Origin: a virus
Taxonomy: Duplodnaviria > Caudoviricetes
Virus record (IMG/VR): IMGVR_UViG_3300025018_000091
Reading direction: 5' to 3' (one strand)
DNA length: 64,000 nucleotides
Part shown: piece by piece, positions 1 to 64,000 of the stretch
Position numbering within the stretch: the stretch's first letter is position 1
Layout of the letters: the number at the start of each line of letters is the position of its first letter
Made by a program: the position numbers and the translations under genes
The notes under the pieces: model-generated
The model's input: the letters and a program-made list of their open reading frames with translations, nothing else
What the model was told of the DNA's origin: nothing
Database searches by the model: none

Positions 1-407
1 TTACAATTGGTTCAATTAAATTGATTATAGCCTCTGTGGCTCTAGTTACATCACCCATTATATTTCCTTAAGTAAAAGCAAGTAAATCTAAAACTTTTTC
101 AAATTGTTTCTCAGTATACTTCTTACCTTGAAATGAAAAGATCTTAGCATAAAGATCATATGCTACAATTATCCCAATATTAGTATCAGAAAAGGCTAAT
201 GTTCTGTAAAGAAAACACATATCCTCTTTTCTTTTATAAACTACAACCATCTGACCTAATTTAGATTCAATTTTGTTCTTTAACGGTACAACTATCTCTG
301 ATTCCATTATCTATACCGCACATTTTTATTAGTTAATTGGATTTTAGTTAAATCCAATGTTGCAGCTAATACAAAAATAATAATAAGAAAGAAATACAAA
401 ACTATTA

Positions 408-752
408 TCATAGATCATCAATATCCGTAGCAACGGTAACAGTATCATCAATAGAAGTAGTATCATCAACAGACGTAACAGATGTGGCTTTCTTGGTAGA
501 CTTTACACCCCTTTGACCCTTTATGACTCCACCATTCTTTCCACGTGTAACATACGCTAAATCAGTATTATGAACATAATGATTTACGAAATGAAGCACA
601 CTCTTAGGTTCCATTGCTACCATTAGCCCAACAGTTTTGGCAAGTTCCTTGATTTGGATTCTCTCACCGTCACTCATTCCATCTAAAACCTTCTCAGAAG
701 CATTAAAGATTAACTCTACGCCTTCTAACATATTTTTAATATTTTGACTCAT
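408..752 (-). CDS. small winged-helix-like DNA-binding protein (VTRGxxGG paralog family, copy 1)
   Basis: C-terminal YVTRGKNGGV resembles the Rrf2-type wing; three paralogs in window. Confidence 0.5.
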   Translation of the reverse strand: MSQNIKNMLEGVELIFNASEKVLDGMSDGERIQIKELAKTVGLMVAMEPKSVLHFVNHYVHNTDLAYVTRGKNGGVIKGQRGVKSTKKATSVTSVDDTTSIDDTVTVATDIDDL

Positions 753-797
753 TTTAATTCTCCAATTTAAATTTTTGGTATTCCAAGAAACACCCTA

Positions 798-825
798 AAT
801 CTAAACATTATCCAGCCGTAGTCAA
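798..825 (-). promoter_or_regulatory. sigma70-like promoter TTGACT-N16-TAGATT
   Basis: Intergenic, upstream of ORF 408-752; same 16-bp spacing as six other sites. Confidence 0.5.
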
Positions 826-840
826 GTACAAAATATTAAA

Positions 841-1389
841 TTAAATATCTAATCTTCCTCTAATTTCCTCATGTAATTCTTTATTAGCTAGATTAAAGTT
901 AGAAAATCTTTTATCTTCAGTGACTTCTTTTATTACTTTCAAGAAAGAAGGTATTTCTACTTTATCATTTATATCCTCTAATTCTATTTCAAGAACTGCC
1001 ATACCTTTTAATGCGCCTTTGAAAACATCTAGCTCAAATAATTGGTCATGATATTCGAATACAAATCTTGTTTTCTCAATAGGGACTTTATCTTCATTTG
1101 CTTTAGTTAGAAGTTTTTCATATATAGCTTTAGAGATTTCCTTTTCTTTTTCTTTATGAACTCCTGGTTCGACAGGTTCTTTTTGATTGAAATGATATAC
1201 TGTATCTGTATCTCCAGTCAATCCTTGAACTGTTTTTCTAACTCTTGCAGCCTGTTCTCCCTTAAGAGAAGTTAGATATGTTTGACTAATTCTTTTAACA
1301 TCTACTAAATTATCAAACATCTCAGATAAAGATGACCAAGACTTAGGAAATTTAACAAGAAATTTGCGTTCCTTTTCTAATTTTTCCAT
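841..1389 (-). CDS. CYTH domain protein (triphosphate tunnel metalloenzyme)
   Basis: EKERKFLV N-terminal ExExK motif, EKTRFVF, FELDVF, VLEIEL, DKRFSNFNLA. Confidence 0.9.
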   Translation of the reverse strand: MEKLEKERKFLVKFPKSWSSLSEMFDNLVDVKRISQTYLTSLKGEQAARVRKTVQGLTGDTDTVYHFNQKEPVEPGVHKEKEKEISKAIYEKLLTKANEDKVPIEKTRFVFEYHDQLFELDVFKGALKGMAVLEIELEDINDKVEIPSFLKVIKEVTEDKRFSNFNLANKELHEEIRGRLDI

Positions 1390-1416
1390 TTATTTTCCCA
1401 TAATAATAGTTAGATA

Positions 1417-1761
1417 GGAGTAAATCTATAAGCGGAGTCCTGTCTATAAATCGAGACAATCATTAATCTTGGCGAACAATTACTCATTCGCTCCAGCGTC
1501 AACCCGGAAACTCAGACGAGTAGTCCTCAATCATTTCCTGTTCGACTTGCAGCACATAGGGTTTGCAAATGCCACTCATATCACTATGAGTGCGGTAGGC
1601 TCTTACCCTGCCTTTTCAACCTTACCATTTTACTGGCGGTATGTTTTCTGTTGCACTTTCCGTCACCTCACAATGCCTGGGTGTTACCCAGTATGTCACT
1701 CTTTGCTGCTCCGACTTTCCTCATATAACCGCCGGTTATATGCGATTGTCCAATCTACTCC
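1417..1761 (-). ncRNA. rnpB: RNase P RNA, bacterial type A
   Basis: Minus strand: GGAGUAGAUU/AAUUUACUCC-type P1, GACAAUCG/UGAUUGUC P2, GAGGAAAGUCGGAG with ACAGGACUCCGCUUAU (P4), CUGGGUAACACCCAG, ACGGAAAGUGCAACAGAAAACAUACCGCC, GGUAAGAGCC, GCAAACCC...GCAAG. Confidence 0.95.
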
Positions 1762-1969
1762 CGTCTAACAAATCTTCGTATGCCATAATATAATCACTTC
1801 AATCGCGATGTCAATAACATGTGTTTTTTAAAAATTAAAACGTTGAAAATCTCTACAAAAATCCGAGAAAAATCATATTATTTGCGACACATGTACCAGT
1901 ATATTATTGAGGTAACCATGGTCGCATTACTAGTTGCATTAACTATTGTTGTTTGTTTATCAATAGAAA

Positions 1970-2488
1970 TTATTCTTCCCAAACATCACAAAGATAATCA
2001 ATAAAAAAATCAAAAGAAATTGGTGCAAATGCATATTTTCTTTTGTAATATTCACTATCTACTGCTTGCTGACTATCCATCTTATCAATTAATTTCAATT
2101 GAAGTTGACGGCTATACTTTCCAGCACAATTCCTAGAACAAAATGGACCAGCTTTGCCTTTTTTAGCCTTATCTCTAATTAATCTTGGACTTCTTTCAAA
2201 TGGTTTCCCGCACCAAGCACATTCAAATTTTACTTTTTTAACTCTTCGAGTATCATCAGCAGAATGTTGATCCCTAGGAACTATTCTTAGGTTTTTTAGA
2301 TCATTATTATCAATATTACTATCGATATGATCTACAGTTTCTAGATTAGGATCTAGTTTTCTGCCTAATTGTAATTCAAGAATCCACTTTGGATAAGATA
2401 CGGTACGACGTTTGCCATTGCGTTCAACCACAATTACGATTTGTCTACCATCTTTTCTCTTATATGGACCAAAAACCTTCATACACAA
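1970..2488 (-). CDS. HNH endonuclease
   Basis: ETVDHIDSNIDNNDLKNLRIVPRDQH plus CxxC zinc motifs. Confidence 0.85.
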   Translation of the reverse strand: MCMKVFGPYKRKDGRQIVIVVERNGKRRTVSYPKWILELQLGRKLDPNLETVDHIDSNIDNNDLKNLRIVPRDQHSADDTRRVKKVKFECAWCGKPFERSPRLIRDKAKKGKAGPFCSRNCAGKYSRQLQLKLIDKMDSQQAVDSEYYKRKYAFAPISFDFFIDYLCDVWEE

Positions 2489-2501
2489 TATGGGATTATA
2501 T

Positions 2502-3356
2502 TCACCAATCTGGATAATTTATAGGATCCTTATTAGTAGGAGACCATTTTAGAACCTTATCCTTGAGGTGCTTTGGAATTTTATTCCAATAAGCCAGCTC
2601 ACCAGAAGATAACTTTCGATCTTTACGAGCAACCATATTATAACCAAATGGTCTCTTCCAAATGTCCTTAATACCAATAACATTCCCTTCTTTATCCAAA
2701 ATATCTTCCTTAGTTAGATAAAGGTATTCAAGACTACTATATCCATAATTATAATGATATCCGGTTCTCCATTGGTACTTCCATTTTTCATGGTCACTAC
2801 CACGATGTTTCTTACTTTTAATCACTGGGACGAACCAATATGGTTTACCATCTACTAATCCAATAATTTTACCTCCAAGCCAATTGGTTAGCTCTTTAGT
2901 ATTAAACTTTGGAAGTTTTTCTTTCTTAGGTCTGGTCTTCCTGCGTTGAAGAACACCATTGTCATCTACATAGAAATCCCAACTAAAATATGAATATTTA
3001 TGACAAGAAGGATCTGGATAAATATCTACGCTATTCCTAATAATATTTTTAATTTCTCTATCATCAGTAGTTGAGACTACTTTTAGTTTAGCTACTAATT
3101 GAGAATGAACTTGATTCCAGGGTTCTCCAACATGAGAGTTTAACCAACGACGAATGGGACGCCAATAACCTGACCAATAACTTCCTCCCCACATAGGTTC
3201 TTTTTTTGCAATATCATATGATAGGGGTGCATCATCATCTATTTTAGCGCGAGTACAAAACTCACGTTCACTCAATCTTACTTGACGAGTAGTATATTTT
3301 TGTCTATGTTTATCCCAACCACTATCGGCACCATTATCTCTATGTGTTCTCGACAT
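2502..3356 (-). CDS. hypothetical phage protein
   Basis: 284-aa ORF with GGAGA RBS, preceded by the 24-bp motif. Confidence 0.75.
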   Translation of the reverse strand: MSRTHRDNGADSGWDKHRQKYTTRQVRLSEREFCTRAKIDDDAPLSYDIAKKEPMWGGSYWSGYWRPIRRWLNSHVGEPWNQVHSQLVAKLKVVSTTDDREIKNIIRNSVDIYPDPSCHKYSYFSWDFYVDDNGVLQRRKTRPKKEKLPKFNTKELTNWLGGKIIGLVDGKPYWFVPVIKSKKHRGSDHEKWKYQWRTGYHYNYGYSSLEYLYLTKEDILDKEGNVIGIKDIWKRPFGYNMVARKDRKLSSGELAYWNKIPKHLKDKVLKWSPTNKDPINYPDW

Positions 3357-3399
3357 ATATCATCTCCAAGTAATTAACATTAGTCTTACTAACACCGTA

Positions 3400-3421
3400 T
3401 TGCCCTGCTTACTCGATGGGG
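3400..3421 (-). promoter_or_regulatory. 24-bp dispersed upstream motif, copy 1
   Basis: TTGCCC-TGC-TTACTCGATGGGG on plus strand; 5 copies, all intergenic and upstream of minus-strand ORFs. Confidence 0.65.
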
Positions 3422-4848
3422 CGCGGCGACCTTCACTGAAATACAAATATAGTTTTAATTCTATTTATCGCTTTGTCTTGATCAAAATTAGCGAAATCAA
3501 ATAAATCTATATTCATTACTAATTTCTTTTCTTTAAAATTAAATATAACTCTATGTTCTAAATCAGTTTCATACACTTTTATTTCGGTTATTATATGACT
3601 ATCAACATAAGATTTAGTTATAGAATATTTACGATTTTCTTCGTAAAGATTCACACACTCTCTATCAATCTTAATTATAGGCTCCCATAATATCAAATCT
3701 ATCTTCTAATTTCTGAATATAAGCAGCTCTACCCGACTCTAATTCCTCTTCAAAATCTTCAGAAAGCCAATGTTTAGGAATTTCATATAATTCCCACTCA
3801 TCACCATTCTTCATAAGAATAATCATATCTTTAGTGTCTCTAAGACGAGGATAGTATTCAATTGTTAATGCAATAGAATCATGATAAACTGCCTTATCAA
3901 AAGAACCAACCTCTCCCTCATCAGCGCCTGGAAAATACCAAGTTCGATATTTCAAACTAAAAATTTTACAAATCTGCTGGGCTATATAAGTAATCCTATT
4001 ATGTAACAGGACATCATATTGACTTAATTTCTTGATAACTTCAGTGCGCTTTTCAAAAAACTCTTCATTTAACGGACTAACTTTACCAAAATCGTTCATT
4101 AACATTCTCCATGACAAAATGCATGTTGTATTTTCCCAGCGAAGCTGACCACTACAAATCCCTTAAAAGTATCTCCATCATCAACGGCTTCAGAAGCAAA
4201 CCTAAATTGTAGTGCCTGTTCGTTCATAGACTTAACACCCTCAAGTCTCCAGTTCTCAGGCTTTATTACCTCTAATTTAAGGAAGTCAACCATTCCACCA
4301 ACCTCTTCAAGCAACTCACCATAATCTCCATATGGAGCTATATTAATCATATCTTCAATAACAATATCCACATTATCATTAATGTAATCTGCTAGACGCT
4401 CATACATCTGATTAAAAGATAATCCAAGTTTTTCTTGCACTTTCTTTTCAATATCTTCAGCCTCATCCTCTTTTGTTATTTCTAAATCATTATATGACTC
4501 AATCATAATCTGTAGATTCCTTTTTATAAAAATCGTATAATGCTTGGTAATCTTTCTTAAAAACTTTCTTTGTGTCTTTAATCATTTGTTTTAAAATTTC
4601 TTTTTCTTCTTTCACATCTACGAAATCTACTTTTGTTTCTTTGGTATATTGTTCTTGCTGCCTAATCTCTCTAAAAGCAGCGGCTAAAGCGAATTGTTGA
4701 TAATCCATCCCAGCTATTACATCTGGGATACTAGGTTTTTCCCTTTTAACTTCCTCTAAATAAGAAGCGAAATCTTCTAGACAAACAGTTCTATTTTTTA
4801 CATAGTTCTCTCTATCTGTTATTCTATCTGGATCTTCCTTCTTCTTTT

Positions 4849-5481
4849 TCATCGAAAACTATAAGCCTTTTTTGTAATAGAAACAATATCACTAATATTT
4901 GCCATAGCTCCAATTCCAGTTGTCCCACAAGCCAATTTCTTAGAAATAGGCTCAACTAAAACAAATAGCCTCTTAGAAATTCCCGGAGAAACCCGTTCCA
5001 TATATCTGTGGAAATCAACATCACCATTTTTATAAAAACGATACATGTGTGTAAGTTCTTCTATATTACGATATGTTGCCGGATGATTCCACATATCAGT
5101 ATTCATTGCGGGAGCAACTACAATAGGCTTCTCTGCTTTCCATGCTCTAATTGTAGATGTCAATAGATTGTCAGACATTCCATGAGCAATCTTTGCTAGG
5201 GTGTTGGCTGTCAACGGTGCCACTACCAACACGTCTGCCCAATCTTTTAAATAGATATGAGGGATCATCATGGACCCGTCGTCGTTGACGCGCTCATACT
5301 TAATAGGAAATTCGTCTTGGTCGTGCCATGTGGGGCAATGATATGCTTCATCATCTACAAAATGTTTTGCAGAATCGGTCATAACAACATTAACTTCATG
5401 ACCATCATTCTGAAAAGCCATCACCATTTTAGGCGTAAGCTTTGCAGCAATGCTACCAGTAACTCCTAATAGAACTTTCAC
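4849..5481 (-). CDS. coaC: phosphopantothenoylcysteine decarboxylase (HFCD flavoprotein)
   Basis: MKVLLGVTGSIAA, HIYLKDWADVLVVAPLTANTLAKIAHG, APAMNTDMW; adjacent to coaB. Confidence 0.88.
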   Translation of the reverse strand: MKVLLGVTGSIAAKLTPKMVMAFQNDGHEVNVVMTDSAKHFVDDEAYHCPTWHDQDEFPIKYERVNDDGSMMIPHIYLKDWADVLVVAPLTANTLAKIAHGMSDNLLTSTIRAWKAEKPIVVAPAMNTDMWNHPATYRNIEELTHMYRFYKNGDVDFHRYMERVSPGISKRLFVLVEPISKKLACGTTGIGAMANISDIVSITKKAYSFR

Positions 5482-6191
5482 GGCTTCTCCCCTATAAAAA
5501 ATAACGTGTCATATAATCTTTTTGGCAAATCATTCCTATTACACCCAGAAAGATGATCTACTCCATTTTTATTGGAAACAATAAAAGCCCTATCTTTTGA
5601 CCATTCCAAACAATTTGCCACTATAATATCTGCACCTGAATGATGCATACTTTTTGTTGCAATATCCGCTAACTCTTCATCAGTCATTCCAACTTGAAGC
5701 TTGAACTTCACAAGCTTGCCTTTGAAGCCCCATGGATTACGAATCTTATCAATAATCTTTTCAGTAGGAACTAACTTCAAAAACAACTCATTAGCTGATG
5801 AAGAAATCTTCTTAGAAGAATCTATTTTCTCCATTCCAAAATATCCTTTTGAATTAGGAATATAAGTTCCCTCAACTTTATAGTCACTTACTGCCGCAGA
5901 ATGAATAACAACATCATAATCATTTGATATAATTTGTTCTTCCATTAAAGCACACAGCTCATCATATGTTTTATATGGAAGTATATTAATGTGCCTTATA
6001 TTTTCAACTAAATGATGATGTGGATTAGATGTAATTAACGTAACTTCATTTTGAAAATGAGAATCAATAGGCGCCTTATAACAAAAATATCTTGCTAATT
6101 CAGCTCCAGTTCTACCTTTAAAGATATTAGAAATACATCTTACCTTATCAATCATTACATTAGTAGAACCGGCAGTTATTAATATTTTCAT
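5478..6191 (-). CDS. coaB: phosphopantothenate-cysteine ligase
   Basis: MKILITAGST..ID.VRCISN...GRTG, HSAAVSDY, LVKFKL, ADIIVAN. Confidence 0.9.
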   Translation of the reverse strand: MKILITAGSTNVMIDKVRCISNIFKGRTGAELARYFCYKAPIDSHFQNEVTLITSNPHHHLVENIRHINILPYKTYDELCALMEEQIISNDYDVVIHSAAVSDYKVEGTYIPNSKGYFGMEKIDSSKKISSSANELFLKLVPTEKIIDKIRNPWGFKGKLVKFKLQVGMTDEELADIATKSMHHSGADIIVANCLEWSKDRAFIVSNKNGVDHLSGCNRNDLPKRLYDTLFFIGEKP

Positions 6192-6493
6192 GGTTTTCCT
6201 CTACTCCTACGTAATCTATCTTTATTCTTTTTAATTGTTACCTTACCGCCAGGATCTTGTTTAGAAATAAACTTAACCATCTTAGCAAAGACTTCATTGG
6301 TCATTAAAACTTCTGGAGTATTGTATTTCTCTTCTAATTCCTTATTGGAAAAACAAGCATGGATTGCTTTGTGGCAATCTCTACAAATTGTCTCTGTAGT
6401 TTTGCCACCCCTAGAACGCGGGACCATATGATGATCTGAAGGATAATAATTAAGTCTTTCGCATATTGGACATATCAAAAAAGAATCATCCAT
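6188..6493 (-). CDS. small HNH nuclease
   Basis: CPICER..SDHHMVPRSRGG....ICRDCHKAIH. Confidence 0.85.
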   Translation of the reverse strand: MDDSFLICPICERLNYYPSDHHMVPRSRGGKTTETICRDCHKAIHACFSNKELEEKYNTPEVLMTNEVFAKMVKFISKQDPGGKVTIKKNKDRLRRSRGKP

Positions 6494-6494
6494 T

Positions 6495-7328
6495 TTATTT
6501 AAGATTTGGTAAATGTAAATCTAGTTCATATCGAACTAACATATCAATTTGAATAACTAATCTTAATGGTAATGTAACTAGAAAACGAGGAGCAGAACCT
6601 AAAAAGTTCATAAGTTTCTTTTCTTCGTACCCCATTAGCGCATCTAACACTGATGTGTTGCGTTTCCTAATATCATCTAATTGCGTAGAATAATGAGGGT
6701 GCAATGATATCATATCTAAAACGCGAGAATCCTCATCAGAATTACTAGTACCAACACCTATTCCTTCTTTAATAAGAAAATCATAGACCAATGACTGAGT
6801 TTCAATATTAAACCTTTCATCTATAAGTTTTCTTATATTAGACTGACTATTAAGAGCATCTCTTAACTTATAGGCATGTTCTAGACATTTATAATAAAGA
6901 TTTAAATTCAAAGACCTATTTTTATATTCTTTCATATAATTAAGATCAATTGATTGCTCTTCAGTAATATCCAATGGGGTAGCATTGTCGCTATTTTTTA
7001 TAAAATCATCAAGAATATCTCGTAAATCTCCAACAGATATATCGTGAGTGTCATAATCTCTTGCTAATAGTAATTGTCCGTTATACATATGAAAATATGG
7101 AACAAGTATAGGAGTATTGCTCTGTTGTTTTATTTTTTGTAATTGTGCATCATGCATTAGCAAATACATAAATAATTTAATATCCCCACGTTTCCCGCTT
7201 GTAGTATGTGGGTTACTTGGTCTCATAGGTAATTCTTCTAGAAGTTTACACCAAGCCTCCTCAATACTTACCGGTACATCAGCCTTTTTAATATCATCTA
7301 ATAGTTCTTGATCATCAATCATAGACAT
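6495..7328 (-). CDS. hypothetical protein
   Basis: 277-aa open frame, no recognisable motif. Confidence 0.7.
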   Translation of the reverse strand: MSMIDDQELLDDIKKADVPVSIEEAWCKLLEELPMRPSNPHTTSGKRGDIKLFMYLLMHDAQLQKIKQQSNTPILVPYFHMYNGQLLLARDYDTHDISVGDLRDILDDFIKNSDNATPLDITEEQSIDLNYMKEYKNRSLNLNLYYKCLEHAYKLRDALNSQSNIRKLIDERFNIETQSLVYDFLIKEGIGVGTSNSDEDSRVLDMISLHPHYSTQLDDIRKRNTSVLDALMGYEEKKLMNFLGSAPRFLVTLPLRLVIQIDMLVRYELDLHLPNLK

Positions 7329-7362
7329 TAAATTTTCCCTTTTATAATATAGAATACAAATG

Positions 7363-7437
7363 TGGCAGGGATGCTAGGTGCTGCCCCTAATTTTGCGGAT
7401 TCAAAGTCCACGGTCCTAGCTGATGAACGACATCCCC
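7363..7437 (-). tRNA. tRNA-Gln(UUG)
   Basis: GUGGA-CU-UUG-AA-UCCGC arm, CCA encoded, non-canonical T loop (GGCAGCA). Confidence 0.82.
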
Positions 7438-7709
7438 ATTTTTAAATACTTAACTTCAATCCAACTATCAAACATATATGGTGGAATCCATATAGTGATA
7501 ACTCCGGTTTCTTTATTAAAAGAAACCGCTTTTAATTCATTAGATCGCGGTATACTAATGATCGAAACTACATCTTCTATGTTTGTATATGCAGCAGCTA
7601 TATTGTAATAATAACCAACTGCCCATGGTGGTATATAGAAGTTTTCTTTTATCAAATTTAATTCAGGTTTAATAACCGCAGGTATACGATATGGACTTTC
7701 CATACACCT

Positions 7710-7737
7710 AAATTAACCATGAAAAATAGCGCGTCAA
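7710..7737 (-). promoter_or_regulatory. sigma70-like promoter TTGACG-N16-TAATTT
   Basis: Intergenic, upstream of ORF 7416-7703. Confidence 0.5.
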
Positions 7738-7771
7738 GTATCTGCTCAATTTAATAATTTAATATCCATTT

Positions 7772-7847
7772 TGGTGGGCTATACAGGTAACGCTCCTGTG
7801 TTTACTCCATATCAGAGAGTCGTCGTAAACTTTTGGACCAATAGCCC
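7772..7847 (-). tRNA. tRNA-Ile(GAU)
   Basis: GGGCUAU/AUAGCCC-ACCA; ACUCU-CU-GAU-AU-GGAGU; atypical T loop. Confidence 0.82.
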
Positions 7848-7893
7848 ATTGTCAATGCTCGCTACAACCTTTAACGTATGGACCAAGCAATGC

Positions 7894-7969
7894 TGGTAGC
7901 AGAGACGGGAATTGCACACCGTGACCTCCTGGGTATGAACCAGACGAGCTGCTTCTGTTCTACTCTGCA
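7894..7969 (-). tRNA. tRNA-Met(CAU), initiator-like
   Basis: UCUGG-UU-CAU-AC-CCAGG; unpaired 1:72; CCA. Confidence 0.82.
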
Positions 7970-7980
7970 ATAACTTTCAA

Positions 7981-8565
7981 TTAATAAGGATACTTCTTCA
8001 TAACCTCATCATCTGTAGGTACGTCTTTATTAACCTTATATAGCGCTCTTGAGATTCTAGAAACGCTTATTCTTTCACCTTTAATACATCTACCAGTATC
8101 ATAAATAGATAAGCCTGATAGTATTCCATACTTCCTGCAACCGTTCATACTTCGATGCATTGCATGGATACCTGCTAACAAACACTTTTGTCTATCAGCA
8201 ATAAGCTCTGGTCCAGTCCAACCTTCTTTGGTTTTTCCTCGACCAATATTCATAGACATCATACACCAACTAGCTCCATTATCTCCTCGTTTTTTACCAG
8301 TAACAATCTCCTGTCTATAACCACCAGTTTCTTCTGATGATATTATTGCAACCAAAGCTGCTTCTTGCGCTCTTGCCCATTTACCACCAAACCATGGTGT
8401 ATGTGATGGATCATATACAATCAATTGTATATGACCCACTACTTCATTAACGTACTCAATGTGAGCAGCTTGAAGTGCTTCATCATTTGGATGCATTCTC
8501 TCTGGAGTAAAATTACCCAAGATAATAGATACCAACCAAATACGTAGTATTTGTACAGCAGTCAT
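7981..8565 (-). CDS. secreted lysozyme/transglycosylase-like protein
   Basis: N-terminal hydrophobic segment, helix ending in SSEETGG, GDNGASWCMMSMN resembling SLT GxMQ region. Confidence 0.4.
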   Translation of the reverse strand: MTAVQILRIWLVSIILGNFTPERMHPNDEALQAAHIEYVNEVVGHIQLIVYDPSHTPWFGGKWARAQEAALVAIISSEETGGYRQEIVTGKKRGDNGASWCMMSMNIGRGKTKEGWTGPELIADRQKCLLAGIHAMHRSMNGCRKYGILSGLSIYDTGRCIKGERISVSRISRALYKVNKDVPTDDEVMKKYPY

Positions 8566-8645
8566 TATACTCTCCTATTAAAATCAACTAATTAAATTTA
8601 TTTAATTAATCTACAGTATGAAGTATAAATGACTAAATATTGGCA

Positions 8646-8721
8646 TGGTGGTACATACTAGAGTTGAACTAGTATTTGCTGTTTATCAGACAACCGTCTT
8701 AGACCGTTGGACCAATGTACC
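8646..8721 (-). tRNA. tRNA-Ile(GAU)
   Basis: GGUACAU/AUGUACC-ACCA; loop CU-GAU-AA; UUCAA T loop. Confidence 0.9.
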
Positions 8722-8727
8722 ATAGAA

Positions 8728-8891
8728 GAAACAACTAAAATTTGAGTGATAGCATGCCTTTCGGCATCATCGCGTCTACCATTCCGCCACAATCTCAGAC
8801 CTCTCGGCACGTAGAGAAAGGAGGGATTCGAACCCTCATAACTGTTAAGTTAATGATTTTTCTAAATGTAATCACTACAGGCATTTGTTTC
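8728..8891 (-). ncRNA. Y-RNA-like ncRNA A with circularly permuted class II (Leu-type) tRNA domain
   Basis: GAAACAA-AUGCC-UGUAGUGAU-UACAU ... AUCACUCA-AAUUUUAG-UUGUUUC; inside, in order: variable arm, T arm GAGGG-UUCGAAU-CCCUC, acceptor-like stem, D arm GUGGCGGAAUGGUAGACGCG. Confidence 0.8.
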
Positions 8892-8892
8892 A

Positions 8893-8968
8893 TGGTGGTG
8901 CCCCTCGGGATCGAACCGAGATATCAGGATCTTCAGTCCCGCGCATGAGCCATCACTGCCAGAGCACC
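8893..8968 (-). tRNA. tRNA-Phe(GAA)
   Basis: CGGGA-CU-GAA-GA-UCCUG; CCA. Confidence 0.9.
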
Positions 8969-8990
8969 ATGAAGTCATTTATACGAAAGA

Positions 8991-9066
8991 TGGTGGTACC
9001 TACTGGATTTGAACCAGTGACGCCAAGTTCTTCAGACTTGCGCTCTGCCAACTGAGCTAAGGTACC
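8991..9066 (-). tRNA. tRNA-Phe(GAA)
   Basis: Canonical cloverleaf, CAAGU-CU-GAA-GA-ACUUG; CCA. Confidence 0.95.
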
Positions 9067-9162
9067 ATTGGTGGGGCATATTAGGAATCGGAGCCCCCGT
9101 CCCGAACATTGTTGTCATCCAACATCTCATATCGTAAGATATGATTTAATAATGTTGGCGTC

Positions 9163-9738
9163 CTAAATTTTAGTAAAATCTGCTGTGCTTCCAAAATCTA
9201 CATAAACATAATTACCATAAGTGTCTTGCATTATATTATCTGGATTCGCCTCAAAATCCCAAGGATCTAATCCAAGTTCACTCATCAATGTTTCTTTTAA
9301 GTTTTTAACTTTAACCGGATCTTTATTACCTTTAATTGGAAATACCCTGTCAGCAATATAATATGCTATCCATATTGGATTAGCAAATGAAGACACATCA
9401 CCAACTAATAACTTTTGACCTACCCTTACAGCTATTCCAGAATTATAAACATTGGTTATATGCTCTGACTTAATTGATTCCAATCCCTTAAGAAAAGAAA
9501 GAACCTTATCTTTTTTATTATCTGGTAACAAAAAGAACTTAATTATTTTATTATTACCATAATCATAAACTTCGCCTTCTGCACCCGCGCCAAGCATTTC
9601 CCCATGAGGAATTTGAACACCCAAAGATTTTTCAACTATATCTAATAAATCTGTATCATTAGATCTAAAACTATTATATAGTTCATCTAATTTCATTTCC
9701 CTTACAGGATTTTCATAAGATGTGCTCATCTCATCCAT
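9163..9738 (-). CDS. protein kinase-like protein
   Basis: LGAGAEGEVY Gly loop, IIK lysine, NPDNIM catalytic-like loop, VDFG; frame stays open upstream to ~9828. Confidence 0.65.
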   Translation of the reverse strand: MDEMSTSYENPVREMKLDELYNSFRSNDTDLLDIVEKSLGVQIPHGEMLGAGAEGEVYDYGNNKIIKFFLLPDNKKDKVLSFLKGLESIKSEHITNVYNSGIAVRVGQKLLVGDVSSFANPIWIAYYIADRVFPIKGNKDPVKVKNLKETLMSELGLDPWDFEANPDNIMQDTYGNYVYVDFGSTADFTKI

Positions 9739-9807
9739 CTCTTTTAATTTATCAAGATTAGAAATGAACCTATCTAAATCAAATAAGGTTGCATTTAATG
9801 TTCTATC

Positions 9808-9863
9808 TACAACCCCTTTAACTCCTTGAATTAATATTAATTCAAGGAGTTAAAGGGGTTGTA
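9808..9863. repeat. 56-bp perfect palindrome
   Basis: TACAACCCCTTTAACTCCTTGAATTAAT followed directly by its reverse complement. Confidence 0.95.
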
Positions 9864-10099
9864 TTGTATTATAGATGTTCCATCCTTGAGTTTCAAAAAA
9901 GAGTATATATATTCGCCGGAAGAATCATTTATAAAATCTGAATCTGTAAATACAAAATTATATCCTTTGTATTGAGAACCATTTCCTTCTTTGACTTGTT
10001 GGGCAAAATTATCTAAATCACTAGAGGCTAATGCTAAAAAAATACTCTGCTTGTTTTAATAAACTAACTGCGCGCATAATATAATGGCGTGTTATTAAT

Positions 10100-10210
10100 A
10101 ATTGACTGTACCAGTTTCACTCCTGGCATGGTGTACCTTTCCCAACTATTTCAGGGCGTTACTGTGACGAATTTCACCATAAAGGAATAGCCATCAGATG
10201 CCAGTCAATT
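10100..10210. ncRNA. unassigned structured RNA candidate
   Basis: Closed by AATTGACTG/CAGTCAATT, GC-richer than flanks, internal CTGGCAT/ATGCCAG pairing. Confidence 0.3.
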
Positions 10211-10253
10211 CCAGCGCTTCAATCGAGGTCGGTTCCTCGTACCATAACAGTCA

Positions 10254-10329
10254 TGGGTATACTATTGGACTTGCACCAATTCTTCACCTCGGGAAAGAGG
10301 GAGTGCTTACTACTTACACTAATATATAC
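10254..10329 (-). pseudogene. degenerate tRNA-like gene (6-nt anticodon loop)
   Basis: D arm, T arm UUGG-UGCAAGU-CCAA, CCA; CCUC-UUUCCC-GAGG. Confidence 0.5.
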
Positions 10330-10330
10330 T

Positions 10331-10400
10331 TGATATGTACCTCGGATTTGCACCGAAACTGACGGCTCAGCCGTTATGCAGCTCTTACATCAATACATAT
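10331..10400 (-). pseudogene. degenerate tRNA-like gene (5-nt anticodon loop)
   Basis: AUAUGUA/UACAUAU acceptor, UCGG-UGCAAAU-CCGA T arm. Confidence 0.45.
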
Positions 10401-10510
10401 GCCTTATCTACTTACTGAGTCGGACTCAAATAATATATAAGTTTATGATGTCTGTACACAACAAATATAAACTTGGGGTTCCCTATTCGAATATTCTACG
10501 GAAGTAGATT

Positions 10511-10587
10511 TGGTTGGACAGGTGGGAGTTGAACCCACTTCTAGATGTTTATAAGACATCCCTCCATGACCGATTGAGTTCTGTCCA
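10511..10587 (-). tRNA. tRNA-Ile(UAU)
   Basis: GAUGU-CU-UAU-AA-ACAUC; canonical T arm; CCA. Confidence 0.88.
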
Positions 10588-10599
10588 ATGATCATTTTA

Positions 10600-10676
10600 T
10601 GGTCGTATAGGTGGGAATCGAACCCGACTTCTAACTGCTTGTAAAACAATCCTCCATACCAATTGAGTTCTATACG
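10600..10676 (-). tRNA. tRNA-Val(UAC)
   Basis: AUUGU-UU-UAC-AA-GCAGU; D arm nearly identical to neighbouring Ile(UAU). Confidence 0.85.
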
Positions 10677-10680
10677 ATAA

Positions 10681-10755
10681 TGGCACCCCTGAGCGGAATC
10701 GAACCGCCCTCAATAGCGTGACAAGCTACCCGCCTCACCAGATGCGTACAAGGGT
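10681..10755 (-). tRNA. tRNA-Asp(GUC)
   Basis: GUAGC-UU-GUC-AC-GCUAU; G73; CCA. Confidence 0.88.
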
Positions 10756-11041
10756 ATTCTAAGCATGAATAAAACCATGCCAGAGGTTATACATTATATG
10801 TGCCATCTATCATAGATTTCAAAGTAGTTAATACTTCAATCTTACTAGGATAGCTGACAACAAATGTATTATGCTCATAACTAGCAATTCCAACATATTT
10901 TTGTGTTCGATTGTTATGACTCAACGTTATATCATAATCACACTTATTATACCAATCTAGTATTTCTAGCTTATTCATACATTCTCCATGTTAGATAAAT
11001 CTTTAGTATAAGATAATATGCATTGTTAATTACAAACAATT

Positions 11042-11117
11042 TGGTGGGACCAGAGGGATTTGAACCCTCATCAAACAGATTAAGAGTCTGCTATGTTTCC
11101 ATTGACACCATAGTCCC
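11042..11117 (-). tRNA. tRNA-Lys(CUU)
   Basis: GCAGA-CU-CUU-AA-UCUGU; CCA. Confidence 0.92.
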
Positions 11118-11120
11118 ATA

Positions 11121-11212
11121 CAATTACTACAAGTTCGTTGGCAACAGCGCTTCTTCGCTTCTCTACCTGTCTTATTGAGTTCATCAATTGTGCAACTTAC
11201 ACCAAGTAATTG
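11121..11212 (-). ncRNA. tRNA-derived ncRNA candidate, family 2 copy 1
   Basis: CAAUUACU/AGUAAUUG closing stem, D-arm-like UGGUGUAAG..GCAC, similar to 11530-11618. Confidence 0.4.
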
Positions 11213-11271
11213 CAAACACACGATACATCAGAGGCTGGTTAAACTATCACTTGAGTATCTTAGCGTGTCAG

Positions 11272-11342
11272 CGGAACTAGGGGGAATCGAACCCCCGCTT
11301 ATAGATCGACAATCTACAGTCCTACCATTAAACGATAGCTCC
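11272..11342 (-). tRNA. tRNA-Asp(GUC)
   Basis: GUAGA-UU-GUC-GA-UCUAU; CCA not encoded. Confidence 0.9.
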
Positions 11343-11344
11343 TA

Positions 11345-11450
11345 ATATCAGACAAAATATGTAAACATAAGGGAACCATCCCGTCAAGTTGGAATCGAAC
11401 CAAACTAGTTGTTGATTTGGTACAATGTAATGCTTACTGCATTCTGATAT
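11345..11450 (-). ncRNA. Y-RNA-like ncRNA D (T arm only)
   Basis: AUAUCAGA-AUGCA-GUAAGCAU-UACAU ... AUGUUUAC-AUAUUUUG-UCUGAUAU; internal UUGG-UUCGAUU-CCAA. Confidence 0.8.
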
Positions 11451-11525
11451 GGTGGGACCAGAGGGGGTCGAACCCTCACCGAACAGATTAAGAGTCTGGC
11501 ATGCTCCCATTAACACCACGGTCCC
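11450..11525 (-). tRNA. tRNA-Lys(CUU)
   Basis: CCAGA-CU-CUU-AA-UCUGU; paralog of 11042-11117. Confidence 0.92.
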
Positions 11526-11529
11526 ATTC

Positions 11530-11618
11530 GATTACGCTGGAGTCGGCAATAGCAGATCTTTACTATATCTCTCTCCAGTCCTAGAGTCAAGGTCTAGGCG
11601 CTCTTACGCTACATAACC
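11530..11618 (-). ncRNA. tRNA-derived ncRNA candidate, family 2 copy 2
   Basis: GGUUAUG/CGUAAUC closing stem, UAGCGUAAGAGCGC, CUAGA-CCUUGAC-UCUAG hairpin. Confidence 0.4.
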
Positions 11619-11650
11619 AAGGCTGTTTTATTCGAAGTCAACAACCTTTT

Positions 11651-11690
11651 TAGTAGGAAAGGGTGGATTTGAACCACCTTTTACTTTCCC
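11651..11690 (-). ncRNA. tRNA minihelix (acceptor stem plus T arm only)
   Basis: GGGAAAG-UAAAA-GGUGG-UUCAAAU-CCACC-CUUUCCU-A-CUA. Confidence 0.65.
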
Positions 11691-11693
11691 ATA

Positions 11694-11920
11694 ATAAACG
11701 ACAAAAATTTGCTAAGACACCGGCACATTGATGGTCTTTTCAGATTACATCCGTTCGCCCCGCACTTTTGAGTCAGTGACTCTCTAGAAGACAGCATTAC
11801 CTGTTACCTTCGACTTATGAATATTACTATTCAAATTAGCGCCATCGCGTAATTCCTCACGGAATCAGTAGCTACCTTAGGGTCATTATTGATATGTAGT
11901 CCTAACTTGCATTCGTTTAT
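11694..11920 (-). ncRNA. Y-RNA-like ncRNA E (long insert)
   Basis: AUAAACGA-AUGCAA-GUUAGGAC-UACAU ... GUCUUAGC-AAAUUUUUG-UCGUUUAU. Confidence 0.78.
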
Positions 11921-11997
11921 GGCTCCCGCACTAGGGTTTTCACCTAGAACCTCGCACCCTAATCTGGGTGGTACTCTGTATTTTGAGCTATACGGAA
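11920..11997 (-). pseudogene. tRNA-like gene with 6-nt anticodon loop
   Basis: Acceptor, D and T arms and CCA present; CACCC-AGAUUA-GGGUG. Confidence 0.6.
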
Positions 11998-12157
11998 TGG
12001 TCAACGGAAAAGGATTCGAACCTTTGACTACCCAGCACACTCAGAGTAACTATCATCGTCCTCAACATAATATATCGATCTATCATATTTGGTGTCGAAT
12101 AATCTTTAAACTAAATGCTTCTACTACTTGGTGCTCTGACCTCTGAGCTATCCGTCG
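11998..12157 (-). ncRNA. tRNA body with ~90-nt insert replacing the anticodon loop
   Basis: CGACGGA-UAGCUCAGAGGUCAGAGCA ... AAAGG-UUCGAAU-CCUUU-UCCGUUG-ACCA. Confidence 0.7.
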
Positions 12158-12162
12158 ATAAA

Positions 12163-12292
12163 GTAACAACAAGGATTTGAAGAGACTAGTTGTACTAGCG
12201 CCAGCTTCCCCATATAGTGGGGAATAAAGGAATCGGACCTTAATCGTTTATTGTATCAAAATAAAATGTAATCCCTTACATGCATTTGTTAC
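12163..12292 (-). ncRNA. Y-RNA-like ncRNA B with permuted tRNA-like domain
   Basis: GUAACAA-AUGCA-UGUAAGGGAU-UACAU ... AUCCUUG-UUGUUAC; T arm AAGG-UCCGAUU-CCUU then acceptor hairpin UUCCCCA-CUAUA-UGGGGAA. Confidence 0.75.
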
Positions 12293-12293
12293 G

Positions 12294-12376
12294 TGGTTTC
12301 CCCGCTAGGATTTGCACCTAGATTTTCTACTTAGTACGTACTTAAATAGATGTCCTAATTATTAGACGACAGAAAA
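12294..12376 (-). pseudogene. tRNA-like gene with 15-nt anticodon loop
   Basis: D arm UCGUCUAAUAAUUAGGAC, T arm CUAGG-UGCAAAU-CCUAG, CCA; loop UUAAGUACGUACUAA. Confidence 0.6.
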
Positions 12377-12380
12377 ATAC

Positions 12381-12452
12381 AATGCTTCTTCCTGGCTTCT
12401 ATTCCAGAATCTTCGCCCTAAGCGAGATAATAATTTATACTAAAAAAGCATT
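12381..12452 (-). pseudogene. highly degenerate tRNA-like gene
   Basis: AAUGCUU/AAGCAUU closing stem with cloverleaf-like spacing. Confidence 0.3.
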
Positions 12453-12529
12453 TGGTGCTTCCGTTCGCCTTTCGATAGCGAAATCTCCCAGGTTCATTCC
12501 GGGCGTTTTACCATTTAAACTACAGAAAC
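12453..12529 (-). pseudogene. tRNA-like gene with atypical anticodon and T loops
   Basis: GUUUCUG/CGGAAGC-ACCA; loop AAUGAAC lacks U33; 9-nt T loop. Confidence 0.55.
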
Positions 12530-12531
12530 AT

Positions 12532-12677
12532 AAGTGACAAGAAATATAAAGATTTTATTCGGCGCCCTGCACTTTTTCCTTTCGGACCACTTGTGCTATG
12601 ATTAGCTTTCACTAACCAGCAGGATTCGATACCTGCACCATCGGACATTTTTGATGTAATCCTTATTGCATTCACTT
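12532..12677 (-). ncRNA. Y-RNA-like ncRNA F with permuted tRNA-like domain
   Basis: AAGUGA-AUGCA-AUAAGGAU-UACAU ... AUCUUUAU-AUUUCUUG-UCACUU; GCAGG-UAUCGAAU-CCUGC then UGGUUAG-UGAAAG-CUAAUCA. Confidence 0.8.
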
Positions 12678-12763
12678 GGCTCTCAGGGCTGGATTCGAAC
12701 CAACGGTGCATTTCTACGGCGGATTAACAATCCGCTGCCTTGACCTGACTAGGCTACCTGAGA
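12677..12763 (-). tRNA. tRNA-Asn(GUU) with long variable arm
   Basis: GCGGA-UU-GUU-AA-UCCGC; Tyr-like D arm, 14-nt variable region; G73; CCA. Confidence 0.8.
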
Positions 12764-13083
12764 ATATTATACTCAATAAAAGACTCATTAAATATTGACA
12801 CATTTAGTGGAACTAACAACACTCCTTCATGAATCTCGGCATGACAATTATTACAAACTAAGATGCACTTTCGTAATTCAATTACGATTTTATTCCAACT
12901 TTTAGGACTTCCTCTAACTGCTCCCAAACCAAATTCTTTTTTAGAAGGATCTAAATGATGTAAAGATAATGCAGAAGAACATTTATTATATCCACAGAAG
13001 CAACATTTACCTCCCATTGCAAGTATAATTCTCTCTTTTGTGCGTTTTCTCCAACGCTTAACTTTCTCAGATTGCTTACTCAT
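12754..13083 (-). CDS. HNH endonuclease
   Basis: GGKCCFCGY..SLHHLDP...CILVCNNCHAEIH. Confidence 0.88.
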   Translation of the reverse strand: MSKQSEKVKRWRKRTKERIILAMGGKCCFCGYNKCSSALSLHHLDPSKKEFGLGAVRGSPKSWNKIVIELRKCILVCNNCHAEIHEGVLLVPLNVSIFNESFIEYNILR

Positions 13084-13097
13084 ACTTAGATATATAG

Positions 13098-13168
13098 CGA
13101 CCCCCCTCGGACTTGAACCGAGATTCGAAACTTAACAGGCTCCCGTTCTACCTTTGAACTAAAGGGTC
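13098..13168 (-). tRNA. tRNA-Asn(GUU)
   Basis: GGAGC-CU-GUU-AA-GUUUC; CCA not encoded. Confidence 0.85.
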
Positions 13169-13173
13169 AATTA

Positions 13174-13456
13174 TTGATGACAAAATTTGTAAAGATAATG
13201 GCTTTATCTTAAGTAACACTGACGTGCCTCAAGAGCCATAGTGTAAGTATCCCCTCAACACCATATGGAATGTAATTTATCCATTAACATCTTTTGGAAT
13301 ATACAATTAATACTCACTGCATATTTATGAGACATATAGTTTTCTAACGGGTTTACCATTCATTATGTTTCGGAATGGCGGGCATTTCTTATAAATAAGC
13401 ATTACCCATTTATTATCGGTTGTTGTATTTATGTAATCCTTACATGCATTCATCAA
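13174..13456 (-). ncRNA. Y-RNA-like ncRNA C (long AU-rich insert)
   Basis: UUGAUGA-AUGCA-UGUAAGGAU-UACAU ... AUCUUUACA-AAUUUUG-UCAUCAA. Confidence 0.78.
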
Positions 13457-13532
13457 TGGTGGGACCGGAGGGAATTGAACCCTCAACTTTCTGGTTAAAA
13501 GCCAGCTACTCTGCCAATTGAGTTACGGACCC
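13457..13532 (-). tRNA. tRNA-Lys(UUU)
   Basis: CUGG-CU-UUU-AA-CCAG; CCA. Confidence 0.92.
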
Positions 13533-13560
13533 GATTTGCGGATATCATCCGCAAGGGAAA

Positions 13561-13683
13561 CTATTTTTTAGTTGTTTGTTTGGTACTCTTAGAACTCTTG
13601 CTAGAGTTTTTATTGAGTTTTCGCCAACATGGTCGGCAATATTTACCGCCAAGTGAACGAGCAATCTCACATGCTTTACACAT
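13561..13683 (-). CDS. 40-aa basic CxxC..CxxC peptide (not in ORF track)
   Basis: GAGAGGAGGTG RBS then MCKACEIARSLGGKYCRPCWRKLNKNSSKSSKSTKQTTKK*. Confidence 0.55.
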   Translation of the reverse strand: MCKACEIARSLGGKYCRPCWRKLNKNSSKSSKSTKQTTKK

Positions 13684-13761
13684 AGTTCACCTCCTCTCAT
13701 TGAGTGGAGGTCACTAACTGTCAACTAAATAAACCATGAATTCTCCTTGAATAGAATTATT

Positions 13762-13906
13762 GTAGCAACGAAAATTTGTGAGACTATTTTTAACGTGTGC
13801 TGCCGCTACACTAACCCAAGATATAAAGTAAATTGGTCTTGGGTGCGGGAATCGGACCCGCCCTTCGTGCGCCCAATGCAATGTAATCCCAACATGCATT
13901 TGCTAC
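13762..13906 (-). ncRNA. Y-RNA-like ncRNA I with complete permuted T-acceptor-D domain
   Basis: GUAGCAA-AUGCA-UGUUGGGAU-UACAU ... GUCUCACA-AAUUUUCG-UUGCUAC; GCGGG-UCCGAUU-CCCGC, ACCCAAGA/UCUUGGGU hairpin, D arm UAGUGUAGCGGCAGCACAC. Confidence 0.85.
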
Positions 13907-13907
13907 T

Positions 13908-13982
13908 TGGTGGTCTCACTAGGACTTTCACCTAGACCGCCTCCTGAAATGGAGGTATTCATAAAACTTAAACTACAAGACC
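13908..13982 (-). pseudogene. tRNA-like gene with 6-nt anticodon loop
   Basis: GGUCUUG/UGAGACC-ACCA; CCUCC-AUUUCA-GGAGG. Confidence 0.6.
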
Positions 13983-13983
13983 A

Positions 13984-14080
13984 TGACGCTATAAACTTAT
14001 TTATTTGGTAGCGTCAGCGGGACTCGGACCCACAACCTCGTTCTTATAAATGAAATGTAATCCCTACAAGCATTTGCTAT
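13984..14080 (-). ncRNA. Y-RNA-like ncRNA J (5' module, T arm and acceptor hairpin; 3' strand not found)
   Basis: AUAGCAA-AUGCU-UGUAGGGAU-UACAU, GUGGG-UCCGAGU-CCCGC, UGACGCU-ACCA...AGCGUCA. Confidence 0.6.
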
Positions 14081-14081
14081 A

Positions 14082-14154
14082 TGGTCGCGAGACTGTGGGA
14101 TGAGCACAGATTTCCACCCTAAAAGTGGCGAGCTATCATTTACTCCATCTCGCA
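14082..14154 (-). pseudogene. tRNA-like gene, nominal anticodon UUA
   Basis: CCAC-UUUUAGG-GUGG; T loop CUCAUCC is non-canonical; CCA. Confidence 0.55.
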
Positions 14155-14155
14155 A

Positions 14156-14227
14156 TGGATGCGGAGGCAAGAATTGAACTTGCAGAATCTAGCTTATGAG
14201 ACTAGGTTGGGACCGTCTCTCCCCGCT
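14156..14227 (-). tRNA. tRNA-Met(CAU), reduced D arm
   Basis: CUAGU-CU-CAU-AA-GCUAG; A1:A72 mismatch; CCA. Confidence 0.75.
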
Positions 14228-14252
14228 ATAAAATAATGTATGATATACATCA

Positions 14253-14326
14253 TGGTGGAGCGTAGGGGTTACCCTCCCCTTCTTCTGCGGTGCAAGCGCA
14301 GCGTATTCGTATCCTACTCACGCCCC
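14253..14326 (-). tRNA. tRNA-Ala(UGC)
   Basis: G3:U70, CUGCG-CU-UGC-AC-CGCAG; atypical T loop. Confidence 0.82.
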
Positions 14327-14385
14327 ATATTATCTATGCATATAGTGGAATAAAATTAACTTGCACAAAATAGGAAAACTCCACT

Positions 14386-14880
14386 ATGGCTAAAACGAAA
14401 ACTAACTGTTTAAATTGTAACAAAGAAATTTATGTTGAAAACAAAGAAATTAAAAGAGGTTTTGGAAAATTTTGTAATTCCAAATGTTCTAGTGAACATA
14501 GAATTCGTAATAAACCAAAATTGCTAGATAATGTAAATTGTGCCCTATGCAATAAATCTTTTCATATGACCGAAAGTAAAAAAAAGTTATCAAAATCTGG
14601 ATTATATTTTTGTTGTCGAACACATAAAGATGAAGCACAACGCATTGGTGGTATAAAAGAAATTATGCCGCTACATTATGGCACCGCCAAACCAGACAAT
14701 TCTCGTTCTTATAGAAGAATAGCTTTCAATGAAAAAGCTAAAATGTGTGAAAGATGTGGATATGATCAACACGAAGCTGCGATAATTGTTCACCACAAAG
14801 ATAGCAACAGAGACAATAATAATCTAGATAATCTTGAAATATTGTGTGCTAATTGTCACGCTATAGAACATTGGAGCTGA
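14386..14880 (+). CDS. HNH homing endonuclease
   Basis: CERCGY..IVHHKDSNRDNNNLDNLEILCANCHAIEH. Confidence 0.9.
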   Translation: MAKTKTNCLNCNKEIYVENKEIKRGFGKFCNSKCSSEHRIRNKPKLLDNVNCALCNKSFHMTESKKKLSKSGLYFCCRTHKDEAQRIGGIKEIMPLHYGTAKPDNSRSYRRIAFNEKAKMCERCGYDQHEAAIIVHHKDSNRDNNNLDNLEILCANCHAIEHWS

Positions 14881-14903
14881 TGCCCGTGGAACTACATCTC
14901 ATT

Positions 14904-14977
14904 TGGTGACGCATAGGAGAGTCGAACTCCTCTTCGTAGATTGAAAGCCTAATGTCCTACCGATAGACGAACGCGCC
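14904..14977 (-). tRNA. tRNA-Glu(UUC)
   Basis: loop CU-UUC-AA; canonical D and T arms; CCA. Confidence 0.88.
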
Positions 14978-15064
14978 ATAACTATGATAAAATCACCGGA
15001 GTTGCGCCGGATATTGTCCTCACGAACAATATTGAATACCATCGACCCTAATTCTATCAATTTG

Positions 15065-15137
15065 TCAGAGAGAGAGGATTTGAACCTCCACCACATGGAT
15101 CCAAACCATGGACGCTACCAGATTACGCTACTCCCTG
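15065..15137 (-). tRNA. tRNA-Pro(UGG)
   Basis: CAUGG-UU-UGG-AU-CCAUG; CCA not encoded. Confidence 0.88.
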
Positions 15138-15247
15138 ATTGAGTCGCCCTAAGAGATATGTTCTAAACTAACTCCTTGGGCGGATTAGGTTTAGCCAATC
15201 AATCTCTATTATTCCCAAACCTATGCGGGCTGAACATAGGTCTTTCG

Positions 15248-15323
15248 TGGTCGGAATGAGAAGACTCGAACTTCCGATACCTTGTACCCAAAACAAGTGC
15301 CATAGCCACTAGGCGACATTCCG
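15248..15323 (-). tRNA. tRNA-Pro(UGG)
   Basis: CUUGU-UU-UGG-GU-ACAAG; CCA. Confidence 0.92.
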
Positions 15324-15424
15324 ATATACTTCTGCTCTCCAACTTTCTGTTACGCTTCAAAAGTAAAAGGTAACTTCTATTAATAAGTATCGTACGTTAG
15401 ACTTGGAATTAAGTACGTATACTT

Positions 15425-15508
15425 TGGTGGGGACGGTAGGATTCGAACCTACATTGCTCAAGACGGCATCTTTATCGGATGCTGAGAGACCCATCTCTCT
15501 TCGCCCCC
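15425..15508 (-). tRNA. Tyr-type tRNA body with atypical loop (nominal AUA, G33)
   Basis: GCAUC-CGAUAAA-GAUGC, long variable arm, canonical T arm, CCA. Confidence 0.6.
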
Positions 15509-15550
15509 ATTGGATATTAAATTATCAGCGATCAAGACGTCCCATGACGT

Positions 15551-15639
15551 TGGTGCCGCCTGGTGGAATCGAACCACATAGCCACTCGGGGCGCCTGATT
15601 TACAGTCAGGAGATCCTCCCAGGAATCTAGTCAGTCGGC
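15551..15639 (-). tRNA. tRNA-Tyr(GUA)
   Basis: CCUGA-CU-GUA-AA-UCAGG, long variable arm, CCA. Confidence 0.9.
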
Positions 15640-15803
15640 ATTATATTTTGAATTGAATGTATTTATCTCCTAAAGTTATAGAATTTTTAGTTATTAAAGG
15701 TACTGAAACTACATAATTATTACTAATAAAGTAATAAATTGCTGCCGCCAACCCTACATCTCCCTGTTTTTTAGTATTTACTTGATTAAACATGAGACAA
15801 TAT

Positions 15804-15871
15804 TAACTGACAAAATATAGTGTAGATGTTTTTGGTCAAATATCAATGTAATCCACACAAGCATTCAGTTA
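15804..15871 (-). ncRNA. Y-RNA-like ncRNA G (minimal, module only)
   Basis: UAACUGA-AUGCUU-GUGUGGAU-UACAU ... AUCUACAC-UAUAUUUUG-UCAGUUA; 68 nt. Confidence 0.75.
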
Positions 15872-15961
15872 TAGTAAAATTAAACGAATTTAATCGAATA
15901 ACTTTATATCGAACCCTACCAATATTACAGCATACAAATATTGATGATACTTAGGAGTAAT

Positions 15962-16613
15962 ATGAGGCAAGGTAAAATAGCATCTATCACAAACGAAGAA
16001 TTAACAACCCTTATACAAAACAATATATCATTGAAAAACGTTTTGTTATTTTTAAATCTACATCCGAGTAGTGGAAAATAGAAGATTAAAACAAAAATTA
16101 GAACAAGAGAATATCAATTACGATCATATCAAAAATGGTTCGGGATACGATCCCTCCAAAATACATACATTTAGAAAGCATGTATCATTGAATGATGTTC
16201 TTACTCTAAACTCTTCTTATAGTCCAAGATTACTTAAGAAGCGTCTTATAAAAGAAGGTTTATTATTCAACTATTGTAATGTATGTAATATACAGCCACT
16301 TTGGAATAATCTACCACTTCAATTACAGTTAGATCATATCAATGGTAACAATAGAGATAATAGGTTGGAAAATCTAAGATTATTATGCCCTAATTGTCAT
16401 TCCCAGACAGACACATTCGCTGCCAAAAATAAAATCAAAAAGAACAAACCTACAAAAATAGTACAACCACGAAAAACAAAGATAACTTGGCCAGATGACA
16501 ATGAGTTGCTAGATTTAGTAACAAACTCAAATTTTGTTCAAGTTGCCGCAACACTTGGTGTAAGTGATAATGCTATTAGAAAAAGATTAAAAAGAGCGGG
16601 GCTAATCAAATAA
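15962..16613 (+). CDS. HNH homing endonuclease (frameshift near 16075)
   Basis: LQLDHINGNNRDNRLENLRLLCPNCHSQT; upstream frame MRQGKIAS... from 15962 joins through GGAAAATAG indel. Confidence 0.85.
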
Positions 16614-16619
16614 TTAGCT

Positions 16620-16691
16620 TGGCAGGTGTGGTAGGTAACGATCCCACTAGTAGAAGTTTTGGAGGCTTCCCTCTCACCTTGAGTCACACCC
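16620..16691 (-). tRNA. tRNA-Trp(CCA)
   Basis: GAAGC-CU-CCA-AA-ACUUC; G73; CCA. Confidence 0.85.
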
Positions 16692-16877
16692 AAATAATTA
16701 CTATAATTGTAACTTATAATAATCATTCGATAAATTTCGGATTCATTATAAAATAAATCTAAGTGATTTTGGACGTCACTTACATCCCTATTTACCTAGA
16801 GGAAAATAACGATTCCCCTAATCTCTATGCATCGATGCATACTTTGTTAATTAATGTTACACTTAATTAACAAAGCT

Positions 16878-16990
16878 TGGTGCGGAAGGTTGGAATTAAA
16901 CCAACAACCTTCGGGTTAATCATTTAAACTCTAGTGTCGACGTTATCCATCAACTCAAGTCCCGGCGCTCCTTCTTCAAGCCGCTTCCAC
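16878..16990 (-). ncRNA. fMet-like tRNA body with ~45-nt insert in the anticodon loop
   Basis: GUGGAAG/CUUCCGC-ACCA; CCGGG ... UAACCCGAAGGUUGUUGG as in initiator tRNA. Confidence 0.65.
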
Positions 16991-16993
16991 ATA

Positions 16994-17059
16994 AAGGTAA
17001 CAAAAAGTGTAAAGATTGTTTTTTTAATGGTTAGATGTAATCCTTACGGCATTTACCTT
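16994..17059 (-). ncRNA. Y-RNA-like ncRNA H (minimal, module only)
   Basis: AAGGUAA-AUGCC-GUAAGGAU-UACAU ... AUCUUUAC-ACUUUUUG-UUACCUU; 66 nt. Confidence 0.78.
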
Positions 17060-17134
17060 GGTAGGAAAGGTTGGACTTCAACCAACGTCCTGACAACCTT
17101 TACGTTGCCTGCTCTTTCTCTGAGCTACTTCCCT
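17059..17134 (-). pseudogene. tRNA-like gene with 6-nt anticodon loop
   Basis: AGGGAAG/CUUUCCU-ACCA; GCAAC-GUAAAG-GUUGU. Confidence 0.6.
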
Positions 17135-17390
17135 ATATAATCAAACGAGATAATTAATCCTACTATCTATATATCAATATGCCTAAAAGTTTTATCCAGT
17201 TGTTATTTTTATTACAAGACCACCATTTATTATCAAATTAAGTCTTATTGGTCTCCAATCTTGAGTAAGCATATATGAGTTGCCATCTCTCTCAGCAACA
17301 CGAAAATTTATGTTTTTCTCTTTTAAAGTCGCTATTACATCCTCTTCTTTTTTCATAAGAAGACTCCCTATATCAACTCCAACATCTACC

Positions 17391-17418
17391 ATTGTAACCT
17401 CTTCTCACCGCCTGTCAA
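17391..17418 (-). promoter_or_regulatory. sigma70-like promoter TTGACA-N16-TACAAT
   Basis: Points into the tRNA/ncRNA cluster; overlaps the annotated ATG of ORF 17192-17392, whose real start is probably the next Met. Confidence 0.6.
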
Positions 17419-17465
17419 GCCCAGCGTTTTTCTTTTTTAACACCGCGCCCCGTTGCGTACACCAT

Positions 17466-17493
17466 ACTATAACACCGCCTCTCCGCCCGTCAA
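17466..17493 (-). promoter_or_regulatory. sigma70-like promoter TTGACG-N16-TATAGT
   Basis: Second tandem promoter at the head of the RNA cluster, preceded by GCGAGGGG. Confidence 0.6.
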
Positions 17494-18394
17494 CCCCTCG
17501 CTATTTTTTTAAAAAGCCGCCGATAATATTTAGACATAAATCTATGGAACTAAAAGAAATATTATCAAAGGTAGCACAATACGAGGCTCTAACTAAAAAG
17601 ATAGATCCAAACAAATATATTGTTTATACGCATGGAGTTGCCGGTAATGATAGGTTCTATATAAAATACAGAAACAAAACTGTTTGTACAATTAGTGTTT
17701 CCGCGATTAATCCGCAAATCAATGAAGTGATGGGATTTTTTTTCAACATCTCCTATCGCTGCTGCCATAGGAATGGCACTGTTAAACAAATATAAAACTC
17801 CATTAATTCCAGATCAAGAATCATTAACCGGAGACTCGTATCGAGTTTTAACTGCTTATTTCGATAGATATAAAAACGATCCTACATTAATTAGGAAGAT
17901 ATATCCTGATAAACCACTCACTCCATTTAATGCAGTATTCATGCACAATCCAGCTTTAGATAGCTTATCATCTAATATAGAAATAGTTGATATAAATAAT
18001 CAACCATTCGATAGGGCTCAAAGTTTCATACAAGATAGTGAACGTATATTCCAACAAACATATAATGTTGAAAATGCAATACCTATAAGTAACGATAATG
18101 AACTTGACTCTATCTATTCAAAATTAGATGATACAGATGAATCCGGTGAGCCATTGAAATCTGAAGTTTAATCGTGTGCCGACCACGCTTCTTGACAACA
18201 AACATCACCTTTATAATTCAAAGCCATAGTAAATAATTGTTCAAGTTCCAACTTAAGTTGGTCCAACTCCGCTTTCATTCTATCTCCGGTGCGCCTACCA
18301 AGATAGCCTGACTCATCCGCTGAACTCATATTTGAAGTTAATTCAATAATACGATCAACAATTTGATGATGCCTGGTCCACATCTCTTGCTTAG

Positions 18395-18911
18395 TCATTG
18401 TGTCCTCATCTTCTTAGCTAACGCCTCCTCAACATAAGGCGGAACAAACTTACTCACATCTCCACCAAACTTGTAGATTTGTTTAACCATAGACGAAGAC
18501 ACGACTGCCAATTTAGGATCCGTTGGAATGAATACTGTCTCAATTTTCGGCGCTAAAACTTTATTAATGCCAGCCAAATTAATTTCATATTCGAAATCTG
18601 AAACAGATCTAATTCCACGAATTAATATCTTCGCCATATGTTCTCTAGCAAAATCAGTTAACAACTTATCAAACGCTATAGCGTAAACAGAAGTTGGTAT
18701 ATATGGTGGCTTATCAGGATCTCCAAACTCACTTACTAAGAATTTAGTAATTAATTCCTGTCTTTCCTTAACAGAAAATAAAGGAGTTTTTCCTGGGTTA
18801 ATACCAATTCCCATAATCAATGTATCACAAAACTTCAAACTCCTATTGAAGATATCAATGTGACCATTCGTAATCGGATCAAAAAGATCCTGCGTAGATT
18901 GCAGTCACCAT
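18395..18911 (-). CDS. coaD: phosphopantetheine adenylyltransferase (frameshift in T run near 18892)
   Basis: MVTAIYAGSF/DPITNGHIDIF across the indel; RGIRSVSDFEYE; VSSSMVKQI. Confidence 0.92.
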
Positions 18912-18952
18912 TTATATTAACCTTTCTTATCAGGTTCCGGAATAAACTAATC

Positions 18953-19660
18953 TTACTTTCCAAAATGTTTTTTATAAATAGAATAGAAATCGTCAGATGA
19001 TAAGTTACTACCAGTATCATGCATTGGTGCGAGATCATCTAAATCAATGTGAGACCAATCTACTGGAAAAGTAATCTTTCCCACAGTATCATCATTAACC
19101 CCTGGGTACTGACCAAACCCTAACAAATTCTTTTGTTTTATCTTATGTGTACTAATCTTCCATTTACCACCGCTATTACCACTAATACACTTAAACTCTT
19201 CATAATCATCATCAGATACTTCATATACTCTTCCGATATGTCGCCACCAAGATGTCTCTGGCTTTCCTGGTTGACTCCTATCAAAAATAATAAGATCACC
19301 AACCTTAATAGTATAAGATAAATCAAGCACATCTTTGATAGGTTTCCACAATCCTTTACTTTCAAGGTCAGCAACAATCTCTACTACACCAAGTCTACAT
19401 TCATGTGGCTTTTCTTCTCCAGGTAATAGAGAATTTAACATACAAAATGAAGCACTCGCCGCACACCAATTACCTTTGGTAAAATGTAGATTAACTTCTT
19501 TACCCTTGATCTTTCTAGTACAAATACTGAAGTATTCTCTAATTCTTGGAGAAGTATACGAACCCGGTTTGTCTTCTTGTACGCCGTTATTTAATTCATT
19601 TTCAGCAAATGCCACACAGCGTTCACCTAAACTTAATAGAGGATTCTGCCACTTACTCAT
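18953..19660 (-). CDS. CHAP/NlpC-like cysteine peptidoglycan hydrolase
   Basis: NWCAASASFC, GDLIIFDR, HIGRV, SGN. Confidence 0.7.
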   Translation of the reverse strand: MSKWQNPLLSLGERCVAFAENELNNGVQEDKPGSYTSPRIREYFSICTRKIKGKEVNLHFTKGNWCAASASFCMLNSLLPGEEKPHECRLGVVEIVADLESKGLWKPIKDVLDLSYTIKVGDLIIFDRSQPGKPETSWWRHIGRVYEVSDDDYEEFKCISGNSGGKWKISTHKIKQKNLLGFGQYPGVNDDTVGKITFPVDWSHIDLDDLAPMHDTGSNLSSDDFYSIYKKHFGK

Positions 19661-19865
19661 CTCATTCCTTCAATTTACTATTCATCTTCATTTGCATTCA
19701 AAGTTATAGTTCCAGTGCCTTTGAAATCAGAATATAATCCGCCTTTTTCAAGACCACATCTAATACACTTTCCATTTGCCAATAGATATGTACTATTGAA
19801 TCCTTGTTGATAAGTTAGTACCAAATCCCATTTGTGCCCTATACAAAGACAGATTAATTCTTTAA

Positions 19866-20489
19866 TCATTTTCCCTTACCAAAAAATCCAGACTTAGAAG
19901 GTCCACTCATACGATATCTCTTCATAGACTTAGAGACGTCTTGATATAAGCTGCGAGTCCCTGCTGGTGTTGGCATATAATCCATCGTATTATGTTGTGC
20001 AACACCTATTGAAGCTCCTTCTGCCATAGAATCAATATTGGCTCCCATGAAAACAAATTCCCACTTATAAACATCTTGTTGATGTTCAACCATAGATTTA
20101 ATCTGTTCCTTAGAAAATTCTACACTAGAGTTCTCTTCGCCATCTGTAATGACCAAGAAGATAACCTTAGAAGGGCGTTCATCCTCTTCCATTGTAGCCA
20201 ACTTAGCACCAACAGAATTAATGGTTTTACCCAATGCATCTAACAAAGCAGTACCACCTGCCGCTCTATATGTAGAAGAATCTAAATCAGAAATATCTGC
20301 TAATACCTTACAGTCATGTACCAAAGTATAATCTATACTGAATATTGCTAGAGTCAATACTGCTTCACCGGGCACATCTCTTTGGTCGGCTAGAAACTGA
20401 TTGAATCCACCAATAGTGTCGGATGTCAATCTTTGCATAGAACCACTTCTATCTATAACTACATTAATTGAGGTAAAATTTTCTTTCAT
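19866..20489 (-). CDS. von Willebrand factor A domain protein
   Basis: VVIDRSGSM MIDAS, GGTALLDA, LVITDGEENSS. Confidence 0.9.
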   Translation of the reverse strand: MKENFTSINVVIDRSGSMQRLTSDTIGGFNQFLADQRDVPGEAVLTLAIFSIDYTLVHDCKVLADISDLDSSTYRAAGGTALLDALGKTINSVGAKLATMEEDERPSKVIFLVITDGEENSSVEFSKEQIKSMVEHQQDVYKWEFVFMGANIDSMAEGASIGVAQHNTMDYMPTPAGTRSLYQDVSKSMKRYRMSGPSKSGFFGKGK

Positions 20490-20521
20490 AATCGCTCCGT
20501 GGCTAGTGTTTAGTAACTGTA

Positions 20522-20908
20522 CTATATCAGTTTAAAACTTAATTTCTCTTGATGAGATAATTGTTTAATTTTGTATTCGAGCTTCATTGCTTCAGATTTT
20601 GTGGCGCAAAGATAATAAGAAACAATCCTAACTGGTCGTCTGGCTCTTGTATATTTTGCGCCCTTTCCATTATTGTGGATTTTTATTCTTTTCGCTAGAT
20701 TATTCGTAGCTCCCGTATATAATGTCCCATCGGCACATAATACAATATATGCTGCCCATTGTATTCCAATCTCAATAAGCTCTCGGCATGACTTGCAATA
20801 ATGCTGTTTTTTATCACAAGCAATTGCCATGGTCCTGCATTCACCTTGACCACAATTTAAACAAGGTGCATCACAGTAAGTATCATGTTCCCATGCAGTA
20901 TTCATCAC
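20522..20908 (-). CDS. GIY-YIG nuclease (YhbQ-like)
   Basis: AYIVLCADGTLYTGATNNLAKRIKIHNNGKGAKYTR. Confidence 0.88.
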   Translation of the reverse strand: MMNTAWEHDTYCDAPCLNCGQGECRTMAIACDKKQHYCKSCRELIEIGIQWAAYIVLCADGTLYTGATNNLAKRIKIHNNGKGAKYTRARRPVRIVSYYLCATKSEAMKLEYKIKQLSHQEKLSFKLI

Positions 20909-21756
20909 ACACCAAACACTTGTTTGAAAGTCGTATATATTGGCGTACCTTCTCTTGAATCATACACTGCAAAACATACATGACCAAAATCAGGGATATC
21001 AACCAATGCTTGCTTGAAAGCATTGGCTACCATATCTGGATCATTTCCAAACGCCCCACATCCCCATGCTCCAAGAATTATATTCTCATGTTGATAAAGT
21101 CTGGCAATATGTAGAATTTTCAATATCCTATTATAAATAACAGAATATAAAACCTTTTCATCTATATCCTCCATTGACCTTACGTTTGGGGCAGGTGCTG
21201 AAATTATAGATAAATAATATGGATTTTCAAGGAACTGATTATATTCATCCCTAAAGAAAGGAACATTGGGAGAATAGATTATATTATCTGTATAGAATGT
21301 ATCATCACAAAGAATGTTCTCATTATAGAACACAGGCTTACGTTTAGTACAAACATATAATCCAGAACGCCTACAAAGGTCTTCTTCTTGAGCAACCGCT
21401 CCAGATAAAAAGCCGCCGCCAACATTACGAGCAGAAGCAAAATTCAATGCCACTATATCTTTTTTATTATCAGCAAGCAAACGAACCGCTGCTTGTGTGG
21501 TTGTTTCATTTACAACATCTACGATAGGGGCTGTCACGCTGGCTACAGGCGAAGTAGGTTGAGCATAAATGGCAGGAGTTACATCCTGAAATAGTTTGGT
21601 ATGATCAATAGCTTCATCCAAAGCAAAAGAAATGTCAACAATATTTCCGCTTGGTGCAATATATTGTTTATGTTTTAATACATCTAGCGTATCTTTTGCG
21701 AGGGAAACATTCTTTGTCCTAGCATTCATTAATGCAACACCATCACGTTTAATCAT
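20905..21756 (-). CDS. TIGR02452 family macrodomain (microbial PARG-like)
   Basis: ALNFASARNVGGGFLSGAVAQEEDLCRRSGLY; IILGAWGCGAFGNDP. Confidence 0.9.
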   Translation of the reverse strand: MIKRDGVALMNARTKNVSLAKDTLDVLKHKQYIAPSGNIVDISFALDEAIDHTKLFQDVTPAIYAQPTSPVASVTAPIVDVVNETTTQAAVRLLADNKKDIVALNFASARNVGGGFLSGAVAQEEDLCRRSGLYVCTKRKPVFYNENILCDDTFYTDNIIYSPNVPFFRDEYNQFLENPYYLSIISAPAPNVRSMEDIDEKVLYSVIYNRILKILHIARLYQHENIILGAWGCGAFGNDPDMVANAFKQALVDIPDFGHVCFAVYDSREGTPIYTTFKQVFGV

Positions 21757-22319
21757 TTAATGTCACTTTCTATATCACGAATCGAATATGATGAATTAAA
21801 TCCTGGTTGTGGATGTAGTTTATTGCGCTCTAATAATTCATCTAATTTCTTTTCACAAGATGTCTTAGATTTAGATGCAAAGACAGGATAAGAATACCAG
21901 CACTCACCAATATCTTCGAATAATAAATATATCATTTGGTGCATCCCCCAAGATTCGAACTTCGGCAGATAAAATCCATTATAAACATCATGTGGTTGCG
22001 ATCCACAATATAGTTTATAGCTTCAATTAAAGGTTCAGTTAATCACCAGAAACATTAATCTTGATAATCGCCGCGCGATCAATTATCTATAATGCCTGAA
22101 AAGACACATATAGATAATCATCCTCCACACCAACCACAACCACCAGGAATATACCCACATTTTTTACAAAGTGTTCTTTTACAATGCCCACAATGACTGT
22201 ATGGTGTCCCAGTTATAAGTTCGTGGCATGACGAACATTTATAGTTCAATTGGCATGAAGAACAGTTATTATTCAATAACCAAACTTTGGTAATTTGTTT
22301 AACAAACCAATCCAAAATT

Positions 22320-22997
22320 TCATTTCTCTGCATATTTATTTCCTAATTTGGAACAAGATTTGCATTGTGTTGATTTATCATTCAATAAATCAAATGCCGA
22401 TACAATCGCTTCTTTATCACATTCGCAACGGCAATTGTATTTGTTACAACCATCAACTTTACTAATAATTGTCCAAGAATTGAACTTATCACCAACATTA
22501 AGATAAGTTCGTTTCTTTGGTGTAGTGAAAGCTTTCAGCGGCTCCCAGCCTTCTGATATTCTATCTTTTGCCAAAGTATATTGAATATTATATATTTCAC
22601 ACCACTCTACCATTGGTTTGGTTTCAGAACCAATGGTAATTAATTTGGTGGTCCTACGATTGCGAGCCTGCTGTTTATCAGTTGCCCAGCGACAATTATC
22701 AGGAGAATAATTCCCATCACTATCGATCCTATCAATAGAATGTTTGGCAGATGGCTTGAGCCCCATATCTTGATGGAAATTATCAAATCCATCAACACCA
22801 AGCCACCTATCACAAACAGTTATTCCTCTACCACCATAATTCTCATAAAAAGGAGTTTGTGGATAATAACACCTACGTATCATATGATACCAAGCATTAT
22901 ATTCTTTAGTCCTTGAATTTGAATATTTGTACTTAAATCTTGAGGGAAGATTAAAGTTTAATCTGCTCGATTGTGTTGACCCATAAGTCTGCATCAT
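22320..22997 (-). CDS. HNH-type homing endonuclease
   Basis: YNAWYHMIRRC, YGGRGITVCDRW, SIDRIDSDGNYSPDNCRWAT..QQARN. Confidence 0.88.
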   Translation of the reverse strand: MMQTYGSTQSSRLNFNLPSRFKYKYSNSRTKEYNAWYHMIRRCYYPQTPFYENYGGRGITVCDRWLGVDGFDNFHQDMGLKPSAKHSIDRIDSDGNYSPDNCRWATDKQQARNRRTTKLITIGSETKPMVEWCEIYNIQYTLAKDRISEGWEPLKAFTTPKKRTYLNVGDKFNSWTIISKVDGCNKYNCRCECDKEAIVSAFDLLNDKSTQCKSCSKLGNKYAEK

Positions 22998-24522
22998 TTC
23001 CGTACTCCATGAACTTATATATCACGTCAAATACAGAATCGCCGAATCCTCCAATGTTAAGCACGTCATTTCTCGAATGAGCTTGCGTAGTTGCTCCTGG
23101 TTGAATATCAATGCAAACTAGCTTTGCATTTGGGTTGTTTTTCTTAAACTTCTGCCAAGCATACATAGTAGCAGTGCTACGATAACGTCCAGAATCAACC
23201 CAAGACTCGTTATCTGAAACATAAATCACTAGGTCTCCCTTAGCTCCTTCACGATTCAGTTGTTCTAATGGAAGTGAACAGCTAGTTCCACCACCACCAA
23301 ACTTAGCTAGATAAGCTGCATTTGTCATGATAGAATCCATAGGATTCATCTTAGCATTATGCACCCTAGTATCGAAAGGCATAACTCTTGCTTCTGGGTT
23401 CTTACGCAAGATTGCTGCCGCAACCAAAGCTGCAACATCTACACAAGTCGTCTTTGAAGTCACCGTTGAACGGTATCCCGTTACTGGAGAAGCCATCGAA
23501 CCTGAAACGTCTACCATTACATAGACTTTCCCATTGATTTCAGGAATGTTCTCACAAGCTACTTCCGCAGCCTTTTGCAAAGCCATGTTTAACTTCATAG
23601 GAACCTTCTCATCAATGTTTTTGAAAGCCGTGAACAACTGATATGGGAATACCTTTGCTCTACGAATCTGCTCTGGATCTGCCAACTTATCTGCCAAAAC
23701 AGAAACCAACTTAGTATCTTCCAACACACCGTGGCGTGCGAAAGTATTCAAATTCATTCTGACCTGAGTCCAAGTTGCATTGTCAGCAATCTTCTTCCAG
23801 TGTTCCTTTGTTAGAGGCAAAGCAGTCAACATCTGGAAAGGAACGTTAGGGATCTCTCCCTTCATATCCTTCTTGAAGGCTTGGAACTGACGAACCAATG
23901 GGCATAGATCTTTTCTATTATACTCCTTGTCAAGCAAGTAAGCATACATAGCATTTCTATTCTTGTTCGTTGGACGAGGGTGTACCAACTTGATAATATC
24001 TTCTAGCGAAGGATCATTACCAACATTAGCCTTAAACAACTGCTCATCAGTCAACCCCTCAAGATAAGCCTGTATTAACTTCTTTGGACGAGTACCCAAA
24101 GACTTACGTCCCGTTGCTCCAGAACGAACAATCTGCACAAAATTGCGCACCATCTTTGGATTGTCAATGACCTTTGGAAAAATCTTCGAAAGGAGTTCTG
24201 GCGCTCTACCTGCAACCAAAGCTGCAAGAACAGCAGGCATATCCTTCATAAGTCCCTTCTGTCTCGAATACACTGCCAACTTTGCCAAGAACTCAGGACT
24301 AACCTTCTTGGAAAGTTCAAGTACCTTATTCAACTGATCCTTATCAGAAGCATAATACGTACCGTTAAGACAACCAGTCATTGCATACTGCGCAAGCGCA
24401 GCTTTATCACTCAACTTATAAGCCTGTCCTCCAGCTTCATTCACCGTATCGGCTGCTCTCACAACCTTAACTGAAGTTGACTTGCTGTTTGACTTGTTTG
24501 AGAATAGGTTCTTAGATGCCAT
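22951..24522 (-). CDS. rsr: Ro60/Rsr TROVE-domain ribonucleoprotein with C-terminal vWA
   Basis: NEAGGQAY..SDKAALAQYAMTG, MKDMPA, LRNF-like VRNFVQ, HPRP, VMVDVSGSM, GGGTSC, ISDNES-like YVSDNESW. Confidence 0.93.
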   Translation of the reverse strand: MASKNLFSNKSNSKSTSVKVVRAADTVNEAGGQAYKLSDKAALAQYAMTGCLNGTYYASDKDQLNKVLELSKKVSPEFLAKLAVYSRQKGLMKDMPAVLAALVAGRAPELLSKIFPKVIDNPKMVRNFVQIVRSGATGRKSLGTRPKKLIQAYLEGLTDEQLFKANVGNDPSLEDIIKLVHPRPTNKNRNAMYAYLLDKEYNRKDLCPLVRQFQAFKKDMKGEIPNVPFQMLTALPLTKEHWKKIADNATWTQVRMNLNTFARHGVLEDTKLVSVLADKLADPEQIRRAKVFPYQLFTAFKNIDEKVPMKLNMALQKAAEVACENIPEINGKVYVMVDVSGSMASPVTGYRSTVTSKTTCVDVAALVAAAILRKNPEARVMPFDTRVHNAKMNPMDSIMTNAAYLAKFGGGGTSCSLPLEQLNREGAKGDLVIYVSDNESWVDSGRYRSTATMYAWQKFKKNNPNAKLVCIDIQPGATTQAHSRNDVLNIGGFGDSVFDVIYKFMEYGNDADLWVNTIEQIKL

Positions 24523-24584
24523 GATAGACTCCTTTTATTTGAAATATGGTTTCAACAATTACGACCTCAACGCCGTGTCGCAAC

Positions 24585-24612
24585 AATATGTACACGATTT
24601 GCGCGGCGTCAA
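24585..24612 (-). promoter_or_regulatory. sigma70-like promoter TTGACG-N16-CATATT
   Basis: About 60 bp upstream of the Ro60 start. Confidence 0.5.
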
Positions 24613-24665
24613 ACCCGATCCGAATTTTATTTAATACGCAAAGCAATAAATGCTTCAATACGTAA

Positions 24666-25562
24666 ATGAAATACGCTCACTCATTTAATCCTCCTTCTAA
24701 CACGAATATAAATAGTCATAACAAAAGAATGCCAACTCTTCTGTTCGTAACTATTTATATATCAATATTGATAGAAGTTTTGATTAAATCATTCCTCGGG
24801 AGGAAGAAAAAATATATTCTCGACAGAAATACTGTCAAGCTGATTTTAACTGACGAAACCAAACCCCTTGTTATATATTATAACATGAAATGTAAATTAT
24901 GTTTAATTGATAAACAAGTAGACGAATTTTATTTAGTCAACAAAACGAAAAATTATCGTGATAATACTTGTAAAAAATGCAGAAAACAAAACGCAAAATC
25001 CTATAAGGAAAAACATAAAGAAGAATATTGCGCATACTACAAACAATATAGACAGAAAAATAAAAGTAAAAAGATAGAAAATGATAAAGAATACTACAAA
25101 GACAATTCTAATAAAATCAAAACCAGAGTGTCAAAATATAAAGAATTACATAATGAAGAAATTAAAACATGGTATGCAAAATATAGGTATACATCTAATG
25201 GTCGTTATTCTATAGCAAAAGCCCAGGCTAAAAGGAAAGGTAAATTATTTAATCTGACAAAAGAAGAATACGCACTAGAAATAAATAAACCATGTTATTA
25301 TTGTAACAATATTTTAGGCGTACAAACTAAAACATCTATAGGTTTAGATAGATTAGATAATAATCGTGGATATGAAAAAGACAACGTTGTTTCTTGCTGT
25401 AATGTTTGCAATACAATTAAAAATCAATATCTAACAGATAAAGAAACTTTAGCTGCAGTAAAACTTATATCACTAATAAGAATTAGTAATTTGGAGAATA
25501 AAAACGATGTCCTTCAACAGATATTGAATCTACTTGGTTTGGAGAAATGCGAAATTGTCTAA
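24666..25562 (+). CDS. HNH-like homing endonuclease (probable start at MKCKLC)
   Basis: CxxC N-terminus, PCYYC, GLDRLDNNRGYEKDNVVSCCNVCN. Confidence 0.8.
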   Translation: MKYAHSFNPPSNTNINSHNKRMPTLLFVTIYISILIEVLIKSFLGRKKKYILDRNTVKLILTDETKPLVIYYNMKCKLCLIDKQVDEFYLVNKTKNYRDNTCKKCRKQNAKSYKEKHKEEYCAYYKQYRQKNKSKKIENDKEYYKDNSNKIKTRVSKYKELHNEEIKTWYAKYRYTSNGRYSIAKAQAKRKGKLFNLTKEEYALEINKPCYYCNNILGVQTKTSIGLDRLDNNRGYEKDNVVSCCNVCNTIKNQYLTDKETLAAVKLISLIRISNLENKNDVLQQILNLLGLEKCEIV

Positions 25563-26034
25563 ATGAACCAACAGGACACATACGACGCAACCTATCCTTA
25601 GCCACAGTCAAAGGCTTACGATTCTTGGTCTTATGAATTCCTGGCATAAGGATCTTCTTATGAACAACCAATCCATATAGATGGATAGTATTAGATTCTT
25701 CATGAAGTTTCACTCCCTTAATGTAAGTTCCATTTGAATCAGTAAAACGACGATAGGCATCGTCAACCTCTTCAATAGGAGTTGTCTCAATACGGTCCAA
25801 TGAATTCATAAAGCTGGCTAGACACTCTTCTTTTGCCTGCGCCTCTAGTTCATCAGCAGGGACCAGTGCTTCCAATTTTGCAATGCTTCGAAGCAAAGCA
25901 TTCTTGTAGCTCATATGAAAAACAATACTAAAATCAGAAACCTCACCACTCTCAGAACGATAACCCTTCAAAGTCAGAAAGGTAGAAGAAGTTCGAAGCT
26001 TTCCCAATTCTGCAACAAATTGTTGTTGATCCAT
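25483..26034 (-). CDS. hypothetical phage protein
   Basis: 183-aa ORF with AAAGGA RBS, preceded by the 24-bp motif. Confidence 0.75.
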   Translation of the reverse strand: MDQQQFVAELGKLRTSSTFLTLKGYRSESGEVSDFSIVFHMSYKNALLRSIAKLEALVPADELEAQAKEECLASFMNSLDRIETTPIEEVDDAYRRFTDSNGTYIKGVKLHEESNTIHLYGLVVHKKILMPGIHKTKNRKPLTVAKDRLRRMCPVGSFRQFRISPNQVDSISVEGHRFYSPNY

Positions 26035-26093
26035 AATAACTTTCCTTTAATGGTTAATTTGCAGACGATCCTATTCGTCAGCCTCATATACAG

Positions 26094-26117
26094 GCTTGCC
26101 CCGCTCACTCGATGGGG
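26094..26117 (-). promoter_or_regulatory. 24-bp dispersed upstream motif, copy 2
   Basis: GCTTGCCC-CGC-TCACTCGATGGGG. Confidence 0.7.
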
Positions 26118-26126
26118 CGAGCAATT

Positions 26127-26142
26127 TGGCACGAATATTGCA
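26127..26142 (+). promoter_or_regulatory. sigma54-type -24/-12 consensus
   Basis: TGGCAC-GAATA-TTGCA. Confidence 0.4.
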
Positions 26143-26469
26143 TCAATCTCTTAATACTTTACAATAGCCACCACAGGGGCATTCCAAATCTACTTTATCT
26201 TCTTGTACCTTTTTAATATCATCCTCATCATCAAACTCCACAGATAATATAGTTTCACACTCTTCACATTTAAAAAGGAATTTTCGCATTTGAGTAAACA
26301 TAATCAAATGCTTATAGATTCGTAGTTCTTAATTTATAAGATATATTTATGGCTAAATAACGGTAAATATATTTACAGAAATGAAATTTCTTAACTTTAA
26401 TACTATAGCAAGGACATTAAGACTTATTGTGCTAGAGCTACATAATATGGCTGATATATTTACTGAACG

Positions 26470-27630
26470 TTAATCTTCTAAATATGAAGCTAAAAAGATC
26501 ATACCTAATACACACCAATCCATATTAGGGTTATTTAATAATTCTTTTACAGTATAAACTTCAATAAATGTTCTTTCTGTATCAGATTCTACACCATGAA
26601 CAATTCCCTTCTGAGACTTAAACCACTTCATTTCATCTTCAGTTAGTTCAACTGAATAAAAATATGATCTGTGTGATGATAGTGTTGCACATAGTTGACG
26701 AGACTGATGGAACTTAAGTCTATCTGGTTCTACTGCAAAACCTGTCTCTTCTAATACTTCTTCTGCTGCTACTACCTTTGGATGCTCTGTTTTCTTAGAA
26801 GATCCTCCGACTAACTCTCGAACAAATCCATCTTCAGATACTGATGGTGTTCTGAATTCTTTTACTATTATTAGTTCCGAATCCTCTAACTTATCTTCTC
26901 TCTTCCATAATAGAATAGAAGAAATGTCTGGTCTAGCCAGAACAAATTCATTTGTCTTATGACGGTCTTCGTCTTTAATATAAATATCCGCCTTTAAAAT
27001 CCACATAAATACAAAGCTTTTATGCCCCGGTCTAAATGAATATAAAACTTTAGCACCATCTAATCTGTTACCAGCTTTAGTCTGCGCATTATACCAAGAT
27101 TGAAATGAATCTAATTTCCAAATATACAGCGGAACAAAACGCTCACCACCAGCACGTTCCTCTCCCTTACCCAACATATCCATTGCATTAGTAAGAGTCT
27201 CAGTTAAAGAATCACCTATAGGAACATTATATTTCTCAGAATAATTCAATAGATATCTATTCTTTGGAGCATCTTCTGGGGCACCGAACACAATCTTTCC
27301 AGACTCACACCACATACCAAACTCAACATTTGTAGTAAATGCTGGCATTGTTTCTAAATCTCTTGGCACCCAGAATACAATACAATCTGCTATATTAAGA
27401 TGTTCTTCTTCCCACTCTATAATTTTTTCGTAATCAAAAGATTCATCAAACTTATTATCATTATTCTCTGGACAAAAAATAACACCATCATATCCCTTAT
27501 CACTTAAGATCTGTATTGCATCTTTTCGCCACGACTCTATATCTTGCCCAGATCTTACAGATGGTCCAGCCAAAAATATACTTTTATTAATTGTTTTTGG
27601 TAATTCATCATTATAATAAATGATTTGCAT
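26470..27630 (-). CDS. nucleoside 2-deoxyribosyltransferase-like / Nudix hydrolase fusion
   Basis: IFLAGPS..SWRKDA, IVFWVPR...TTNVEFG in N-half; ELVGGSS...AAEEVLEETG Nudix box in C-half. Confidence 0.8.
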   Translation of the reverse strand: MQIIYYNDELPKTINKSIFLAGPSVRSGQDIESWRKDAIQILSDKGYDGVIFCPENNDNKFDESFDYEKIIEWEEEHLNIADCIVFWVPRDLETMPAFTTNVEFGMWCESGKIVFGAPEDAPKNRYLLNYSEKYNVPIGDSLTETLTNAMDMLGKGEERAGGERFVPLYIWKLDSFQSWYNAQTKAGNRLDGAKVLYSFRPGHKSFVFMWILKADIYIKDEDRHKTNEFVLARPDISSILLWKREDKLEDSELIIVKEFRTPSVSEDGFVRELVGGSSKKTEHPKVVAAEEVLEETGFAVEPDRLKFHQSRQLCATLSSHRSYFYSVELTEDEMKWFKSQKGIVHGVESDTERTFIEVYTVKELLNNPNMDWCVLGMIFLASYLED

Positions 27631-27662
27631 AATTATCTCCTATGGAGGATATATAACATAGT

Positions 27663-28217
27663 ATGAGTATTTGTTCCAAATGTAATTTAGAAAAATCCTA
27701 TAATGATTTTTATGATCGAGGTGATGGTAAGAAAAAGAAAATATGTAAAGTGTGCGACAACAAAACCAAACATGATTACTATTTAAAACATAAAGAAGAA
27801 ATCAAAAATAAAACTCATATATGGTATCAGAAAAATAAGCACAAAAGAAAACTTGTAAACAAGCAATATCAAAAAACTGTTAAAGGAAGATTAGTTCAAT
27901 TGATGAGACAGGCTAAAAACAGAGCTTTAAAAAATAATTTGTTATATGATTTAGACATTAAATTTTTATTAGAACTTTGGAACAAACAAAACGGAAAATG
28001 TATTCTTACTGGAATTGATTTTATTTTAGAACGTAGCGAAATTTATAATTCTGAACCATTTGCTCCTTCAATAGATAAAATCAATCCTAAATTAGGATAC
28101 ACAAAAGATAATGTTCGTTTAGTTTGTGTTGCTATTAATTACGCTCTTAATGAATTTGGTGAAGATATTTTTAAACAAATATGTAAAGCCTATTTACGAA
28201 ATAAATATATTATCTAA
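27663..28217 (+). CDS. HNH-like homing endonuclease
   Basis: CSKC, GKCILTG, PSIDKINPKLGYTKDNVRLVC..IN. Confidence 0.82.
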   Translation: MSICSKCNLEKSYNDFYDRGDGKKKKICKVCDNKTKHDYYLKHKEEIKNKTHIWYQKNKHKRKLVNKQYQKTVKGRLVQLMRQAKNRALKNNLLYDLDIKFLLELWNKQNGKCILTGIDFILERSEIYNSEPFAPSIDKINPKLGYTKDNVRLVCVAINYALNEFGEDIFKQICKAYLRNKYII

Positions 28218-28486
28218 TAAATCATCATCTTCAGCGCAGTTTATACCGTACTTAGTTAAGGTATAACCTCTCTGAGAAAATCTCTCTACAAAATCTTTTT
28301 GCTGTAAATAAGAAATTATACTATCTATTACACTTATTTTATCTTCGTCTTCAGATATTTCTATTGGAATACTTTCGATATATTCTTTATCGAATCCAAA
28401 AAAATCTGGTCTATTATCTTCTTCATATTCCTTATAAATATGCTTGATAACAATTTTACAATTATCATTCAATTTACAATTTTTCA

Positions 28487-29386
28487 TTATATTATCCTTA
28501 AACAATTGGGGCTAAACCATATTCTTTCTTTAGCCCTATTAGATTTACCTCTATCATTTCCTAGGTTAGCTAAACCACCATTGGTCTGCCACGAATGAAC
28601 CTTCCATGTATCTGGAATACGATGGTCTCCATCATATCCACACAATACAATTCGAAGGCGAGGGTTGTTTCCATTGTCTATTGCCCACTTACATACTTCA
28701 TTAAAGATATTTCCGTCTTCATTGTAGACTTGATCTCGTTTATTTAAATCGTATGGAGGATCTAAAAACACTCCAGTGATATCCTTTGGTCCTAATCCTT
28801 TATTGCCATACGTAACTGACGGAGTAACTACTCTAGACCAGTCACCACAGCATACTCTAACCCTTCTAGTACGTTTTTGTAGCTTCGTAAACCAATCTAA
28901 TATATTGTTTGATAGACCATGTATCCCACCACCAGCAGAGGATAGTAGGGGCGCGGAATTTAACCCCTTAGAATTTAGCCAATTATTTCCAATTGATGCT
29001 CCCATGCCCCAAACCCAGTATCCAGCAATCTTTGAATCAAAAAAATCAGGATTCATATCTAATTTAGTTTTGAATTCCTCAGTCGCAGCAGATAGTAACC
29101 ATCTCTGTCGAGCATGCAAATCAGTTTCATTTACAGGATAATCAGCATATTTAACTACACTGTGAGGATCATTTGATACTGCTCTCCAGAAATTACATAT
29201 AAAACAATCTTTATCATTAACTGTTTCTATTTTAGAAATTTGTGGGTTGGCTAATAATACGGCTAAAGATCCTGCAAATGGTTCAACATAATTAGATACG
29301 TCGCCCAGTCCTGACCAAATTATCTTTGCTACACGCCTTTTACCACCAAAGTATGGATAAGGGGATTTTATATCTGATGTATTCAT
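28487..29386 (-). CDS. DNA adenine methyltransferase (Dam/D12 class)
   Basis: PYPYFGGK, YVEPFAGS, ETVND, VFLDPPY. Confidence 0.88.
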   Translation of the reverse strand: MNTSDIKSPYPYFGGKRRVAKIIWSGLGDVSNYVEPFAGSLAVLLANPQISKIETVNDKDCFICNFWRAVSNDPHSVVKYADYPVNETDLHARQRWLLSAATEEFKTKLDMNPDFFDSKIAGYWVWGMGASIGNNWLNSKGLNSAPLLSSAGGGIHGLSNNILDWFTKLQKRTRRVRVCCGDWSRVVTPSVTYGNKGLGPKDITGVFLDPPYDLNKRDQVYNEDGNIFNEVCKWAIDNGNNPRLRIVLCGYDGDHRIPDTWKVHSWQTNGGLANLGNDRGKSNRAKERIWFSPNCLRII

Positions 29387-29450
29387 AAAAGCGTATATAT
29401 CTTATAGTAATAATATCGAATACTTTCGAAATAATTTCAAGGTAAAGTAT

Positions 29451-31586
29451 ATGATCTGGCTAACCAAACTACTAAAGAATATTGATGGCTTCTACACTAA
29501 AGCTACTGGTGATGTAAATCTTGCCGAAACCCGCGAGCAGATGAAGGCAAGATTACGTGAAGAGGCTTTAAGAGAAAGAGAGTTAGAAAAAGAGCAAGAA
29601 TTAAAACAGCAAGAAACATTTGAAATCCAAGAGCAAAAACAAAATGATGCAGAATCTGTTGGAAGAAAAGCATTACAAAAATTAAATTCAATAAATATAC
29701 CAGATCCGCTTCATGAAGATTTTAATCATTTTATGAGAGTATATACTGAGATATTTACTTTGGTTAATGATCTAAAACCAAATATGGTAAGTGAAAAATT
29801 AAATGAAGCTTATCAAGCTGCGTCTAATATAAAAAATGAAACTACATCTTATGAAGATGATATTAAAACATTTGAAGAAAAAGCTACTAAATTAGCTCAA
29901 TTCGCCAAGCATCATATAGTTTTAGCAGTTGATAGATTATTAAATAATCCTTATTTAAGAAAAAGTAAAACGGCAGAAGATGCCGCTAAAGAGTTGTCTG
30001 GACAAGAAGATCCTACATCCCCAATGTGGCAAGATTATAATGTTAGTGCATTAGAATTTGTTGAATTGATTGATGCTCTTGGTGAGGATGCACAAGAAAC
30101 AGCTATATATGCTTTAGGAGGAATAGAACAAATTGTAACATTAGTTCAAGCTGATTTCAAAGAGGATGAGGATAGGCGTACAAATATGGAGGGTGAGGGA
30201 CTTGGTGAAGCAATTCAACAAGGATTCCGCCCAATGCAAGATAAGCAACAGGCTGTAAACAGGGCAGTTAGCACGTTTAAAGCAAACTGTAGAGAAGCCT
30301 TAAGATTTGAAAAAAATAATAATTTTCACGAACATATTGCATCTGCCAGAATATGGGCGGCTCAACGTAAAAGATACGAAGAAGCATTAAAAGCAGACCC
30401 AGTAAGACACGCAAAACAATTAGAAAAAAATAGAAAAAATTCTGCTCGTTATAGAGAGCGAATGGTTATAATTGGTGGTATCAAAGAGGCTTGGGATACA
30501 GCTACTACACCAACTGATAGAAACAAAGTATTTAGCGAACTGAAAAGCTTTTATAGAAATAAACTCTATACTAGAGGACTCGATGGAGAAGCTCTTAGAG
30601 CAGCTGAAGCTATGTTACCTCCACCAGAAGAATTGTTAAAGAAAAGTTTTAATGAACTTGATAAGTATAATAAATCATTAGTAAAAACTAAAGAAAAAAT
30701 AAATATAAGGAATAGAGAAAGTAAAACTAATCGTGGAATAGTAGATTTAGCTACAATAGTATTTGGTCAAAAAATTAATAGCAGACCCAGTGACATGAAA
30801 AGAACTAAACAAACTAAAGAATTATTTAGAGCTAAATTAGCATCGTATGAAAATACACAATTAGTAAAATACAATCGTGATATAGAATTAGCTCACGAAA
30901 AGATAATGAATGCCACAAATACTATGGATAAAGTTAAAGCAGAAATGGAATTAAATAATGCTAAAGCTAATCTTGCTAAAGCTGAATCTGCTATTAAAGA
31001 TCAATTAGACCCAGTTGAAAAAGTAAGATACCATGTGAAAAAATTAAAAGAAATACAAAAGATGGTTAAGGAACTAATCAAGATGGGTATCATAGATAAT
31101 AATGGATTAGTACAGCCAGAAAGAGCCCCATTAGTTAAAATAGTTGTTGATCAAGGATATCAATTATTAAGTGAATATCCATTTCAAGATATGGTAGAGG
31201 CAACAGTAGGTAAAGAATTACTTGATAAACTATCCCAATTAATTTCTGATAATCCAGAAGAAACTCAGGAAGAAACTCAAGAATATAATATTGAAGAATT
31301 AACTCCACCCGATATAGATCTCACTGAGAAACTTTCAGTTCTAAAGACAGGACCTATTATGAATAAGAAATCTCGTAAAAAATTATTACAAAAAATTGAA
31401 AAACAAGCTCTGCAAAAGACATCTATTCAGACTATATTGGATAGAGCGGCTCCTGTTGATATGAATCTGCCCAGCAAAGAATATGCTAGACAAGTATTTC
31501 GTTCTATAACTAATGCTGTTGCAGATACTATTGATGATGATTTTGATAGATTAATCGCAGAATTAGAAGCTGAAGATCAGCAATAA
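29451..31586 (+). CDS. large alpha-helical/coiled-coil hypothetical protein
   Basis: 711-aa Glu/Lys-rich ORF, no recognisable motif. Confidence 0.7.
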   Translation: MIWLTKLLKNIDGFYTKATGDVNLAETREQMKARLREEALRERELEKEQELKQQETFEIQEQKQNDAESVGRKALQKLNSINIPDPLHEDFNHFMRVYTEIFTLVNDLKPNMVSEKLNEAYQAASNIKNETTSYEDDIKTFEEKATKLAQFAKHHIVLAVDRLLNNPYLRKSKTAEDAAKELSGQEDPTSPMWQDYNVSALEFVELIDALGEDAQETAIYALGGIEQIVTLVQADFKEDEDRRTNMEGEGLGEAIQQGFRPMQDKQQAVNRAVSTFKANCREALRFEKNNNFHEHIASARIWAAQRKRYEEALKADPVRHAKQLEKNRKNSARYRERMVIIGGIKEAWDTATTPTDRNKVFSELKSFYRNKLYTRGLDGEALRAAEAMLPPPEELLKKSFNELDKYNKSLVKTKEKINIRNRESKTNRGIVDLATIVFGQKINSRPSDMKRTKQTKELFRAKLASYENTQLVKYNRDIELAHEKIMNATNTMDKVKAEMELNNAKANLAKAESAIKDQLDPVEKVRYHVKKLKEIQKMVKELIKMGIIDNNGLVQPERAPLVKIVVDQGYQLLSEYPFQDMVEATVGKELLDKLSQLISDNPEETQEETQEYNIEELTPPDIDLTEKLSVLKTGPIMNKKSRKKLLQKIEKQALQKTSIQTILDRAAPVDMNLPSKEYARQVFRSITNAVADTIDDDFDRLIAELEAEDQQ

Positions 31587-32194
31587 TCTTTAAGATAATC
31601 AATTAGATGTTGAGTTACATTTTCAATTGATTTAAAGATATATACTGTATTTTTGGAACCCAAAACTTTCATTGAATCAGATTTCTCACCAGGAATCTTA
31701 AAGTTATATTCTAACCATCTAGATTTCGGCAACATGCTGGCTGATGATAACCAGAAGCAATAGTCTCTCATAACTGAGATACCAATTGATTCATAATCTT
31801 GAACATCAGAGTTCCCGTCAGTTCTATTAAGAAATACAACTACATCGGTATTATAATCAAATAGTCTACAGAAATCTCTTGGATTAAAGATTCCATCTAT
31901 AATCCAATTGTATCTTAAGCCATTTAATTTCTCTATAGAAGAGATAGATGCATAAACATTATTTGTAATGATATCTGGATTATCTTTTAATCTATTTGTA
32001 ACATATAAATGATATTCTTCTTCAAATTGATTATCAGTTTCATTTAAAAGTTTCTCTCTAAATGTATGTCTTATCCAATCAACTGCACTAATATGAAAAA
32101 ACTCTTGTCCCTTTGCGGTTGAAAAACACTGAACTAACTGTCTTGATACAGTAGTCTTTCCTGATTTTGGTAGTCCAACAATAAAAATTTTCAT
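31577..32194 (-). CDS. P-loop nucleotide kinase-like protein
   Basis: IFIVGLPKSGKTT Walker A, WIIDG. Confidence 0.65.
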   Translation of the reverse strand: MKIFIVGLPKSGKTTVSRQLVQCFSTAKGQEFFHISAVDWIRHTFREKLLNETDNQFEEEYHLYVTNRLKDNPDIITNNVYASISSIEKLNGLRYNWIIDGIFNPRDFCRLFDYNTDVVVFLNRTDGNSDVQDYESIGISVMRDYCFWLSSASMLPKSRWLEYNFKIPGEKSDSMKVLGSKNTVYIFKSIENVTQHLIDYLKDYC

Positions 32195-33503
32195 AGCATT
32201 ACTACTTTAATTTTAGCCGTTTCAAGTTTAAGTCTCTCAACTAATTGCCATTCAGTAATAGAATTTCCCTTTTTACGAAATGAGTTTTCTATTTCTACAG
32301 AAAGCAGCTCTTTCGCTAACTGATAAGATTGTTCTACTGTGTCTTGAAGAAACTGAGAATACCATTTCTCTCCCTTAAATTGTTCTGGAGACTCAATAAT
32401 ATATAACTGTTCATCACCCCTACACTCCCAAGGAGTCGGAATAACTTTAGTTACTTCACATTCATATATTATTGATTGATGGTATACAAACTTTCTCATC
32501 TTAAATAACTATATTTTTCTCGCAAGTCTTCAAAATAAGATTTGCGTATAATGTATTGTTCTTTCTCTGCCCATTCTAAATATTCATCTACATCTTTAAG
32601 AAATTGTCTTATATCATTTTCCCACTCAGCAAAACGCTTTATATAATTCTCTTTTGATTTCTTATAAGAAATATACTCTAAATCATATTTTTCATTAGGC
32701 TCAATAGATATATAATATACCACAATAGATGAGCCACACTCACTACCATTATCCCAACCCTTATTAGCAATCCTTAAATATTCTCTACCAATATGGGATG
32801 GTAACTTACTAGCTAAATCATCAATTGTATATTCATGAGCATATTCTAAATTAATATAATTCTTTACTACAAAGAAATCTTTGGGAGGTATAGGTTCTGT
32901 TGGTGGATATGGAAAACTAGGTTCAGTCATTATCATTTTTAACATTACCAATCTCCATAAACATAATGTGCAGTTGAAACATATGCAATACCATTGAACC
33001 CACACCCTTTAGGGCAAGGTCCATAAAGCCTAGGAAACCTCCTACGAATTTCTGTCGTAGAAAGATTTATAGCTTCTTCTAAATTAAACTTAAGACCATG
33101 ATCACATTTAGTAATTTGCTCTTTGTTCTTTTTATTCATGTATTCAACTAAATCAATAACCTCTCCCATATTAGCTCCAATTAATATCTTTTAAGATTAC
33201 GTTCTCTTTTAGCTACTTCTCTCTTTAACATTTCGCCTTTCTTCTGAAATTTTCTCTTGGCGCTTTCGTTCATCATAAACTTCTTTAGACATTAGGTAAC
33301 CAATATTTAATTCAGTATGCCCTCTGCTTTCTTGTCCGCCATCATCAGAAGGTATATAATGTGAAGTTAAAACAACATCCTCTAAAGGAATATCTTTAGG
33401 AAGCTTTTCTTTCAAGAAATCTAATAGAGGTAAACATTCATTACTTCCAACATAACAATATAATTCGATTAGTTTTTTATTATATGGCACTTTCATTTGA
33501 CAC

Positions 33504-34442
33504 CTAGTATTTTATACAATTAAACGTGGCTATATATTTAGCCCAAGACTTACTATTTATAATGGATTCAAATTCCATCTTTGCAAATTCTTCTTTGAGG
33601 GAAGAAAAATCTTTAACTCCCTCAGTAATAATTATATCTTCTATTGGAACTGTTCTAAACTCAATTAACTGACGATTGATATTAAAATTGGCTCTATTTT
33701 CTTCAATAGATAAAAGCTTACGTAATACTTCAGGATCACGCATAGCCGCTTCTACCTTTTTAGGAGTCAATACTTTAGGAATATTATCTGCCTTATCTCC
33801 AGCCAAACTCTTCCAAGCAACATATGGATATGTTGGTGGTTGCATAAACTCTTTTTTAATCGGATTATACACATGACAATTTTTATATCCACGTTGTAAG
33901 AGTTGTATGTAATCAGAATCATTACTTAAAACAGTTATATCTTCGTCCTTCATATTCTCGCACAATGTAGCTATTACATCATCAGCTTCATAAGCCTCAG
34001 CTTTACAGATTGTAATTGGTAAGTACTGCATAAGTCTAACAATTTCATCTTTATTTTTAAAGATTCTATCTCTAGAACTTTTCTTACTTGCAGTTTTTAC
34101 AATACGATTTGCTTTATATTCTGAATATAAATCATATCTAAATTGAGGATGCCCCTCTAAAACAAAGAAGCATTTATCTGGAGAAAATATTTCAATTATA
34201 GGTCTAAGGTTTCTGAAAAAATTATAGATAAGAACATAATCTTCATTTGGAGTTTCCTCACACCTATCTTCTACCATGAACCAGGCACCACCACATTCAC
34301 AATGAGGATGACCTAATTGGTGCAAAGTTATATAGGCATCACAGTCCATGCATAACTTATGCTTAGGATCTTTTTTTGGTCCAAAACCAACGCTAGCTCT
34401 CCAGATAGCATTCATGGCATCTATAAACAGAACTTTATCCAT
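33504..34442 (-). CDS. 5'-3' exonuclease / flap endonuclease (T4 RNase H-like)
   Basis: LFIDAMN, YKANR, EADDVIATL, SNDSDYIQLL, LAGDKADNIP. Confidence 0.92.
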   Translation of the reverse strand: MDKVLFIDAMNAIWRASVGFGPKKDPKHKLCMDCDAYITLHQLGHPHCECGGAWFMVEDRCEETPNEDYVLIYNFFRNLRPIIEIFSPDKCFFVLEGHPQFRYDLYSEYKANRIVKTASKKSSRDRIFKNKDEIVRLMQYLPITICKAEAYEADDVIATLCENMKDEDITVLSNDSDYIQLLQRGYKNCHVYNPIKKEFMQPPTYPYVAWKSLAGDKADNIPKVLTPKKVEAAMRDPEVLRKLLSIEENRANFNINRQLIEFRTVPIEDIIITEGVKDFSSLKEEFAKMEFESIINSKSWAKYIATFNCIKY

Positions 34443-34460
34443 TTTTAATACAATACTCGC

Positions 34461-35009
34461 TCACTTCAATTTAAAAGAATCTGCAATGGTCTGGCAATCC
34501 TCTGGCGGTATACCGACATCATTAGGTTCTCCACCGCAATTTAAGGAATAACCAAACCCATCTTTAGCTGTAAGCCAAGTATCCACAACCAAGCCATGGT
34601 CCTTGGTCCTAACATAAACAAACGCTTCTTCATCAAGAGAAACTGTTGCAGTGATAAGTACCTTGGCTCCCTGTCCCCTTAAACCTCTGATAGTCTCAAT
34701 AGCAAACTGATCAAATGAATCTATATATGTTTCTTTACTAAGAAGTAAAAATCCATTAGTAGTTTCATTATCTGCAAGTAAAGCCACTGTATCACTACCA
34801 TTCAATGGAGTTTGCTCTGTCCATCCAACTGGCAATACAAGCTGCCAATTATCCCTAGTAACAACCATATCAGTTTCCTCTACAACATCATCACATACAA
34901 GCACATCAGGTGTTGCGTCAACACCTGCTTCAACAAAGGAATTAGTATTAGTTGGGCATCCAATTAAGTTAAATGATAAGAATGGTAAAAGTAATAGTAT
35001 TTTTTTCAT
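34461..35009 (-). CDS. putative lipoprotein (PsbP/DcrB-like fold)
   Basis: Signal peptide LIGC lipobox-like, VEAGVDATPD linker, WQLVLPVGW. Confidence 0.5.
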   Translation of the reverse strand: MKKILLLLPFLSFNLIGCPTNTNSFVEAGVDATPDVLVCDDVVEETDMVVTRDNWQLVLPVGWTEQTPLNGSDTVALLADNETTNGFLLLSKETYIDSFDQFAIETIRGLRGQGAKVLITATVSLDEEAFVYVRTKDHGLVVDTWLTAKDGFGYSLNCGGEPNDVGIPPEDCQTIADSFKLK

Positions 35010-35086
35010 ATTGAACCTTATATTAAAATTAAAGAAAACGGGATAGGCTTGTACAACCTATCCCGTCATATCTATAATATCCTCTA

Positions 35087-35455
35087 TTATTCAGAATCTT
35101 CAGAGTCTAAAGAACCAGCAGATGCGACTTTAGCTTCAATTTGAGCTTTAAGATCATTCTTGATAGAAGTTTTAACTACCTTTGCTGCATCTCTTTTTTG
35201 TTTATCAGATGCTCTCATAATGCCGCCATGGGCTCCACGAGTAACATACCAATCAGGATGTTTGCGAACATAGTAACGTACAATAGGATCTGCTTCGCGC
35301 ATTTGCTTATCATCCCAATTCAACTTAACCGCCATCATACCCAGCAGTGCCGGGAATTGCAGATTACCTTCATTGGTCCAATTATTCAATACCGAATCGG
35401 TTGCGGTAAAAATACTGGTTAAATCGTCTAGTATATTTTTGATTGTATCACTCAT
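35087..35455 (-). CDS. winged-helix-like protein (VTRGxxGG family, copy 2)
   Basis: WYVTRGAHGGIMR; N-terminus MSDTIKNILDDL parallels 408-752. Confidence 0.5.
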   Translation of the reverse strand: MSDTIKNILDDLTSIFTATDSVLNNWTNEGNLQFPALLGMMAVKLNWDDKQMREADPIVRYYVRKHPDWYVTRGAHGGIMRASDKQKRDAAKVVKTSIKNDLKAQIEAKVASAGSLDSEDSE

Positions 35456-36409
35456 TTTTTATAACTCCATTGTCCTTTATTAAATCTCTAAGTCTATGGG
35501 AAAAGACAATGTAAGCATATACTGTCACAGCAACTATAACAGATAGTATTAGCGCCAAGTGTCTCTCTAAACCATAGAATAATAGCTGGTAGAATACTGT
35601 GTGTGAAACCACAGAAGATATAAAGATATCTACTAATACATTAATTATTATTGCTGGTAAGACTAATAAGAGTTTAGCAGATACCTTACTCATCAGTATG
35701 AGACCTTGCTTGCGAAACGTCCACGTTGATCACGGTAATATACTCGACCAGGCTTTTGAGTATATACCTTCTTTGCTACGGAAGACTTTGCCTTAGCTTG
35801 CACCGGCAACTTACTATTTTCCATAGCATAAACTTCACCCAACGCAAATACCATTGTAGTAGAATTGCGAACTAACTCATTGGCTGCGGCAAGAAAATCA
35901 CCCTTACCATCAAGATTCTCTTGAACCCTCTTAGCTAAGACTTCAATCTGTGCTGCAAGTTGCTTGACATCATTACGTGTTGACGAACTCATTTTATTCT
36001 CCTGTTTTTCTTATCGGAATCTACTGTAATTTTAATCACTAATTTTTGAAGCGCAAGTCCCCTATAATTTTTTTAATTTCTCATGCCGCCACCGTTACCA
36101 GGGCTTCCAAATTTAGATTTCAAAATAGAGTTTATTTGGTCCATAGGATCATTCTCTTCTGATCCCTGTAAAGCAAACTTCATAATCTTACTTAAATCGC
36201 CAACCAATAAAGAAGATTCATTGGATATACCATAAAGCAATCCAGCCGCTTTAGAAAGATCAATTATAAACTTTCTATATTCTTGACCATCTTTATCTTC
36301 AGATAGCTTATCTCTGGCTACATAAGACTCGTCTAATTGTTTCTCTAATTCAGAAACAAGATCCTTTAAAAGGGATAAATCAGCTTTGATATCTTTTCTT
36401 GACATATGT

Positions 36410-37009
36410 TTACTCTCCAATCATTACTCTATCAAAATCTATTAATTTGAAATTATCATTAATATTTTTCATTATATTTCTAGGATGCAAATCCATGTGA
36501 TAAAAATTAGACTCTTTCAATACTCTATAAAATCTAAATACTTTATTGTAATCAAAATCTAATCCTCTTTGCATACCACGCAGCATATCTGTTGCTGAAG
36601 CTAAAGAATAATTCTTCTTTACATTTCTATCTTCATGAGAAAGAAGACTGTAAAATACTTTCTTTTCATCTTCAGTAATCTTATACAACTTTTCCATTAC
36701 ATAATAGTAAAGAATATAATGTCGTTCTCCAATGTAAGCCCTCTCAGTACCACAGCCAATATACTTATGATCATATACACACGCACACATGGGATAATTT
36801 CCGCGCTTTATATCTTCTAGAACAGAATATATTTGATTATACTTAGGGTTTTCTATAACTAAGTTATCATATAATACACTGATTTTTATTACACGGTCAT
36901 CATAATCTACTAAGTCAAAAACTTGACCATCAGCACCATATCCAATTTCATTACCAAGATTATACTTTAAATCAAAATTATTAGATTGTACTAGTCTTAG
37001 CGCTTGCAT
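36410..37009 (-). CDS. protein kinase-like protein
   Basis: IGYGADGQVF, VIK, HMDLHPRNIM, LIDFD. Confidence 0.8.
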   Translation of the reverse strand: MQALRLVQSNNFDLKYNLGNEIGYGADGQVFDLVDYDDRVIKISVLYDNLVIENPKYNQIYSVLEDIKRGNYPMCACVYDHKYIGCGTERAYIGERHYILYYYVMEKLYKITEDEKKVFYSLLSHEDRNVKKNYSLASATDMLRGMQRGLDFDYNKVFRFYRVLKESNFYHMDLHPRNIMKNINDNFKLIDFDRVMIGE

Positions 37010-37291
37010 ATTATAATCTTTATGAATTTGCTTGAATGTTCTGTTCCACTTCCCAATCTTTTAGCTTTCGATTGAAAACAATTTCCCAAGCAGAAATGGC
37101 TGTGTATATATCTGGTTTATTATCACCAAAATAACAATACTTAGCGCCATATATTGCGTTATGTTCTTCTCCATTAATTTCAACAACAGTACTAATACCC
37201 CCGTCTGCTTCAATAGACAAGACATTAACTTCATGTCCCATTACATGGAACGTAATAAAATCTGAAAAATCTTCCATATAATCTCCAATTA

Positions 37292-37409
37292 TTGTGGGGC
37301 AGGTGAGATTCGAACTCACAATCATTACTAGTGTACTCAGTAATGATAGGCGTTTAAAAGTCGTACACTACTCTTAAATCGCCCGCGTATTCCATTCCGC
37401 CACCGCCCC
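37292..37409 (-). ncRNA. tRNA-Leu(UAA)-derived RNA with extended anticodon and variable arms
   Basis: GGGGCGG-UGGCGGAAUGGAAUACGCG Leu D arm, canonical T arm; UAA buried in a 9-bp stem. Confidence 0.7.
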
Positions 37410-37450
37410 ATACATTAAAGATGCTAATTAATTAGCATCTTTAATTCTAA

Positions 37451-38059
37451 TTAACTATTTTGAATTTTTGTTTTCAAATCATCAAAACAAATTCCATAAT
37501 CAATTACCCATCGAGCGTAAACTTCAGAATCCTTATTTAATCTCATAGCAACTTCTATTGTTTCATTATTTACAGTAGCTTTTTTTGTACCATGAGCGCT
37601 GCTTACTCTAATAAGAGATTGTTCTAATTCATATTGACTTTTAGTCAGATAAAATAATTGGCTATGTATGTTTGTCAAATCCGTAACATCTACTCCAATA
37701 AAAATATAATCTACATTTTGCCAAGGTCTAATCTGTACCAGATTAAGTTGATTATTTGATGATGTAAATATACTTGATTTAAATTCAAAATTTTTACCGT
37801 TAAAAGATTTGTCTCCCTGATCTATATCTTTCGAATTAGGTATACCTAATTTATCTGAATAAAAATTTGCAATTCTGGAACCGTATGATTGAGGATTTAG
37901 CAAAGCAATACACTTCAAAAAATCTTCTTCTTTTTTATCAAAAGACCATTTTGGATATCCTACGGCTTTACCTCTTATCTCATGTAATGAGCTTAAAAGT
38001 TTTGTAGCCATCTCCATATCAATATTATCCCTATCACTTTTTTTCACTCTAACTACCAA
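37451..38059 (-). CDS. putative type II restriction endonuclease
   Basis: GD...FEFK PD-(D/E)xK-like motif, QIRPWQ; overlaps stop of an N6 MTase gene. Confidence 0.55.
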   Translation of the reverse strand: MVVRVKKSDRDNIDMEMATKLLSSLHEIRGKAVGYPKWSFDKKEEDFLKCIALLNPQSYGSRIANFYSDKLGIPNSKDIDQGDKSFNGKNFEFKSSIFTSSNNQLNLVQIRPWQNVDYIFIGVDVTDLTNIHSQLFYLTKSQYELEQSLIRVSSAHGTKKATVNNETIEVAMRLNKDSEVYARWVIDYGICFDDLKTKIQNS

Positions 38060-38999
38060 ATCTTTCTGTATAGAGTTTCACTAAATCTGATTTACACAAA
38101 GATGATTGTCTTGCACTATTATCTGCACATGAATAATCTAATGATTCAAATCTTTTAATTAACTTTTCTTTATCAAGATTCGATTTGATAAAATGTACAG
38201 ATTTTGGTCTCCATTTAAATAAATCTACAGATACCTGACCAGGATTCGATCCGTAAGCTAATATCACAAAATCTGCATCTTGTGGTGGGAAAAGATCACC
38301 ACCCTTTTTAAGGTAAGGAAGAAACTCCCAATCTTCATGAGATAAAATCTTTTTAACCTTTTCCCTTAATTTATTTCTTTTCTCCCATATTTGAAAACAA
38401 CACTTAACATTTGTAGATTTAACACCCTCAAAAGGTTCTTCCAATAAATCTACTGACTTAATTAGATGAAATCTTTTATCTAACCTATCATGAATAGATT
38501 GTTTATTCCAAGTTCTAGGAATAATGAAAGCAATTACTTCTGAAAACTTAGCTGCGTGATTAAAAAAATCTACCGATAATTTATTCTGAGTACCAAAAGG
38601 AGGATTGCCAACGACAATAACTTTTTTGTATTGCTTACTGGGCTCGAAATCAAAAAAAGATTTGTTTATATATTTAGGATTTGCTCTACACAAATCTTTA
38701 TCTATTTCTATAGCCAATCTATTATCTGCTGGCAAATTATTGAAAAACGAACCCGTCCCAGCGCTTGGCTCAATTATTAAATCATAATCTTCAAACCTAT
38801 AAGACTGTGACAATAATTTCAAACACTCTTTAGCTACAAACTCTTTTGTATTAAACTGATCATAGATATACACATCATCAGTTTTTGTAATTTTAATTCT
38901 GGAATATATGGTTTTATTATCTGTAAAACTAACTACCTCTTCTAAAGCACATGTAGCAAAATCATTTCTAACTCTATTTAAAATAAATCTAATTATCAT
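38049..38999 (-). CDS. N6-adenine DNA methyltransferase
   Basis: DQFNT, IIEPSAGTGSF, VVGNPPFG, AFIIP. Confidence 0.85.
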   Translation of the reverse strand: MIIRFILNRVRNDFATCALEEVVSFTDNKTIYSRIKITKTDDVYIYDQFNTKEFVAKECLKLLSQSYRFEDYDLIIEPSAGTGSFFNNLPADNRLAIEIDKDLCRANPKYINKSFFDFEPSKQYKKVIVVGNPPFGTQNKLSVDFFNHAAKFSEVIAFIIPRTWNKQSIHDRLDKRFHLIKSVDLLEEPFEGVKSTNVKCCFQIWEKRNKLREKVKKILSHEDWEFLPYLKKGGDLFPPQDADFVILAYGSNPGQVSVDLFKWRPKSVHFIKSNLDKEKLIKRFESLDYSCADNSARQSSLCKSDLVKLYTERFGS

Positions 39000-39709
39000 T
39001 TAATAACCTGAAGTCGCCTCTTAATATGATTCTTTTTAACACCATGAACTACAAACGTTATACCATAATTGTTATTGAACAAATAATTATCATTCAAACA
39101 CAACCGACAATCTGCACATGGAACACCACGAGTTTGAGCTGGACAAGGAATCCATTTAGTATCAGAACCTGGTAGAGTATATGCTCTTTCACTTGGATGT
39201 TCTGAGACAACAAGCGCTGGAGCATACCCATTTTGGCGAGCATACTGAACTTCCTCGGTAGAATCTACAGAAGCCAACATAGAAACATTCTCCCAAACAT
39301 CTTTAGTAACATGATCCCAACAATGAGTATAAGACCAAACATCACCACCACCACGACTCTTCCATCGACCGACCGCATTATTAATTAACTTAGCTCCAGA
39401 AATAGTACGACAATCTCCAGATACATGCAGTCTCATATCACGACCACTAGGAACTGTTCCGCCACCATAAGACTCATCAATAACTTTAGCTTCGGCTCGT
39501 GCAATCTGTAATGCAGAAAGCCCATTTACTTCTTTATCAAGACGACCTACATGAATACCTAAAGGTCCCATTTGTGCATAACAGCCCTCATCTTTCAATG
39601 GGCAGGTTAAAGGACAAGATCCCATTACAGATACATAAGTTGCATCTATTTTTTTAAAACCCTTAATTTTTCTATTACTAGAATTACTTACATACTTAAC
39701 ACCGTTCAT
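38996..39709 (-). CDS. gp88-like Cys-rich phage protein
   Basis: SCPLTCPLKDEGCYA, RLHVSGD, WSYTH, CADCRLC. Confidence 0.6.
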   Translation of the reverse strand: MNGVKYVSNSSNRKIKGFKKIDATYVSVMGSCPLTCPLKDEGCYAQMGPLGIHVGRLDKEVNGLSALQIARAEAKVIDESYGGGTVPSGRDMRLHVSGDCRTISGAKLINNAVGRWKSRGGGDVWSYTHCWDHVTKDVWENVSMLASVDSTEEVQYARQNGYAPALVVSEHPSERAYTLPGSDTKWIPCPAQTRGVPCADCRLCLNDNYLFNNNYGITFVVHGVKKNHIKRRLQVIK

Positions 39710-39735
39710 TGAATAATTACTCCTTCTAACAGTAG

Positions 39736-39759
39736 GCTTGCCCGCCTTACTCGATGGGG
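39736..39759 (-). promoter_or_regulatory. 24-bp dispersed upstream motif, copy 3
   Basis: GCTTGCCC-GCC-TTACTCGATGGGG. Confidence 0.7.
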
Positions 39760-40475
39760 AATTTTCGAAATTAACTGTATAAATTAATTTGTACGATTGA
39801 TTGTTGTAAATTGATTTTTATAAACTGTGAGTTATTTTTAATGTAATTCGCGGGAACCAAAATTTCTTTTCAAAATAACATCATCAATCCATGCTCTAGT
39901 AGTCTTCCAACATTTACATGCTGAAACAGTTCCTGTTCTAGTTTCTTTTGGAGATACCCACATCACTGGTCTTCCTTCTTCACTTCCACCACAAATATTT
40001 CCGCCAACATCAGTCCCTTCATATGAAAAATTAGCAGTGACATGGAATCTATTCTGACACTTCGAAAGAACTGTAATATCCATCTCTCTACACCCGCCGC
40101 CAATTTCTCGACCAGTACCATATTGAATCTCTGCACACTTATAAAAATCTTCCCCATTTTCATCAGCAACAGCAACAACATCAGCACTAATATTTACAGA
40201 AATAAATGCCAACATAATTAATAATTTCTTTGTTATCATCATCTTTTCTCCAATCATATACTAATGACAAATTATTATTTGTTCTTAATTCTCAGAAGAA
40301 TACTTATACCATATCTTGTTTTCATCATGAGCATATACAATAGAATGTCCGTAAAATCCCCAATTTAATTCTATTACAATCCTAGCCGCAGACGCATCAT
40401 ACCAAACTCTTTCCACCATCGCTAGTTGATCCATCTCATGAACACGAAGAATATCGCCTACTTTAACCATAATTA

Positions 40476-40685
40476 TCACCAATCGCTAGATGAACCACCA
40501 CCACCAGAACTACCACCACCAAATCCGCCAAATCCGCCACCAGAATCTCCACCAGATCCAGAACCCCAACCACCACCGCCAGAAAACAATGCTTCAACAA
40601 TGGCTCCAAGAATCCTAAACTTAATTAGAATATATAGAACAAGAACGACTGTCACAACAATTGCTACTATAGTTAGTGTACTCAT
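40476..40685 (-). CDS. small membrane protein with TPM/YgcG-like Gly-rich tail
   Basis: One TM helix, then GGFGGFGGGSSGGGGSSSDW; follows lemA. Confidence 0.65.
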   Translation of the reverse strand: MSTLTIVAIVVTVVLVLYILIKFRILGAIVEALFSGGGGWGSGSGGDSGGGFGGFGGGSSGGGGSSSDW

Positions 40686-40687
40686 AA

Positions 40688-41326
40688 TTACTTACCTGAA
40701 TTTGCTGGAGAGAAATCTACTGTTGGCGCAACGGTAGCGCTAGGATCGGCAGAAAAATAAACACGAGATTTAAATTCATTGCCAGTTACTGGATTAATTG
40801 CTTTGCCACTAACACGACGAAGCTCAAGGTTATAATCCTTTACAACCTTATTGTATTGTTGACGGGCACGCAGGATACGATTCTCTGTACCTTCCATCTG
40901 AACCATAAGATCATGGAACTGTGCGTTTGCTTTTAGGTCGGGATAATTTTCCCGAACCATCATAAGACGAGATAGCGTTCCCTTCAATTGATCTTGAGCC
41001 TTTTGGAAAGCAGCAATCTTTGCAGGATCAGTTAAATCATCTGCACTCAACTTAATCTGAGTAGCCGCAGCCCTTGCTTCCATAACCTCTTTCAAAGTCT
41101 TGGATTCATAAGCCGCAGATCCCTTAACGATTGCAACAAGATTGGGAATCAAATCCGAACGACGTTGCAATTGTGCCTCGTAGTCAGACCACATTTGATT
41201 ACAGATTTCGTCCTTATCGACCAGGGTATCATACTTCTGAACGCCTTGGTCTACGAGCGAACATCCTGTAGAGCCAACTGTGGCACAACTAAGGCACAGA
41301 GCGCAAACAAGACTGTAAACTCTCAT
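40688..41326 (-). CDS. lemA: LemA family protein
   Basis: QLQRRSDLIPNLV, ENYPDLKAN..F..L..QMEGTENRI...R..YN. Confidence 0.92.
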   Translation of the reverse strand: MRVYSLVCALCLSCATVGSTGCSLVDQGVQKYDTLVDKDEICNQMWSDYEAQLQRRSDLIPNLVAIVKGSAAYESKTLKEVMEARAAATQIKLSADDLTDPAKIAAFQKAQDQLKGTLSRLMMVRENYPDLKANAQFHDLMVQMEGTENRILRARQQYNKVVKDYNLELRRVSGKAINPVTGNEFKSRVYFSADPSATVAPTVDFSPANSGK

Positions 41327-41660
41327 TGCTTATTCTCTTTCTTCATACGCTTCTTCTCTTCCTTAGAAGCTTTCTTCTCTTTATCAGATGCAGAATCTTC
41401 TACGACTACAACTTCTTTTGGCTTACTTGCCGCAGCTTCAAGAGCGGCTAGATAACGGGCGCGCTGTCTATTTGCCCCTGTTGGCGGTAAACGATCAAGC
41501 TTTTGTTTAATGGTGAGCTTATCACTCTCAGCTTGACGCTCTTGAGCGCTTTTACGAAGTCCGTCTCTGATTGATTTTGTTTTGGGCATTGTCATAATTA
41601 AAACCTTTCTATTAATAATTTTGAATTCATTTGTAACCAATTTACATATCGGTATACCAA

Positions 41661-42497
41661 ATGAATAAATACGATTACAACTTACAAACATTTTATAATG
41701 AAGATAATATATCTTATTATTTACTTGGAGCTTTTATTAGCGATGGGTGTATTTATATATCTAAAGACCGTCCTAATAGGAAAATAGTTACATTAACAAG
41801 TAAAGATAAAGATTGGCTTGAAATTATTAATCAATATATTTGCCCCGAAAAACCCATATTAAATCATGGCAAAAATTGTTTTAGATTAATGTATTGTTCT
41901 ACAGAATTAGCAGACTGGCTAATTACAAAGGGTTGTGGAGCGCGCAAGTCTTTAACATTATCTTTTCCTAATATTCCTGCAAAATTTTTATCTCATTTTA
42001 TCAGAGGTTGTTGGGATGGAGATGGTAGCTTATCTTTTACTAAAAGTGGTAATGGCGGTAAAAATTATCAAAGACAAGCTAACTTAACATCTGGCAGTTT
42101 ATCTTTTTGTAAATCATTGTGCGAAGAGTTAAATAAATTATCTATTAAATGTAAGATAATAAACCATAATCAACCTTCTAGGAAAATCGAAGAACGAATA
42201 TTAAAACCAAGTAATTGTTTTAGAGTTATTCTGTCGGGAGGCGAAAGCACCTATAAATTATGTAAACTACTTTACACTAACAACAACCCATCTATGCCAA
42301 GAAAAAACAAAATATCACAAGATATTATTAATGATTGGGAAAGACCAATCAATTGTATTGATTGCAACCAACACATAACGTTAAATAAGAATGGTCACAG
42401 ACAAATTAGATGCTCTGAATGCCAAAGATTACATATTAACAAAAATCAAAGAGAACGATATAAAATAAACAAGCTCTCCCACACAGCCATAATTTAA
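41661..42497 (+). CDS. LAGLIDADG homing endonuclease
   Basis: YYLLGAFISDGCI and FIRGCWDGDGS motifs. Confidence 0.88.
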   Translation: MNKYDYNLQTFYNEDNISYYLLGAFISDGCIYISKDRPNRKIVTLTSKDKDWLEIINQYICPEKPILNHGKNCFRLMYCSTELADWLITKGCGARKSLTLSFPNIPAKFLSHFIRGCWDGDGSLSFTKSGNGGKNYQRQANLTSGSLSFCKSLCEELNKLSIKCKIINHNQPSRKIEERILKPSNCFRVILSGGESTYKLCKLLYTNNNPSMPRKNKISQDIINDWERPINCIDCNQHITLNKNGHRQIRCSECQRLHINKNQRERYKINKLSHTAII

Positions 42498-42518
42498 CCA
42501 CAATTGCGCGGGAGTCAA
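42491..42518 (-). promoter_or_regulatory. sigma70-like promoter TTGACT-N16-TAAATT
   Basis: Shares GCGAGGGGTTGAC with the 17466-17493 site. Confidence 0.5.
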
Positions 42519-42531
42519 CCCCTCGCAATTT

Positions 42532-43089
42532 TTAAGATTGATTTTCTAAAAATAGGCACCATGCCATAAGAGTTACACCATCATCTAATTCATTAGTTCG
42601 AATCATATGTTTGAAATCAGAGATAGGAATCCAACTACGTGTTAGTCCCGTAAACTCTTCGTATTCTTCCAGTTCTGTTTCAGTTTCAACGAAATCATTA
42701 ACTAAATAAACATAGCATGTATTGTTATTCTGCCCAGATATTGGGTGACATTTTCCAAGAAAAATCAAATAGTTAGGCTTAATTCCTGCCTCTTCTTTTA
42801 ATTCTTTAATTACTGCTTGTTCTGGAGAATCTCCAGGGTCGATCATTCCGGCAACAAACTCAGTATTTATTCCGCGAACTGGATGACGATATTGATCTGT
42901 TACTAGAATCTCATTACCTCTAAGGACAATGCAGGTTACAAAATCAGGACACTTAATAGAATAATAATTCTTTCTAAGAGTTTTAGTTTTATCATTAACC
43001 TTTCGTTCAAACAAAAGATCTTCAGAAACTAATGTCATATATTCACTGCTGAATTCAATTTTAATATCAATAACTTTTGGTTTGTACAT
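42532..43089 (-). CDS. Nudix hydrolase (ADP-ribose pyrophosphatase-like)
   Basis: QYRHPV..EFVAGMIDPGDSPEQAVIKELKEEAG. Confidence 0.88.
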   Translation of the reverse strand: MYKPKVIDIKIEFSSEYMTLVSEDLLFERKVNDKTKTLRKNYYSIKCPDFVTCIVLRGNEILVTDQYRHPVRGINTEFVAGMIDPGDSPEQAVIKELKEEAGIKPNYLIFLGKCHPISGQNNNTCYVYLVNDFVETETELEEYEEFTGLTRSWIPISDFKHMIRTNELDDGVTLMAWCLFLENQS

Positions 43090-43414
43090 TTTTAGTTCCT
43101 TAAAATAAAAGATGCGGCGTAACTAGTTTCAAGCGATATTTAATCCTAGAATCAAATATCTGTGTAAACTAAGTTATATTCCGCTATTGTATAGCACGGT
43201 TGACTTTACTTATATCAACATTAATTTGTTAACTTTCATAATGTCATGTGAACTAATTACATCGCTGTCCTTGGCAACGAACTTTTTCCCTTTCAGAGAT
43301 CCCAAGTAGGGGTGGCTTTCCGGTAGCGACTCCAGTATTCATGGGTTATCCATCCCATTAGCAAGTAGCTAACTTGCGGCGCTTCATATTTAATGCGCCA
43401 CAAGCCATAGGCTA

Positions 43415-43750
43415 TCAATATACTTTAGTTCTCTCAACAATGATATGCACAGGTTCTGGCATCTTTGTAAACTTTTTTGCTAGAATCTTTTCTCCACCAG
43501 AAAGAATTACATTTAATACCCGATGCATTCCGTCTGCAACGTATCCTTCTGGAGTAAGAAGGATAGGGAATTTCATATCAGCAGTTTTAACTCTTATTAT
43601 GTTATAGTCAAAATCATCATCCATTGTAGATAAATGAATGTCATTGATACATATCTCTTCTGGTTCAATATCTTCAGAATACTTCCAAAGATCCTTTACG
43701 TCCCATTCTAGATTATCATGTGTGAAATATTGAGCCCAATCAATTCCCAT
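43415..43750 (-). CDS. ParB/Srx-like protein
   Basis: PILLTPEGYVADGMHRV. Confidence 0.55.
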   Translation of the reverse strand: MGIDWAQYFTHDNLEWDVKDLWKYSEDIEPEEICINDIHLSTMDDDFDYNIIRVKTADMKFPILLTPEGYVADGMHRVLNVILSGGEKILAKKFTKMPEPVHIIVERTKVY

Positions 43751-44376
43751 TATAGAAAACCATCCTTCATAATATTTAAGGTCGACACAAAATCATACAT
43801 TACAATACCAGATGCTGTTCCGCAGTTTAATGAGCGAACACTGCCAAACATAGGTATTTCAACAATCACATCGCAAATCTCCTGCATCTCTGGAGTTAAA
43901 CCTGTACCTTCTTCTCCAAAGATAAGAAGAGTGCCTGCCTGCCAACCATGTGTTGATATGTCAATAGAACCAGGAACATTATCAACTCCAACAAATGTAT
44001 ACTTCTTTTTCAGATCTAAAAGATCCTTAATGGTTGGCAAGAAATTAACTGGAGTATAATTGTAAACACCTACTGCGCTGCGTCTATCCCACTTCTTTTC
44101 TCCCACATAATACACGGCTTCTACGCCAAAAGCATTGGCATTGCGTATACCAGTACCTAAATTAAAATCACCAATCCAATGCTCAAAACATACTGCAAAT
44201 GGATTTGCGTTTCTCTTAAGAGCATCCTTAACTTCTTCAGGAGAAGAGTTCTTAAATCTATCTGCTACATTATAAGTCCAACAACTATAATGTTCCTTAC
44301 CGGCAGTAATTGCTTGCTGGTGCAAAGGAGATTCAGCAGCTAGATTTGGGCTGGTTGTAACTTTAGGTTTGCTCAT
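43750..44376 (-). CDS. SpoU/TrmH family RNA 2'-O-methyltransferase
   Basis: FNLGTGIRNANAFG, LIFGEEGTGL, IPMFGSVRSLNCGTASGI. Confidence 0.9.
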   Translation of the reverse strand: MSKPKVTTSPNLAAESPLHQQAITAGKEHYSCWTYNVADRFKNSSPEEVKDALKRNANPFAVCFEHWIGDFNLGTGIRNANAFGVEAVYYVGEKKWDRRSAVGVYNYTPVNFLPTIKDLLDLKKKYTFVGVDNVPGSIDISTHGWQAGTLLIFGEEGTGLTPEMQEICDVIVEIPMFGSVRSLNCGTASGIVMYDFVSTLNIMKDGFL

Positions 44377-46208
44377 AGATAACTCACATTAACATCATCT
44401 TCGAACTTAAGCTTTCCCATTTCAAATAGTTCAATTGCTAATTCAATTAAATGGATAGCTTGCTCTTCTGTTGCATTGATTCCTTTGTCACCCATAGATG
44501 ATTCTTCACTATCATCAAAACAAATCATAGATACGTCGGACTTCTTATCTTCAATCGTAATGATTGTTCTTCCGCACATCGTATAAGTGAGAACTTTGAA
44601 ATCTTCAATGGGAGTTTTAGTTGCGGAAACACCTTTGAATTTAGATTTACTAATAGTGTCTTGCAGTCCCTTAAACCAAACCTTCTTTTCAAATTCCTTC
44701 ATCTTATTATAGATTCTCTGAAATGAAGCACGTATTTCTAATTGAAGTCGAACTTCCTCTAACTCTTCTGGAGTGCCACTCTCTATAATATCATAAAATC
44801 TTTTGTGTTTATACTCACGACGATCTTGCTCATGCCAAGACCAAGCCCTTCCAATGTCTATTAAATCTAAGATATTAGAAGTAAGTAATCTTGTAGTAAG
44901 AACTTTTGTTTCTCGATACTTTTGAATAGTATTTAAACGATCACACTCAAAACAATGAGCGCCAATTAATTCAGAACCCTTGTATGTATAGCAATACCCC
45001 TGTTCTAAAGATGCATTACATTGGTCACAAGTTGTAGGTTTATCATCCATTATTCATGATCTTTCTTATCAAACAAGTTTTTATATCGATCTGGTTTATT
45101 CCTTAATAATAGGAACAGGAATATAAATATTACAATAATAGAAGATACTGATGTTAATGTGTCCATATTTAAATCTTATTAGGATAATATTCTTTTCCCA
45201 TTATTGAAAGAGTCTTGCGCCATTCAAATTCATGCAGACATTCTAGGCTGCAAAACCTACCATCGAAGTTTCCTATCTTAGCTATAGCAACAAACATCTT
45301 TGTGCCACAGACATTACAGTAAACAGTTTGCTTACCTATATAGGTAGTAGACCCATTCTTAACAGACACAAGTCCAAGCTTCTGCAATTGAAAATCTATT
45401 GGATGAGCAGTTGATGGACTACTAACTCTCAAGTCCTTCAAGCGTTCCAGTAACGAATTCTTATCAAGATCACTTAACTTTAAATCTTCTAGTTTCATTT
45501 TTAAATCCCCAAATTAAAATGCACCGCAATAGCAGCGCATTTTTTTTTTTTTGTTATTTTCAAATTAAATACATTTATTCTTCGGCGTGAAGCATAGCCA
45601 CGAATTGTTCAATTAATTCATATTCTCCAGGTCTACACTCTCGAAGATTATCTTTCTGCAACGCACCTTTAAGTAGAGGAGTAACCAGCAGCATCTTTTT
45701 AGATAGATCCTTTAAAATCTTAGTGGCATGAGATTTTCTTCCACTACCTATCTTAACAGAAGGTTTAACAATCGTAACCTTTTCAGGGTTTACTGTAACC
45801 CTTTCAGAGTTTGTTTCTTGCGGTAAAGAAATCTTAGAAACAGCTTCCTGAAACGGAGTCATCTTCTCTGTGGAAGATAATGTTCTAGGTTTCACTCTCC
45901 ATTGCTGTTTATTTTTTACGAAATAAACTTCAGCTACAAAAGTCTTACCAATTAATGCGCTACATTTAAAGGGGCTGCCACCTACGTTATCGTAAAACAT
46001 CATACGATTCGTAGATGTATATCCCGACCTAATCATTTTCTTTTGGGGATAAAGAATATCGAAGGAAACTTTAGATTCCCAAATTACCTCGGTCCATTTT
46101 CCATCATCACTAATATGTTTAACTGTTAGATCTAATACTTGATTTGACATTTATTTTCCTGTTCGCTTGACGTGGCACGAACGCCTCAGTAGAATATAAT
46201 GTCTAAAA

Positions 46209-46829
46209 TTAAGCAGTCAACCCTCGGAAAAACTTTTTAATTCGGTCCCACCACGACGTGCTTCTAAGACACATAACATGATTGTTCCAATATACAATAG
46301 ACTCTGCAAATTGTTCTGCCGTAAACTCGCCCTTAGTTCCACCCTTCATATGAAGGAAGTTTCTTGCCATCGTATATGGATCCATTGGATCTTCTTTATC
46401 AGAAGTTCTAGCTTTTATACAAATGATTTCCCAGTCAGCATCAGTAGACTGTTCATTGTTCTCCCTCAAAACATCCGATCTATATAGAACAATTTCTACA
46501 TGTTTAGCTATACACTTCTTGGCTTTCGCTCCGAGCTTGATATAAGGCGCTTCCCCAGCTCGTCTTAGTGAATACTCAGCGTCTATCTTAATACGTTTGT
46601 TCAACTTAACTATTGCTGAATAGAAACGATAGCCGCGCTTATATGAACCAGAAGCTGGAACACGAACTAGAACTACTCCATCTTTATATCCCGGTGTAAC
46701 GTTACTCGGAACCTTCCAACACTGATAAACGATATCTTCTAACTCTTCCCATGTTCCACTAAAATGAGAAAATCCCGACTCTGGAGTCTGACGCAATACA
46801 AATTCATTACATTTGATATCTTTATTCAT
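46209..46829 (-). CDS. DUF3228-like protein
   Basis: GYKDGVVLV, RRAGEAP, EIVLYRSDVL, WEIICI, PMDPYTMARN. Confidence 0.6.
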   Translation of the reverse strand: MNKDIKCNEFVLRQTPESGFSHFSGTWEELEDIVYQCWKVPSNVTPGYKDGVVLVRVPASGSYKRGYRFYSAIVKLNKRIKIDAEYSLRRAGEAPYIKLGAKAKKCIAKHVEIVLYRSDVLRENNEQSTDADWEIICIKARTSDKEDPMDPYTMARNFLHMKGGTKGEFTAEQFAESIVYWNNHVMCLRSTSWWDRIKKFFRGLTA

Positions 46830-47013
46830 ATTTTGATCTTCTGATTTTTCATATTGAGATGAACATTTACATTCATTACAAGGCTTCTTATATCACTATC
46901 AATTTCGGATGTACGATCATCATACTCAAGCGTTCGATACTTATTAGAATCAGGTAATCTAAGTCTATCTTTTCTAGTCTTATAACTTCTTTTAGGATCA
47001 TGGTATCTCATAT

Positions 47014-47772
47014 ATGCCTGATATTGGTAGGATACTATCAATAATAGTATATTGTAGTATGCGCAAAAAATATTCAATCAATGTCGGAGATAGATATAAC
47101 AACTTGATAGTGGAAAAAATTGGAATCAAAAATAAACATAACCAATCTTTTTTAATCTGTAGATGTTCTTGCGGAAATGAAGTATCATGTATGCCACATA
47201 ATTTAATTACTGGAAAAACAAAATCATGTGGATGTTTAAAACAAGAAAAACTAAAAATATACAATACAAAATATTATGTTGGTTCTAAAATTGGAATGTT
47301 AACAATACTTAAAGAATATGATACTCGCGATCCTAATGGTAAGAGGATGTTTCAAGTACAATGTGATTGTGGAATAGTTAAAGATATCTCAATACATTAT
47401 GGAATGAAATCCTGCGGATGCTTAAAACGTATATCCAAAATACCAGAAAAAGATCTTTTCACAAGATATAGACGAAATTCTATTAAGAAAAATAAGCAAT
47501 TCAATTTATCTATTGATCAATTCAAAGGACTAATATATAGTAATTGTCACTATTGCGGATCAAGTCCAGACTCTAAATTGAGAGTAATTAATTCTGATTT
47601 ACATTTAGGTATTGACAGGATAGATTCTAATAATGGATATACAATGGATAATTGTGTTTCGTGTTGTTCTAATTGTAATTATGCAAAAAGAACACTTTCA
47701 TATAAAGAATTTATGTTACTAATCAAATCTATATATGAAAAACATAATCTTCAATTAATAAATCAAGAATAA
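47014..47772 (+). CDS. HNH-like homing endonuclease
   Basis: Repeated CxCxCG...SCGC, CHYCG, GIDRIDSNNGYTMDNCVSCCSNCN. Confidence 0.85.
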   Translation: MPDIGRILSIIVYCSMRKKYSINVGDRYNNLIVEKIGIKNKHNQSFLICRCSCGNEVSCMPHNLITGKTKSCGCLKQEKLKIYNTKYYVGSKIGMLTILKEYDTRDPNGKRMFQVQCDCGIVKDISIHYGMKSCGCLKRISKIPEKDLFTRYRRNSIKKNKQFNLSIDQFKGLIYSNCHYCGSSPDSKLRVINSDLHLGIDRIDSNNGYTMDNCVSCCSNCNYAKRTLSYKEFMLLIKSIYEKHNLQLINQE

Positions 47773-48155
47773 ACCCTATCTATATTCTTTTTTACATACC
47801 ATACTCCATATTGGTGATCGTTTATTGTATAATAAACTTTCTTTATACCCTTGGACTTAATTTTAACCTGACACATACCGCAAGGTCTAGCCATTTGAAG
47901 AGACTGATCCTTACGAGCCACCCTGGCTACATAAAGTGTACCACCAAAATCCATCTTTCTAAGAACTCTTCCCTCAGCATGAACTTGAGGTATCGCTTGA
48001 TAGTCATCTACAGTAGTAGAAAAGAATGCGCCATTCTTAGAAAAAACCATAGTTCCGTCTTTACGAATACCTACAGCACCAATCCAAAAACCTCGCCAAT
48101 CTTTACCACTATCTGGTAGCGCTATCTTCGCTGCGAAAAGAAGTAAATCCAGCAT
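47763..48155 (-). CDS. cytidine/adenosine deaminase-like protein
   Basis: HAE ... ARPCGMC zinc motif. Confidence 0.8.
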   Translation of the reverse strand: MLDLLLFAAKIALPDSGKDWRGFWIGAVGIRKDGTMVFSKNGAFFSTTVDDYQAIPQVHAEGRVLRKMDFGGTLYVARVARKDQSLQMARPCGMCQVKIKSKGIKKVYYTINDHQYGVWYVKKNIDRVYS

Positions 48156-48364
48156 TATTATTCTCTTTAATTAGTTCGTCGTCAAACATTTCAATTGGTG
48201 GAAATTCATCCACCATCTCATAGACATCTTCATCTGAATAAACAACTAATTGTTCAGTGTCAGATTCAGATAAATTTAAATCAATATTATATTGATTATT
48301 TAATGGAACCTCTCCCCAACCACACCCACCAATTAACAATGATAAAATGAGTATATGTTTCATA

Positions 48365-48820
48365 TTATCCCCAATCAGTATATTCAGATTGGACTTTACT
48401 TAAATCCGTAATTGCTCTACTAATTGAGTTCTGAGCTTGTTCAATCCTAGAACTAAGTCTTTTAATTTCTTCATCCAGTGGAGATAAAGTGTCAGGAAAA
48501 TGCTTCTTACGCCATTTAGTTAGGGTCATCTTCTTACCAGAGGCAGTTTCCAAACCTTCAATATGATCATTGTTATATCCAAAACACCTTAATGCATAGC
48601 ACTCTTTACCCATTAAGTCCTCTGGAATACCTACGCTAAATGTAGAACATAAATCATCTAAGAATGATTTAAGTAGAACGTCATCTAATACAAGATTGCC
48701 AAATGATTGGTATCCTCCACCCGAAAACTCTATCCCTATAGAGCAAGTTAGAAAACCATGATCTGGTTCTACCCCATGAGAAACATTAATTATTCTACCA
48801 CAATCTCTTTTACTACTCAT
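48365..48820 (-). CDS. hypothetical protein, paralog of 50244-50708
   Basis: Shared HG.LTCSIGI.F.G..QxFGNL.LD ... CYALRCF ... YTDWG. Confidence 0.75.
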   Translation of the reverse strand: MSSKRDCGRIINVSHGVEPDHGFLTCSIGIEFSGGGYQSFGNLVLDDVLLKSFLDDLCSTFSVGIPEDLMGKECYALRCFGYNNDHIEGLETASGKKMTLTKWRKKHFPDTLSPLDEEIKRLSSRIEQAQNSISRAITDLSKVQSEYTDWG

Positions 48821-49476
48821 TTTCTAATCTCCAAATAAAAAGACAAACCATTTTGGCATCAAAATGAAACTGATTAAAGGAGGAAATGTTTCATTTGAAA
48901 TGGTTTATCTCAAAGCTGTATATATCAGTTTTATATACTTTTCAAACTAATCCTCTTTCTTTGCGGCTTTCCAATTCTTTTTCATAATGAGTTTCGCAAA
49001 GAGTAACTATATAACCACCAATATTTCTACGAGTTGCCTCAATAGAACCACAGTGCTCACACATAGAAAGACTTAACATATCAGCAAGATCTATCACACC
49101 ATCTATAAGGGGCGTAGATTGATTCATATAAAACCTAAGCCCTCCAAATTTCTCTTTAATCTGAACGACATAGATATGCTCAGCAATCAATGGGTCCAGT
49201 CTTTCTAAATTACGTTCTATAACAATAGACATCTTCTCTATTAGAAAGAACCATCCTTCAGCACACTCTATATAATAAAGATCTTTGTATAGGATGGGAC
49301 ACTTTTTTTTCATATGCTCAAGGAAATCATCGTTATTCATTTTTTCTTTTCCAATTCAGAAATCATTCGCAGTCGCATTTGAAAGTGTTTTTCTTGTTTA
49401 GAATACTTCTTAAGGCGTTTACGAATTCTATTCAATCTATCTTGAATTCGCTTCTTGTTCTTTGCCCAATCTTCAA

Positions 49477-50012
49477 TTACTTCTTTAGGAAACATATCAT
49501 ATCCTTAAGATATTTTGGATCTACATAATCTGTAAGCCAAACTCCATTGTCAGAGCAATAGAATTTACAACCATCATTATACATATCTCCACTATTAATC
49601 TGTAATATTACAGGTCTTCCATGTCTTTGACCAACTTTAAGAGCAGTATCTTCATCTGCTGAAAGATGAACGTGCTGCCTATTCATCTTTTTGATCCCTT
49701 CAGAATAAATGAATGATAGATACTTAACACCAGTTCCATGAAATAAAAACTCTGGAGGTTTAACTTCCTTGAAGTTCATCTCCACATTTGTGGAATGTCC
49801 TTGGTTTGCCCTGATATTTCCTTTGCCGTCATAAGAATATCGCTTCTTATTATCTGTTGCGACAATCTCGTCCAACTCTTCTTGAGTGAAATTACAGGCT
49901 TTCATTAAGCATCAACAGATACCCAACCACCTTCTGATAATGTTAGTCCAAACTCGTCAGGTTTATGACGCAAAACATAACTAAGAAATTTGCTTTTGTT
50001 CTTTTGACTCAT
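49477..50012 (-). CDS. kptA: RNA 2'-phosphotransferase Tpt1/KptA (frameshift near 49905)
   Basis: MSQKNKSKFLSYVLRHKPDEFGL..GGWVSV joined to IRANQGHS, LFHGT, RQHVHLS, NGVWLT. Confidence 0.92.
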
Positions 50013-50243
50013 GACAATCCTTACATTCAAGTTCATCTTGAAGTTGTTGACACTTTTCGTCGTGACATCCATGTTTGAATTTCATATGATACCACACTTG
50101 TATTTTTCGCACAAGATATCCTAATATAGGAATCATTGCCATTAACGCCATTGTTTCATTAGCACACCAATGCATTATTAATCTTCCTTTAACTCTAACA
50201 CTGCCTCAATATCATTAAGAGAAATATATGGGACTTGGAATCA

Positions 50244-50708
50244 TCATCCCCAATCTGTATACTCTGTATGGATTTTTCTCAATTCTTTATAGGCATCATC
50301 TATCCTACGCATATCAGAAGCGATTCTATTTTTAAGAGAACTAATCCTTTCTTCATAAGGAGATTTAGAATTAGGAAAATGTTTCTTGCGCCAAGAAAAA
50401 AGCGTAAACCTCTTGCCATCTAAGGTTTCTAAACCTTCAATTGGTTCGTTCCAATGAGAAAAACATCTCAACGCATAACATTGTTTACCAACTAACTCAT
50501 TAAGAGTCTTAACTCCAAATGTTTCGCAAACGCCTTCCATAAAATCTGGAAGAATTTTTTTATCTAAACACAGGTTACCAAACCCTTGATGGCTACCACG
50601 AAAATCTATACCAATAGAACAGGTTAAAATGCCATGGTCTTCTTTACCAGACCAAACATCAACAATTGTTCCAAGCTCCCTTTTGCCGTCTCTTTTATTT
50701 TCACACAT
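50244..50708 (-). CDS. hypothetical protein, paralog of 48365-48820
   Basis: See paralog. Confidence 0.75.
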   Translation of the reverse strand: MCENKRDGKRELGTIVDVWSGKEDHGILTCSIGIDFRGSHQGFGNLCLDKKILPDFMEGVCETFGVKTLNELVGKQCYALRCFSHWNEPIEGLETLDGKRFTLFSWRKKHFPNSKSPYEERISSLKNRIASDMRRIDDAYKELRKIHTEYTDWG

Positions 50709-50721
50709 TTGTTCTTACCTT

Positions 50722-50798
50722 TGGCATCCCCAGTAGGATTCAAACCTACGACCCTCGGATTAGAAGTCCGGTGCTCTATTCAACTGAGCTATGGGGAC
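50722..50798 (-). tRNA. tRNA-Arg(UCU)
   Basis: CCGGA-CU-UCU-AA-UCCGA; CCA. Confidence 0.93.
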
Positions 50799-50892
50799 AT
50801 ATTAATTATGACAACATAACAGCAATTCTATATAGAATATACAACACCACCAAATAACAAAAGCAGTGCCAACAACTTTCATTGGACCAAAA

Positions 50893-51153
50893 TCATGGCT
50901 CATTATTTACTCCTGCATCACAGTTTATTCCAACCCATGCACAACCAAAATCTTCTACAAACACACATTGTAACTCTCCAGCGTATGACCCATCACTACA
51001 TTTTAGTAATTCCGGGTACGCTCCACACGCAGAATACTCACAAGTGTAAACATCCGGTATATAGTTTTGAATATAAGGCGGACGATCATCCTTGTCACTA
51101 GCACAAGAATTTAAAACAAATGCGAGCCCAATTAAAAATCTTTTCATTGCCAT
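50893..51153 (-). CDS. small Cys-rich lipoprotein
   Basis: Signal peptide ending LNSC, Cys-rich body, CDAG. Confidence 0.55.
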   Translation of the reverse strand: MAMKRFLIGLAFVLNSCASDKDDRPPYIQNYIPDVYTCEYSACGAYPELLKCSDGSYAGELQCVFVEDFGCAWVGINCDAGVNNEP

Positions 51154-54100
51154 GGGTTCTTACAATTGTAACACAATGCCTTGCCATCACCAACATCATC
51201 TGGCTCTGCCATTGGCATAAATGTATTACATCTTGGGTTACGACAGAAACAACCATCATCTCTAAGAGTCTCAGAGTTAGGTTTCTTTACCTTTTCTTTT
51301 TCACAAGAGCAATCATCACACCCATCACAGTCATCACAATCATCATCATCACATCCAATGACTCTTCCACAACCACCAGAACAACTACCAGAACATGATG
51401 CCATTATAGGATTACTGCTCTTTTTTGCTAAATCTCTAGCATTTTTAATGCGAATCAAAAATTTATTCCAAGCCTCTTTATTTTGATTTACTGCCATATT
51501 AACCTCACGCGTCATAAAAACAAACAGCAACCGCTTCTTCAGTGTCAGACTTATAATAAATCCGACAACAAATCTTATCAAATCCACAGCCCAATTCATA
51601 CCACTCATAGATATATTCTTTATTAGGATCTATTTCTTCTCCAAAATAAGAAAGAGTTTCAGAAATAGGAACTATTGGATTATATGATAACCCAGTCCAA
51701 TTAAGCAACCATATACTTTTGCGACAAGTATCCTCAAACTCTGCTAACGAACAACGGTCACTCCATTGAGGATACAACTTTGCGATTACTTCATCACTAA
51801 AAAATAAGAACGGAGATTTGTTTAACATAATTTTAACCTTATCATAACAATATAGATAATGATGCCCAGCGTCTCTAACTCGATGATACCTATCGCAAAC
51901 TAAATCTCCACACCCCATGTAAATTACCTTTATTCAAAATCCGCTATCACTAATGGCAAGCACACAAATACCATTCTTATCTGGGCGTTTTAACATAATA
52001 CTGAAACCAGCTTCATGTAATTCCTGTATCTGTTTATAAGTAATCTCAGCATTTTCTCTATGAACAAACCAATCAGGTTTATTATCAGCGCCACCAAACC
52101 AATCTATCATACGAACTTTAATCTTTGTAACCAATGTTATCTTCTCCAATGTTGGATCAGTAACCTCTACCTTTGGCAGAGTTTTACTTGTATCATTTAT
52201 CCTCGCTAAAATCTTATCTGATCTGGCTTTGGCTAATATATACATTTGTGATGACGGCGGAAACCTTCTCATAATATCTTTTAAACCTTATTTAATCGTT
52301 TTGAATTATGGCACTATTAACTCCAGTCCCCATTCAGTTTTTATATACTTACGATCCAATTCCTTTTGAGATCTAGTCTTTTTAAACTTGAACTTATGTC
52401 CACATGATGTTAACTTAGAGCCATCTTTTGCTTTGCCCACAATACACATCATTTGTTTACATATTGGGCAAGGATATAAAGAAGTAGAACTCACTTATTA
52501 ACCTTCTTCAAAATCACTTCTATACTGGTGCAATCATCATCATGGTGAGTGAACGGCTTTACTTCATTATCATATAAGATAACCGTGTATAATACCTTAT
52601 AAATGTCACCAGTCTCCATATCCGATGACAATACATTATCACTCAAATAAACAAACTCACCTTTAAGTGGCTCTCTTCGCTAGGAAAGATTAGCAATACA
52701 CTTTAAATCAATATGTTTATTGGTATTACCTCTAAGGAAAAACCTAAGATTATACTTCATTTGTTTTTTCCAATTTATAATTTAACCAGCAAAGAAGATT
52801 AGCGGCGCGCATAATGTGCGACAACCTATCTTTAAATTGAGGGAACCATTGATTCTCATATGACTCGCCAAGCATATTAATCTCCATTAAACCATAATCA
52901 ATATTATGGAAATTAATGTTTAAAGTAATTGGAGTGTCATATTTGGCGCTCATCTCTGTAAGAGTTGCGATGGCTTCCGTCATCCTATTTCTATCTTCTT
53001 GATTCATATGTCAAACGAGCCTTTCTTATACATCTCCATAAACCTTGTCACACTAGGCACCCTAGATTTAGATCCAATATCGCAATGGTAATCAAACATA
53101 TTGCTGATATATTTGCGTAATCTTAAACTAAGATCCTCAGAACTCTTTTTAATTCGGGCTCTGCGGCTTGCAAAAATATCTACAAAAAGCTCGCCCTCGT
53201 TAAAAGATTCCTCGAAAAATTCCTCAAGATCTTTATCTGAAGCATCTTGTTCCATCTTCGAAAGTGGAAGCGGGAATTTTCCTTGCAATTGCCCGCAATC
53301 TAAACACAAGTCTAACTCTACATAGTCACCACCACCAATGCCAAGATCATCTGGCACATACCCATCGATTTCTAGATCACCGACAGAGGCAGTAAACATA
53401 TCAGAACATTTACAACCCGCCGACAGAATACGCTCACTGCCACATCGTTGACATTTCATATTATGACCCCACTGAAAGCGTAATTAACCTTTTGTCATGA
53501 TCTACTGAGATTGATTCTAATACCAAATCGCCTATATCATGCCCCCATATTCCAAACTGTTCTGGAGAAGCATAAACCTTTTCATATGCTTTTCCAATAT
53601 CACTCAATAGTGAAATTAATCCACACCCATTATCTCCAGAATGAATCAGAAACTCCACGCCAGAATTCAAAGGATAAGTTATTAGAAGGGTGTATAAAGT
53701 GTTTGGTTGCAATTCAATATTACCACTCATATCAGATAGATAAATTACTGAAATTCCCAAACGACATTTTTCTTTATTCATCAAAATCTTCTTCTTCCTC
53801 CTCAAAATGAGAGGCGACTCTAGTGATTATATGTTCTGGAATATTATGTTTGCGAAGTTGATCGTCCCAACCTGGACTTGGAACATCACCACTATAGCTT
53901 CTTTTACCAACAAAAAACATCGCAGGCTTGGAATAAACTCTACCAAAAGGCGTTTCCATATATGGCCAAATCTCTAATGGAGAGTCCGAACAACAACCAC
54001 AATTATGTCGACTATCATAACTAGTAACTAACGTATTTACAGCTGGCGAACAATGAACTACCTTATTCCATCTACCAGTATAAGTTTCAAGATCGGGAAA

Positions 54101-54211
54101 AGACTCTGCTAAAGCTTTTAACCTACATACTTCTTCTGATTTATCCGCCAACTCTTTTTCTAATTTAGTTATTTCATCTACAATAGAGCTCATATTTTAT
54201 ACCTCTGCCAC

Positions 54212-54239
54212 AATATAACCACGCTCTCGCTCACGTCAA
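54212..54239 (-). promoter_or_regulatory. sigma70-like promoter TTGACG-N16-TATATT
   Basis: Directly upstream of ORF 53774-54193. Confidence 0.6.
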
Positions 54240-54688
54240 CCCGCACATATTATCCAAAATTTCATGAAGCATCTCTCGACAAACATATGGGGGATCTTAT
54301 AGGGGGAGTAAGTATATAGAGAGTGACTATGTGTGACCATACGTCATGCAAACCCGATACCGAACATGAACCCTTCGCAATGAATTACTAATTGTTTTAG
54401 TAACATCTCATCATTTTCAAGAAGATCGTTTGGTAGATCACGCTTTTTCACAAGCAAACGATAATCACCAAAATCATCTTTGTACCAATGTAGAGATTTA
54501 TTATTAACCTCAAGTGTTTCAGCGACATAATCTAATGCCAGAGACATCATTTTTTTGGATTTCGCGATGCGCCATTCGCCGCAAACAAACCCCATTTCAA
54601 CATATAGTTCCATTATTTTCTCCATTTCTCACATGGGCAGTATGCGATATAAGTGCAGTGAGTACGAGCACCTACACGCGAGGATTAT

Positions 54689-55175
54689 ATGACTACAAAT
54701 TCTGAAGAATTATTTAGACCACTTATTTGGATTGAGGGAATCATTGGAGCAGGAAAAAGTACATTTTCCAGAGAGATTGCTTCAAGACTTAATTTGAGAT
54801 TAGTTGAAGAGCCAGTTGAAACAAATCCATATCTAGAGAAATTCTATCAAGATCCAAAACAATATGCATTTGGTATGCAAGTATTTCTTCTACACAAAAG
54901 ATATGCTATGCAACAATTAGCTTCATATGAAGCCACAGACAGCTTATGACAGAATGAAAGCTAGGAATCGAAATGCCGAGGCGGGAGTACCCCTAGAGTA
55001 TCTTTCTAAATTGCGTAAAGGATATCAAGAATTACTTAGGGAGGCTGAGTCGGCTCTCCTACCATGGGCACACGCGATACGAATTTTAAGAATTCCGTTT
55101 GATTTTGATATCCGCTCAAAAGAAGAATGGGACTCAGTTGCTTTAACTGTCAAAGATAGTTGTAGGATTATGTAA
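54689..55175 (+). pseudogene. deoxynucleoside kinase, split with central region missing
   Basis: IEGIIGAGKST..EEPVETNPYLEKFY..QVFLL in ORF1; RMKARNR.AE..VPLEYL in ORF2; DRS motif region absent. Confidence 0.75.
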
Positions 55176-55751
55176 TAATTCCCAATTGTAGACAAGTAAT
55201 TTCATTTCATCTAATGATAGATTACTTTTGGCAGTGTTCGCTTTTAAAGAAATTACTTGTACATTATCTTTAGTATATCCTTTTGATGAATCAATTCTAT
55301 CTAATGTTGGAGAATTTGGACAAGAATTTTTCTCACCTCTAAATAAAGGTATCTTTAATAAAGGGCAGAGGTTGTCTGTTGGATAGATTTTATTCAGAAA
55401 TTCCTCATCTAAATTGAAGCCTTCAATAGTCTCAAGAACACAGCAATCTGTATTAACTCCACAGACACGCAAGTGATTCTTTGGAAGTTTCTTTCTTTGT
55501 AGAAGTTTATTAATTGCTAAAGCTCCATTATTTGTAGTCTTGGTTACTGTATGAACATTCTCATATTTTACAGCAGCAACTAATTGTTTTAAACTCTCAA
55601 CTGTTTTACCTGAATAACGATACTCAACGAATACAATTGGAGCATTTCTTTTGATAGCTTGTTCTATCTCAGATATACATCCATATTGGACTGACTTATA
55701 TTTTGCCGCAGTAAAGCTATCTTGCATGTCAATAATTACAAGTGTATACAT
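55143..55751 (-). CDS. isochorismatase-like N-terminus fused to HNH-like C-terminus
   Basis: LVIIDMQ, VTK, VCGVNTDCCVLET then PTLDRIDSSKGYTKDNVQVIS. Confidence 0.6.
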   Translation of the reverse strand: MYTLVIIDMQDSFTAAKYKSVQYGCISEIEQAIKRNAPIVFVEYRYSGKTVESLKQLVAAVKYENVHTVTKTTNNGALAINKLLQRKKLPKNHLRVCGVNTDCCVLETIEGFNLDEEFLNKIYPTDNLCPLLKIPLFRGEKNSCPNSPTLDRIDSSKGYTKDNVQVISLKANTAKSNLSLDEMKLLVYNWELLHNPTTIFDS

Positions 55752-56173
55752 CGAAACAAACCTCTCCTTAAAGCCGTTCCGCAGTTATTGTTTTTAATAT
55801 TTCTGTTTGCTGCCAGTTTAATTTTTGGTAATTGCCAACAGCTTACCATCAATCGTTTTAACCACTTTACAAATAGCGCCATCAAATTTACGATAGCCTA
55901 GTGGTTTTTCACTACCAGTCAATTCAACTGTTTGAAAATCCCAACCATCTATATGTGAATTCTGCCAATTATCCGAACCATCATATACAAACGCATAAAC
56001 AGCGCCAGTCATATTCTCTCCAATTAGTAATTATCTTCCAAGTAAGCAAGTTGTTTATTCTTACCATTTAAACGCTTGGTACGTTTATCACGCATAGGTC
56101 CACCTTTTCTTTTCCTGGCGGGAAAATTAAATGGATTTCTATACTTGTTAATCTTTTGTTTCATAAAAATTTG

Positions 56174-56256
56174 TAGTCCCACTCGGACTTGAACCGAGAC
56201 GCCCATACGGGCACTTGCTCTTGAGGCAAGCGTGGCTGCCATTACACCATGAGACC
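56174..56256 (-). tRNA. tRNA-Leu(CAA)
   Basis: CUUGC-CU-CAA-GA-GCAAG, long variable arm. Confidence 0.9.
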
Positions 56257-56466
56257 ATAGAGTTTGGAAACTTATAGTTCCTCGACACGCCCGTACATCA
56301 TGTCGCTTATGGGTGGACCCAAGGAATACTTTACCTGAGCTAGCAATCACCATCAAAAATAATCAATGTTTATAGCAAGCTATATCAGGACTCGAACCCG
56401 ACTCAGAGGCGTATGGTTTCCCTCTTACCCCAACACTAATTATTTGACAATGAAACGTTTCCAAAC

Positions 56467-56552
56467 TGGTAGCACCTGAGAGACTCGAACTCTCACGCCC
56501 TTTCGGACACTTGCTCTTAAGGCAAGCGCGTATGCCATTTCGCCAAGGTGCC
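56467..56552 (-). tRNA. tRNA-Leu(UAA)
   Basis: CUUGC-CU-UAA-GA-GCAAG, long variable arm, CCA. Confidence 0.93.
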
Positions 56553-57001
56553 TCACATCACATATATAACGTGATATTGATATTTCAGTATGCAGATTTC
56601 CTTATATGTGGCTTACTCCGAAAACTATCAGATTCACCATTTACATTCATATCCATCTTTTCTCTCAAGAGTTTTTCTTTTTCAAGCTTACCCTTAAGAT
56701 AAGCTTCCTTATCTCTTCGTTTTTTTGAAAAACAACTTAATACTTTTGGAAAGTATATCTGGTAAAAACACAAATAGAAATGCTCCCAAGAAAAATAGAA
56801 GAGTTAAAGGAACTGTAATCTCCCAGAAAAAACCAAAAGCTGCTCTAGCGCAAGGAGTGTCATCACTATTCGATGCATCAATAAATTAAGTTATATTTAA
56901 AATCGTAATTACAATAAATGTAACTAGGATGTGAATTGCTATACACACCAGTACAGTTATCATATTGTTCCCGCCTTAGTAATATAGAATATTAAATTAG
57001 T

Positions 57002-57075
57002 TGGTTGAGGTGCAGAGATTCGAACTCTGATACTAGGTTCCAAAGACCCATGTCCTGCCGTTGAACGACACCTCA
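57002..57075 (-). tRNA. tRNA-Gln(UUG)
   Basis: UGGGU-CU-UUG-GA-ACCUA; U1:A72; CCA. Confidence 0.92.
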
Positions 57076-57631
57076 ATACTTATGATTATATATCATGATA
57101 TTAGCTGATTTGAATAGCTAACATCATTTTACATAATCATAAGGCTATTTTATAATAGCACACCAAGCTCTCAAAATAGCAAACACACTTGGTAACCTCA
57201 CCACTTCTCTTTTAGCGCGCATAGATGGCAGGTGACGCCAAATCTAAATCTTCAGTAATCATTGGCTTCAGATTCGTCATAAACATCATGTTCATCAAAA
57301 TCAAGCTCACCCTCTTCCTCTTCTTCATCAAGAGGTACAAGCTCTCCATCATCAGATTCAGTAAGACCAGTATAGATGATAATTTGCCGTCGTTATCAGT
57401 ATCAATCTGATAGCTTGGCAAGATTTCCTCAAGCGCCTCTTCTAGTTCCTCAAGAGTCATGTTCATATCTCCATGTCAAATCATTACCAATGATTAAAAG
57501 ATATTAGTAAAAATTGAGGGACAGTTACCTATCCCCCAATCCCCACTATTCGCTCATCAAATCTCACCTAACCGTGAGCCTGTCTTGAATTTATATTCAA
57601 ATTCGTGGTTGATCGTAGCAGTATCTATGAA

Positions 57632-57994
57632 TTATTCTGATTCGTCAGTCGCAGGCGCAGCAGCCTTACGGCTAACACCGCCGCCCTTACCCTTAGTGAT
57701 GGTCAGCGAACCACCTTCGCCAGCCATACCCTGAATGTGAGCATGAATACGCTTCGTAACAGCACCATGCTCAGCAGGAGTTGCACCAAGGTCAGCCACC
57801 GAAAGGGAGACCAATGCAGGCATTGGAAGGGTTTGACCAGGGTATCGATCAAACACCGCATTCACAACATCACTCAAGAGTTCCGGGTCAGTTTCATTCT
57901 CATTGACCCAAGCCTGCAACGCTTCAGCATACTTCGAAGCAGAAGCAACCACATCAACCGCACCACTCGTATCACGTACCGTAAACTTATCCAT
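57632..57994 (-). CDS. winged-helix-like protein (VTRGxxGG family, copy 3)
   Basis: LTITKGKGGGVSR. Confidence 0.45.
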   Translation of the reverse strand: MDKFTVRDTSGAVDVVASASKYAEALQAWVNENETDPELLSDVVNAVFDRYPGQTLPMPALVSLSVADLGATPAEHGAVTKRIHAHIQGMAGEGGSLTITKGKGGGVSRKAAAPATDESE

Positions 57995-58098
57995 TTTTCA
58001 TTCTCCTTACAGAAACAATTTCCGACAATTAAACTCAGACCATCTGAGTATTAATACTTTAATGTTGGATATATATACCAATACTTTAGTATAATATC

Positions 58099-58758
58099 AT
58101 GTTTTATGTATACAAACTAACTAACAAATCGAATTTCAAAAGTTATATTGGAAAATCCAACGATGCTTTAAAAAGACTACGCACACATATAAAAATTTCA
58201 AAAGGAGGCAAAGCAAAATATCCTAGAAAATTTCATGCAATTCATGCAGCTATAGCTAAGTATGGCATCGAGAGTTTCTATTTTGAAATATTACATCAGG
58301 TAGAATCAGAAGAACAAGCATTTGAATTAGAAACAAATGAAATTCTTAAGATAAGAAAATTAGGCATTAATGTTTATAACCTTAGTGATGGCGGTGAAGG
58401 TAATTCAGGATGGCACCATACTAATGAATCTAAATTAAAAATGTCTATTACACGCAAAGGTCGAGTATTTTCAAGTGAACACAAAAAAGCATTATCAAAA
58501 GCTCAAAGTGGCAATAAACATTCTCAATTTGGAAAACATCAAGATATATCTTGGAAAGAAAAGAAAAGTAAATTAACATCAAAACAAGTTTCTGATATTA
58601 AATACTTAATCAAGATAGGCACAAAACAAAGTCTAATAGCCAATACATATGGCGTAAGCATATCTACTATAAGTATGATTAAATCCGGTAAAATATGGAA
58701 TGAAGTTATTACTTCGTCTGAGGAGAATTATTCTGGTCTACCTGTGCCAATTTCGTAA
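58099..58758 (+). CDS. GIY-YIG homing endonuclease with NUMOD3-like repeats
   Basis: FYVYKLTN....YIGKS, YNLSDGGEG, HTNESKLKMS. Confidence 0.9.
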   Translation: MFYVYKLTNKSNFKSYIGKSNDALKRLRTHIKISKGGKAKYPRKFHAIHAAIAKYGIESFYFEILHQVESEEQAFELETNEILKIRKLGINVYNLSDGGEGNSGWHHTNESKLKMSITRKGRVFSSEHKKALSKAQSGNKHSQFGKHQDISWKEKKSKLTSKQVSDIKYLIKIGTKQSLIANTYGVSISTISMIKSGKIWNEVITSSEENYSGLPVPIS

Positions 58759-58993
58759 TTCCACCATGAGCACCTCTGGTAACTGAAACCCCAGGATATC
58801 CTTCCAAAAGGAACTTAATGGTAGGATATAGCGCAGGACCAGTCATTCCGATTTCCTCAGCCAAATCCTTTGCAAGACCTGTCGCCGTAACCTTCTCACC
58901 AACCTTGAGAGCTTCAATGCGAGTAGAAGCTTTCTCAAAAATATTACGAATCTTATTGAGCGACGCATCGATATGACTATTATTCATGTTCAT
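58709..58993 (-). CDS. winged-helix-like protein (VTRGxxGG family, copy 4)
   Basis: VSVTRGAHGGITK; downstream of 24-bp motif copy 4. Confidence 0.5.
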   Translation of the reverse strand: MNMNNSHIDASLNKIRNIFEKASTRIEALKVGEKVTATGLAKDLAEEIGMTGPALYPTIKFLLEGYPGVSVTRGAHGGITKLAQVDQNNSPQTK

Positions 58994-59059
58994 GTTGTAC
59001 TTCCTTTGCTAACATTTTCTTGTTCATTGCAGCGCTCTACGTCGCCGCTACATACCCTA

Positions 59060-59083
59060 GCTTGCCCCCCTCACTCGATGGGG
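59060..59083 (-). promoter_or_regulatory. 24-bp dispersed upstream motif, copy 4
   Basis: GCTTGCCC-CCC-TCACTCGATGGGG. Confidence 0.7.
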
Positions 59084-59680
59084 CGGCGTCCGCCCTCACT
59101 GTAATCAGAAGTTATATTGCAACCACAACTTAGCTGCTTTTCTAGCACGAGCAGGAACGTTCTTTGATTGCAAAAGACTCTGCATAACAGCAGTAGTTAT
59201 TTGATGGTTGTCTTGCTCACCGTCAAAACCCTTCAGACGAATAGGCTTCTCAAGCAAACGACCAAGAGCAATATGACGAGCAAGACTTCGCTCAAACTTA
59301 TCGACAGGATTCAACACTGACATTTGATACCTAACAGTGCTACGATCCTTACTCAAGGAAATCGCAACACAACCAACAGGATTGGACCTCTCATCCCTAA
59401 GATACATAACTCTACGATTCTGTTTCATTTTCTTTCTCTCTTTCTAATTAGTAATTGGCGATAGCATTATATCGTCTTTCTTCTCTATCAAACGTATGAT
59501 AAGCTCTAACAGCTTGTTGGAACTCATCTGCTTTCTTCACACTAATTGTAGGTGGATAATTTCTGATTGAAGGAAATTTATCACAAACCTCTAGAATTAC
59601 TTGGCGTGGTCTGCGTTTCAATAGCGCAAGTGTAACCAAAATATCATTGGTGCTTACAATCATTTTTAATTATCTCCTAC

Positions 59681-60286
59681 TTATACAGGATAATTTGTCC
59701 GAATTTTTTGAATAACTAATTGCGCTTGCTGCGCAGTTTCTTCTACGGTTCCAGAGGAATCAATTACGAAATCCGCTACCTTAATCTTTTTTTCCCTCGG
59801 AAGTTGTGATTTCAATCTAGCCACGGCTTCGTCGTATGTCAAGAGGTTGCGGCGCATCATTCTCGCGATTTGCGTTTCAGGCGCACAATGCACCACAATC
59901 AAGGGACGGTAACGCTCCGCGTCGCCAGCCTCGACGATTAATGCAGAGTCAAACCCAACGATTTTATTACCAGCATTATGAAACTTATCTATTTGATTGT
60001 CAGCTTCTTTTCTGATAAGAGGAATCATTATTGAATCTAACTTTAATCTAGCTTCTTTATTAAAAAAGATAAGATTAGCAAGTTTCTTTCTATCTAAGTA
60101 ACCATCATATGTAAAGTATTGTGGACCAAAAGTATTAAACAATTTACTATGACCAGTTGTACCTAGTTGAACTATTTCACGAGCAACTTCATCAGCATCA
60201 ACCATAGGTATATCATTCTCTTTAAAGAACTTAGTTATACGGCTTTTACCACAGGCAATACCGCCTGTTAAACCAAATGTTACCAT
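59681..60286 (-). CDS. coaE: dephospho-CoA kinase
   Basis: FGLTGGIACGKS, DADEVAREIV, LDRKKLA.LIF, Q.ARMMRRN, ARLKSQ. Confidence 0.93.
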   Translation of the reverse strand: MVTFGLTGGIACGKSRITKFFKENDIPMVDADEVAREIVQLGTTGHSKLFNTFGPQYFTYDGYLDRKKLANLIFFNKEARLKLDSIMIPLIRKEADNQIDKFHNAGNKIVGFDSALIVEAGDAERYRPLIVVHCAPETQIARMMRRNLLTYDEAVARLKSQLPREKKIKVADFVIDSSGTVEETAQQAQLVIQKIRTNYPV

Positions 60287-61617
60287 TATGTGTTCCTATG
60301 GGTTAAGAAGATAGTCTTCTAATATATGCTGCAATAAACCGTTAATTTCTTCAATTAGAAGATATCTTTCATCAGTTTCATCTTCAGGATAACAATTTAC
60401 ATAAAGCTTTCCTCCATCATTCCAGAACTTACCACCAAATCCTAACACCGAACAGCAGCGATATTCTACACCATCTTCATGAGTAAAGTAATTGATGAAG
60501 TCATCTCTATGCCAAGGTTCTGCGCCTAAACGTTCTTCAAGAAGATCATATATTTTATGATATAAAGATTCAGGTAAGATCATAGATATCCCCTAAACAA
60601 TTTTGATTTCTCATGAAGATATTCTAGCTTAAAAAGCAGCCCTCGTAAATGTGGCGATTTATAATCTGGATGCTTCATAGAAATAAGTTGTCGCATATAA
60701 TGCAAATCGGATAATAGTGTCTTACGTTCATCATGAGATAATGAACTGAACCATTTATCTATTGTGTTTTTTCTTATAAAGAACATTTAAAAATCAATTT
60801 ATTCTCAATAGTAATCCTGATAGTAGCCTGGGTCATCATATTCATAATCATCTGGTGGGTCAAAATCATCAAAGTCTTTAGCCATATCAGCGATTCTTTC
60901 TTTGATCGATTCTCGCTCATCTCTTGTTAATTTGTGATACCAATCATTTCCATTAGAATCAATAACCGATTCAATTTCAGTACCACCATCATCCGGTTCA
61001 CAATCCTCTGGATACTTACCAGTATGTCCAGGATAATAATATGAATTACCTTCAACAGTTAAGGCAACACTGACAATATCGTATTCGAAATCATCTTCAA
61101 GATTTGGAAGGTCTGCTTCTTTAAAAAGTTCCCCCGTTTCTCGATCTTTATATCTTTCAATTTCAAATTCAAATTCAGCGTTACCTGAGTAACCACCTTT
61201 TTTATTCATGATATCTACTCAATTCAGTTTAATAACTCTATCAATTTTGAATGAAAAACGTTCTTTAAAAGAATCTTTTTGAGGACTAACCCTAAGCCAG
61301 AAGTGTTCACCATCATCACAAATCTCATCCACTACACCAATGATCCTCTTACCTTCATAAAGATGAACACCAATAACTTCATTAAGCTTGATATCAACTT
61401 TCTTAATGACCGGAAACAAGAGGCATGAGTTTTCGTTTATAACAGAATTGACAACCATAGTTACCTCCGCGAATGTTAGAATTTATTTCAGCATCTTATA
61501 TCATTGAGACTAATTCCTCAATACCAACTCCTCTATCAAATCTCTCACCTAAACATGCCAAAGCAGTAATAGTTAGTTAGCTTTGCTGCAAGTTTTTATC
61601 GCTCGGTACGTAAGCTG

Positions 61618-61640
61618 GCTTGCCCCCCTTACTCGATGGG
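61618..61640 (-). promoter_or_regulatory. 24-bp dispersed upstream motif, copy 5
   Basis: GCTTGCCC-CCC-TTACTCGATGGG. Confidence 0.7.
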
Positions 61641-61650
61641 ACACGCCACT

Positions 61651-61666
61651 TGGCACGGTTTTTGCT
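61651..61666 (+). promoter_or_regulatory. sigma54-type -24/-12 consensus
   Basis: TGGCAC-GGTTT-TTGCT. Confidence 0.4.
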
Positions 61667-63257
61667 TTGCCTTATTAAGGAAGCAATTCAGGAACAGATG
61701 CAGAAGGTGCAGGAACAATAGGTGCAGGATAAGCCCAAAGAGTAGAGCTTGCTGCGACTGTTGCAGAAGTATCTGGTTTTACTTTAGAAGTAATTTCATT
61801 TTCATTTGGAGTAATATCCAAAGGACAGTACCAATCCATTTTTGTATACCACTTTGGTTTCTTAGGAGTTTCTCTTCTTGGTTCAGGATCTTTGGCAGCA
61901 GGTGTCCTATAAGGATCTATATTTATTTCTTTATTACAATGTGGACAAAACATTTGTACCTTATGCGGCAGCCAAACCGAAAAACAAGTATTTCACACCG
62001 CTGTCTTTATCCTTAAATTGGACACAGCCAGCAGGTCCCCACTTATCATTGATTTTTTCATCACCATTCTCAATAAGTTGATCGGCAAAATCATAGGCTT
62101 CCTTGTAAGAATCAAATACTTTGTCACTAACCATAACAAAAGATTCTTTCTCTGCAAGAGAGCCAGTATAGCCGCGATGACCATATTCATATGCTGCTGT
62201 TTTTGAAGCAGCAGTAAAAGCTTTCTTTGCATTCTTTCCACTAGCGATTTGAAAAAATTCTTCAGCTCCCATGATTATCCTCCAAACGTTCCATCTTCAA
62301 AACAACACCAAATACATCTTCCCATTCAAGAAATGCAGAAGCTCCATTATGCAATGTAACACTGCATCTTCCACCATTGTCCTTTGGACAGGTTTCAGCT
62401 ATATGTAAATTCTTATGCTTTCCGCCAGCTAGGCATACAATTTTTGTAGATGGACCATAAGCAAGTTTATTAAGATCTATAGGTAATGCTTCAACCAAAA
62501 CCTTACACATACCATCATCTCCTAAAGCAAACATCTCTGCTTGGAATATATCTCCATTACGAAGCTTTGTAATCATGTCCTGATTATGTTGCCTCTGCTT
62601 ATGAGATCTCTTTTGCTTCAAGAATTCACCAGGCTTCTTACCCTTTTTCATCTGTACTCTCCTTAAAGTAACTTGGATGTTCCATTCGCATGATCTTTAC
62701 GCCATGCTCACCAATGATATCTCGTTGTTCCCACCAGGCTTTTTTCCATTTTTTCACGGAAAGCTCTAGTACCGCAATTCTATCAGAATAGTATTTTTCA
62801 AGACACTTATCTGAACAGAATGTTTTTCCATCTCTTTCTATTTTTGAAGAAGAGTAGAAAACTATTTCACATATAGAACAAATTGATTTTGTCATTATTT
62901 CTTTTCTACCTTTAAAGTACCAGCATCATCAAACTTAATGATGTAGACATTATTTTCAGGCTCAACACAGATACATTGTCTGCTGTAATTTCTCTCCATC
63001 TTATAGGCAATGGTTCCTTCTGGACACTTTGAATCATCACACCTATCAGTTAGTGCAAGAAATCCCAAAGCTATACCTATTACTGCGCCCAATAACAATA
63101 GACCAATTAGACCAATCTTATCTGTATCTTTTTTCATTTGAATTTCTCGTAATAAGAATTATCTTCAATTGTTTTGGGATAAATCCATAAAATTATTCCT
63201 ATAAAGATTCCCAAAGCCCCACCTACTATAGGAATAGAATAGTTAATTAAATTTTGC

Positions 63258-63986
63258 TTATTCATCAAATTGTAATATATTTTCTATTCGTTGCTCTAGT
63301 TGAATTACTTCTTCACAATCAATCTTATTACCATCAGTAATACCTTTGAAGTAAGCATGAATATCTTTAATTAAAGACTGTGAATTGATATCAATAGATT
63401 CTTTTATAGGCTTTTCTTTTTCAGAATGTTTTGTAATACATTCATTACCTACATTAAGTATTGCTTCAGAACCAGGTTTATTCATTGCTTTAGGAACTTC
63501 AAAATATATGAAATCTAAATTGCTTTTAATTCCCTCAACTACACCCTCAGCATAAGAATGAGAATATACTGGTCCTTTGCCCCTACAATTAATAAGAATT
63601 AATTCTTCGACTTTCTTTTCTAAAGCGGAATATACAAACTTTACTGCCTGCATATTTTCTGAATCACCAATTACATAATAGGTAAACTCACTTATACCCT
63701 CGACTGGCACCGATTCCTCTTGAACCAAGAAGCAATCGTATCGAGTAGATACGCCTAAAGCTAATTGATTACGCCAGCTATCCAATCCAATAGTTGAGTA
63801 TACTTTATTACTGTCATCGTAAGGTGGCGGCTTATCCTTAATGCTCTCCAGATCCTCCTCAGTAATGTTATACTTTGCGATGAGCTTGTCTGCCATGTCA
63901 CGCGCAGTAGCGGCTTCGTTCTCGTTAGGAGAATTTGCTAAATTAAGCAGGAGCCTTATCTTATTGAGGATTAGTTCATTAGCCAT
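63258..63986 (-). CDS. DUF2786-containing protein
   Basis: KIRLLLNLANSPNENEAATARDMADKLIAKYNI. Confidence 0.8.
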   Translation of the reverse strand: MANELILNKIRLLLNLANSPNENEAATARDMADKLIAKYNITEEDLESIKDKPPPYDDSNKVYSTIGLDSWRNQLALGVSTRYDCFLVQEESVPVEGISEFTYYVIGDSENMQAVKFVYSALEKKVEELILINCRGKGPVYSHSYAEGVVEGIKSNLDFIYFEVPKAMNKPGSEAILNVGNECITKHSEKEKPIKESIDINSQSLIKDIHAYFKGITDGNKIDCEEVIQLEQRIENILQFDE

Positions 63987-64000
63987 TATTCTTTGTTAGC

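Follow-up and report, generated by a model that had tools for sequence, protein, structure and literature searches.

RNase P RNA is regarded as a cellular and organellar hallmark. The type A RNA of E. coli (M1 RNA, encoded by rnpB) comprises helices P1-P18, including P13/P14 and P15-P17 with its GGU, the P4 and P6 pseudoknots, the GNRA loops L9, L14 and L18, and five conserved regions, and in all of these respects the phage RNA described here is alike. Bacterial-type RNase P RNAs are also encoded by the plastids of some algae, by cyanelles and by some mitochondria, with no gene for the protein subunit. The likeness here is that an RNase P RNA is carried by a small dependent genome, where it presumably serves that genome's own tRNAs; the organellar RNAs, however, are usually reduced, AT-rich and often inactive alone, whereas the phage RNA is full-size, canonical and viral. 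Among viruses, the sole RNase P-like RNA that we found in the literature is that of the orthopoxviruses (camelpox), for which a review describes partial structural similarity and no pre-tRNA cleavage in vitro (PMC3001073). In contrast, the phage RNA is a full, high-scoring member of Rfam family RF00010 (RNaseP_bact_a). Its genomic setting and logic are those of the tRNA arrays and tmRNA genes of huge phages, which carry dozens of tRNAs and sometimes a tmRNA. An Rfam survey of megaphage genomes lists tRNAs and a tmRNA only, with RNase P RNA unreported, and some workers use RNase P RNA to gauge how complete a cellular genome is (PMC8172020). We found no description of a phage RNase P RNA in the searchable papers on phages, in keeping with the sequence-only reading of this DNA, in which such RNAs were said to be rarely reported in viruses.

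The whole stretch of DNA analysed here (64 kb; the window) contains, at 1413-1761 on the minus strand, a gene for RNase P RNA of the bacterial type A, complete and residing in the genome of a huge phage. An Rfam scan of the whole window gave one match to RF00010, running from 1761 to 1413 with 278.2 bits (E-value 8.6e-90) against a gathering score of 100 bits, so that the gene is a true member of type A. The alignment spans model positions 1-367 of 367 and is not truncated, and RF00010 beats the class B model in clan competition at this locus. The gene is 345-349 nt long, depending on where the 3' end is set; P1 closes at about 1417, and the gene first delineated from the sequence (1417-1761) is the Rfam gene minus a 4-nt 3' tail.

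Mapping the RF00010 structure line onto the window RNA gave 98 nested pairs, 95 of them canonical. The universally conserved regions, already noted as present in the sequence-only reading, are indeed all there, each of the five (GAGGAAAGUC, ACAGAAAACA, GGUAAGGUUGAAAAGG, AGAUUAAUG and ACAGGACUCCGCUUA) aligning to the consensus. All of the type A-specific elements (the P6 pseudoknot, P16/P17, P13/P14 and P18) could be mapped, the GNRA loops are GUGA in L9, GUGA in L14 and GUAA in L18, and the GCAAG of J5/15 is present. The GGU of the L15/16 loop, which in type A RNAs base-pairs with the 3'-CCA of the tRNA, lies at 1502-1504 (minus strand) within CCGGGUU (1502-1507), and we take its role to be that of G292/G293 of E. 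coli; of the 12 phage RNAs examined, 11 retain the CGGGUU motif. Throughout the specificity domain (P7-P14, J11/12, J12/13 and the GNRA loops L9 and L14) the RNA is canonical and follows the bacterial consensus, P12 alone being shortened, here to a minimal hairpin. Compared with bacterial type A RNAs, the phage RNA is compact (about 345 nt). P12 takes the opposite course in three related phage RNAs (L027:1002-1492, L034:554-1036 and L012:~770-1270), where an insertion of about 150 nt occupies columns 139-316 of the alignment A1 described below and brings the total to 483-500 nt; a fourth (L003) has a P12 extension of intermediate size.

A plus-strand ORF of 99 codons with a TTG start (1469-1768) overlies the RNA gene, and had been considered a mis-call. 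The open frame does exist, and it is the one point in favour of reading the locus as a protein-coding gene. Against this, the frame is antisense to the 278-bit RNA match, its tblastn matches are short pieces within other RNase P RNA genes and nothing else, and the substitutions among relatives track base pairs rather than codons. The RF00010 match and this substitution pattern contradict a coding function, to which we assign virtually no chance; we regard the ORF as spurious.

The P4 and P6 pseudoknots are not scored as pairs by the RF00010 model and were checked by hand. The 5' strand of P4, in the catalytic core, is AAG[U]CGGAG (1709-1717, minus strand) with its bulged U, and the 3' strand is CUCCGCUU (1430-1437, minus strand). 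The helix GAGGAAAG[U]CGGAG x CUCCGCUU forms 8 of 8 Watson-Crick pairs, retains the bulged U and is flanked by the conserved J3/4 adenosines. The compensatory change reported for P4 in the sequence-only reading is borne out, since GUCGGAG/CUCCGC differs from the consensus (GUCCGGG/CCCGGC) by two exchanged pairs, both compensated. The covariance model leaves P4 unpaired (CS line), so these pairs contribute nothing to the RF00010 score and count as separate evidence. P6 is formed by GAGU (1698-1701, minus strand) and ACUC in the P17 loop (1518-1521, minus strand). It covaries in the relatives, where CAAC/GUUG, GGAC/GUCC, ACAC/GUGU, GAAC/GUUC and GAGC/GCUC are found, so that at least six different complementary 4-mers occur among the phage RNAs.

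Eight related IMG/VR huge-phage contigs carry the RNA at 72-77% identity and with synteny conserved, and the time over which a huge-phage clade has inherited the gene has thus sufficed for this divergence. The mapped structure was counted on an alignment (A1) of nine phage RNase P RNAs, in which 92.1% of the cells pair, compared with 32-42% when the partners are slid by 1-3 columns. Changes on both sides are seen at 61 of 106 pairs, and none of 500 shuffles of A1 reached the observed values. P4 is invariant in the nine homologues, which says little since the P4 5' strand had served as the query by which they were collected. Over this divergence the secondary structure and the P4/P6 pseudoknots have been preserved by compensatory substitutions. 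One might suppose that a captured host gene has lost its function and is drifting as a pseudogene, in line with the reduced P12 of the window RNA and the 3 of 98 mapped pairs that are non-canonical. A drifting sequence would lose pairing, however, and what is seen is compensatory double change at more than half of the pairs across the relatives, with P4 invariant, P6 covarying and every conserved region intact, which makes a pseudogene highly improbable. The compensatory pairing and the varied P6 point instead to a functional RNA inherited through a diverging lineage, and not to a recent capture or a pseudogene.

The larger ORFs of the window match phage families, among them an exonuclease, endonuclease VII, methyltransferases and Ro60. 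Ro60 is represented by a homologue with TROVE and vWA_Ro60 domains (22951-24522), and the window further encodes a microbial-type PARG (20905-21756) and CoaB/CoaC (DFP and Flavoprotein), the latter as two adjacent ORFs (4849-6191). A megablast search of window positions 1-12000 and a blastn search with the RNA gave no match among the INPHARED phage records, and a 47-nt piece of the RNA had no exact match in IMG/VR.

Since a cellular RNA gene in viral sequence may be suspected of being an artefact, its residence in phage DNA was investigated in several ways. Homologues of the flanking ORFs surround the RF00010 gene in six IMG/VR contigs (L033, L004, L003, L039, L012 and L027). The parent records of four related contigs (L003, L004, L039 and L031) are 267-481 kb long and have one RF00010 copy each, located 36-95 kb from the contig end; each has 55-65 tRNAs and a terminase-like ORF, and no SSU (16S) rRNA was found in these four records. 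In addition, Logan contigs, all of them DNA assemblies of public runs, from four aquifer or subsurface samples (X1-X4) reach across the junctions between the RNA and phage genes, and both junctions are bridged. Two contigs from X1, the probable source sample, cover 1-1728 and 1699-4500 with zero differences, at depths of 18 and 18.4 and with an overlap of 30 nt. The contigs from X2 and X4 match exactly over 1388-1677 and 1354-1504, respectively, and that from X3, covering 1043-1731, belongs to a related, diverged strain.

These data bear on the suggestion that a host rnpB fragment was mis-assembled onto phage DNA, or that the RNA lies in the host flank of a provirus. Two related records (G001 and G003) are indeed labelled provirus by IMG/VR, and the Logan assembly of X1 breaks inside the RNA, at 1699-1728. 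Nevertheless, each of the two X1 contigs runs at equal depth from inside the RNA into phage genes, the same junctions recur in three other samples, phage-gene synteny is kept in at least six related contigs, and the single copies lie well inside the four large records rather than at an edge. A donor search by BLAST against 401 Bacillota genomes returned the conserved core only, the best match having 93 bits over 125 nt, compared with 241 bits over 349 nt (77% identity) for the RNA of phage L033. The bridging of both junctions by independent assemblies, the synteny in related phages and the internal single copies exclude the host-derived chimera that the sequence-only reading had named as a possible source of error, and we give this explanation almost no credence. 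It is close to certain that the RNA is a real phage gene under selection.

Upstream of the RNA, at 1970-2488 on the minus strand, is a gene for a 172-aa protein with an HNH_3 domain (Pfam E-value 8e-7; phrog_14913, E-value 3e-22) and a C-terminal zinc ribbon. In seven related contigs (L002, L038, L039, L033, L012, L004 and L003) a homologue with 72-79% identity likewise lies upstream of the RNA gene, at a distance of 1-2.5 kb; identity at this level across phages is unusual for a homing endonuclease. The gene for a 182-aa protein begins 24 nt downstream of the RNA (841-1389, minus strand). It matches PDB entries 2FBL/3TYP (NE1496; E-value 2e-6) over residues 75-168, the first of which we take to be a CYTH protein, and its N-terminus has EKERK at residues 5-9, an ExExK motif. 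Pfam gave no match at an E-value of 0.1 or better, and NCBIfam gave none. On the strength of the PDB similarity and the N-terminal motif the label of a CYTH-like (triphosphate tunnel) protein appears reasonable, as given in the sequence-only reading, where the RNA gene was placed between a CYTH gene and an HNH gene. CYTH-like homologues with 66% identity are present in L033 and L004, and a neighbouring 114-aa ORF (P0001) is also common to the related contigs.

A sigma-70-like promoter sequence, TTGACA-16/18-TATATT/TATTAT, is located at 1785-1814 on the minus strand, ending at 1787 or 1785, about 20 nt before the mature 5' end; it has 11 of 12 consensus matches, as a pattern match only. The site is missing from L033, the closest IMG/VR relative, and from the strain in sample X3, and was therefore rejected as a conserved feature. 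In the latter strain the 187-nt spacer (1785-1971) is replaced by 50 unrelated bases, with the HNH gene and the 5' end of the RNA still in place on either side. No terminator was predicted between the RNA and the CYTH-like gene.

The affiliation of the RNA was examined in trees in which the bacterial sequences are almost entirely Bacillota, so that the virus-only grouping is provisional and no donor can be named. The window RNA falls in a virus-only group of eight (SH-aLRT 99), which is nested in a larger virus-only group together with phage RNAs having canonical P4 (support 85-94). This position, in a virus-only branch of a limited tree, sets it apart from bacterial type A RNAs, as does a P4 helix (GUCGGAG/CUCCGC) which, in the genomes scanned, is mostly a clostridial feature. 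In bacterial rnpB the variant GAGGAAAGUCGGAGC was almost entirely confined, within those genomes, to Clostridia (Clostridiaceae, Peptostreptococcaceae and Syntrophomonadaceae), with a few Myxococcota, and the best of the bacterial copies with this P4 variant scored 124 bits against the window RNA, which is thus closer to the phage copies (241 bits for L033) than to any of these. Within the tree, the phage RNAs with GUCGGAG nest among those with canonical P4, with moderate support (85-94). Judging from this topology, the compensatory change in P4 may have arisen inside the viral lineage, in parallel to Clostridia.

RF00010 scores above threshold in 26 IMG/VR contigs, and RNase P RNA genes are therefore widespread among large uncultured phages. 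The variant P4 pattern gave 50 IMG/VR matches, of which 12 are RF00010 genes. The canonical pattern gave 76, 45 of them with both P4 strands at the right spacing; 17 of these candidates were tested (15 in tRNA-rich loci and two very large contigs without tRNA in the fetched stretch) and 14 proved to be RF00010 genes, in contigs which had been picked for lying among tRNA genes.

Several arrangements in these contigs may be mentioned. In several of them, for example L031 (6569-7079) and L209 (727-1224), the RNase P RNA is wedged between two tRNAs with 0-4 nt on each side, so that processing of these tRNAs by RNase P and RNase Z would set it free with exact ends. In a phage contig of 317 kb, a tmRNA (RF00023, 124 bits; L046:3697-4050) and the RNase P RNA are 2 kb apart, and a partial tmRNA is present at the end of another contig (L014:1-76). 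Another phage contig, of 202 kb, has a group I intron (RF00028, 68 bits; L221:3325-3528) at 3 kb from its RNase P RNA. Lastly, the tRNA array of a 191-kb contig includes what appears to be a short form, with a 207-nt RF00010 match of 118.5 bits (L237:10596-10802).

Unlike its bacterial type A counterparts, the RNA is virus-encoded, and neither the window nor any of five related records supplies an rnpA partner. No rnpA was found in the 64-kb window when all six-frame ORFs of at least 40 aa were searched with an HMM of five bacterial RnpA proteins (best E-value 0.24), in agreement with the sequence-only reading; similarly, a search for PF00825 (RnpA) whose control found the family in 10 bacteria gave nothing in the five related phage records, including two that are 99-100% complete. 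The conserved 114-aa neighbour (P0001) was considered for its size as an RnpA substitute and rejected, being not basic and having an acidic tail. RnpA proteins and RNase P RNAs of different bacterial species are known to reconstitute with one another, which makes compatibility with the RnpA of the host reasonable. Given that neither the window nor the complete relatives encode RnpA, use of the host protein is the simplest interpretation, and we infer as much.

The substrates would be close at hand. ARAGORN found 23 tRNAs in the window, all on the strand of the RNase P RNA, and 19 of them form the main array (7772-17134, minus strand), the presumed substrates. The 3' CCA is encoded in 19 of the 23, which fits the retained GGU of L15. 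When the flanks of all 23 tRNA genes (7772-57075) were counted, T was found at -1 in 19 (P 1e-6) and AT at -2/-1 in 18 (P 7e-14); this AT, together with the CCA, looks like a conserved RNase P cleavage-site context. A leader U(-1) is read by type A RNase P RNA through J5/15. Odd T-loops occur in a few tRNA-like genes (7772, 13908, 17059 and 50722), and the sequence-only reading had gone on to propose relaxed T-loop specificity. This part of its proposal finds no support: with a canonical specificity domain, nothing points to relaxed reading of the T-loop. Its more general suggestion, that the RNA serves the tRNA/ncRNA cluster of the phage, is plausible.

We propose that the RNA would be made during infection, with transcription either starting at the sigma-70-like promoter (1814-1785) or reading through the block of co-oriented genes, and that its ends would be trimmed by cellular nucleases. 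The phage RNA would then bind the host RnpA protein and act as the catalytic subunit that removes the 5' leaders of phage pre-tRNAs and of tRNA-shaped elements, thereby raising or securing RNase P capacity for a genome expressing dozens of tRNAs. Substrate recognition would be that of an ordinary type A RNA, with the GGU of L15 pairing with the encoded CCA, J5/15 reading U(-1) and the canonical specificity domain reading the T/D-loop elbow. Such a catalytic role, with host RnpA and on phage pre-tRNAs, is probably the correct interpretation.

Two other functions may be weighed against a catalytic role with host RnpA. The RNA could be a decoy or regulator that sequesters host RnpA or competes with the host RNase P, and so halts the maturation of host tRNAs. 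As no rnpA is encoded, the phage RNA must in any event compete for the host protein, and a possible decoy function has been discussed for the orthopoxvirus RNase P-like RNA (PMC3001073). A decoy would need a protein-binding surface only, though, and here the catalytic core and the substrate-binding motifs (the bulged U of P4, J5/15, the GGU of L15 and the S-domain) are conserved under selection; moreover, the phage's own tRNAs, at least 23 in number, need RNase P too. We consider a decoy very unlikely. Rather less improbable, yet still unlikely, is that the RNA is catalytically active with a protein of the phage other than RnpA, or protein-free, as a phage-dedicated enzyme with preferences of its own, such as tRNA-flanked Y RNAs and tRNA mimics. 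The lack of rnpA in the window and in the complete relatives would agree with this, as would the many conserved neighbours without assigned function, in particular the HNH/zinc-ribbon protein of 172 aa, which keeps both its identity and its place upstream of the RNA. No candidate protein was found, however, P0001 with its acidic tail being unlike RnpA, the specificity domain is canonical, and the conserved synteny may merely reflect general collinearity.

A broader version of the catalytic role would be that huge phages run their own tRNA-maturation enzyme, a phage-dedicated holoenzyme built with commandeered host RnpA or with an unrecognised phage protein, and needed to cut transcripts punctuated by tRNAs, Y RNAs and tRNA mimics. 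We regard this as doubtful. If true, RNA processing in these phages would be independent of, or dominant over, the host enzyme, and virus-only lineages of RNase P RNA would have had a long evolution, in which they rewrote the catalytic P4 helix through compensatory changes of their own.

The RNA itself is a typical representative of a known family; what is unreported is the kind of genome that carries it. One practical consequence is that a match to RF00010 alone does not prove a contig to be cellular. For structure-function work, natural variants of the catalytic core, such as the GUCGGAG/CUCCGC form of P4, are available in the virus-only lineages, and the RNA is an experimentally easy test case for RNase P cleavage. 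The finding extends the translation-related functions carried by viruses to a catalytic RNA and, the host enzyme being stable, raises the question of why a phage would need extra or private RNase P capacity.

Follow-up and report, generated by a model that had tools for sequence, protein, structure and literature searches.

The prfB +1 frameshift relies on a short zero-frame leader that ends in UGA, and functional protein is made from shifted ribosomes only (PMC5009743). A minority of RF2 genes use a UUU_U slip site, where the P-site codon re-pairs one base on (PMC5009743). Late steps of CoA biosynthesis have been reported in phages: coaD and coaE are listed as viral AMGs in snow viromes (PMC11097641), a PPAT is found in the jumbo cyanophage PhiMa05 (PMC8093824), and such genes were interpreted as host-metabolism support in infection (PMC11097641, PMC8093824). 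These reports concern one or two genes and give no mechanism, whereas the genome described here carries four consecutive steps, one of them apparently gated by recoding. A CoA pathway in a phage is an already known sort of thing; the coaD frameshift is the new part.

The DNA analysed (the window) is a 64-kb stretch of an uncultured 444-kb groundwater phage and carries genes for four of the five CoA-making steps. The best explanation, which we regard as probable, is a four-enzyme route to CoA in which coaD is made only via a prfB-like +1 ribosomal shift. The features of the locus are the following.

4849-5481, minus strand: coaC, phosphopantothenoylcysteine decarboxylase, 210 residues (Pfam Flavoprotein; GTG start)
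5478-6191, minus strand: coaB, monofunctional phosphopantothenate-cysteine ligase-like protein, 237 residues (Pfam DFP, invariant family motifs)
18395-18911, minus strand: coaD, whole gene including the putative +1 shift (TIGR01510 above cut-off)
18882-18911, minus strand: coaD ORF1, ten-codon zero-frame leader MVTAIYAGSF, ATG at 18911, read directly
18881-18879, minus strand: zero-frame stop UGA (codon 11), which ends coaD ORF1
18878-18891, minus strand: candidate +1 recoding site A GGA UCU UUU U GAU, extra base conserved
18395-18880, minus strand: coaD ORF2, +1-frame PPAT body, 161 residues plus stop (18395-18397), opening with the DPITNGH active-site motif
59681-60286, minus strand: coaE, dephospho-CoA kinase, 201 residues (Pfam CoaE, TIGR00152 above cut-off)

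Four CoA enzymes and their distribution

All four ORFs named in the first-pass annotation lie at these coordinates on the minus strand, with family-defining residues present. The same four reactions inferred for the phage are carried out in bacteria by CoaBC, CoaD and CoaE (E. coli Dfp, PPAT 1b6t, DPCK 1vhl). Unlike in the bacterial pathway, the phage genes are dispersed over three separate places along 55 kb of phage DNA, and there is no PanK in the window. CoaB and CoaC, joined in E. coli Dfp, are encoded separately here, coaB first and coaC second, a split also found in Streptococcus (2gk4); the coaB stop and the coaC start overlap by 4 nt (GTGA).

CoaC matches PF02441 (Flavoprotein, HFCD fold) at 2e-37 over residues 1-201. 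Its best solved relatives are human PPCDC (1qzu, 5e-36) and Arabidopsis AtHAL3a (1.6e-33), so that it is nearer to the eukaryotic enzyme than to bacterial CoaBC (6e-18), whereas EpiD and MrsD score only 1e-10 to 1e-12. The segments IPHIYL, PAMNTDMW and KKLACGTTGIGAM align respectively with the active-site His, the PxMNxxMW motif and Cys175 of AtHAL3a. The KKLACG segment supplies the Cys of the substrate clamp, and the AtHAL3a C175S mutant entry (1mvl) has Ser in the same column. An earlier worry that the protein might be an EpiD-like enzyme is thus countered at the sequence level, since this clamp Cys is specific to PPC decarboxylases and EpiD-type enzymes are devoid of it.

CoaD, with its frames joined, scores 131 bits against TIGR01510 (equivalog cut-off 103) and matches 34 solved PPAT structures (E 1e-23 to 1e-34). 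It shares with bacterial enzymes the TNGH motif (T/HxGH type) and the RGIR...DFEYE block (IRGIRSVSDFEYE, of the RGxR...DFEYE type), and VSSS is also present. CoaE matches Pfam CoaE at 1.4e-49, TIGR00152 with 139 bits (cut-off 65.6) and A. aeolicus 2if2 at 8.5e-30; its P-loop (GGIACGKS) and DAD motif (VDADE) align with those of solved DPCKs. The identities of CoaC, CoaD and CoaE are clear, the last two from scores above equivalog cut-offs. The CoaB assignment held in part. It passes Pfam DFP (PF04127, 5.5e-24, 85 bits, cut-off 22) but does not reach the NCBIfam equivalog cut-offs of PRK06732 (2.7e-32, 112 bits, cut-off 265) and TIGR02114 (90.5 bits, cut-off 217). The N22 (ISN Asn), D103-Y104 (AAVxDY) and K128 (K-I-S/K lysine) residues are invariant in the family alignment, whereas the nucleotide loop reads NIFKG instead of the NHSSG of canonical enzymes. 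Because of these sub-threshold scores and this altered loop, the substrate of CoaB is a presumed one. The sole solved relative is S. pneumoniae 2gk4; the nearest cellular members of the family are from Patescibacteria, and the type is also found in huge phages.

From their residues, four consecutive steps (PPCS, PPCDC, PPAT and DPCK) look to be encoded in catalytically intact form. CoaB would join cysteine to 4'-phosphopantothenate, CoaC would then remove the carboxyl group, CoaD would add AMP and CoaE would phosphorylate dephospho-CoA. The phage enzymes would cover the route from 4'-phosphopantothenate to CoA and leave the first step, pantothenate kinase, to the host. As first proposed, there is no such kinase in the window (no PanK family match among 78 further ORFs). 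None was found in 13 related huge-phage records either, four of them complete; the type II profile was silent even in control genomes, hence these negatives are empty for type II. A P-loop kinase-like protein (31577-32194) matched no CoA-related subfamily.

The pathway had been called unusual for phages, which is overstated for this huge-phage group, where CoaD and CoaE are common. Searches returned 667 matches for CoaD (E <= 1e-20) and 1509 for CoaE (E <= 1e-25), many of them on contigs that span hundreds of kb, as in this group. The CoaB-CoaC pair is less frequent but recurs (10 IMG/VR records), and all four genes are also present in two other IMG/VR records. Among GenBank huge phages, LR756500 encodes CoaB only and LR756501/3 encode CoaB-CoaC; DNA-level searches of GenBank phages with coaD and coaBC gave no match. 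coaB and coaC remain neighbours in a 442-kb sibling phage, in one cellular genome and in 10/10 IMG/VR records. Phages thus repeatedly gain the CoA steps after pantothenate kinase and, in the records searched, never the kinase, which suggests that they raise flux past the regulated entry step of the host. The pathway would raise the supply of CoA or dephospho-CoA in infection. The first-pass annotation also suggested that it could counter CoA-depleting defences; we found no paper describing such a defence.

The enzymes might be real and yet serve a narrower role than bulk CoA, such as dephospho-CoA for RNA 5' capping, 4'-phosphopantetheine for carrier proteins, or the action of CoaB and CoaC on a pantothenate analogue. 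We consider this unlikely, although several observations are in its favour: coaD has RNA-centred neighbours (Ro60/TROVE, PARG, GIY-YIG, tRNA arrays), in a conserved arrangement shared by the window, L010, L013 and L014, the CoaB loop departs from characterised enzymes, and many phage relatives retain CoaD alone. Two Nudix-like genes in the window would fit as well. Of the two previously reported, the one at 42532-43089 is clear and the one at 26470-27630 is a weak match in its C-terminal half. However, the Nudix protein could be placed in no subfamily specific for CoA or caps (best NudE, 38 bits, cut-off 169), no ACP or phosphopantetheinyl transferase family was found among the window ORFs, and CoaE, a consumer of dephospho-CoA, is also encoded.

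A conserved +1 break in coaD

There is no single uninterrupted coaD frame: UGA occupies codon 11 and the body continues in the +1 frame, so that the G-S-F of the leader meets D-P-I-T-N-G-H in frame solely after a +1 shift. The extra base is one T within the run 18885-18881, as previously described. The site comprises an SD-like AGGA, a 3-nt spacer, a slippery Phe codon UUU, the extra U (18881) and the +1-frame Asp codon GAU. UGA is an ordinary stop in this phage (31/82 ORFs), CGA accounts for 9% of the window's Arg codons, and the start-site SDs of the genes here are AAGG or GAGG. TTTTGA occurs a second time, at 44952, by chance within an ordinary ORF.

In 13 distinct genes (window, L010, L012, L013, L005, L015, L017, L024, L048, L054, L057, L273, L274), the GxFDP motif is interrupted at the identical spot by one extra base, which separates its Phe codon from its Asp codon. 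These genes come from independent metagenomes and independent ENA, JGI and Logan assemblies, and their proteins are 50-77% identical. The ATG GTG opening of the leader is the same as in 13 frameshift-type relatives. The extra base is U in eight genes, C in five and a purine in none; the P-site and A-site codons accordingly read UUU_UGA in 8/13 and UUU_CGA in 5/13. The Gly codon two positions upstream is GGR (GGA or GGG) in 10/10 frameshift genes tested against 8/48 in-frame genes (P = 8e-7), and the Phe codon is UUU in 10/10 against 27/48 (P = 0.009), in Fisher tests whose significance is overstated because related sequences were treated as independent. The three frameshift genes beyond these ten likewise have GGA, and GGR sits 3 nt 5' of the shift codon in every frameshift gene, whereas the in-frame sisters have GGC or GGT at this codon and, in many cases, UUC for Phe. 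Synonymous changes flank the recoding site in both frames. On the CoaD tree, which is poorly resolved for this 160-residue protein, the frameshift state is scattered and at least three changes are forced, so that repeated gain or loss has to be invoked.

The frame might be restored by other means, either by four-base decoding of UUUY through a phage tRNA with an expanded anticodon loop or by RNA polymerase slippage on the T run. An odd tRNA (17059-17134, Rfam 42.8 bits) does lie 1.3 kb downstream of coaD, with an anticodon loop of CGUAAAGG or GUAAAG, and relatives carry tRNAs with 8-nt loops (UAAA, GGAA, UUAA) or a tRNA-Phe(AAA) just downstream of coaD. As decoders of the site these tRNAs were rejected, since their local co-occurrence with the frameshift state is not supportive: odd tRNAs accompany in-frame coaD in L001, L002, L006 and L008, and +1 coaD occurs with no odd tRNA nearby in L011 and L013. 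Moreover, a UAAA loop would pair with UUUA rather than UUUY, and no paper was found on natural phage tRNAs with expanded loops. For transcriptional slippage to occur, the T3-C and T5 runs are short, and the GGR bias also speaks against it by pointing to the ribosome. We give little weight to either route.

That the extra T arose from faulty sequencing or assembly, or that coaD was recently inactivated, which would leave the phage with three working CoA steps, is highly improbable and largely refuted: the break does fall in a T5 homopolymer, the usual site of indel errors, auxiliary genes are often lost and the closest relatives include in-frame coaD (L019, L020, P0002, P0003), but the same break recurs at one position in 13 diverged genes, five of which read UUU-C and have no long homopolymer, and 0/158 loci with recognisable coaD are broken at any other position. 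Purifying selection acts on the frame downstream of the break (dN/dS 0.05-0.29 among frameshift-type genes), so the inactivating indel considered at first is not borne out, and the break is conserved rather than degenerative. An independent Logan contig of the probable source run has five Ts and is identical across the site at a depth of 17.8, and relatives from two other studies have no indel at this point.

Proposed mechanism and regulation

Judged from its sequence, the coaD site is best explained by a programmed +1 ribosomal frameshift like that of prfB. CoaD would be expressed only if the ribosome shifts +1 at codon 10, while peptidyl-tRNA-Phe occupies UUU in the P site. Reading of the zero-frame codon in the A site would be slow, this codon being the RF2-only stop UGA here and the rare Arg codon CGA in some relatives, and the SD-like GGA three bases upstream would act as stimulator. 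After slipping by one base, the tRNA would pair anew with UUU or UUC, and Asp GAU would be read next, which would restore the G-S-F-D-P-I-T-N-G-H active-site motif. Unshifted ribosomes would release a 10-residue peptide. We infer both the ribosomal nature of the shift and its efficiency; a look for RNA runs containing this sequence found none.

As in prfB, an SD-like element lies upstream of the shift codon, and its 3-base spacing is that of prfB, although it consists only of GGA or GGG. The leader has 10 codons against 25 in E. coli prfB, the base after UGA is U instead of C, and a sizeable minority of coaD relatives have the sense codon CGA in place of the prfB-type stop. Finally, coaD encodes a phage metabolic enzyme and not the stop-reading factor; any dependence on RF2 would therefore be regulation in trans.

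CoaD is the second control point of the CoA pathway in E. coli, and the frameshift would place this one phage-borne step under translational control, setting or regulating the CoaD level. Relatives of the phage have an RF2 gene of their own, full-length and in a single open frame. We tentatively propose, as a possibility, that huge phages gate CoaD, the penultimate CoA enzyme, by a prfB-like +1 shift that senses how much termination or decoding capacity the cell has. With UGA as the A-site codon, more RF2 would mean less CoaD synthesis, and the phage's own RF2 could time a late switch-off of CoaD. If this holds, it would make coaD the first viral metabolic gene with a described programmed +1 frameshift, and the RF2 sensor would for the first time be seen to act in trans; we found no description of coaD frameshifting in the literature. 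At about 15 nt, the site is a compact natural +1 cassette whose two A-site triggers, a stop or a rare sense codon, are interchangeable, and it could serve to probe how slippage in the P site, delay in the A site and a minimal Shine-Dalgarno element work together.

Database records of frameshift-type coaD are either truncated proteins or "MQDLFDP..." proteins that start inside the leader. Conserved recoding in an abundant environmental phage gene family was overlooked because automatic pipelines miscall these genes. A separate candidate for a truncated coaD, the 141-residue call in the 438-kb phage L014, is actually in frame, the gene caller having picked an internal ATG.

Genes for CoA synthesis in a huge-phage genome

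The proteins encoded in the window map to a 444,127-bp contig from an uncultured huge phage, and the run it probably derives from is an aquifer metagenome. No DNA match to the window was found among GenBank phages. The sequence is AT-rich (32-39% GC across the window) and carries homing endonucleases, PHROG-type phage genes and 23 tRNA genes called by ARAGORN. Further RNA features were observed on the minus strand:

1413-1761, minus strand: full-length class A bacterial RNase P RNA (RF00010, 278 bits, model positions 1-367), near tRNA arrays
15425-15508, minus strand: tRNA-Tyr with anticodon AUA adjoining a normal tRNA-Tyr(GUA), as also in a relative (L013, 5159-5243)
37295-37409, 10603-10676 and 7897-7969, minus strand: three Rfam tRNA matches without an ARAGORN call, one of them 115 nt long and probably containing an insert

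All four CoA open reading frames named in the first-pass annotation were found, with identical coordinates, on the minus strand. Three of them are uninterrupted:

4849-5481, minus strand: coaC (Pfam Flavoprotein, 2e-37)
5478-6191, minus strand: coaB (Pfam DFP, 5.5e-24; monofunctional CoaB equivalogs matched below cut-off)
59681-60286, minus strand: coaE (TIGR00152, 139 bits against a cut-off of 65.6; P-loop and DAD motif)

Among solved structures, CoaC is closest to two genuine PPC decarboxylases, human PPCDC (5e-36) and Arabidopsis HAL3a, whereas EpiD and MrsD match at only 1e-10 to 1e-12. Also aligned are the catalytic His, the PAMNTDMW motif and the clamp Cys within KKLACG. With these PPC-decarboxylase motifs aligned and weaker EpiD/MrsD matches, the earlier doubt that CoaC might be EpiD-like is answered at the sequence level.

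CoaB, whose gene overlaps coaC by 4 nt, has a sole solved relative, 2gk4 from S. pneumoniae. It belongs to a large family of 215-245 residues with invariant ISN, AAVSDY and K-I-S motifs and an unusual nucleotide-loop motif, NIFKG. The nearest cellular members are 46-54% identical and mostly from Patescibacteria. The coaB-then-coaC order recurs in a 442-kb sibling phage, in one cellular contig and in all 10 IMG/VR viral records holding the CoaB family. An HNH endonuclease gene (6188-6493, minus strand) overlaps the start of coaB by 4 nt; it may be a mobile insertion, since gene calls for the sibling (L164) include no HNH-family gene upstream of coaB.

A conserved extra base in coaD

From its ATG at 18911, coaD runs for ten codons (MVTAIYAGSF) and then meets UGA. 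One base on, DPITNGH opens the +1 frame, which extends to the normal end, for 161 residues in total. Taken by itself, this +1-frame body scores 131 bits on the CoaD equivalog model (cut-off 103), and 34 solved PPATs match it; without the shift, CoaD would be missing its HxGH-type motif. Every coaD of this type begins with ATGGTGA (18905-18911, minus strand, in the window), in which TGA closes the +1 frame at the start codon, so that upstream initiation cannot reach the CoaD body.

The same extra base, between the Phe and Asp codons of GxFDP, was first seen among IMG/VR relatives in L005 (51% identity). A protein search also returned coaD relatives called as "MQDLFDP..." or "MQEPFDP...", which are +1-frame readings from an ATG made by the Tyr codon and the next G. 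At the DNA level these relatives bore out the pattern ATG GTG Ann Gnn nTn TAY GCn GGR nnn TTT [T or C] GAT CCn. JGI metagenomes and IMG/VR were scanned without bias for conserved downstream peptides, which, together with the earlier loci, gave 158 loci with a recognisable coaD. The extra base is present in 16 of them, representing 11 distinct genes including that of the window, and none of the 158 is broken elsewhere in coaD. Two loci fetched later (L273 and L274) raise the distinct frameshift genes to 13. These trace to different studies, assembled in ENA, JGI and Logan, and share 50-77% protein identity with the window. The frameshift state is scattered on the CoaD tree, which is poorly resolved and forces at least three changes; repeated loss, by one-base deletion, or repeated gain must therefore be assumed.

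The first-pass annotation had flagged a T-run indel here (18885-18881) as possibly inactivating. The indel is real, as a Logan contig of the probable source run (depth 17.8) matches the window exactly across the site; diverged relatives from two other studies span the T run without an indel at that point. Inactivation is contradicted by conservation in 13 genes and by a downstream-frame dN/dS of 0.05-0.29 between frameshift-type genes, with synonymous sites near saturation. Both frames flanking the site show synonymous differences.

Signatures of a probable ribosomal shift

Among the 13 frameshift genes the extra base is U in eight, C in five and a purine in none, so that the +1 P-site codon is always Phe (UUU or UUC). 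In the zero frame, the A site holds either UGA, an ordinary stop codon in this phage that ends 31 of 82 ORFs, or CGA, which makes up a minor share (9%) of Arg codons in the window. In the CoaD clade of huge phages, the Gly codon lying two positions ahead of the shift is GGA or GGG in 10/10 frameshift against 8/48 in-frame genes (Fisher P = 8e-7), and the Phe codon is UUU in 10/10 against 27/48 (P = 0.009), the genes in both comparisons not being phylogenetically independent. The three frameshift genes beyond the Gly-codon test also have GGA, whereas in-frame sisters mostly use GGC or GGT and often TTC. This GGR sits 3 nt 5' of the slippery codon, which is the spacing of the stimulatory Shine-Dalgarno element in prfB, the gene for release factor 2 (RF2). 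Start-site Shine-Dalgarno sequences of genes here are AAGG or GAGG. A 5' Shine-Dalgarno stimulator is one of the main characteristics of RF2 frameshifting, and UUU_U is a minority shift site among RF2 genes (PMC5009743).

Site conservation and these signatures, combined, point to a ribosomal +1 shift, which would be made by peptidyl-tRNA-Phe. Polymerase slippage could also restore the frame at a T run, but the T3-C form speaks against it. Sequencing error or gene decay is ruled out by the conserved site, the codon signatures and purifying selection together. A -2 shift would admit a second Phe and lose the GxFDP spacing. What is new is the conserved, predicted +1 recoding of coaD; the underlying mechanism is already known.

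Unusual tRNAs were observed in these genomes. Two window genes (17059-17134 and 13908-13982, minus strand) have non-standard anticodon loops (CGUAAAGG/GUAAAG and AUUUCA) and non-canonical T loops. Just downstream of coaD, relatives L001 (3848-3924), L002 (3587-3662), L006 (5243-5320) and L008 (3690-3766) encode tRNAs with 8-nt loops (UAAA, GGAA, UUAA) or tRNA-Phe(AAA). No local association of odd tRNAs with the coaD frameshift state was found.

Distribution and possible control of the pathway

The first-pass reading of the CoA genes as a near-complete auxiliary pathway, unusual for phages, holds in part, the pathway being of a kind already known in phages. Searches gave 667 CoaD matches (E <= 1e-20) and 1509 CoaE matches (E <= 1e-25), many of them from contigs hundreds of kb long, and both genes are already listed as viral AMGs (PMC11097641, PMC8093824). 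CoaD occurs alone in a complete 480-kb relative. The CoaB-CoaC pair is rarer, yet recurrent: it is adjacent in GenBank huge phages LR756501/3, with CoaB in LR756500 and CoaE in all three. All four genes occur together in two IMG/VR records, G006 with a contiguous coaB-coaC-coaD/coaE cluster and G014, a 312-kb genome with terminal repeats. In both, CoaD and CoaE share one open frame of 395-411 aa (L258/L264, G006 99083-100102; L257/L265, G014 258076-259122), apparently a CoaD-CoaE fusion; the G006 frame directly adjoins coaC and coaB.

Pantothenate kinase (PanK) was found neither in the window ORFs, as the first-pass annotation had stated, nor, as type I or type III enzyme, in 13 records (four complete). 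The pattern is a uniform one: these phages carry CoA steps that follow the regulated kinase of the host. A P-loop kinase-like protein of 205 aa (31577-32194, minus strand; AAA_18, weak adenylate-kinase similarity) is the only kinase-like ORF of the window that could replace the missing step.

E. coli controls its CoA pathway mainly at PanK and secondly at PPAT, which fits phages that add capacity downstream and put CoaD under extra control. Two complete huge-phage relatives encode full-length RF2 (L268, G016 425384-426427; L269, G001 406836-407882), above the prfB equivalog cut-off and as one open frame free of internal stops, which makes an RF2-timed switch an attractive though speculative idea for the UGA form of coaD.

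The coaD neighbourhood (19866-24522, minus strand, with coaD) shows a conserved order, also found in L010, L013 and L014: Ro60 (TROVE+vWA), PARG, GIY-YIG, two unknown genes, coaD and a tRNA array. Judged by its predicted products, this region is chiefly concerned with RNA repair and with the chemistry of ADP-ribose or NAD. Because of this synteny the CoA genes may have an RNA-tied role, for example through dephospho-CoA caps, but no specific subfamily matched the Nudix protein. The window also encodes Tpt1/KptA, a SpoU methylase, an isochorismatase-like protein and a nucleoside deoxyribosyltransferase-like/Nudix fusion.

What the first reader, a model, noticed from the sequence alone, without database searches (positions are those of the whole stretch)
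8728..17059. Ten-member ncRNA family with a shared covarying terminal module, hidden among the tRNAs (candidate phage Y-RNA array)
Seen: ten minus-strand elements (8728-8891, 11345-11450, 11694-11920, 12163-12292, 12532-12677, 13174-13456, 13762-13906, 13984-14080 partial, 15804-15871, 16994-17059). Each begins with a 6-8 bp terminal stem strand, then AUGC, then an ~8-nt strand, then UACAU. In nine the 3' end pairs back, and eight of those also have a UUUU(G)-type loop strand. Sequences of both stems differ between copies but pairing is kept: GUAAGCAU/AUGUUUAC, GUUAGGAC/GUCUUAGC, GUGUGGAU/AUCUACAC, UGUAGUGAU/AUCACUCA, UGUUGGGAU/GUCUCACA. AUGC, UACAU and the U run stay nearly invariant, which is the signature of a protein-binding RNA module. 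Known: Y RNAs are a Ro60-binding terminal stem plus a variable effector domain, and a Ro60 gene lies at 22951-24522. Inference: this is an expanded Y-RNA-like repertoire with a module I do not recognise (it is not the GNCGAA-type bacterial Y motif).
Basis: partly seen in the sequence, partly recalled or inferred. Interest (0 to 1): 0.95.

Follow-up and report, generated by a model that had tools for sequence, protein, structure and literature searches.

The report
Phage Y RNA array among tRNAs
A huge uncultured groundwater phage carries nine complete and one degenerate copy of a small structured RNA scattered through its tRNA cluster; they are diverged members of the known bacterial Y RNA family (YrlA/YrlB), the partners of the Ro60 protein that the phage encodes 6 kb away, so this is a large and tidy example of a known system, not a new RNA class.

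Summary
Nine close into the same two-helix module; one (13984-14080) lacks a convincing 3' half. A covariance model built from phage copies only finds the nine at 43-64 bits and nothing else in 64 kb. Across 58 distinct copies from phages and bacteria, all 15 base pairs show compensatory change (93.6% paired; 35-60% when partners are slid).

The Y RNA reading is right, but the claim of an unrecognised module is wrong. AUGC, (U)UACAU and the U-rich ...UUG strand are the conserved letters of Rfam YrlA and YrlB. The phage-only model hits 3-6 tandem RNAs directly beside rsr/Ro60 in Neisseria, Brucella and Hyphomicrobium, and seven of those hits are also Rfam YrlA matches (E down to 1.8e-11). Relatives carry the literal GNCGAAUG motif.

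Related huge phages carry 3-9 copies on the Ro60 strand, and 29 of 41 abut a tRNA gene, which suggests release by tRNA processing. Expression and Ro60 binding are untested.

Other first readers of this scan noted the same array on this genome.

Verdict: a new member of a known kind, notable for copy number, varied cargo domains and tRNA interleaving.

The parts
8728..8891 (-). e1: Y RNA, 164 nt, with T-arm-containing tRNA-like cargo; lies between tRNA-Phe (1 nt upstream) and tRNA-Ile (6 nt downstream)
   Evidence: R3 55.0 bits; R2 43.8 bits, not in its training set; T arm GAGGG-UUCGAAU-CCCUC; gaps to tRNAs
11345..11450 (-). e2: Y RNA, 106 nt, with a short T-arm-like cargo; lies between tRNA-Lys (0 nt) and tRNA-Asp (3 nt)
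   Evidence: R3 53.9 bits; its T arm matches phage tRNA T arms; gaps
11694..11920 (-). e3: long Y RNA, 227 nt, about 175-nt cargo without tRNA arms; carries ACGAAUG, the closest copy in the window to the published motif
   Evidence: R3 53.2 bits, not in any training set; MFE fold closes the module, z -1.67; no homolog of the cargo found
12163..12292 (-). e4: Y RNA, 130 nt, with T-arm-like cargo and a bulged U in helix 2
   Evidence: R3 52.4 bits; cargo resembles L009:17568-17716
12532..12677 (-). e5: Y RNA, 146 nt, with T-arm-like cargo; starts at the CCA end of tRNA-Asn
   Evidence: R3 55.6 bits; gap -1
13174..13456 (-). e6: long Y RNA, 283 nt; cargo conserved in two related phages; lies between tRNA-Lys(UUU) (0 nt) and tRNA-Asn (5 nt)
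   Evidence: R3 42.8 bits, not in training; fold z -3.46; orthologs L007:18307-18529 and L009:19430-19627 share stem 1 and an internal hairpin
13762..13906 (-). e7: canonical YrlA-type Y RNA, 145 nt: module, V region, T arm, closed acceptor-like stem, D arm, module
   Evidence: Rfam RF02553 full-length match, 28.9 bits, E 9.7e-5 on the element alone; R3 57.4 bits
13984..14080 (-). e8: degenerate or partial copy: intact 5' module, T arm and acceptor-like hairpin, no convincing 3' module; it runs straight into a tRNA-like gene with an aberrant anticodon loop (13908-13982)
   Evidence: R2 23.7 bits over 13961-14080 with a poor 3' half; R3 17.2 bits, E 0.17; its 5' stem strand could also pair 6 of 7 with the 3' strand of e7
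15804..15871 (-). e9: minimal YrlB-like Y RNA, 68 nt, module plus an 18-nt loop; the only copy with no tRNA-like body directly upstream
   Evidence: Rfam RF02565 full-length match, 22 bits, E 0.011 on the element; R3 62.7 bits
16994..17059 (-). e10: minimal YrlB-like Y RNA, 66 nt; starts at the CCA end of the first tRNA-like gene of the array
   Evidence: R3 63.8 bits; gap -1
22951..24522 (-). Phage Ro60/Rsr gene (523 aa), same strand as the array; its stop codon lies 5.9 kb upstream of e10
   Evidence: PF05731 TROVE 6.8e-12 and PF25045 vWA_Ro60 3.6e-19; PDB 2nvo Rsr 1.5e-19, 9kop phage Ro60, 1yvp Xenopus Ro60
1413..1761 (-). Phage-encoded bacterial type A RNase P RNA, the probable 5'-end processing activity for the tRNA / Y RNA array (association inferred)
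   Evidence: RF00010, 278.2 bits against a gathering score of 100
17391..17418 (-). Sigma-70-like promoter candidate about 260 nt upstream of the first gene of the array (weak evidence)
   Evidence: TTGACA-16-TACAAT, 11 of 12; consensus match only

Best explanation
The ten elements are Y RNAs of the bacterial YrlA/YrlB type. Each has a terminal 6-8 bp stem, an asymmetric internal loop (AUGC on the 5' side, a U-rich ...UUG strand on the 3' side) and a second 8-9 bp helix closed by (U)UACAU. Together these form the Ro60-binding module. A variable cargo domain is inserted at the apex of that module. The phage Ro60 encoded at 22951-24522 is the inferred partner. The cargos define sub-types: tRNA-like (e7 is fully YrlA-like; e1, e2, e4, e5 and e8 have T-arm-bearing variants), minimal hairpins (e9, e10, YrlB-like), and two long non-tRNA domains (e3, e6). 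By analogy with characterised Ro60 RNPs, the module docks on Ro60 and the cargo either tethers Ro60 to another factor, as Yrn1 tethers Rsr to PNPase, or gates its cavity. The genes are probably co-transcribed with the phage tRNAs and cut out by tRNA processing: RNase P, for which the phage has its own RNA, cuts at the 5' end of the next tRNA, and 3'-end maturation of the preceding tRNA frees the Y RNA 5' end. Shown here: the sequence family, its structure, its homology to YrlA/YrlB, its co-occurrence with Ro60 and its abutment to tRNAs. Inferred, not shown: transcription, the processing route, Ro60 binding and any downstream function.
For: Homology, forward direction: Rfam YrlA aligns full-length to e7 (28.9 bits) and YrlB to e9 (22 bits). 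The alignments share gaAUGC, GGAUUA and UUUGu at the module positions, plus T and D arms in e7.

Homology, reverse direction: CM R3, built only from phage copies, hits 3-6 tandem RNAs on the rsr strand within about 750 nt of rsr in Neisseria sp., two Brucella species and a Hyphomicrobium MAG. Seven of those hits are Rfam YrlA matches at 37-61 bits, E down to 1.8e-11. The Neisseria copies read GGGCGA-AUGC-...-UACAU ... UAUUUAG-UCGCCC.

Intermediate forms: Myxococcus phage Mx1 has two copies, one with GCCGAAUGC, and one scores 32 bits on YrlA.

Calibration of the low Rfam scores: the YrlA-like matches at the Ro60 loci of two actinophages (a phage group in which Chen et al. report YrlA) score only 28.8-37.8 bits on the same model.

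Structure: 15 of 15 pairs covary across 58 distinct sequences.

Co-occurrence: eight related IMG/VR phage contigs with Ro60 at 68-77% identity were found. The seven with at least 7.8 kb of sequence downstream of Ro60 carry 3-9 copies on the Ro60 strand, mostly 3-11 kb downstream of it. A complete 178-kb phage has three copies 50-430 nt upstream of its Ro60.

Specificity: 78 of 80 control loci (685 kb in all) have no R3 hit, and two complete phages lacking Ro60 have none.

tRNA punctuation: 29 of 41 copies lie within 5 nt after or 10 nt before an ARAGORN tRNA on the same strand. D. radiodurans Yrn2, tRNA-Asp and Yrn1 are made as one precursor, and RNase P cleaves M. smegmatis YrlA (PMC4201824). 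The window carries an RNase P RNA.
Against: No transcript, end-mapping or binding data exist, and no RNA run holding this DNA was listed. All window copies fall far below Rfam's gathering scores (28.9 against 69; 22 against 97). The literal GNCGAAN0-1G motif is not complete in any window copy; e3 comes closest with ACGAAUG and the others have YRAAUG. The nearest copy is 5.9 kb from Ro60, beyond the 4-kb rule used by Chen et al. R3 does not hit the Y RNA regions of actinophage or Vibrio phage Ro60 loci, so the module model is clade-limited. The covariation alignments were fitted to the model.
Confidence: 0.82

Rival explanations
1. The module is a structured spacer of phage tRNA arrays, serving as a processing, stability or RNase-guiding element for the polycistronic tRNA transcript. 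On this view it works independently of Ro60, and its likeness to YrlA is shared ancestry only.
For: 29 of 41 copies abut tRNAs. In the window the array is 6-14 kb from Ro60 rather than adjacent. The 17%-complete fragment G006 has 5 copies in a tRNA array and no Ro60 on the piece held.
Against: The same module sits directly beside Ro60 with no tRNA nearby in a complete phage and directly beside rsr in four bacterial genomes. It coincides with Rfam YrlA hits. Every adequately complete genome with the module has Ro60.
Confidence: 0.08
2. The copies are decaying by-products of tRNA gene duplication and rearrangement (permuted or broken tRNA pseudogenes, possibly shuffled by the resident HNH and GIY-YIG homing endonucleases) and have no function of their own.
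For: Several copies contain T-arm pieces that resemble phage tRNAs. e8 is degenerate. Homing endonuclease genes are interspersed. The array also holds several aberrant tRNA-like bodies.
Against: The two minimal copies have no tRNA part at all. Both helices are kept by compensatory change in 15 of 15 pairs while AUGC and UACAU stay fixed. The e6 cargo and its stem are conserved in three phages. Copies persist across Ro60 lineages only 51-77% identical to each other.
Confidence: 0.03
3. They are Y RNAs, but their main target is the host and not the phage Ro60. They could act as decoys or sponges for a host Ro60/Rsr, for tRNA-modifying or tRNA-cleaving defence enzymes, or for PNPase, with the phage Ro60 playing a secondary role.
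For: tRNA-like cargos are substrates of tRNA enzymes in bacteria (PMC4201824). Phage phiLo Y-like RNAs bind host PNPase in vitro, with and without the phage Ro60 (PMC12135203). The copies sit in a tRNA island.
Against: Nothing here tests it. The strict co-inheritance with a phage Ro60 gene argues that the phage protein is needed.
Confidence: 0.07

Closest known systems
YrlA (Rfam RF02553; Chen et al. 2014, RNA 20:1715, PMC4201824)
   Same: Terminal stem carrying (C)GAAUG(C), a second helix, YUAY (here UUAC), then V region, T arm, closed acceptor-like stem and D arm, with a U-rich ...UUG return strand. Same strand as Ro60. e7 aligns full-length. R3 and RF02553 hit the same bacterial RNAs.
   Different: Scores lie far below the gathering threshold. 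The motif is relaxed to YRAAUG. There are nine to ten paralogs. The copies are 6-14 kb from Ro60 and interleaved with tRNAs. Most cargos keep only a T arm or have diverged D and acceptor parts.
YrlB (Rfam RF02565) and the 'long hairpin with small loop' Y RNAs (D. radiodurans Yrn2, M. smegmatis YrlB)
   Same: e9 and e10 are the module plus a short A/U-rich loop. e9 aligns full-length to YrlB, with identical GAAUGCU, GGAUUA and UUUGUC blocks.
   Different: 22 bits against a gathering score of 97; the phage copies are AT-rich and slightly shorter (66-68 nt against a 78-position model).
D. radiodurans Yrn2 - tRNA-Asp - Yrn1 polycistronic precursor (PMC4201824)
   Same: Y RNAs and a tRNA are made from one transcript and separated by processing. 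This is the same logic as the tRNA-Y-tRNA spacing of 0-6 nt seen here.
   Different: There it is one tRNA and two Y RNAs beside rsr. Here it is a tRNA island with 19 ARAGORN-called tRNA genes across about 9.4 kb (7772-17134), plus further tRNA-like bodies, and 9-10 Y RNAs. Processing here is inferred only.
Phage Ro60 / Y-like RNA pairs: mycobacteriophages (Chen et al. 2014) and Thermus phage phiLo Yrl1/Yrl2 (PMC12135203)
   Same: A phage-encoded Ro60 with phage-encoded Y-like RNAs. In Streptomyces phage Limpid the YrlA-like RNA also follows a tRNA directly inside a tRNA array.
   Different: One or two RNAs per phage in those cases. R3 does not recognise the actinophage module.
Nematode stem-bulge RNAs (sbRNAs), a multi-copy Y RNA homolog family (PMC4450293 abstract; the eukaryotic gene organisation below is from my own knowledge)
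   Same: A precedent for a Y RNA family that has expanded to many paralogs in one genome.
   Different: Eukaryotic, individually transcribed genes; no tRNA punctuation and no tRNA-like cargo.

Membership tests
Bacterial Y RNA, YrlA/YrlB type | 5' and 3' ends pair into a stem that carries the Ro60-binding region, with a second helix beyond an internal loop | tested here: met
   9 of 10 copies. 15 of 15 pairs covary across 58 sequences. MFE folds recover the module in 7 of 10.
Bacterial Y RNA, YrlA/YrlB type | Literal GNCGAAN0-1G motif near the 5' end (Chen et al. 2014) | tested here: inconclusive
   No window copy has all specified letters. e3 has ACGAAUG; the others have C/U/A-G/A-AAUG. The position-equivalent motif is literal in relatives of the same CM family: GACGAAUG in L004/L005, GCCGAAUG in Mx1, GGCGAAUG in Neisseria. 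AAUG(C) is invariant in all ten window copies and near-invariant in the 39 aligned copies (one has AAUGU).
Bacterial Y RNA, YrlA/YrlB type | Conserved YUAY at the start of the V loop | tested here: met
   UUAC in nine copies and CUAC in e3, always directly after helix 2.
Bacterial Y RNA, YrlA/YrlB type | At least one Y RNA per genome has a tRNA-like domain (T arm, closed acceptor-like stem, D arm) | tested here: met
   e7 aligns to the T and D arms of RF02553. T arms are found in e1 and e8 by pattern and in e2 by similarity to phage tRNAs.
Bacterial Y RNA, YrlA/YrlB type | Encoded near the Ro60/rsr gene on the same strand (within 4 kb in Chen et al. 2014) | tested here: inconclusive
   The same strand is met. 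The distance is 5.9-14 kb in the window and mostly 3-11 kb in close relatives. It is under 0.5 kb in phage G005 and within about 750 nt in four bacteria.
Bacterial Y RNA, YrlA/YrlB type | Reaches Rfam's gathering score for RF02553 or RF02565 | tested here: not met
   28.9 against 69 and 22 against 97. The same thresholds also exclude tandem YrlA-like RNAs beside rsr in Neisseria (61.1 bits) and the actinophage YrlA-like matches (28.8-37.8 bits). The threshold is therefore conservative, not defining.
Bacterial Y RNA, YrlA/YrlB type | Reciprocal profile recognition with bona fide YrlA | tested here: met
   The phage-only CM R3 hits bacterial RNAs, seven of which are RF02553 matches with E between 1.8e-11 and 1.6e-4.
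Bacterial Y RNA, YrlA/YrlB type | Bound and stabilised by Ro60 | not testable with these tools
   No RNA run was listed. The complex predictor takes proteins only.

The most novel reading that the evidence does not exclude
The phage runs a diversified adaptor library. One Ro60 ring is combined with about ten Y RNAs whose fast-evolving cargos direct it to different partners or targets. The cargos include tRNA mimics, bare hairpins and two long domains, one of which is conserved in three phages. The library is co-expressed with the phage tRNA island and processed by a phage RNase P. On this reading the tRNA island, Ro60 and Y RNAs form one phage-controlled system for tRNA and RNA surveillance or for countering defence, for example as decoys or repair scaffolds against host tRNA-cleaving enzymes.
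Probability: 0.2. Interest if true: 0.75.

Novelty: new member of a known kind. Interest (0 to 1): 0.4.

Why it matters
Ro60 and Y RNA function in bacteria and phages is still poorly understood, and only a few Y RNAs have been studied. This locus and its relatives offer a natural series of paralogs that share one Ro60-binding module but differ in cargo, which is useful material for asking what the cargo domain does. The work also shows that Rfam's YrlA and YrlB thresholds miss a whole clade of Y RNAs in huge phages, in the cultured Myxococcus phage Mx1 and in Neisseria, Brucella and Hyphomicrobium, and that 3-6 tandem Y RNAs beside rsr are not rare. The tight tRNA-Y-tRNA packing, together with a phage RNase P RNA, gives a simple and testable biogenesis model. 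None of this changes the concept of what a Y RNA is.

Tried and rejected
1. MAFFT alignments of full-length copies mis-aligned the 3' module.
2. A single-sequence CM (R1) found only e9 and e10. It was replaced by R2 and then R3.
3. The exact-pattern scan of IMG/VR (AATGC-N4-8-GGATTACAT) returned mostly chance matches: only 2 of the 80 listed loci were real by R3. It served as a negative control.
4. Rfam E-value scans of three close relatives gave no YrlA or YrlB hit at E<=0.05.
5. R3 found nothing at actinophage and Vibrio phage Ro60 loci.
6. A megablast of the array against GenBank phages found no match.
8. A loose descriptor scan and R3 at E<=1 were used to look for an eleventh copy that another reader reported; none was found in this window.
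9. BLAST of the cargo domains found nothing for e3; e4 and e6 have weak relatives.
10. The supplementary tables of Chen et al. 2014, which would give copy numbers per phage, are not held, and the 2020 Annual Review is not held.
11. No whole genome is held for the window, so PNPase, RtcB or other partners elsewhere in the phage could not be sought.

Full report
**What is there**

The window is AT-rich (32-39% GC) and looks like phage DNA. It carries HNH and GIY-YIG homing endonuclease genes, a PARG gene, a nucleoside deoxyribosyltransferase gene, CoaBC-like genes and a DNA methyltransferase gene. No host genome is held for it. The DNA occurs in an aquifer metagenome.

ARAGORN finds 23 tRNA genes, 19 of them on the minus strand between 7.7 and 17.1 kb. 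Rfam adds further tRNAs and a bacterial type A RNase P RNA at 1413-1761 (278 bits).

Each one starts with a 6-8 nt strand, then AUGC, then a 9-11 nt strand, then UACAU. Nine end with a strand complementary to the second one, then a U-rich run ending in G, then the complement of the first strand. ATGC-N9-11-TACAT occurs ten times on the minus strand, all inside the array, against about 0.6-0.9 expected per spacing.

**Is the structure real**

ViennaRNA recovers both helices unaided in seven copies.

I built covariance models step by step, because MAFFT could not align the 3' halves of copies that range from 66 to 283 nt:
- R1, from e9 alone, was too narrow.
- R2, from e4, e5, e7 and e10, found the untrained e1, e2 and e9 at 37-44 bits and e8 at 23.7 bits.
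- R3, a 65-position model of the module built from 39 phage copies, found all nine complete copies at 42.8-63.8 bits. This includes e3 and e6, which were in no training set. It found nothing else in 64 kb above E = 0.17.

Pair counts:
- Window only: 92.4% paired, 11 of 15 pairs with changes on both sides.
- 58 distinct copies from 13 sources: 93.6% paired, 15 of 15 pairs with changes on both sides. Only 35-60% are paired when the 3' partners are slid by 1-3 columns.

The alignments were fitted to the model and paralogs share ancestry, so these figures are descriptive, not probabilities. Even so, stem 1 differs almost completely between copies while it stays paired.

e8 is the exception. Its 5' module, T arm and acceptor-like hairpin are intact. 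The only candidate 3' half is poor and overlaps the next tRNA-like gene. Its 5' strand could instead pair 6 of 7 with the 3' end of e7. I treat it as degenerate.

**What it is**

Below threshold, Rfam YrlA aligns end to end with e7 (28.9 bits), and YrlB aligns end to end with e9 (22 bits). In e7 the T and D arms align as well.

Chen et al. 2014 (PMC4201824) define bacterial Y RNAs by three features:
- a GNCGAAN0-1G motif near the 5' end;
- a YUAY at the start of the V loop;
- a tRNA-like T / acceptor-stem / D domain.

Here UUAC is the YUAY, and (Y)(R)AAUG is a relaxed form of the motif.

The link is closed by three independent sets of relatives.

1. Related phages. Eight IMG/VR contigs have Ro60 at 68-77% identity, and four of them come from contigs of 267-359 kb. 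The seven with at least 7.8 kb of sequence downstream of Ro60 carry 3-9 copies of the module on the Ro60 strand, mostly 3-11 kb downstream and interleaved with tRNAs. Several of these copies read GACGAAUG.

2. More distant phages. Myxococcus phage Mx1 (Ro60 52.7% identical) has two copies in its tRNA array. One has GCCGAAUGC, and one scores 32 bits on YrlA. A complete 178-kb phage has three copies 50-430 nt upstream of its Ro60 with no tRNA nearby.

3. Bacteria. Neisseria sp., two Brucella species and a Hyphomicrobium MAG have rsr genes 51-52% identical to the phage gene. In these, R3 hits 3-6 tandem RNAs on the rsr strand within about 750 nt of rsr. Seven of those hits are Rfam YrlA matches at 37-61 bits, with E down to 1.8e-11. 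The Neisseria copies show the full module with GGCGAAUGC, UACAU and UAUUUAG.

So a model that has seen only phage copies recognises bacterial YrlA, and the YrlA model recognises a phage copy.

The low Rfam scores do not count against this. The YrlA-like matches at two actinophage Ro60 loci, a phage group in which Chen et al. report YrlA, score only 28.8-37.8 bits, and even the Neisseria RNAs miss the gathering score of 69.

**The protein partner**

ORF 22951-24522 (minus strand) has TROVE and Ro60-type vWA domains. It matches solved Rsr, the Thermus phage phiLo Ro60, and Xenopus and human Ro60.

Co-occurrence is consistent. Every module-positive genome that is reasonably complete has a Ro60. 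Of 80 pattern-matched control loci (685 kb in all), 78 have no R3 hit. Two complete large phages without Ro60 have none. One 17%-complete fragment has five copies and no Ro60 on the piece held.

**How it probably works**

The docking of the module on Ro60 and the tether-or-gate role of the cargo are inferred from D. radiodurans, Salmonella and phiLo work (PMC4201824, PMC12135203).

Biogenesis is the part this locus speaks to. Of 41 copies, 29 lie within 5 nt after or 10 nt before an ARAGORN tRNA on the same strand, typically as tRNA-Y-tRNA with spacers of 0-6 nt. Several of the remaining window copies abut tRNA-like bodies ending in CCA that ARAGORN does not call. That arrangement would let RNase P and tRNA 3'-end maturation release the Y RNAs from a polycistronic transcript, as shown for Yrn2 - tRNA-Asp - Yrn1. 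The phage encodes its own RNase P RNA. A sigma-70-like promoter candidate lies upstream of the array, but this is weak evidence.

**The cargo domains**

- e7 is a canonical YrlA.
- e1, e2, e4, e5 and e8 keep a T arm with diverged remaining parts.
- e9 and e10 are bare modules.
- e3 (227 nt) and e6 (283 nt) carry long non-tRNA domains.

e6 folds better than all 200 shuffles (z -3.46). It has orthologs in two related phages that share its stem 1 and an internal hairpin, so at least one long cargo is under selection. No relative of the e3 cargo was found. Long copies of 200-280 nt recur in the relatives.

**Novelty**

Phage Ro60 genes with Y-like RNAs are known: 22 phages in Chen et al. 2014, phiLo in 2025, and a note on TROVE genes in jumbo phages in PMC7824862. 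Full-text searches found no description of Y RNA arrays in huge phages.

What is new here is a matter of degree:
- nine to ten paralogs in one genome;
- systematic interleaving with tRNAs;
- varied cargos;
- a clade that Rfam thresholds miss.

The concept is not new, and bacteria with 5-6 tandem copies make the number less striking. Other first readers of this scan noted the same array, the tRNA punctuation, the cargo classes and the RNase P RNA on this genome. I checked those points myself as cited.

**Not done**

There was no expression or binding test. The whole genome was not available to search for partners. R-scape was not run.

Noticed in passing
window 1413-1761 (-): A complete bacterial type A RNase P RNA (RF00010, 278 bits) encoded by the phage. 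No rnpA-like Pfam hit in the neighbouring ORF 841-1389.
   Followed up: partly
window 13908-13982 (-), 17059-17134 (-), about 11921-12000 (-): tRNA-like genes with aberrant anticodon loops: ARAGORN calls 'tRNA-???' with 2-nt anticodons. Some have unusual T loops of the type UGAAAxC instead of UUCGAAU. Several abut Y RNAs. They could be decoys, processing handles or decayed tRNAs.
   Followed up: no
window about 11998-12157 (-), 16878-16990 (-), 37295-37409 (-): tRNAs interrupted by insertions: about 90 nt inside a gene with perfect acceptor, D and T arms; a hairpin insert in a second gene; and a 115-nt Rfam tRNA match. ARAGORN misses the first two.
   Followed up: no
window about 11650-11690 (-): A minihelix made of a 7-bp acceptor-like stem stacked on a T arm (GGGAAAG ... 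GGUGGUUCAAAUCCACC CUUUCCU), directly downstream of e3. It could be an RNase P or CCA-adding substrate mimic.
   Followed up: no
L006 17799-17875 and 19817-19891; L008 18350-18428; L009 16217-16292: Related phages carry tRNAs that ARAGORN reads with 4-nt anticodons (ttaa, tttt, taat, ggaa). They are possible frameshift-suppressor-like or defective tRNAs.
   Followed up: no
L001 8559-8662 (OR576727.2 45521-45624): In Myxococcus phage Mx1 the annotated hypothetical CDS WNM70101.1 (45524-45646) coincides with a Y RNA hit (R3 44 bits). It is probably an RNA gene that was mis-called as a protein gene.
   Followed up: partly
L002 14617-15101: Four tandem, nearly identical minimal Y RNAs (59-65 nt) with a period of about 142 nt, which points to a recent local amplification.
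   Followed up: no
L130 5048-5815; L131 10781-11169; L132 11591-11974; L133 11674-12291: Neisseria, Brucella and Hyphomicrobium genomes carry 3-6 tandem Y RNAs beside rsr. All are below Rfam's YrlA gathering score (at most 61 bits against 69), so the curated threshold under-calls this family.
   Followed up: partly
L009 18684-18764: A sub-threshold match to the skipping-rope RNA family (30.4 bits against 36.7) inside a related phage's tRNA / Y RNA array.
   Followed up: no
window 9812-9859: A perfect 20-bp inverted repeat with an AT-rich loop between two minus-strand ORFs; it was called terminator-like on the plus strand.
   Followed up: no
window about 10130-10480 (-): About 350 nt of intergenic sequence inside the array with repeated GGUGCAARUCC-like motifs, no ORF and no Rfam match. 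It may be another structured RNA.
   Followed up: no
window 20905-21756 (-), 20522-20908 (-): A microbial-type PARG gene next to a GIY-YIG endonuclease gene, about 1.2-2.4 kb downstream of Ro60 on the same strand.
   Followed up: no

Follow-up and report, generated by a model that had tools for sequence, protein, structure and literature searches.

Ten small RNAs, all on the minus strand, were recovered within the window, a 64-kb (64,000-nt) stretch of a giant groundwater phage, and their placement against tRNAs and tRNA-shaped elements raises the question of how they are made. Our answer, drawn from sequence comparison and given a joint probability of roughly 0.7, is that the ten are YrlA/YrlB-type Y RNAs of the phage and that all but one are made inside tRNA precursors, from which the tRNA end-processing machinery of the cell or of the phage would free them. 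A first-pass annotation of the locus had proposed processing of this kind; its layout, co-transcription and fit to RNase P stand, whereas a single transcript is unproven, the phage ribozyme is not required for the layout, and tRNA-derived spacers are not the general rule.

The ten RNAs share a covarying two-helix module that matches the stem by which bacterial YrlA Y RNAs bind Ro60. Its 5′ strand reads N7-AUGC-N1-4-S2...UACAU in all ten, and its 3′ strand, S2′-(A)AAUUUUG-like loop-S1′, is present in nine. Across 25 distinct S1 helices, positions 2–7 are paired in 24–25 and positions 2–6 show 2–4 pair types; the predicted folds contain S1 and S2 (M10 by MFE, M7 by centroid fold). M7 matches the YrlA covariance model (RF02553, 28.9 bits, E 2.6e-4) with its 5′ motif aligned on the Ro-binding strand, and M9 matches YrlB at 22 bits. 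The window also encodes a Ro60/Rsr protein, the presumed partner of the ten RNAs, and the Y RNA identity is supported by this gene together with the M7 match, the S1 covariation and the folds.

As in the Rsr-associated YrlA and YrlB systems (Chen et al. 2014, PMC4201824; RF02553), the phage RNAs have a closing helix, a (G/A)AAUGC 5′ strand, a AAAUUUUG-like 3′ strand and a Ro60 gene nearby, and some members hold the circularly permuted tRNA-like domain of YrlA (T arm, closed acceptor, D arm). The YrlA-type members M7, M8 and the M4 orthologues of related phages contain an internal acceptor hairpin of 7 bp with an encoded ACCA behind it, an arrangement that by analogy resembles M. smegmatis YrlA, which RNase P cuts within the acceptor loop to leave an end carrying CCA (PMC4201824). 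M8, which forms a tandem duplicate with M7, lacks a 3′ strand of its own and so would be either a truncated copy or one that shares the strand of M7. The phage RNAs differ from their bacterial counterparts in number (ten paralogues against one to four), in distance to rsr (6–14 kb against within 4 kb), in scoring below the Rfam gathering threshold without exception, in that several either have no tRNA-like domain or contain large non-tRNA inserts, and in lying flush against flanking tRNA genes, M9 excepted. Chen et al. purposely dropped matches overlapping tandem tRNAs (PMC4201824). Thermus phage phiLo likewise pairs a phage Ro60 with phage Y-like RNAs, there Yrl1 and Yrl2 (PMC12135203, in excerpt). 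In Bas63 the Ro60-like protein gp130 is encoded upstream of the tRNA genes, some of which, as annotated beside gp130, its authors guess to be Y RNAs (PMC11482910, in excerpt). The excerpts of these two phage accounts contain no tRNA-butted Y RNAs, tRNA-shaped spacers or processing logic.

The upstream gap is the distance between the encoded CCA and the base at which the closing stem S1 begins; the downstream gap runs from where S1′ ends to the 5′ end of the next tRNA-shaped element. The tight junctions described earlier were recovered: nine of the ten Y RNAs start at −2 to +1 nt from an upstream CCA, the exception being M9, and eight end 1–6 nt ahead of a tRNA-shaped element, the exceptions being M7 and M9 (Table 1). 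For M7 the next downstream tRNA is 229 nt away, which counts against the processing reading. Random positions drawn from the same arrays have a CCA with a T-arm hairpin before it in their junction window in 1.6% of cases; nine of ten then gives P about 7e-16, a value that treats the members as independent and overstates the significance because several are paralogues. Five related huge phages have the butted layout too, as does Myxococcus phage Mx1, with two tRNA-butted Y RNAs. Among 38 Y RNAs in the window and six relatives, 25 start −2 to +3 nt from a CCA (7.3% at random), 20 combine a CCA-proximal start with a T-arm hairpin (1.6%) and 15 have a strict tRNA-shaped start no more than 10 nt downstream (1.5%).

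Table 1 Y RNAs, flanking elements and associated features of the window, all on the minus (-) strand; gaps in nt
Feature	Position	Upstream element (gap)	Downstream element (gap)	Details
Ro60/Rsr gene	22951-24522			523 aa; PF25045 3.6e-19, PF05731 6.8e-12
Two sigma-70-like promoters	17493-17466, 17418-17391			TTGACG-16-TATAGT, TTGACA-16-TACAAT
Conserved promoter-like motif	17165-17183			GGCATATTGATATATAGAT; 30 nt ahead of first tRNA-like body
Leader tRNA-like body	17059-17134			Non-decoding; 6/8-nt anticodon loop, T loop UUGAAGU, ACCA
M10	16994-17059	Leader body (-1)	tRNA-like body (3)	66 nt; bare Ro-binding module; S1 overlaps A of upstream CCA
tRNA-like body	16878-16990			~36-nt insertion
M9	15804-15871	Not tRNA	Not tRNA	68 nt; free-standing; conserved leader with UUCG hairpin
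tRNA-like body	14082-14154		M8	UUA anticodon loop (7 nt), T loop CUCAUCC, ACCA
M8	13984-14080	tRNA-like body (+1)	tRNA-like body at 13982 (1, from closed acceptor hairpin)	Y RNA 5′ strand, T arm, closed 7-bp acceptor, encoded ACCA
tRNA-like body	13908-13982		M7	6-nt anticodon loop, T loop UGAAAGU, ACCA
M7	13762-13906	tRNA-like body (+1)		Full YrlA architecture: S1/S2, T arm, closed acceptor + ACCA, D arm
M6	13456-13174	tRNA-Lys(UUU) 13532-13457 (0)	tRNA-Asn 13168-13097 (5)	283 nt
M5	12678-12531	tRNA-Asn 12763-12677 (-2)	tRNA-like body (1)	
tRNA-like body	12529-12453			No U33; T loop AUCGAAA
tRNA-like body	12376-12294		M4	
M4	12292-12163	tRNA-like body (+1)	tRNA with insert (5)	
tRNA with insert	12157-11998			~86-nt insert
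tRNA-like body	11997-11920		M3	
M3	11919-11695	tRNA-like body (0)	Minihelix (4)	225 nt
Acceptor-T-arm minihelix	11690-11650			41 nt
M2	11449-11346	tRNA-Lys(CUU) 11525-11450 (0)	tRNA-Asp 11342-11271 (3)	
M1	8891-8728	tRNA-Phe 8968-8893 (+1)	tRNA-Ile 8721-8646 (6)	Outside first-pass range 11345-17134
RNase P RNA, class A	1413-1761			Phage-encoded; 278 bits

The bodies upstream of M10, M8, M7, M4 and M3 are, as had been claimed, tRNA-shaped with defective loops. All five keep 7/7 acceptor pairs, 5/5 T-stem pairs and an NCCA end, giving 60/60 pairs in the acceptor and T stems against 21/25 in the anticodon stems. Their anticodon loops measure 6 or 8 nt except for one of 7 nt with UUA, and their T loops are non-canonical (UUGAAGU, CUCAUCC, UGAAAGU, UGCAAAU, UGAAAAC); in an Rfam tRNA search of the five, three gave no match even at E<=10. 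Could the odd loops and tight junctions be homopolymer-indel errors of the assembly, a caveat raised with the original claim? This is highly improbable, and nothing was found in its favour. Logan contigs of the source run, an independent assembly, show 0 differences over 11000-17185 at depth 17–20, so the loops and junctions are real; the stretch 16915-17200 is identical in a second aquifer sample, 17059-17134 is free of indels in a diverged relative, the leader body sequence is reproduced in the X1, X2 and X3 contigs, and orthologous non-decoding bodies occur in five other assemblies.

The defective bodies might instead be decaying tRNA pseudogenes, not selected as spacers but carried along in duplicating cassettes of tRNA and Y RNA within a fast-turning array rich in homing endonucleases, with the tight junctions inherited and compact. 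We consider this possible but less likely than not. The array holds three HNH genes and the M7/M8 tandem, orthologous Y RNAs in relatives follow working tRNAs such as Pro(CGG), and the bodies upstream of M3, M4 and M7 share one T arm, CUAGG-UGNAANN-CCUAG; these three of the five are therefore paralogues whose adjacency to Y RNAs was partly inherited by duplication rather than independently evolved. Against simple decay speak the intact acceptor and T stems beside poorer anticodon stems, the retention past M3 of a minihelix reduced to acceptor and T arm, and the M1-type and M4-type orthologues, whose upstream tRNA changes from phage to phage while the distance stays at 0–2 nt. In six phages, moreover, the leader body keeps the shape of a cloverleaf that does not decode; 12/22 of its pairs show compensatory changes, and its anticodon loop is replaced by 6–16 nt, GNRA-capped in three phages. 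At least one tRNA-shaped body, that of the leader family, is thus, judging from the alignments, under selection for its shape; some of the other defective bodies may simply be decaying.

Transcription of the cluster was said to start from two promoters pointing into it, and these are indeed the best sigma-70-like sites within 7–18 kb, with 10/12 and 11/12 matches, upstream of a 66-aa ORF and the Y RNAs. The accompanying idea of one polycistronic transcript is left unproven, as the cluster is broken by two antisense HNH genes, several same-strand ORFs, more promoter-like sites and the free-standing M9. The GGCATATTGATATATAGAT-type motif also lies ahead of the first tRNA-like body in L124-L128 and ahead of each tandem M9-type Y RNA in L122; the four M9-type copies there, like M9 here, stand alone behind it, so tRNA flanks are not obligatory, a point against the processing reading. 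For the other members, gaps of −2 to +6 nt leave no room for a promoter or terminator of their own and imply co-transcription with the flanking tRNA-shaped elements. Excision of the tRNA-flanked Y RNAs from tRNA precursor transcripts is, on this sequence evidence, almost certain; all but one would be encoded inside tRNA operons and lack transcription signals of their own.

Release from these precursors would occur by endonucleolytic tRNA-end processing. RNase P prefers a U directly before the tRNA 5′ end, and U occupies position −1 of the downstream tRNA in 16/20 junctions (P about 1e-5). Together with the intact acceptor and T stems, this supports RNase P cleavage at the downstream tRNA-shaped 5′ ends, which would, on good grounds, generate the Y RNA 3′ ends, usually ...U. 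RNase P recognition of tRNA also involves the D-loop/T-loop elbow, and the defective bodies lack the usual contacts between the D-loop GG and T-loop UC; they are therefore expected to be weaker substrates than real tRNAs, which weighs against processing. As to the phage RNase P RNA, earlier proposed as the plausible cutter, its gene sits beside the array here and occupies a matching position next to those of G002, G003 and G004; a search of the complete Mx1 genome found no class A RNase P RNA although Mx1 has the layout, so the phage ribozyme is not required for it, another point against the reading. Cleavage by RNase P at the 5′ ends of tRNAs accounts for the Y RNA 3′ ends alone, and the cut after CCA needs another activity. 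The 5′ end of the Y RNA would arise from an endonucleolytic cut exposing the upstream CCA, for which the candidates are a one-step cut of the RNase E type at CCA, RNase Z cutting after CCA, and RNase P with the 7-bp Y stem as its substrate. RNase E provides a precedent for cleavage exactly at CCA, in the proline tRNAs of E. coli (PMC5291269, in excerpt).

If no cut were made at CCA, a tRNA-shaped body and its Y module could form a single two-domain RNA, a differently wired YrlA equivalent in which the Ro-binding stem is joined to a tRNA mimic recruiting a tRNA-binding partner. Known YrlA RNAs combine a tRNA-like domain with the stem that binds Ro (PMC4201824), and bare members without such a domain (M10, and those of 58–62 nt in relatives) follow, at −1 to 0 nt, tRNA-like bodies that are non-decoding or flagged as pseudogenes. 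We think this unlikely: many junctions involve canonical tRNAs (Phe, Lys and Asn here; Glu, Pro, Asp, Ile and Gln in relatives), which need a free CCA for charging, so a cut at CCA must exist. Still less probable is a reversed dependence, in which the Y modules serve the tRNAs and Y-bound Rsr would recruit or block exonucleases, controlling 3′ trimming or quality control of phage tRNA precursors. Rsr–Y RNA particles do tether 3′–5′ exonucleases such as PNPase (PMC4201824; PMC12135203, in excerpt) and the Y RNAs sit directly 3′ of CCA ends, but 93/107 canonical tRNAs in the arrays have no Y RNA behind them, and free-standing Y RNAs occur.

Release of Y RNAs from tRNA precursors would extend a known logic. 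tRNA punctuation operates in mitochondrial transcripts, MALAT1-mascRNA and plant tRNA–snoRNA dicistrons, and T4 RNAC and RNAD are processed from tRNA precursors with RNase P. To our knowledge T4 has no Ro60 gene, and RNAC and RNAD lack the YrlA-type module. The T4 tRNA cluster yields these two stable non-tRNA RNAs (PMC9697503), in contrast to the alternating Y RNA/tRNA array here. The tRNA–miRNA units of MHV68 are a further precedent for tRNA-linked processing (PMC4045068, in excerpt). As in those eukaryotic and organellar systems, a tRNA or uncharged tRNA-like body would recruit RNase P and/or RNase Z and set the ends of its neighbour; here the cargo is a Y RNA, the genome is that of a bacteriophage, the tRNA bodies encode CCA, and the upstream cut would fall after CCA rather than after the discriminator. 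The notion of defective tRNAs as processing spacers is supported by their intact stems and CCA and by the conserved leader body, but most Y RNA flanks in the relatives are canonical tRNAs, which counts against it and makes such spacers a feature of this genome, not a general rule. In this phage, the elbow-less bodies with odd loops, the insertion bodies and the 41-nt minihelix retain just those parts by which end-processing enzymes recognise a tRNA, and would serve at least as carriers of cut sites.

The 20-nt motif (A)AUGC-N-GUAAGGAUUACAU occurs in ten copies on the minus strand between 8.9 and 17.1 kb, hereafter labelled M1–M10, against a chance expectation of about 0.02 matches (exact-plus-3-mismatch search). 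In nine copies, the 7 nt on the 5′ side of AUGC pair with 7 nt farther downstream to form a closing helix, whose returning strand comes just after a AAAUUUUG-like loop, and an inner second helix comprises 6–9 bp. Both helices are reproduced by RNAfold in M10, M9, M2 and M5, and for M7 in the centroid structure. In a permissive Rfam scan, M7 matches the YrlA model (28.9 bits, E = 2.6e-4 on a 421-nt stretch). The shared motif aligns there to the consensus Ro-binding strand gaAUGCuugGGgaaCUAc, after which come, in this order, T arm, closed acceptor helix, D arm and returning strand. YrlA is a bacterial Y RNA that binds Ro60/Rsr (Chen et al. 2014, PMC4201824). M9 gives a weak match of 22 bits to YrlB, and the remaining members have no match to the Rfam YrlA or YrlB models. 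As even the best score, that of M7, is far under the curated score of RF02553 (69 bits), which no member reaches, we call these RNAs YrlA/YrlB-like and make no curated-family assignment.

The sequence (G/A)AAUGC stands at the aligned Ro-motif position in 10/10 members, with the full CGAAUG core in M3 only (family motif GNCGAAN0-1G), and the closing helix covaries. The tRNA-like module order of T arm, closed acceptor and D arm is present in M7 and in the relatives' M4 orthologues; M2 has the T arm only, and M9 and M10 have no tRNA-like module and are thus YrlB-like. The gene for the Ro60 orthologue Rsr lies 6–14 kb from the RNAs, with the same synteny in seven relatives; the distance criterion of Chen et al. 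2014 is 4 kb. Judged by sequence and predicted fold, the ten RNAs are YrlA/YrlB-like Y RNAs and putative Rsr partners. A scan of viral contigs with the exact motif AATGC-N4-8-GGATTACAT yielded about 117 loci, of which almost all were single chance matches without a closing stem, and was replaced by loci anchored on Rsr. Because MAFFT was unable to align the short, covarying 3′ strands, relatives were searched with a scripted two-helix descriptor instead of a covariance model; it yields about 1.6 false matches per shuffled 64 kb and misses some true members.

The Y RNAs are embedded in a low-GC window (33–40%), in which ARAGORN identifies 23 tRNAs, every one on the minus strand. The region 11000-17500 has no megablast match in phage records. 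Measured from the encoded CCA of the upstream neighbour to the first base of the closing stem, the gap is −2 nt for M5, −1 nt for M10, 0 nt for M6, M3 and M2, and +1 nt for M8, M7, M4 and M1; M9 has no tRNA neighbour. These values bear out the first-pass annotation, which had nine of ten members starting at a tRNA CCA and eight ending before a downstream tRNA-shaped element: seven complete members end 1–6 nt short of a tRNA-shaped 5′ end, and the eighth, M8, is a truncated copy whose acceptor hairpin stops 1 nt short of the tRNA-like body that starts at 13982. Among the downstream partners are real tRNAs (Ile, Asp and Asn), a degenerate cloverleaf, two tRNA-like bodies with insertions and an acceptor/T-arm minihelix. 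An encoded CCA is not peculiar to the tRNAs before Y RNAs, being found in 96 of 107 canonical tRNAs in these arrays. The cargo sits flush on tRNA shapes (gaps −2 to +6 nt) and has no promoter or terminator of its own; on the minus strand of the array, no terminator was found other than T-arm look-alikes.

Coordinates of features in the window and in related loci
Locus	Feature	Coordinates	Strand	Remarks
Window	Class A RNase P RNA (RF00010)	1413-1761	-	278 bits, model positions 1-367, complete; curated score reached
Window	HNH endonuclease gene	1970-2488	-	
Window	Inter-tRNA spacer	11118-11270	-	
Window	Inter-tRNA spacer	11526-11649	-	
Window	Minihelix, 41 nt	11690-11650		Downstream partner
Window	Defective body	11997-11920		
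Window	tRNA with insertion	11998-12157	-	Downstream partner (12157-11998); acceptor CGACGGA/UCCGUUG perfect, D and T arms, ACCA
Window	Promoter-like site	12098-12069		In the insert of the preceding tRNA
Window	Defective body	12376-12294		
Window	Inter-tRNA spacer	12377-12452	-	76 nt; AAUGC right after CCA; closing pair AAUGCUU/AAGCAUU
Window	Degenerate cloverleaf	12529-12453		Downstream partner
Window	HNH endonuclease gene	12754-13083	-	
Window	M7	13906-13762	-	
Window	Defective body	13982-13908		
Window	Defective body	14154-14082	-	
Window	HNH endonuclease gene	14386-14880	+	
Window	tRNA-Tyr paralogue	15425-15508	-	Anticodon called AUA; adjoins normal tRNA-Tyr(GUA)
Window	UUCG hairpin of M9	~15880-15905	-	
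Window	HNH endonuclease gene	16071-16613	+	
Window	tRNA-like body with insertion	16990-16878		Downstream partner
Window	Defective (leader) body	17134-17059	-	
Window	Motif GGGCATATTGATATATAG	17165-17183	-	
Window	Two sigma-70-like promoters	17493-17391		
Window	Microbial-type PARG gene	20905-21756	-	Flanks rsr
Window	Ro60/Rsr orthologue ORF	22951-24522		TROVE and Ro60-vWA domains
Window	Nucleoside 2-deoxyribosyltransferase-like/NUDIX fusion	26470-27630	-	Flanks rsr
Mx1 (L001)	tRNA-like body	7826-7899		Encoded ACCA, internal GAAUGC
Mx1 (L001)	YrlA-like RNA	8207-8335		32 bits; weak tRNA match ends 8203, tRNA starts 8337
Mx1 (L001)	Second Y RNA	8559-8662		Begins 2 nt past tRNA-Ile
Mx1 (L001)	Hypothetical protein WNM70101.1	8562-8684		Mx1 record 45524-45646
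Mx1 (L001)	tRNA-like body	8672-8740		Encoded ACCA, internal GAAUGC
Relative L122	Motif GGGCATATTGATATATAG, four copies	14555-14572, 14697-14714, 14833-14850, 14975-14992		Each before a tandem M9-type Y RNA
Relative L122	UUCG hairpin	14590-14612		
Limpid (L135)	YrlA-like RNA	3331-3437		37.8 bits; 19 nt past tRNA-Ile
Relative G003	YrlA-like match	C1:128025-128139		
Relative G004	YrlA-like match	C1:114253-114347		

Several further elements of the array are worth recording. Three inter-tRNA spacers of 76–153 nt look structured and are not Y RNAs; they may be more RNAs freed likewise. One of the downstream tRNAs is split by an insert of about 86 nt. Four HNH endonuclease genes, located within the array or close to it, are likely drivers of its rearrangements.

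With gaps of only −2 to +6 nt, there is no space for promoters or terminators, so the Y RNAs must be co-transcribed with their neighbours and then cut out. Bacterial RNase P prefers U at position −1, and U stands there in 16 of 20 downstream junctions, whereas it makes up 31% of the array (P about 1e-5). RNase P cutting at the downstream tRNA-shaped 5′ end would generate the 3′ end of the Y RNA, an inference that is well grounded: the features recognised by RNase P are the ones left intact in the tRNA-shaped bodies, and YrlA of M. smegmatis is itself an RNase P substrate (PMC4201824). The same layout could mean that a tRNA-like body and its Y module make up one uncut two-domain RNA, a re-wired YrlA; we regard this as unlikely. 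For release by tRNA processing, the 5′ end of the Y RNA would come from a cut at or just past the CCA. RNase E is a candidate by analogy with E. coli, where one report describes it cutting exactly at the CCA of proline tRNAs (PMC5291269); this end could also be made by an RNase Z that cleaves on the 3′ side of the CCA, or by RNase P with the 7-bp Y stem as its substrate.

The two promoters at the head of the array, proposed in the first-pass annotation, are indeed the strongest sigma-70-like sites of the region. Its single polycistron is unsupported as stated, as two antisense HNH genes, one same-strand HNH gene, small ORFs and other promoter-like sites intervene within the array. M9 and four tandem M9-type copies in L122, a huge-phage relative locus, are each preceded by their own promoter-like motif. 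The motif GGGCATATTGATATATAG, found before each of these L122 copies, before the first tRNA-like body of the window and likewise in L124–L128, is probably a phage-specific promoter. Immediately ahead of the Y RNA, M9-type leaders also form a conserved tetraloop hairpin (AUUAAA-UUCG-UUUAAU), which may be an alternative 5′-end handle where the tRNA is absent.

Five of the upstream neighbours fold as cloverleaves in ARAGORN at relaxed thresholds and are flagged as possible pseudogenes. They keep acceptor, T arm and CCA with broken loops, as had been noticed at first pass: all acceptor pairs (35/35, 7/7 each) and T-stem pairs (25/25, 5/5 each) are formed, and NCCA is encoded in all. In the ARAGORN folds, the anticodon loop has 6 or 8 nt in the bodies at 17134, 13982, 12376 and 11997, and 7 nt with anticodon UUA in the body at 14154; as a set, the five fall short of the 7-nt loop with U33 of a decoding tRNA. 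Their T loops (UUGAAGU, CUCAUCC, UGAAAGU, UGCAAAU and UGAAAAC) all depart from the canonical UUCRANY, and the elbow of T loop and D-loop GG is missing in all five, with D loops read by eye. Three of the five have no Rfam tRNA match whatsoever. The 14154 body, with its non-canonical T loop, is ochre-suppressor-like in its anticodon, and a similar tRNA-Stop* call follows Y RNA Y160 in the relative locus L129. The roles could also be reversed, so that the Y modules help the tRNAs to mature instead of being released by them; we hold this to be quite improbable.

An assembly error as the origin of the odd loops is rejected. Independent Logan contigs of the source run show zero differences over 11000-13711 and 13682-17185 at a depth of 17–20. 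A second aquifer sample is identical across 16915-17200, and a diverged relative from another habitat has substitutions and no indels inside 17059-17134.

The defective bodies could be copies in decay, carried along when cassettes were duplicated. One T arm is common to three of them, and M7/M8 is a tandem duplicate; when orthologues of the bodies with this CUAGG T arm were sought in relatives, the stem was found in canonical tRNAs only. We consider such decay a real, if less than even, possibility. It overlaps with our main reading, as it denies selection on the spacers and does not deny tRNA-dependent release. The leader body at 17134-17059, directly followed by M10, bears on this question, since its orthologues head the arrays of five relatives, with a conserved promoter-like motif GGGCATA-N-TGATATAGAT before each. 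The cloverleaf of this family has 22 pairs, 12 of them with compensatory changes (RNAalifold), and 6–16 nt stand in place of its anticodon loop, with a GUAA or GAAA cap in three phages. The leader body is a maintained tRNA-shaped RNA that is unable to decode.

Rsr is also encoded in eight IMG/VR huge-phage contigs (68–77% identity), with Y RNA arrays 3–10 kb downstream of it. Across the window and six relatives, the two-helix descriptor identifies 38 Y RNAs. A CCA ends −2 to +3 nt from the start in 25/38 (7.3% at random positions in the same arrays), such a CCA is preceded by a T-arm hairpin in 20/38 (1.6%), and a strict tRNA-shaped start lies within 10 nt downstream in 15/38 (1.5%); P values for this enrichment overstate its significance because members are counted as independent. 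ARAGORN maps agree (Val*-Y62-Tyr, Glu-Y110-Pro and Asp-Y71-Ile, gaps −1 to 4 nt). Several seeming exceptions have T arm-acceptor-ACCA elements upstream that ARAGORN overlooked, and extra Y-like starts directly past CCA went undetected by the descriptor. Orthologous Y RNAs are joined to different tRNAs: the M1 type to tRNA-Phe in the window and tRNA-Ile in L131, the M4 type to a defective body in the window and tRNA-Pro(CGG) in L125, L126 and L129. As the gap is always 0–2 nt, the junction has been re-made after rearrangement, which argues for constraint over mere inheritance. Further YrlA-like matches in the relatives G003 and G004 (up to 36.9 bits), about 80–100 kb from Rsr, suggest second Y RNA loci.

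Among isolates, Myxococcus phage Mx1 has the most similar Rsr (53% identity). Its tRNA array contains two butted Y RNAs, one YrlA-like and a second that shares the motif and likewise forms two covarying helices. A hypothetical protein annotated over the latter is probably a mis-annotation. Mx1 also has two tRNA-like bodies that butt 0–1 nt before true tRNAs without encoded CCA. Beyond this clade, Y RNAs in tRNA arrays extend to Streptomyces phage Limpid, where a YrlA-like RNA lies in a tRNA array beside a Ro-like gene; its distance from the tRNA is 19 nt.

The phage RNase P RNA, named as processor in the first-pass annotation, is found just downstream of the arrays in G002–G004, as in the window, and is an attractive candidate. 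A requirement for it is weakened by Mx1, whose complete genome lacks a class A RNase P RNA but contains the butted Y RNAs. G001 has neither tRNA flanks nor an RNase P RNA match; as a single record that is 79% complete, it is given no weight here. A bolder proposal, to which we give roughly one chance in four, is that the clade runs a self-contained tRNA punctuation, in which elbow-less cloverleaves, the GNRA-capped leader and the minihelix are selected purely as cut-site carriers that release a Y RNA battery for the phage Ro60, with the phage RNase P ribozyme adapted to such substrates during infection.

Processing by tRNA handles is classic in mitochondria, MALAT1 and MHV68. Published accounts of phage Ro60 with Y-like RNAs include mycobacteriophages, CcrColossus, phage G and phiLo (PMC4201824, PMC12135203), and a 2024 preprint (PMC11482910) contains the guess that Y RNAs account for some of the 'tRNA genes' beside a phage Ro60-like gene. 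In the literature searched, no array was found in which tRNAs and Y RNAs alternate with flush junctions, conserved bodies unable to decode and a minihelix serve as partners, and a phage RNase P RNA adjoins. Little is established on the biogenesis of bacterial and phage Y RNAs beyond processing from a longer transcript. Here, the gene layout predicts both ends of ten Y RNAs and links Y RNA production with the maturation of tRNAs; the phage also encodes Ro60 and an RNase P ribozyme. As Mx1 is cultivable, the prediction is directly testable. If confirmed, it would provide a simple rule by which to find phage Y RNAs now hidden or mis-annotated in tRNA arrays, such as the Mx1 Y RNA recorded as a protein gene. 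It would also offer a natural counterpart, in a bacterial virus, of the tRNA-handle processing of mitochondria and herpesviruses, and a reason for phages to retain tRNA-shaped genes that are unable to decode.
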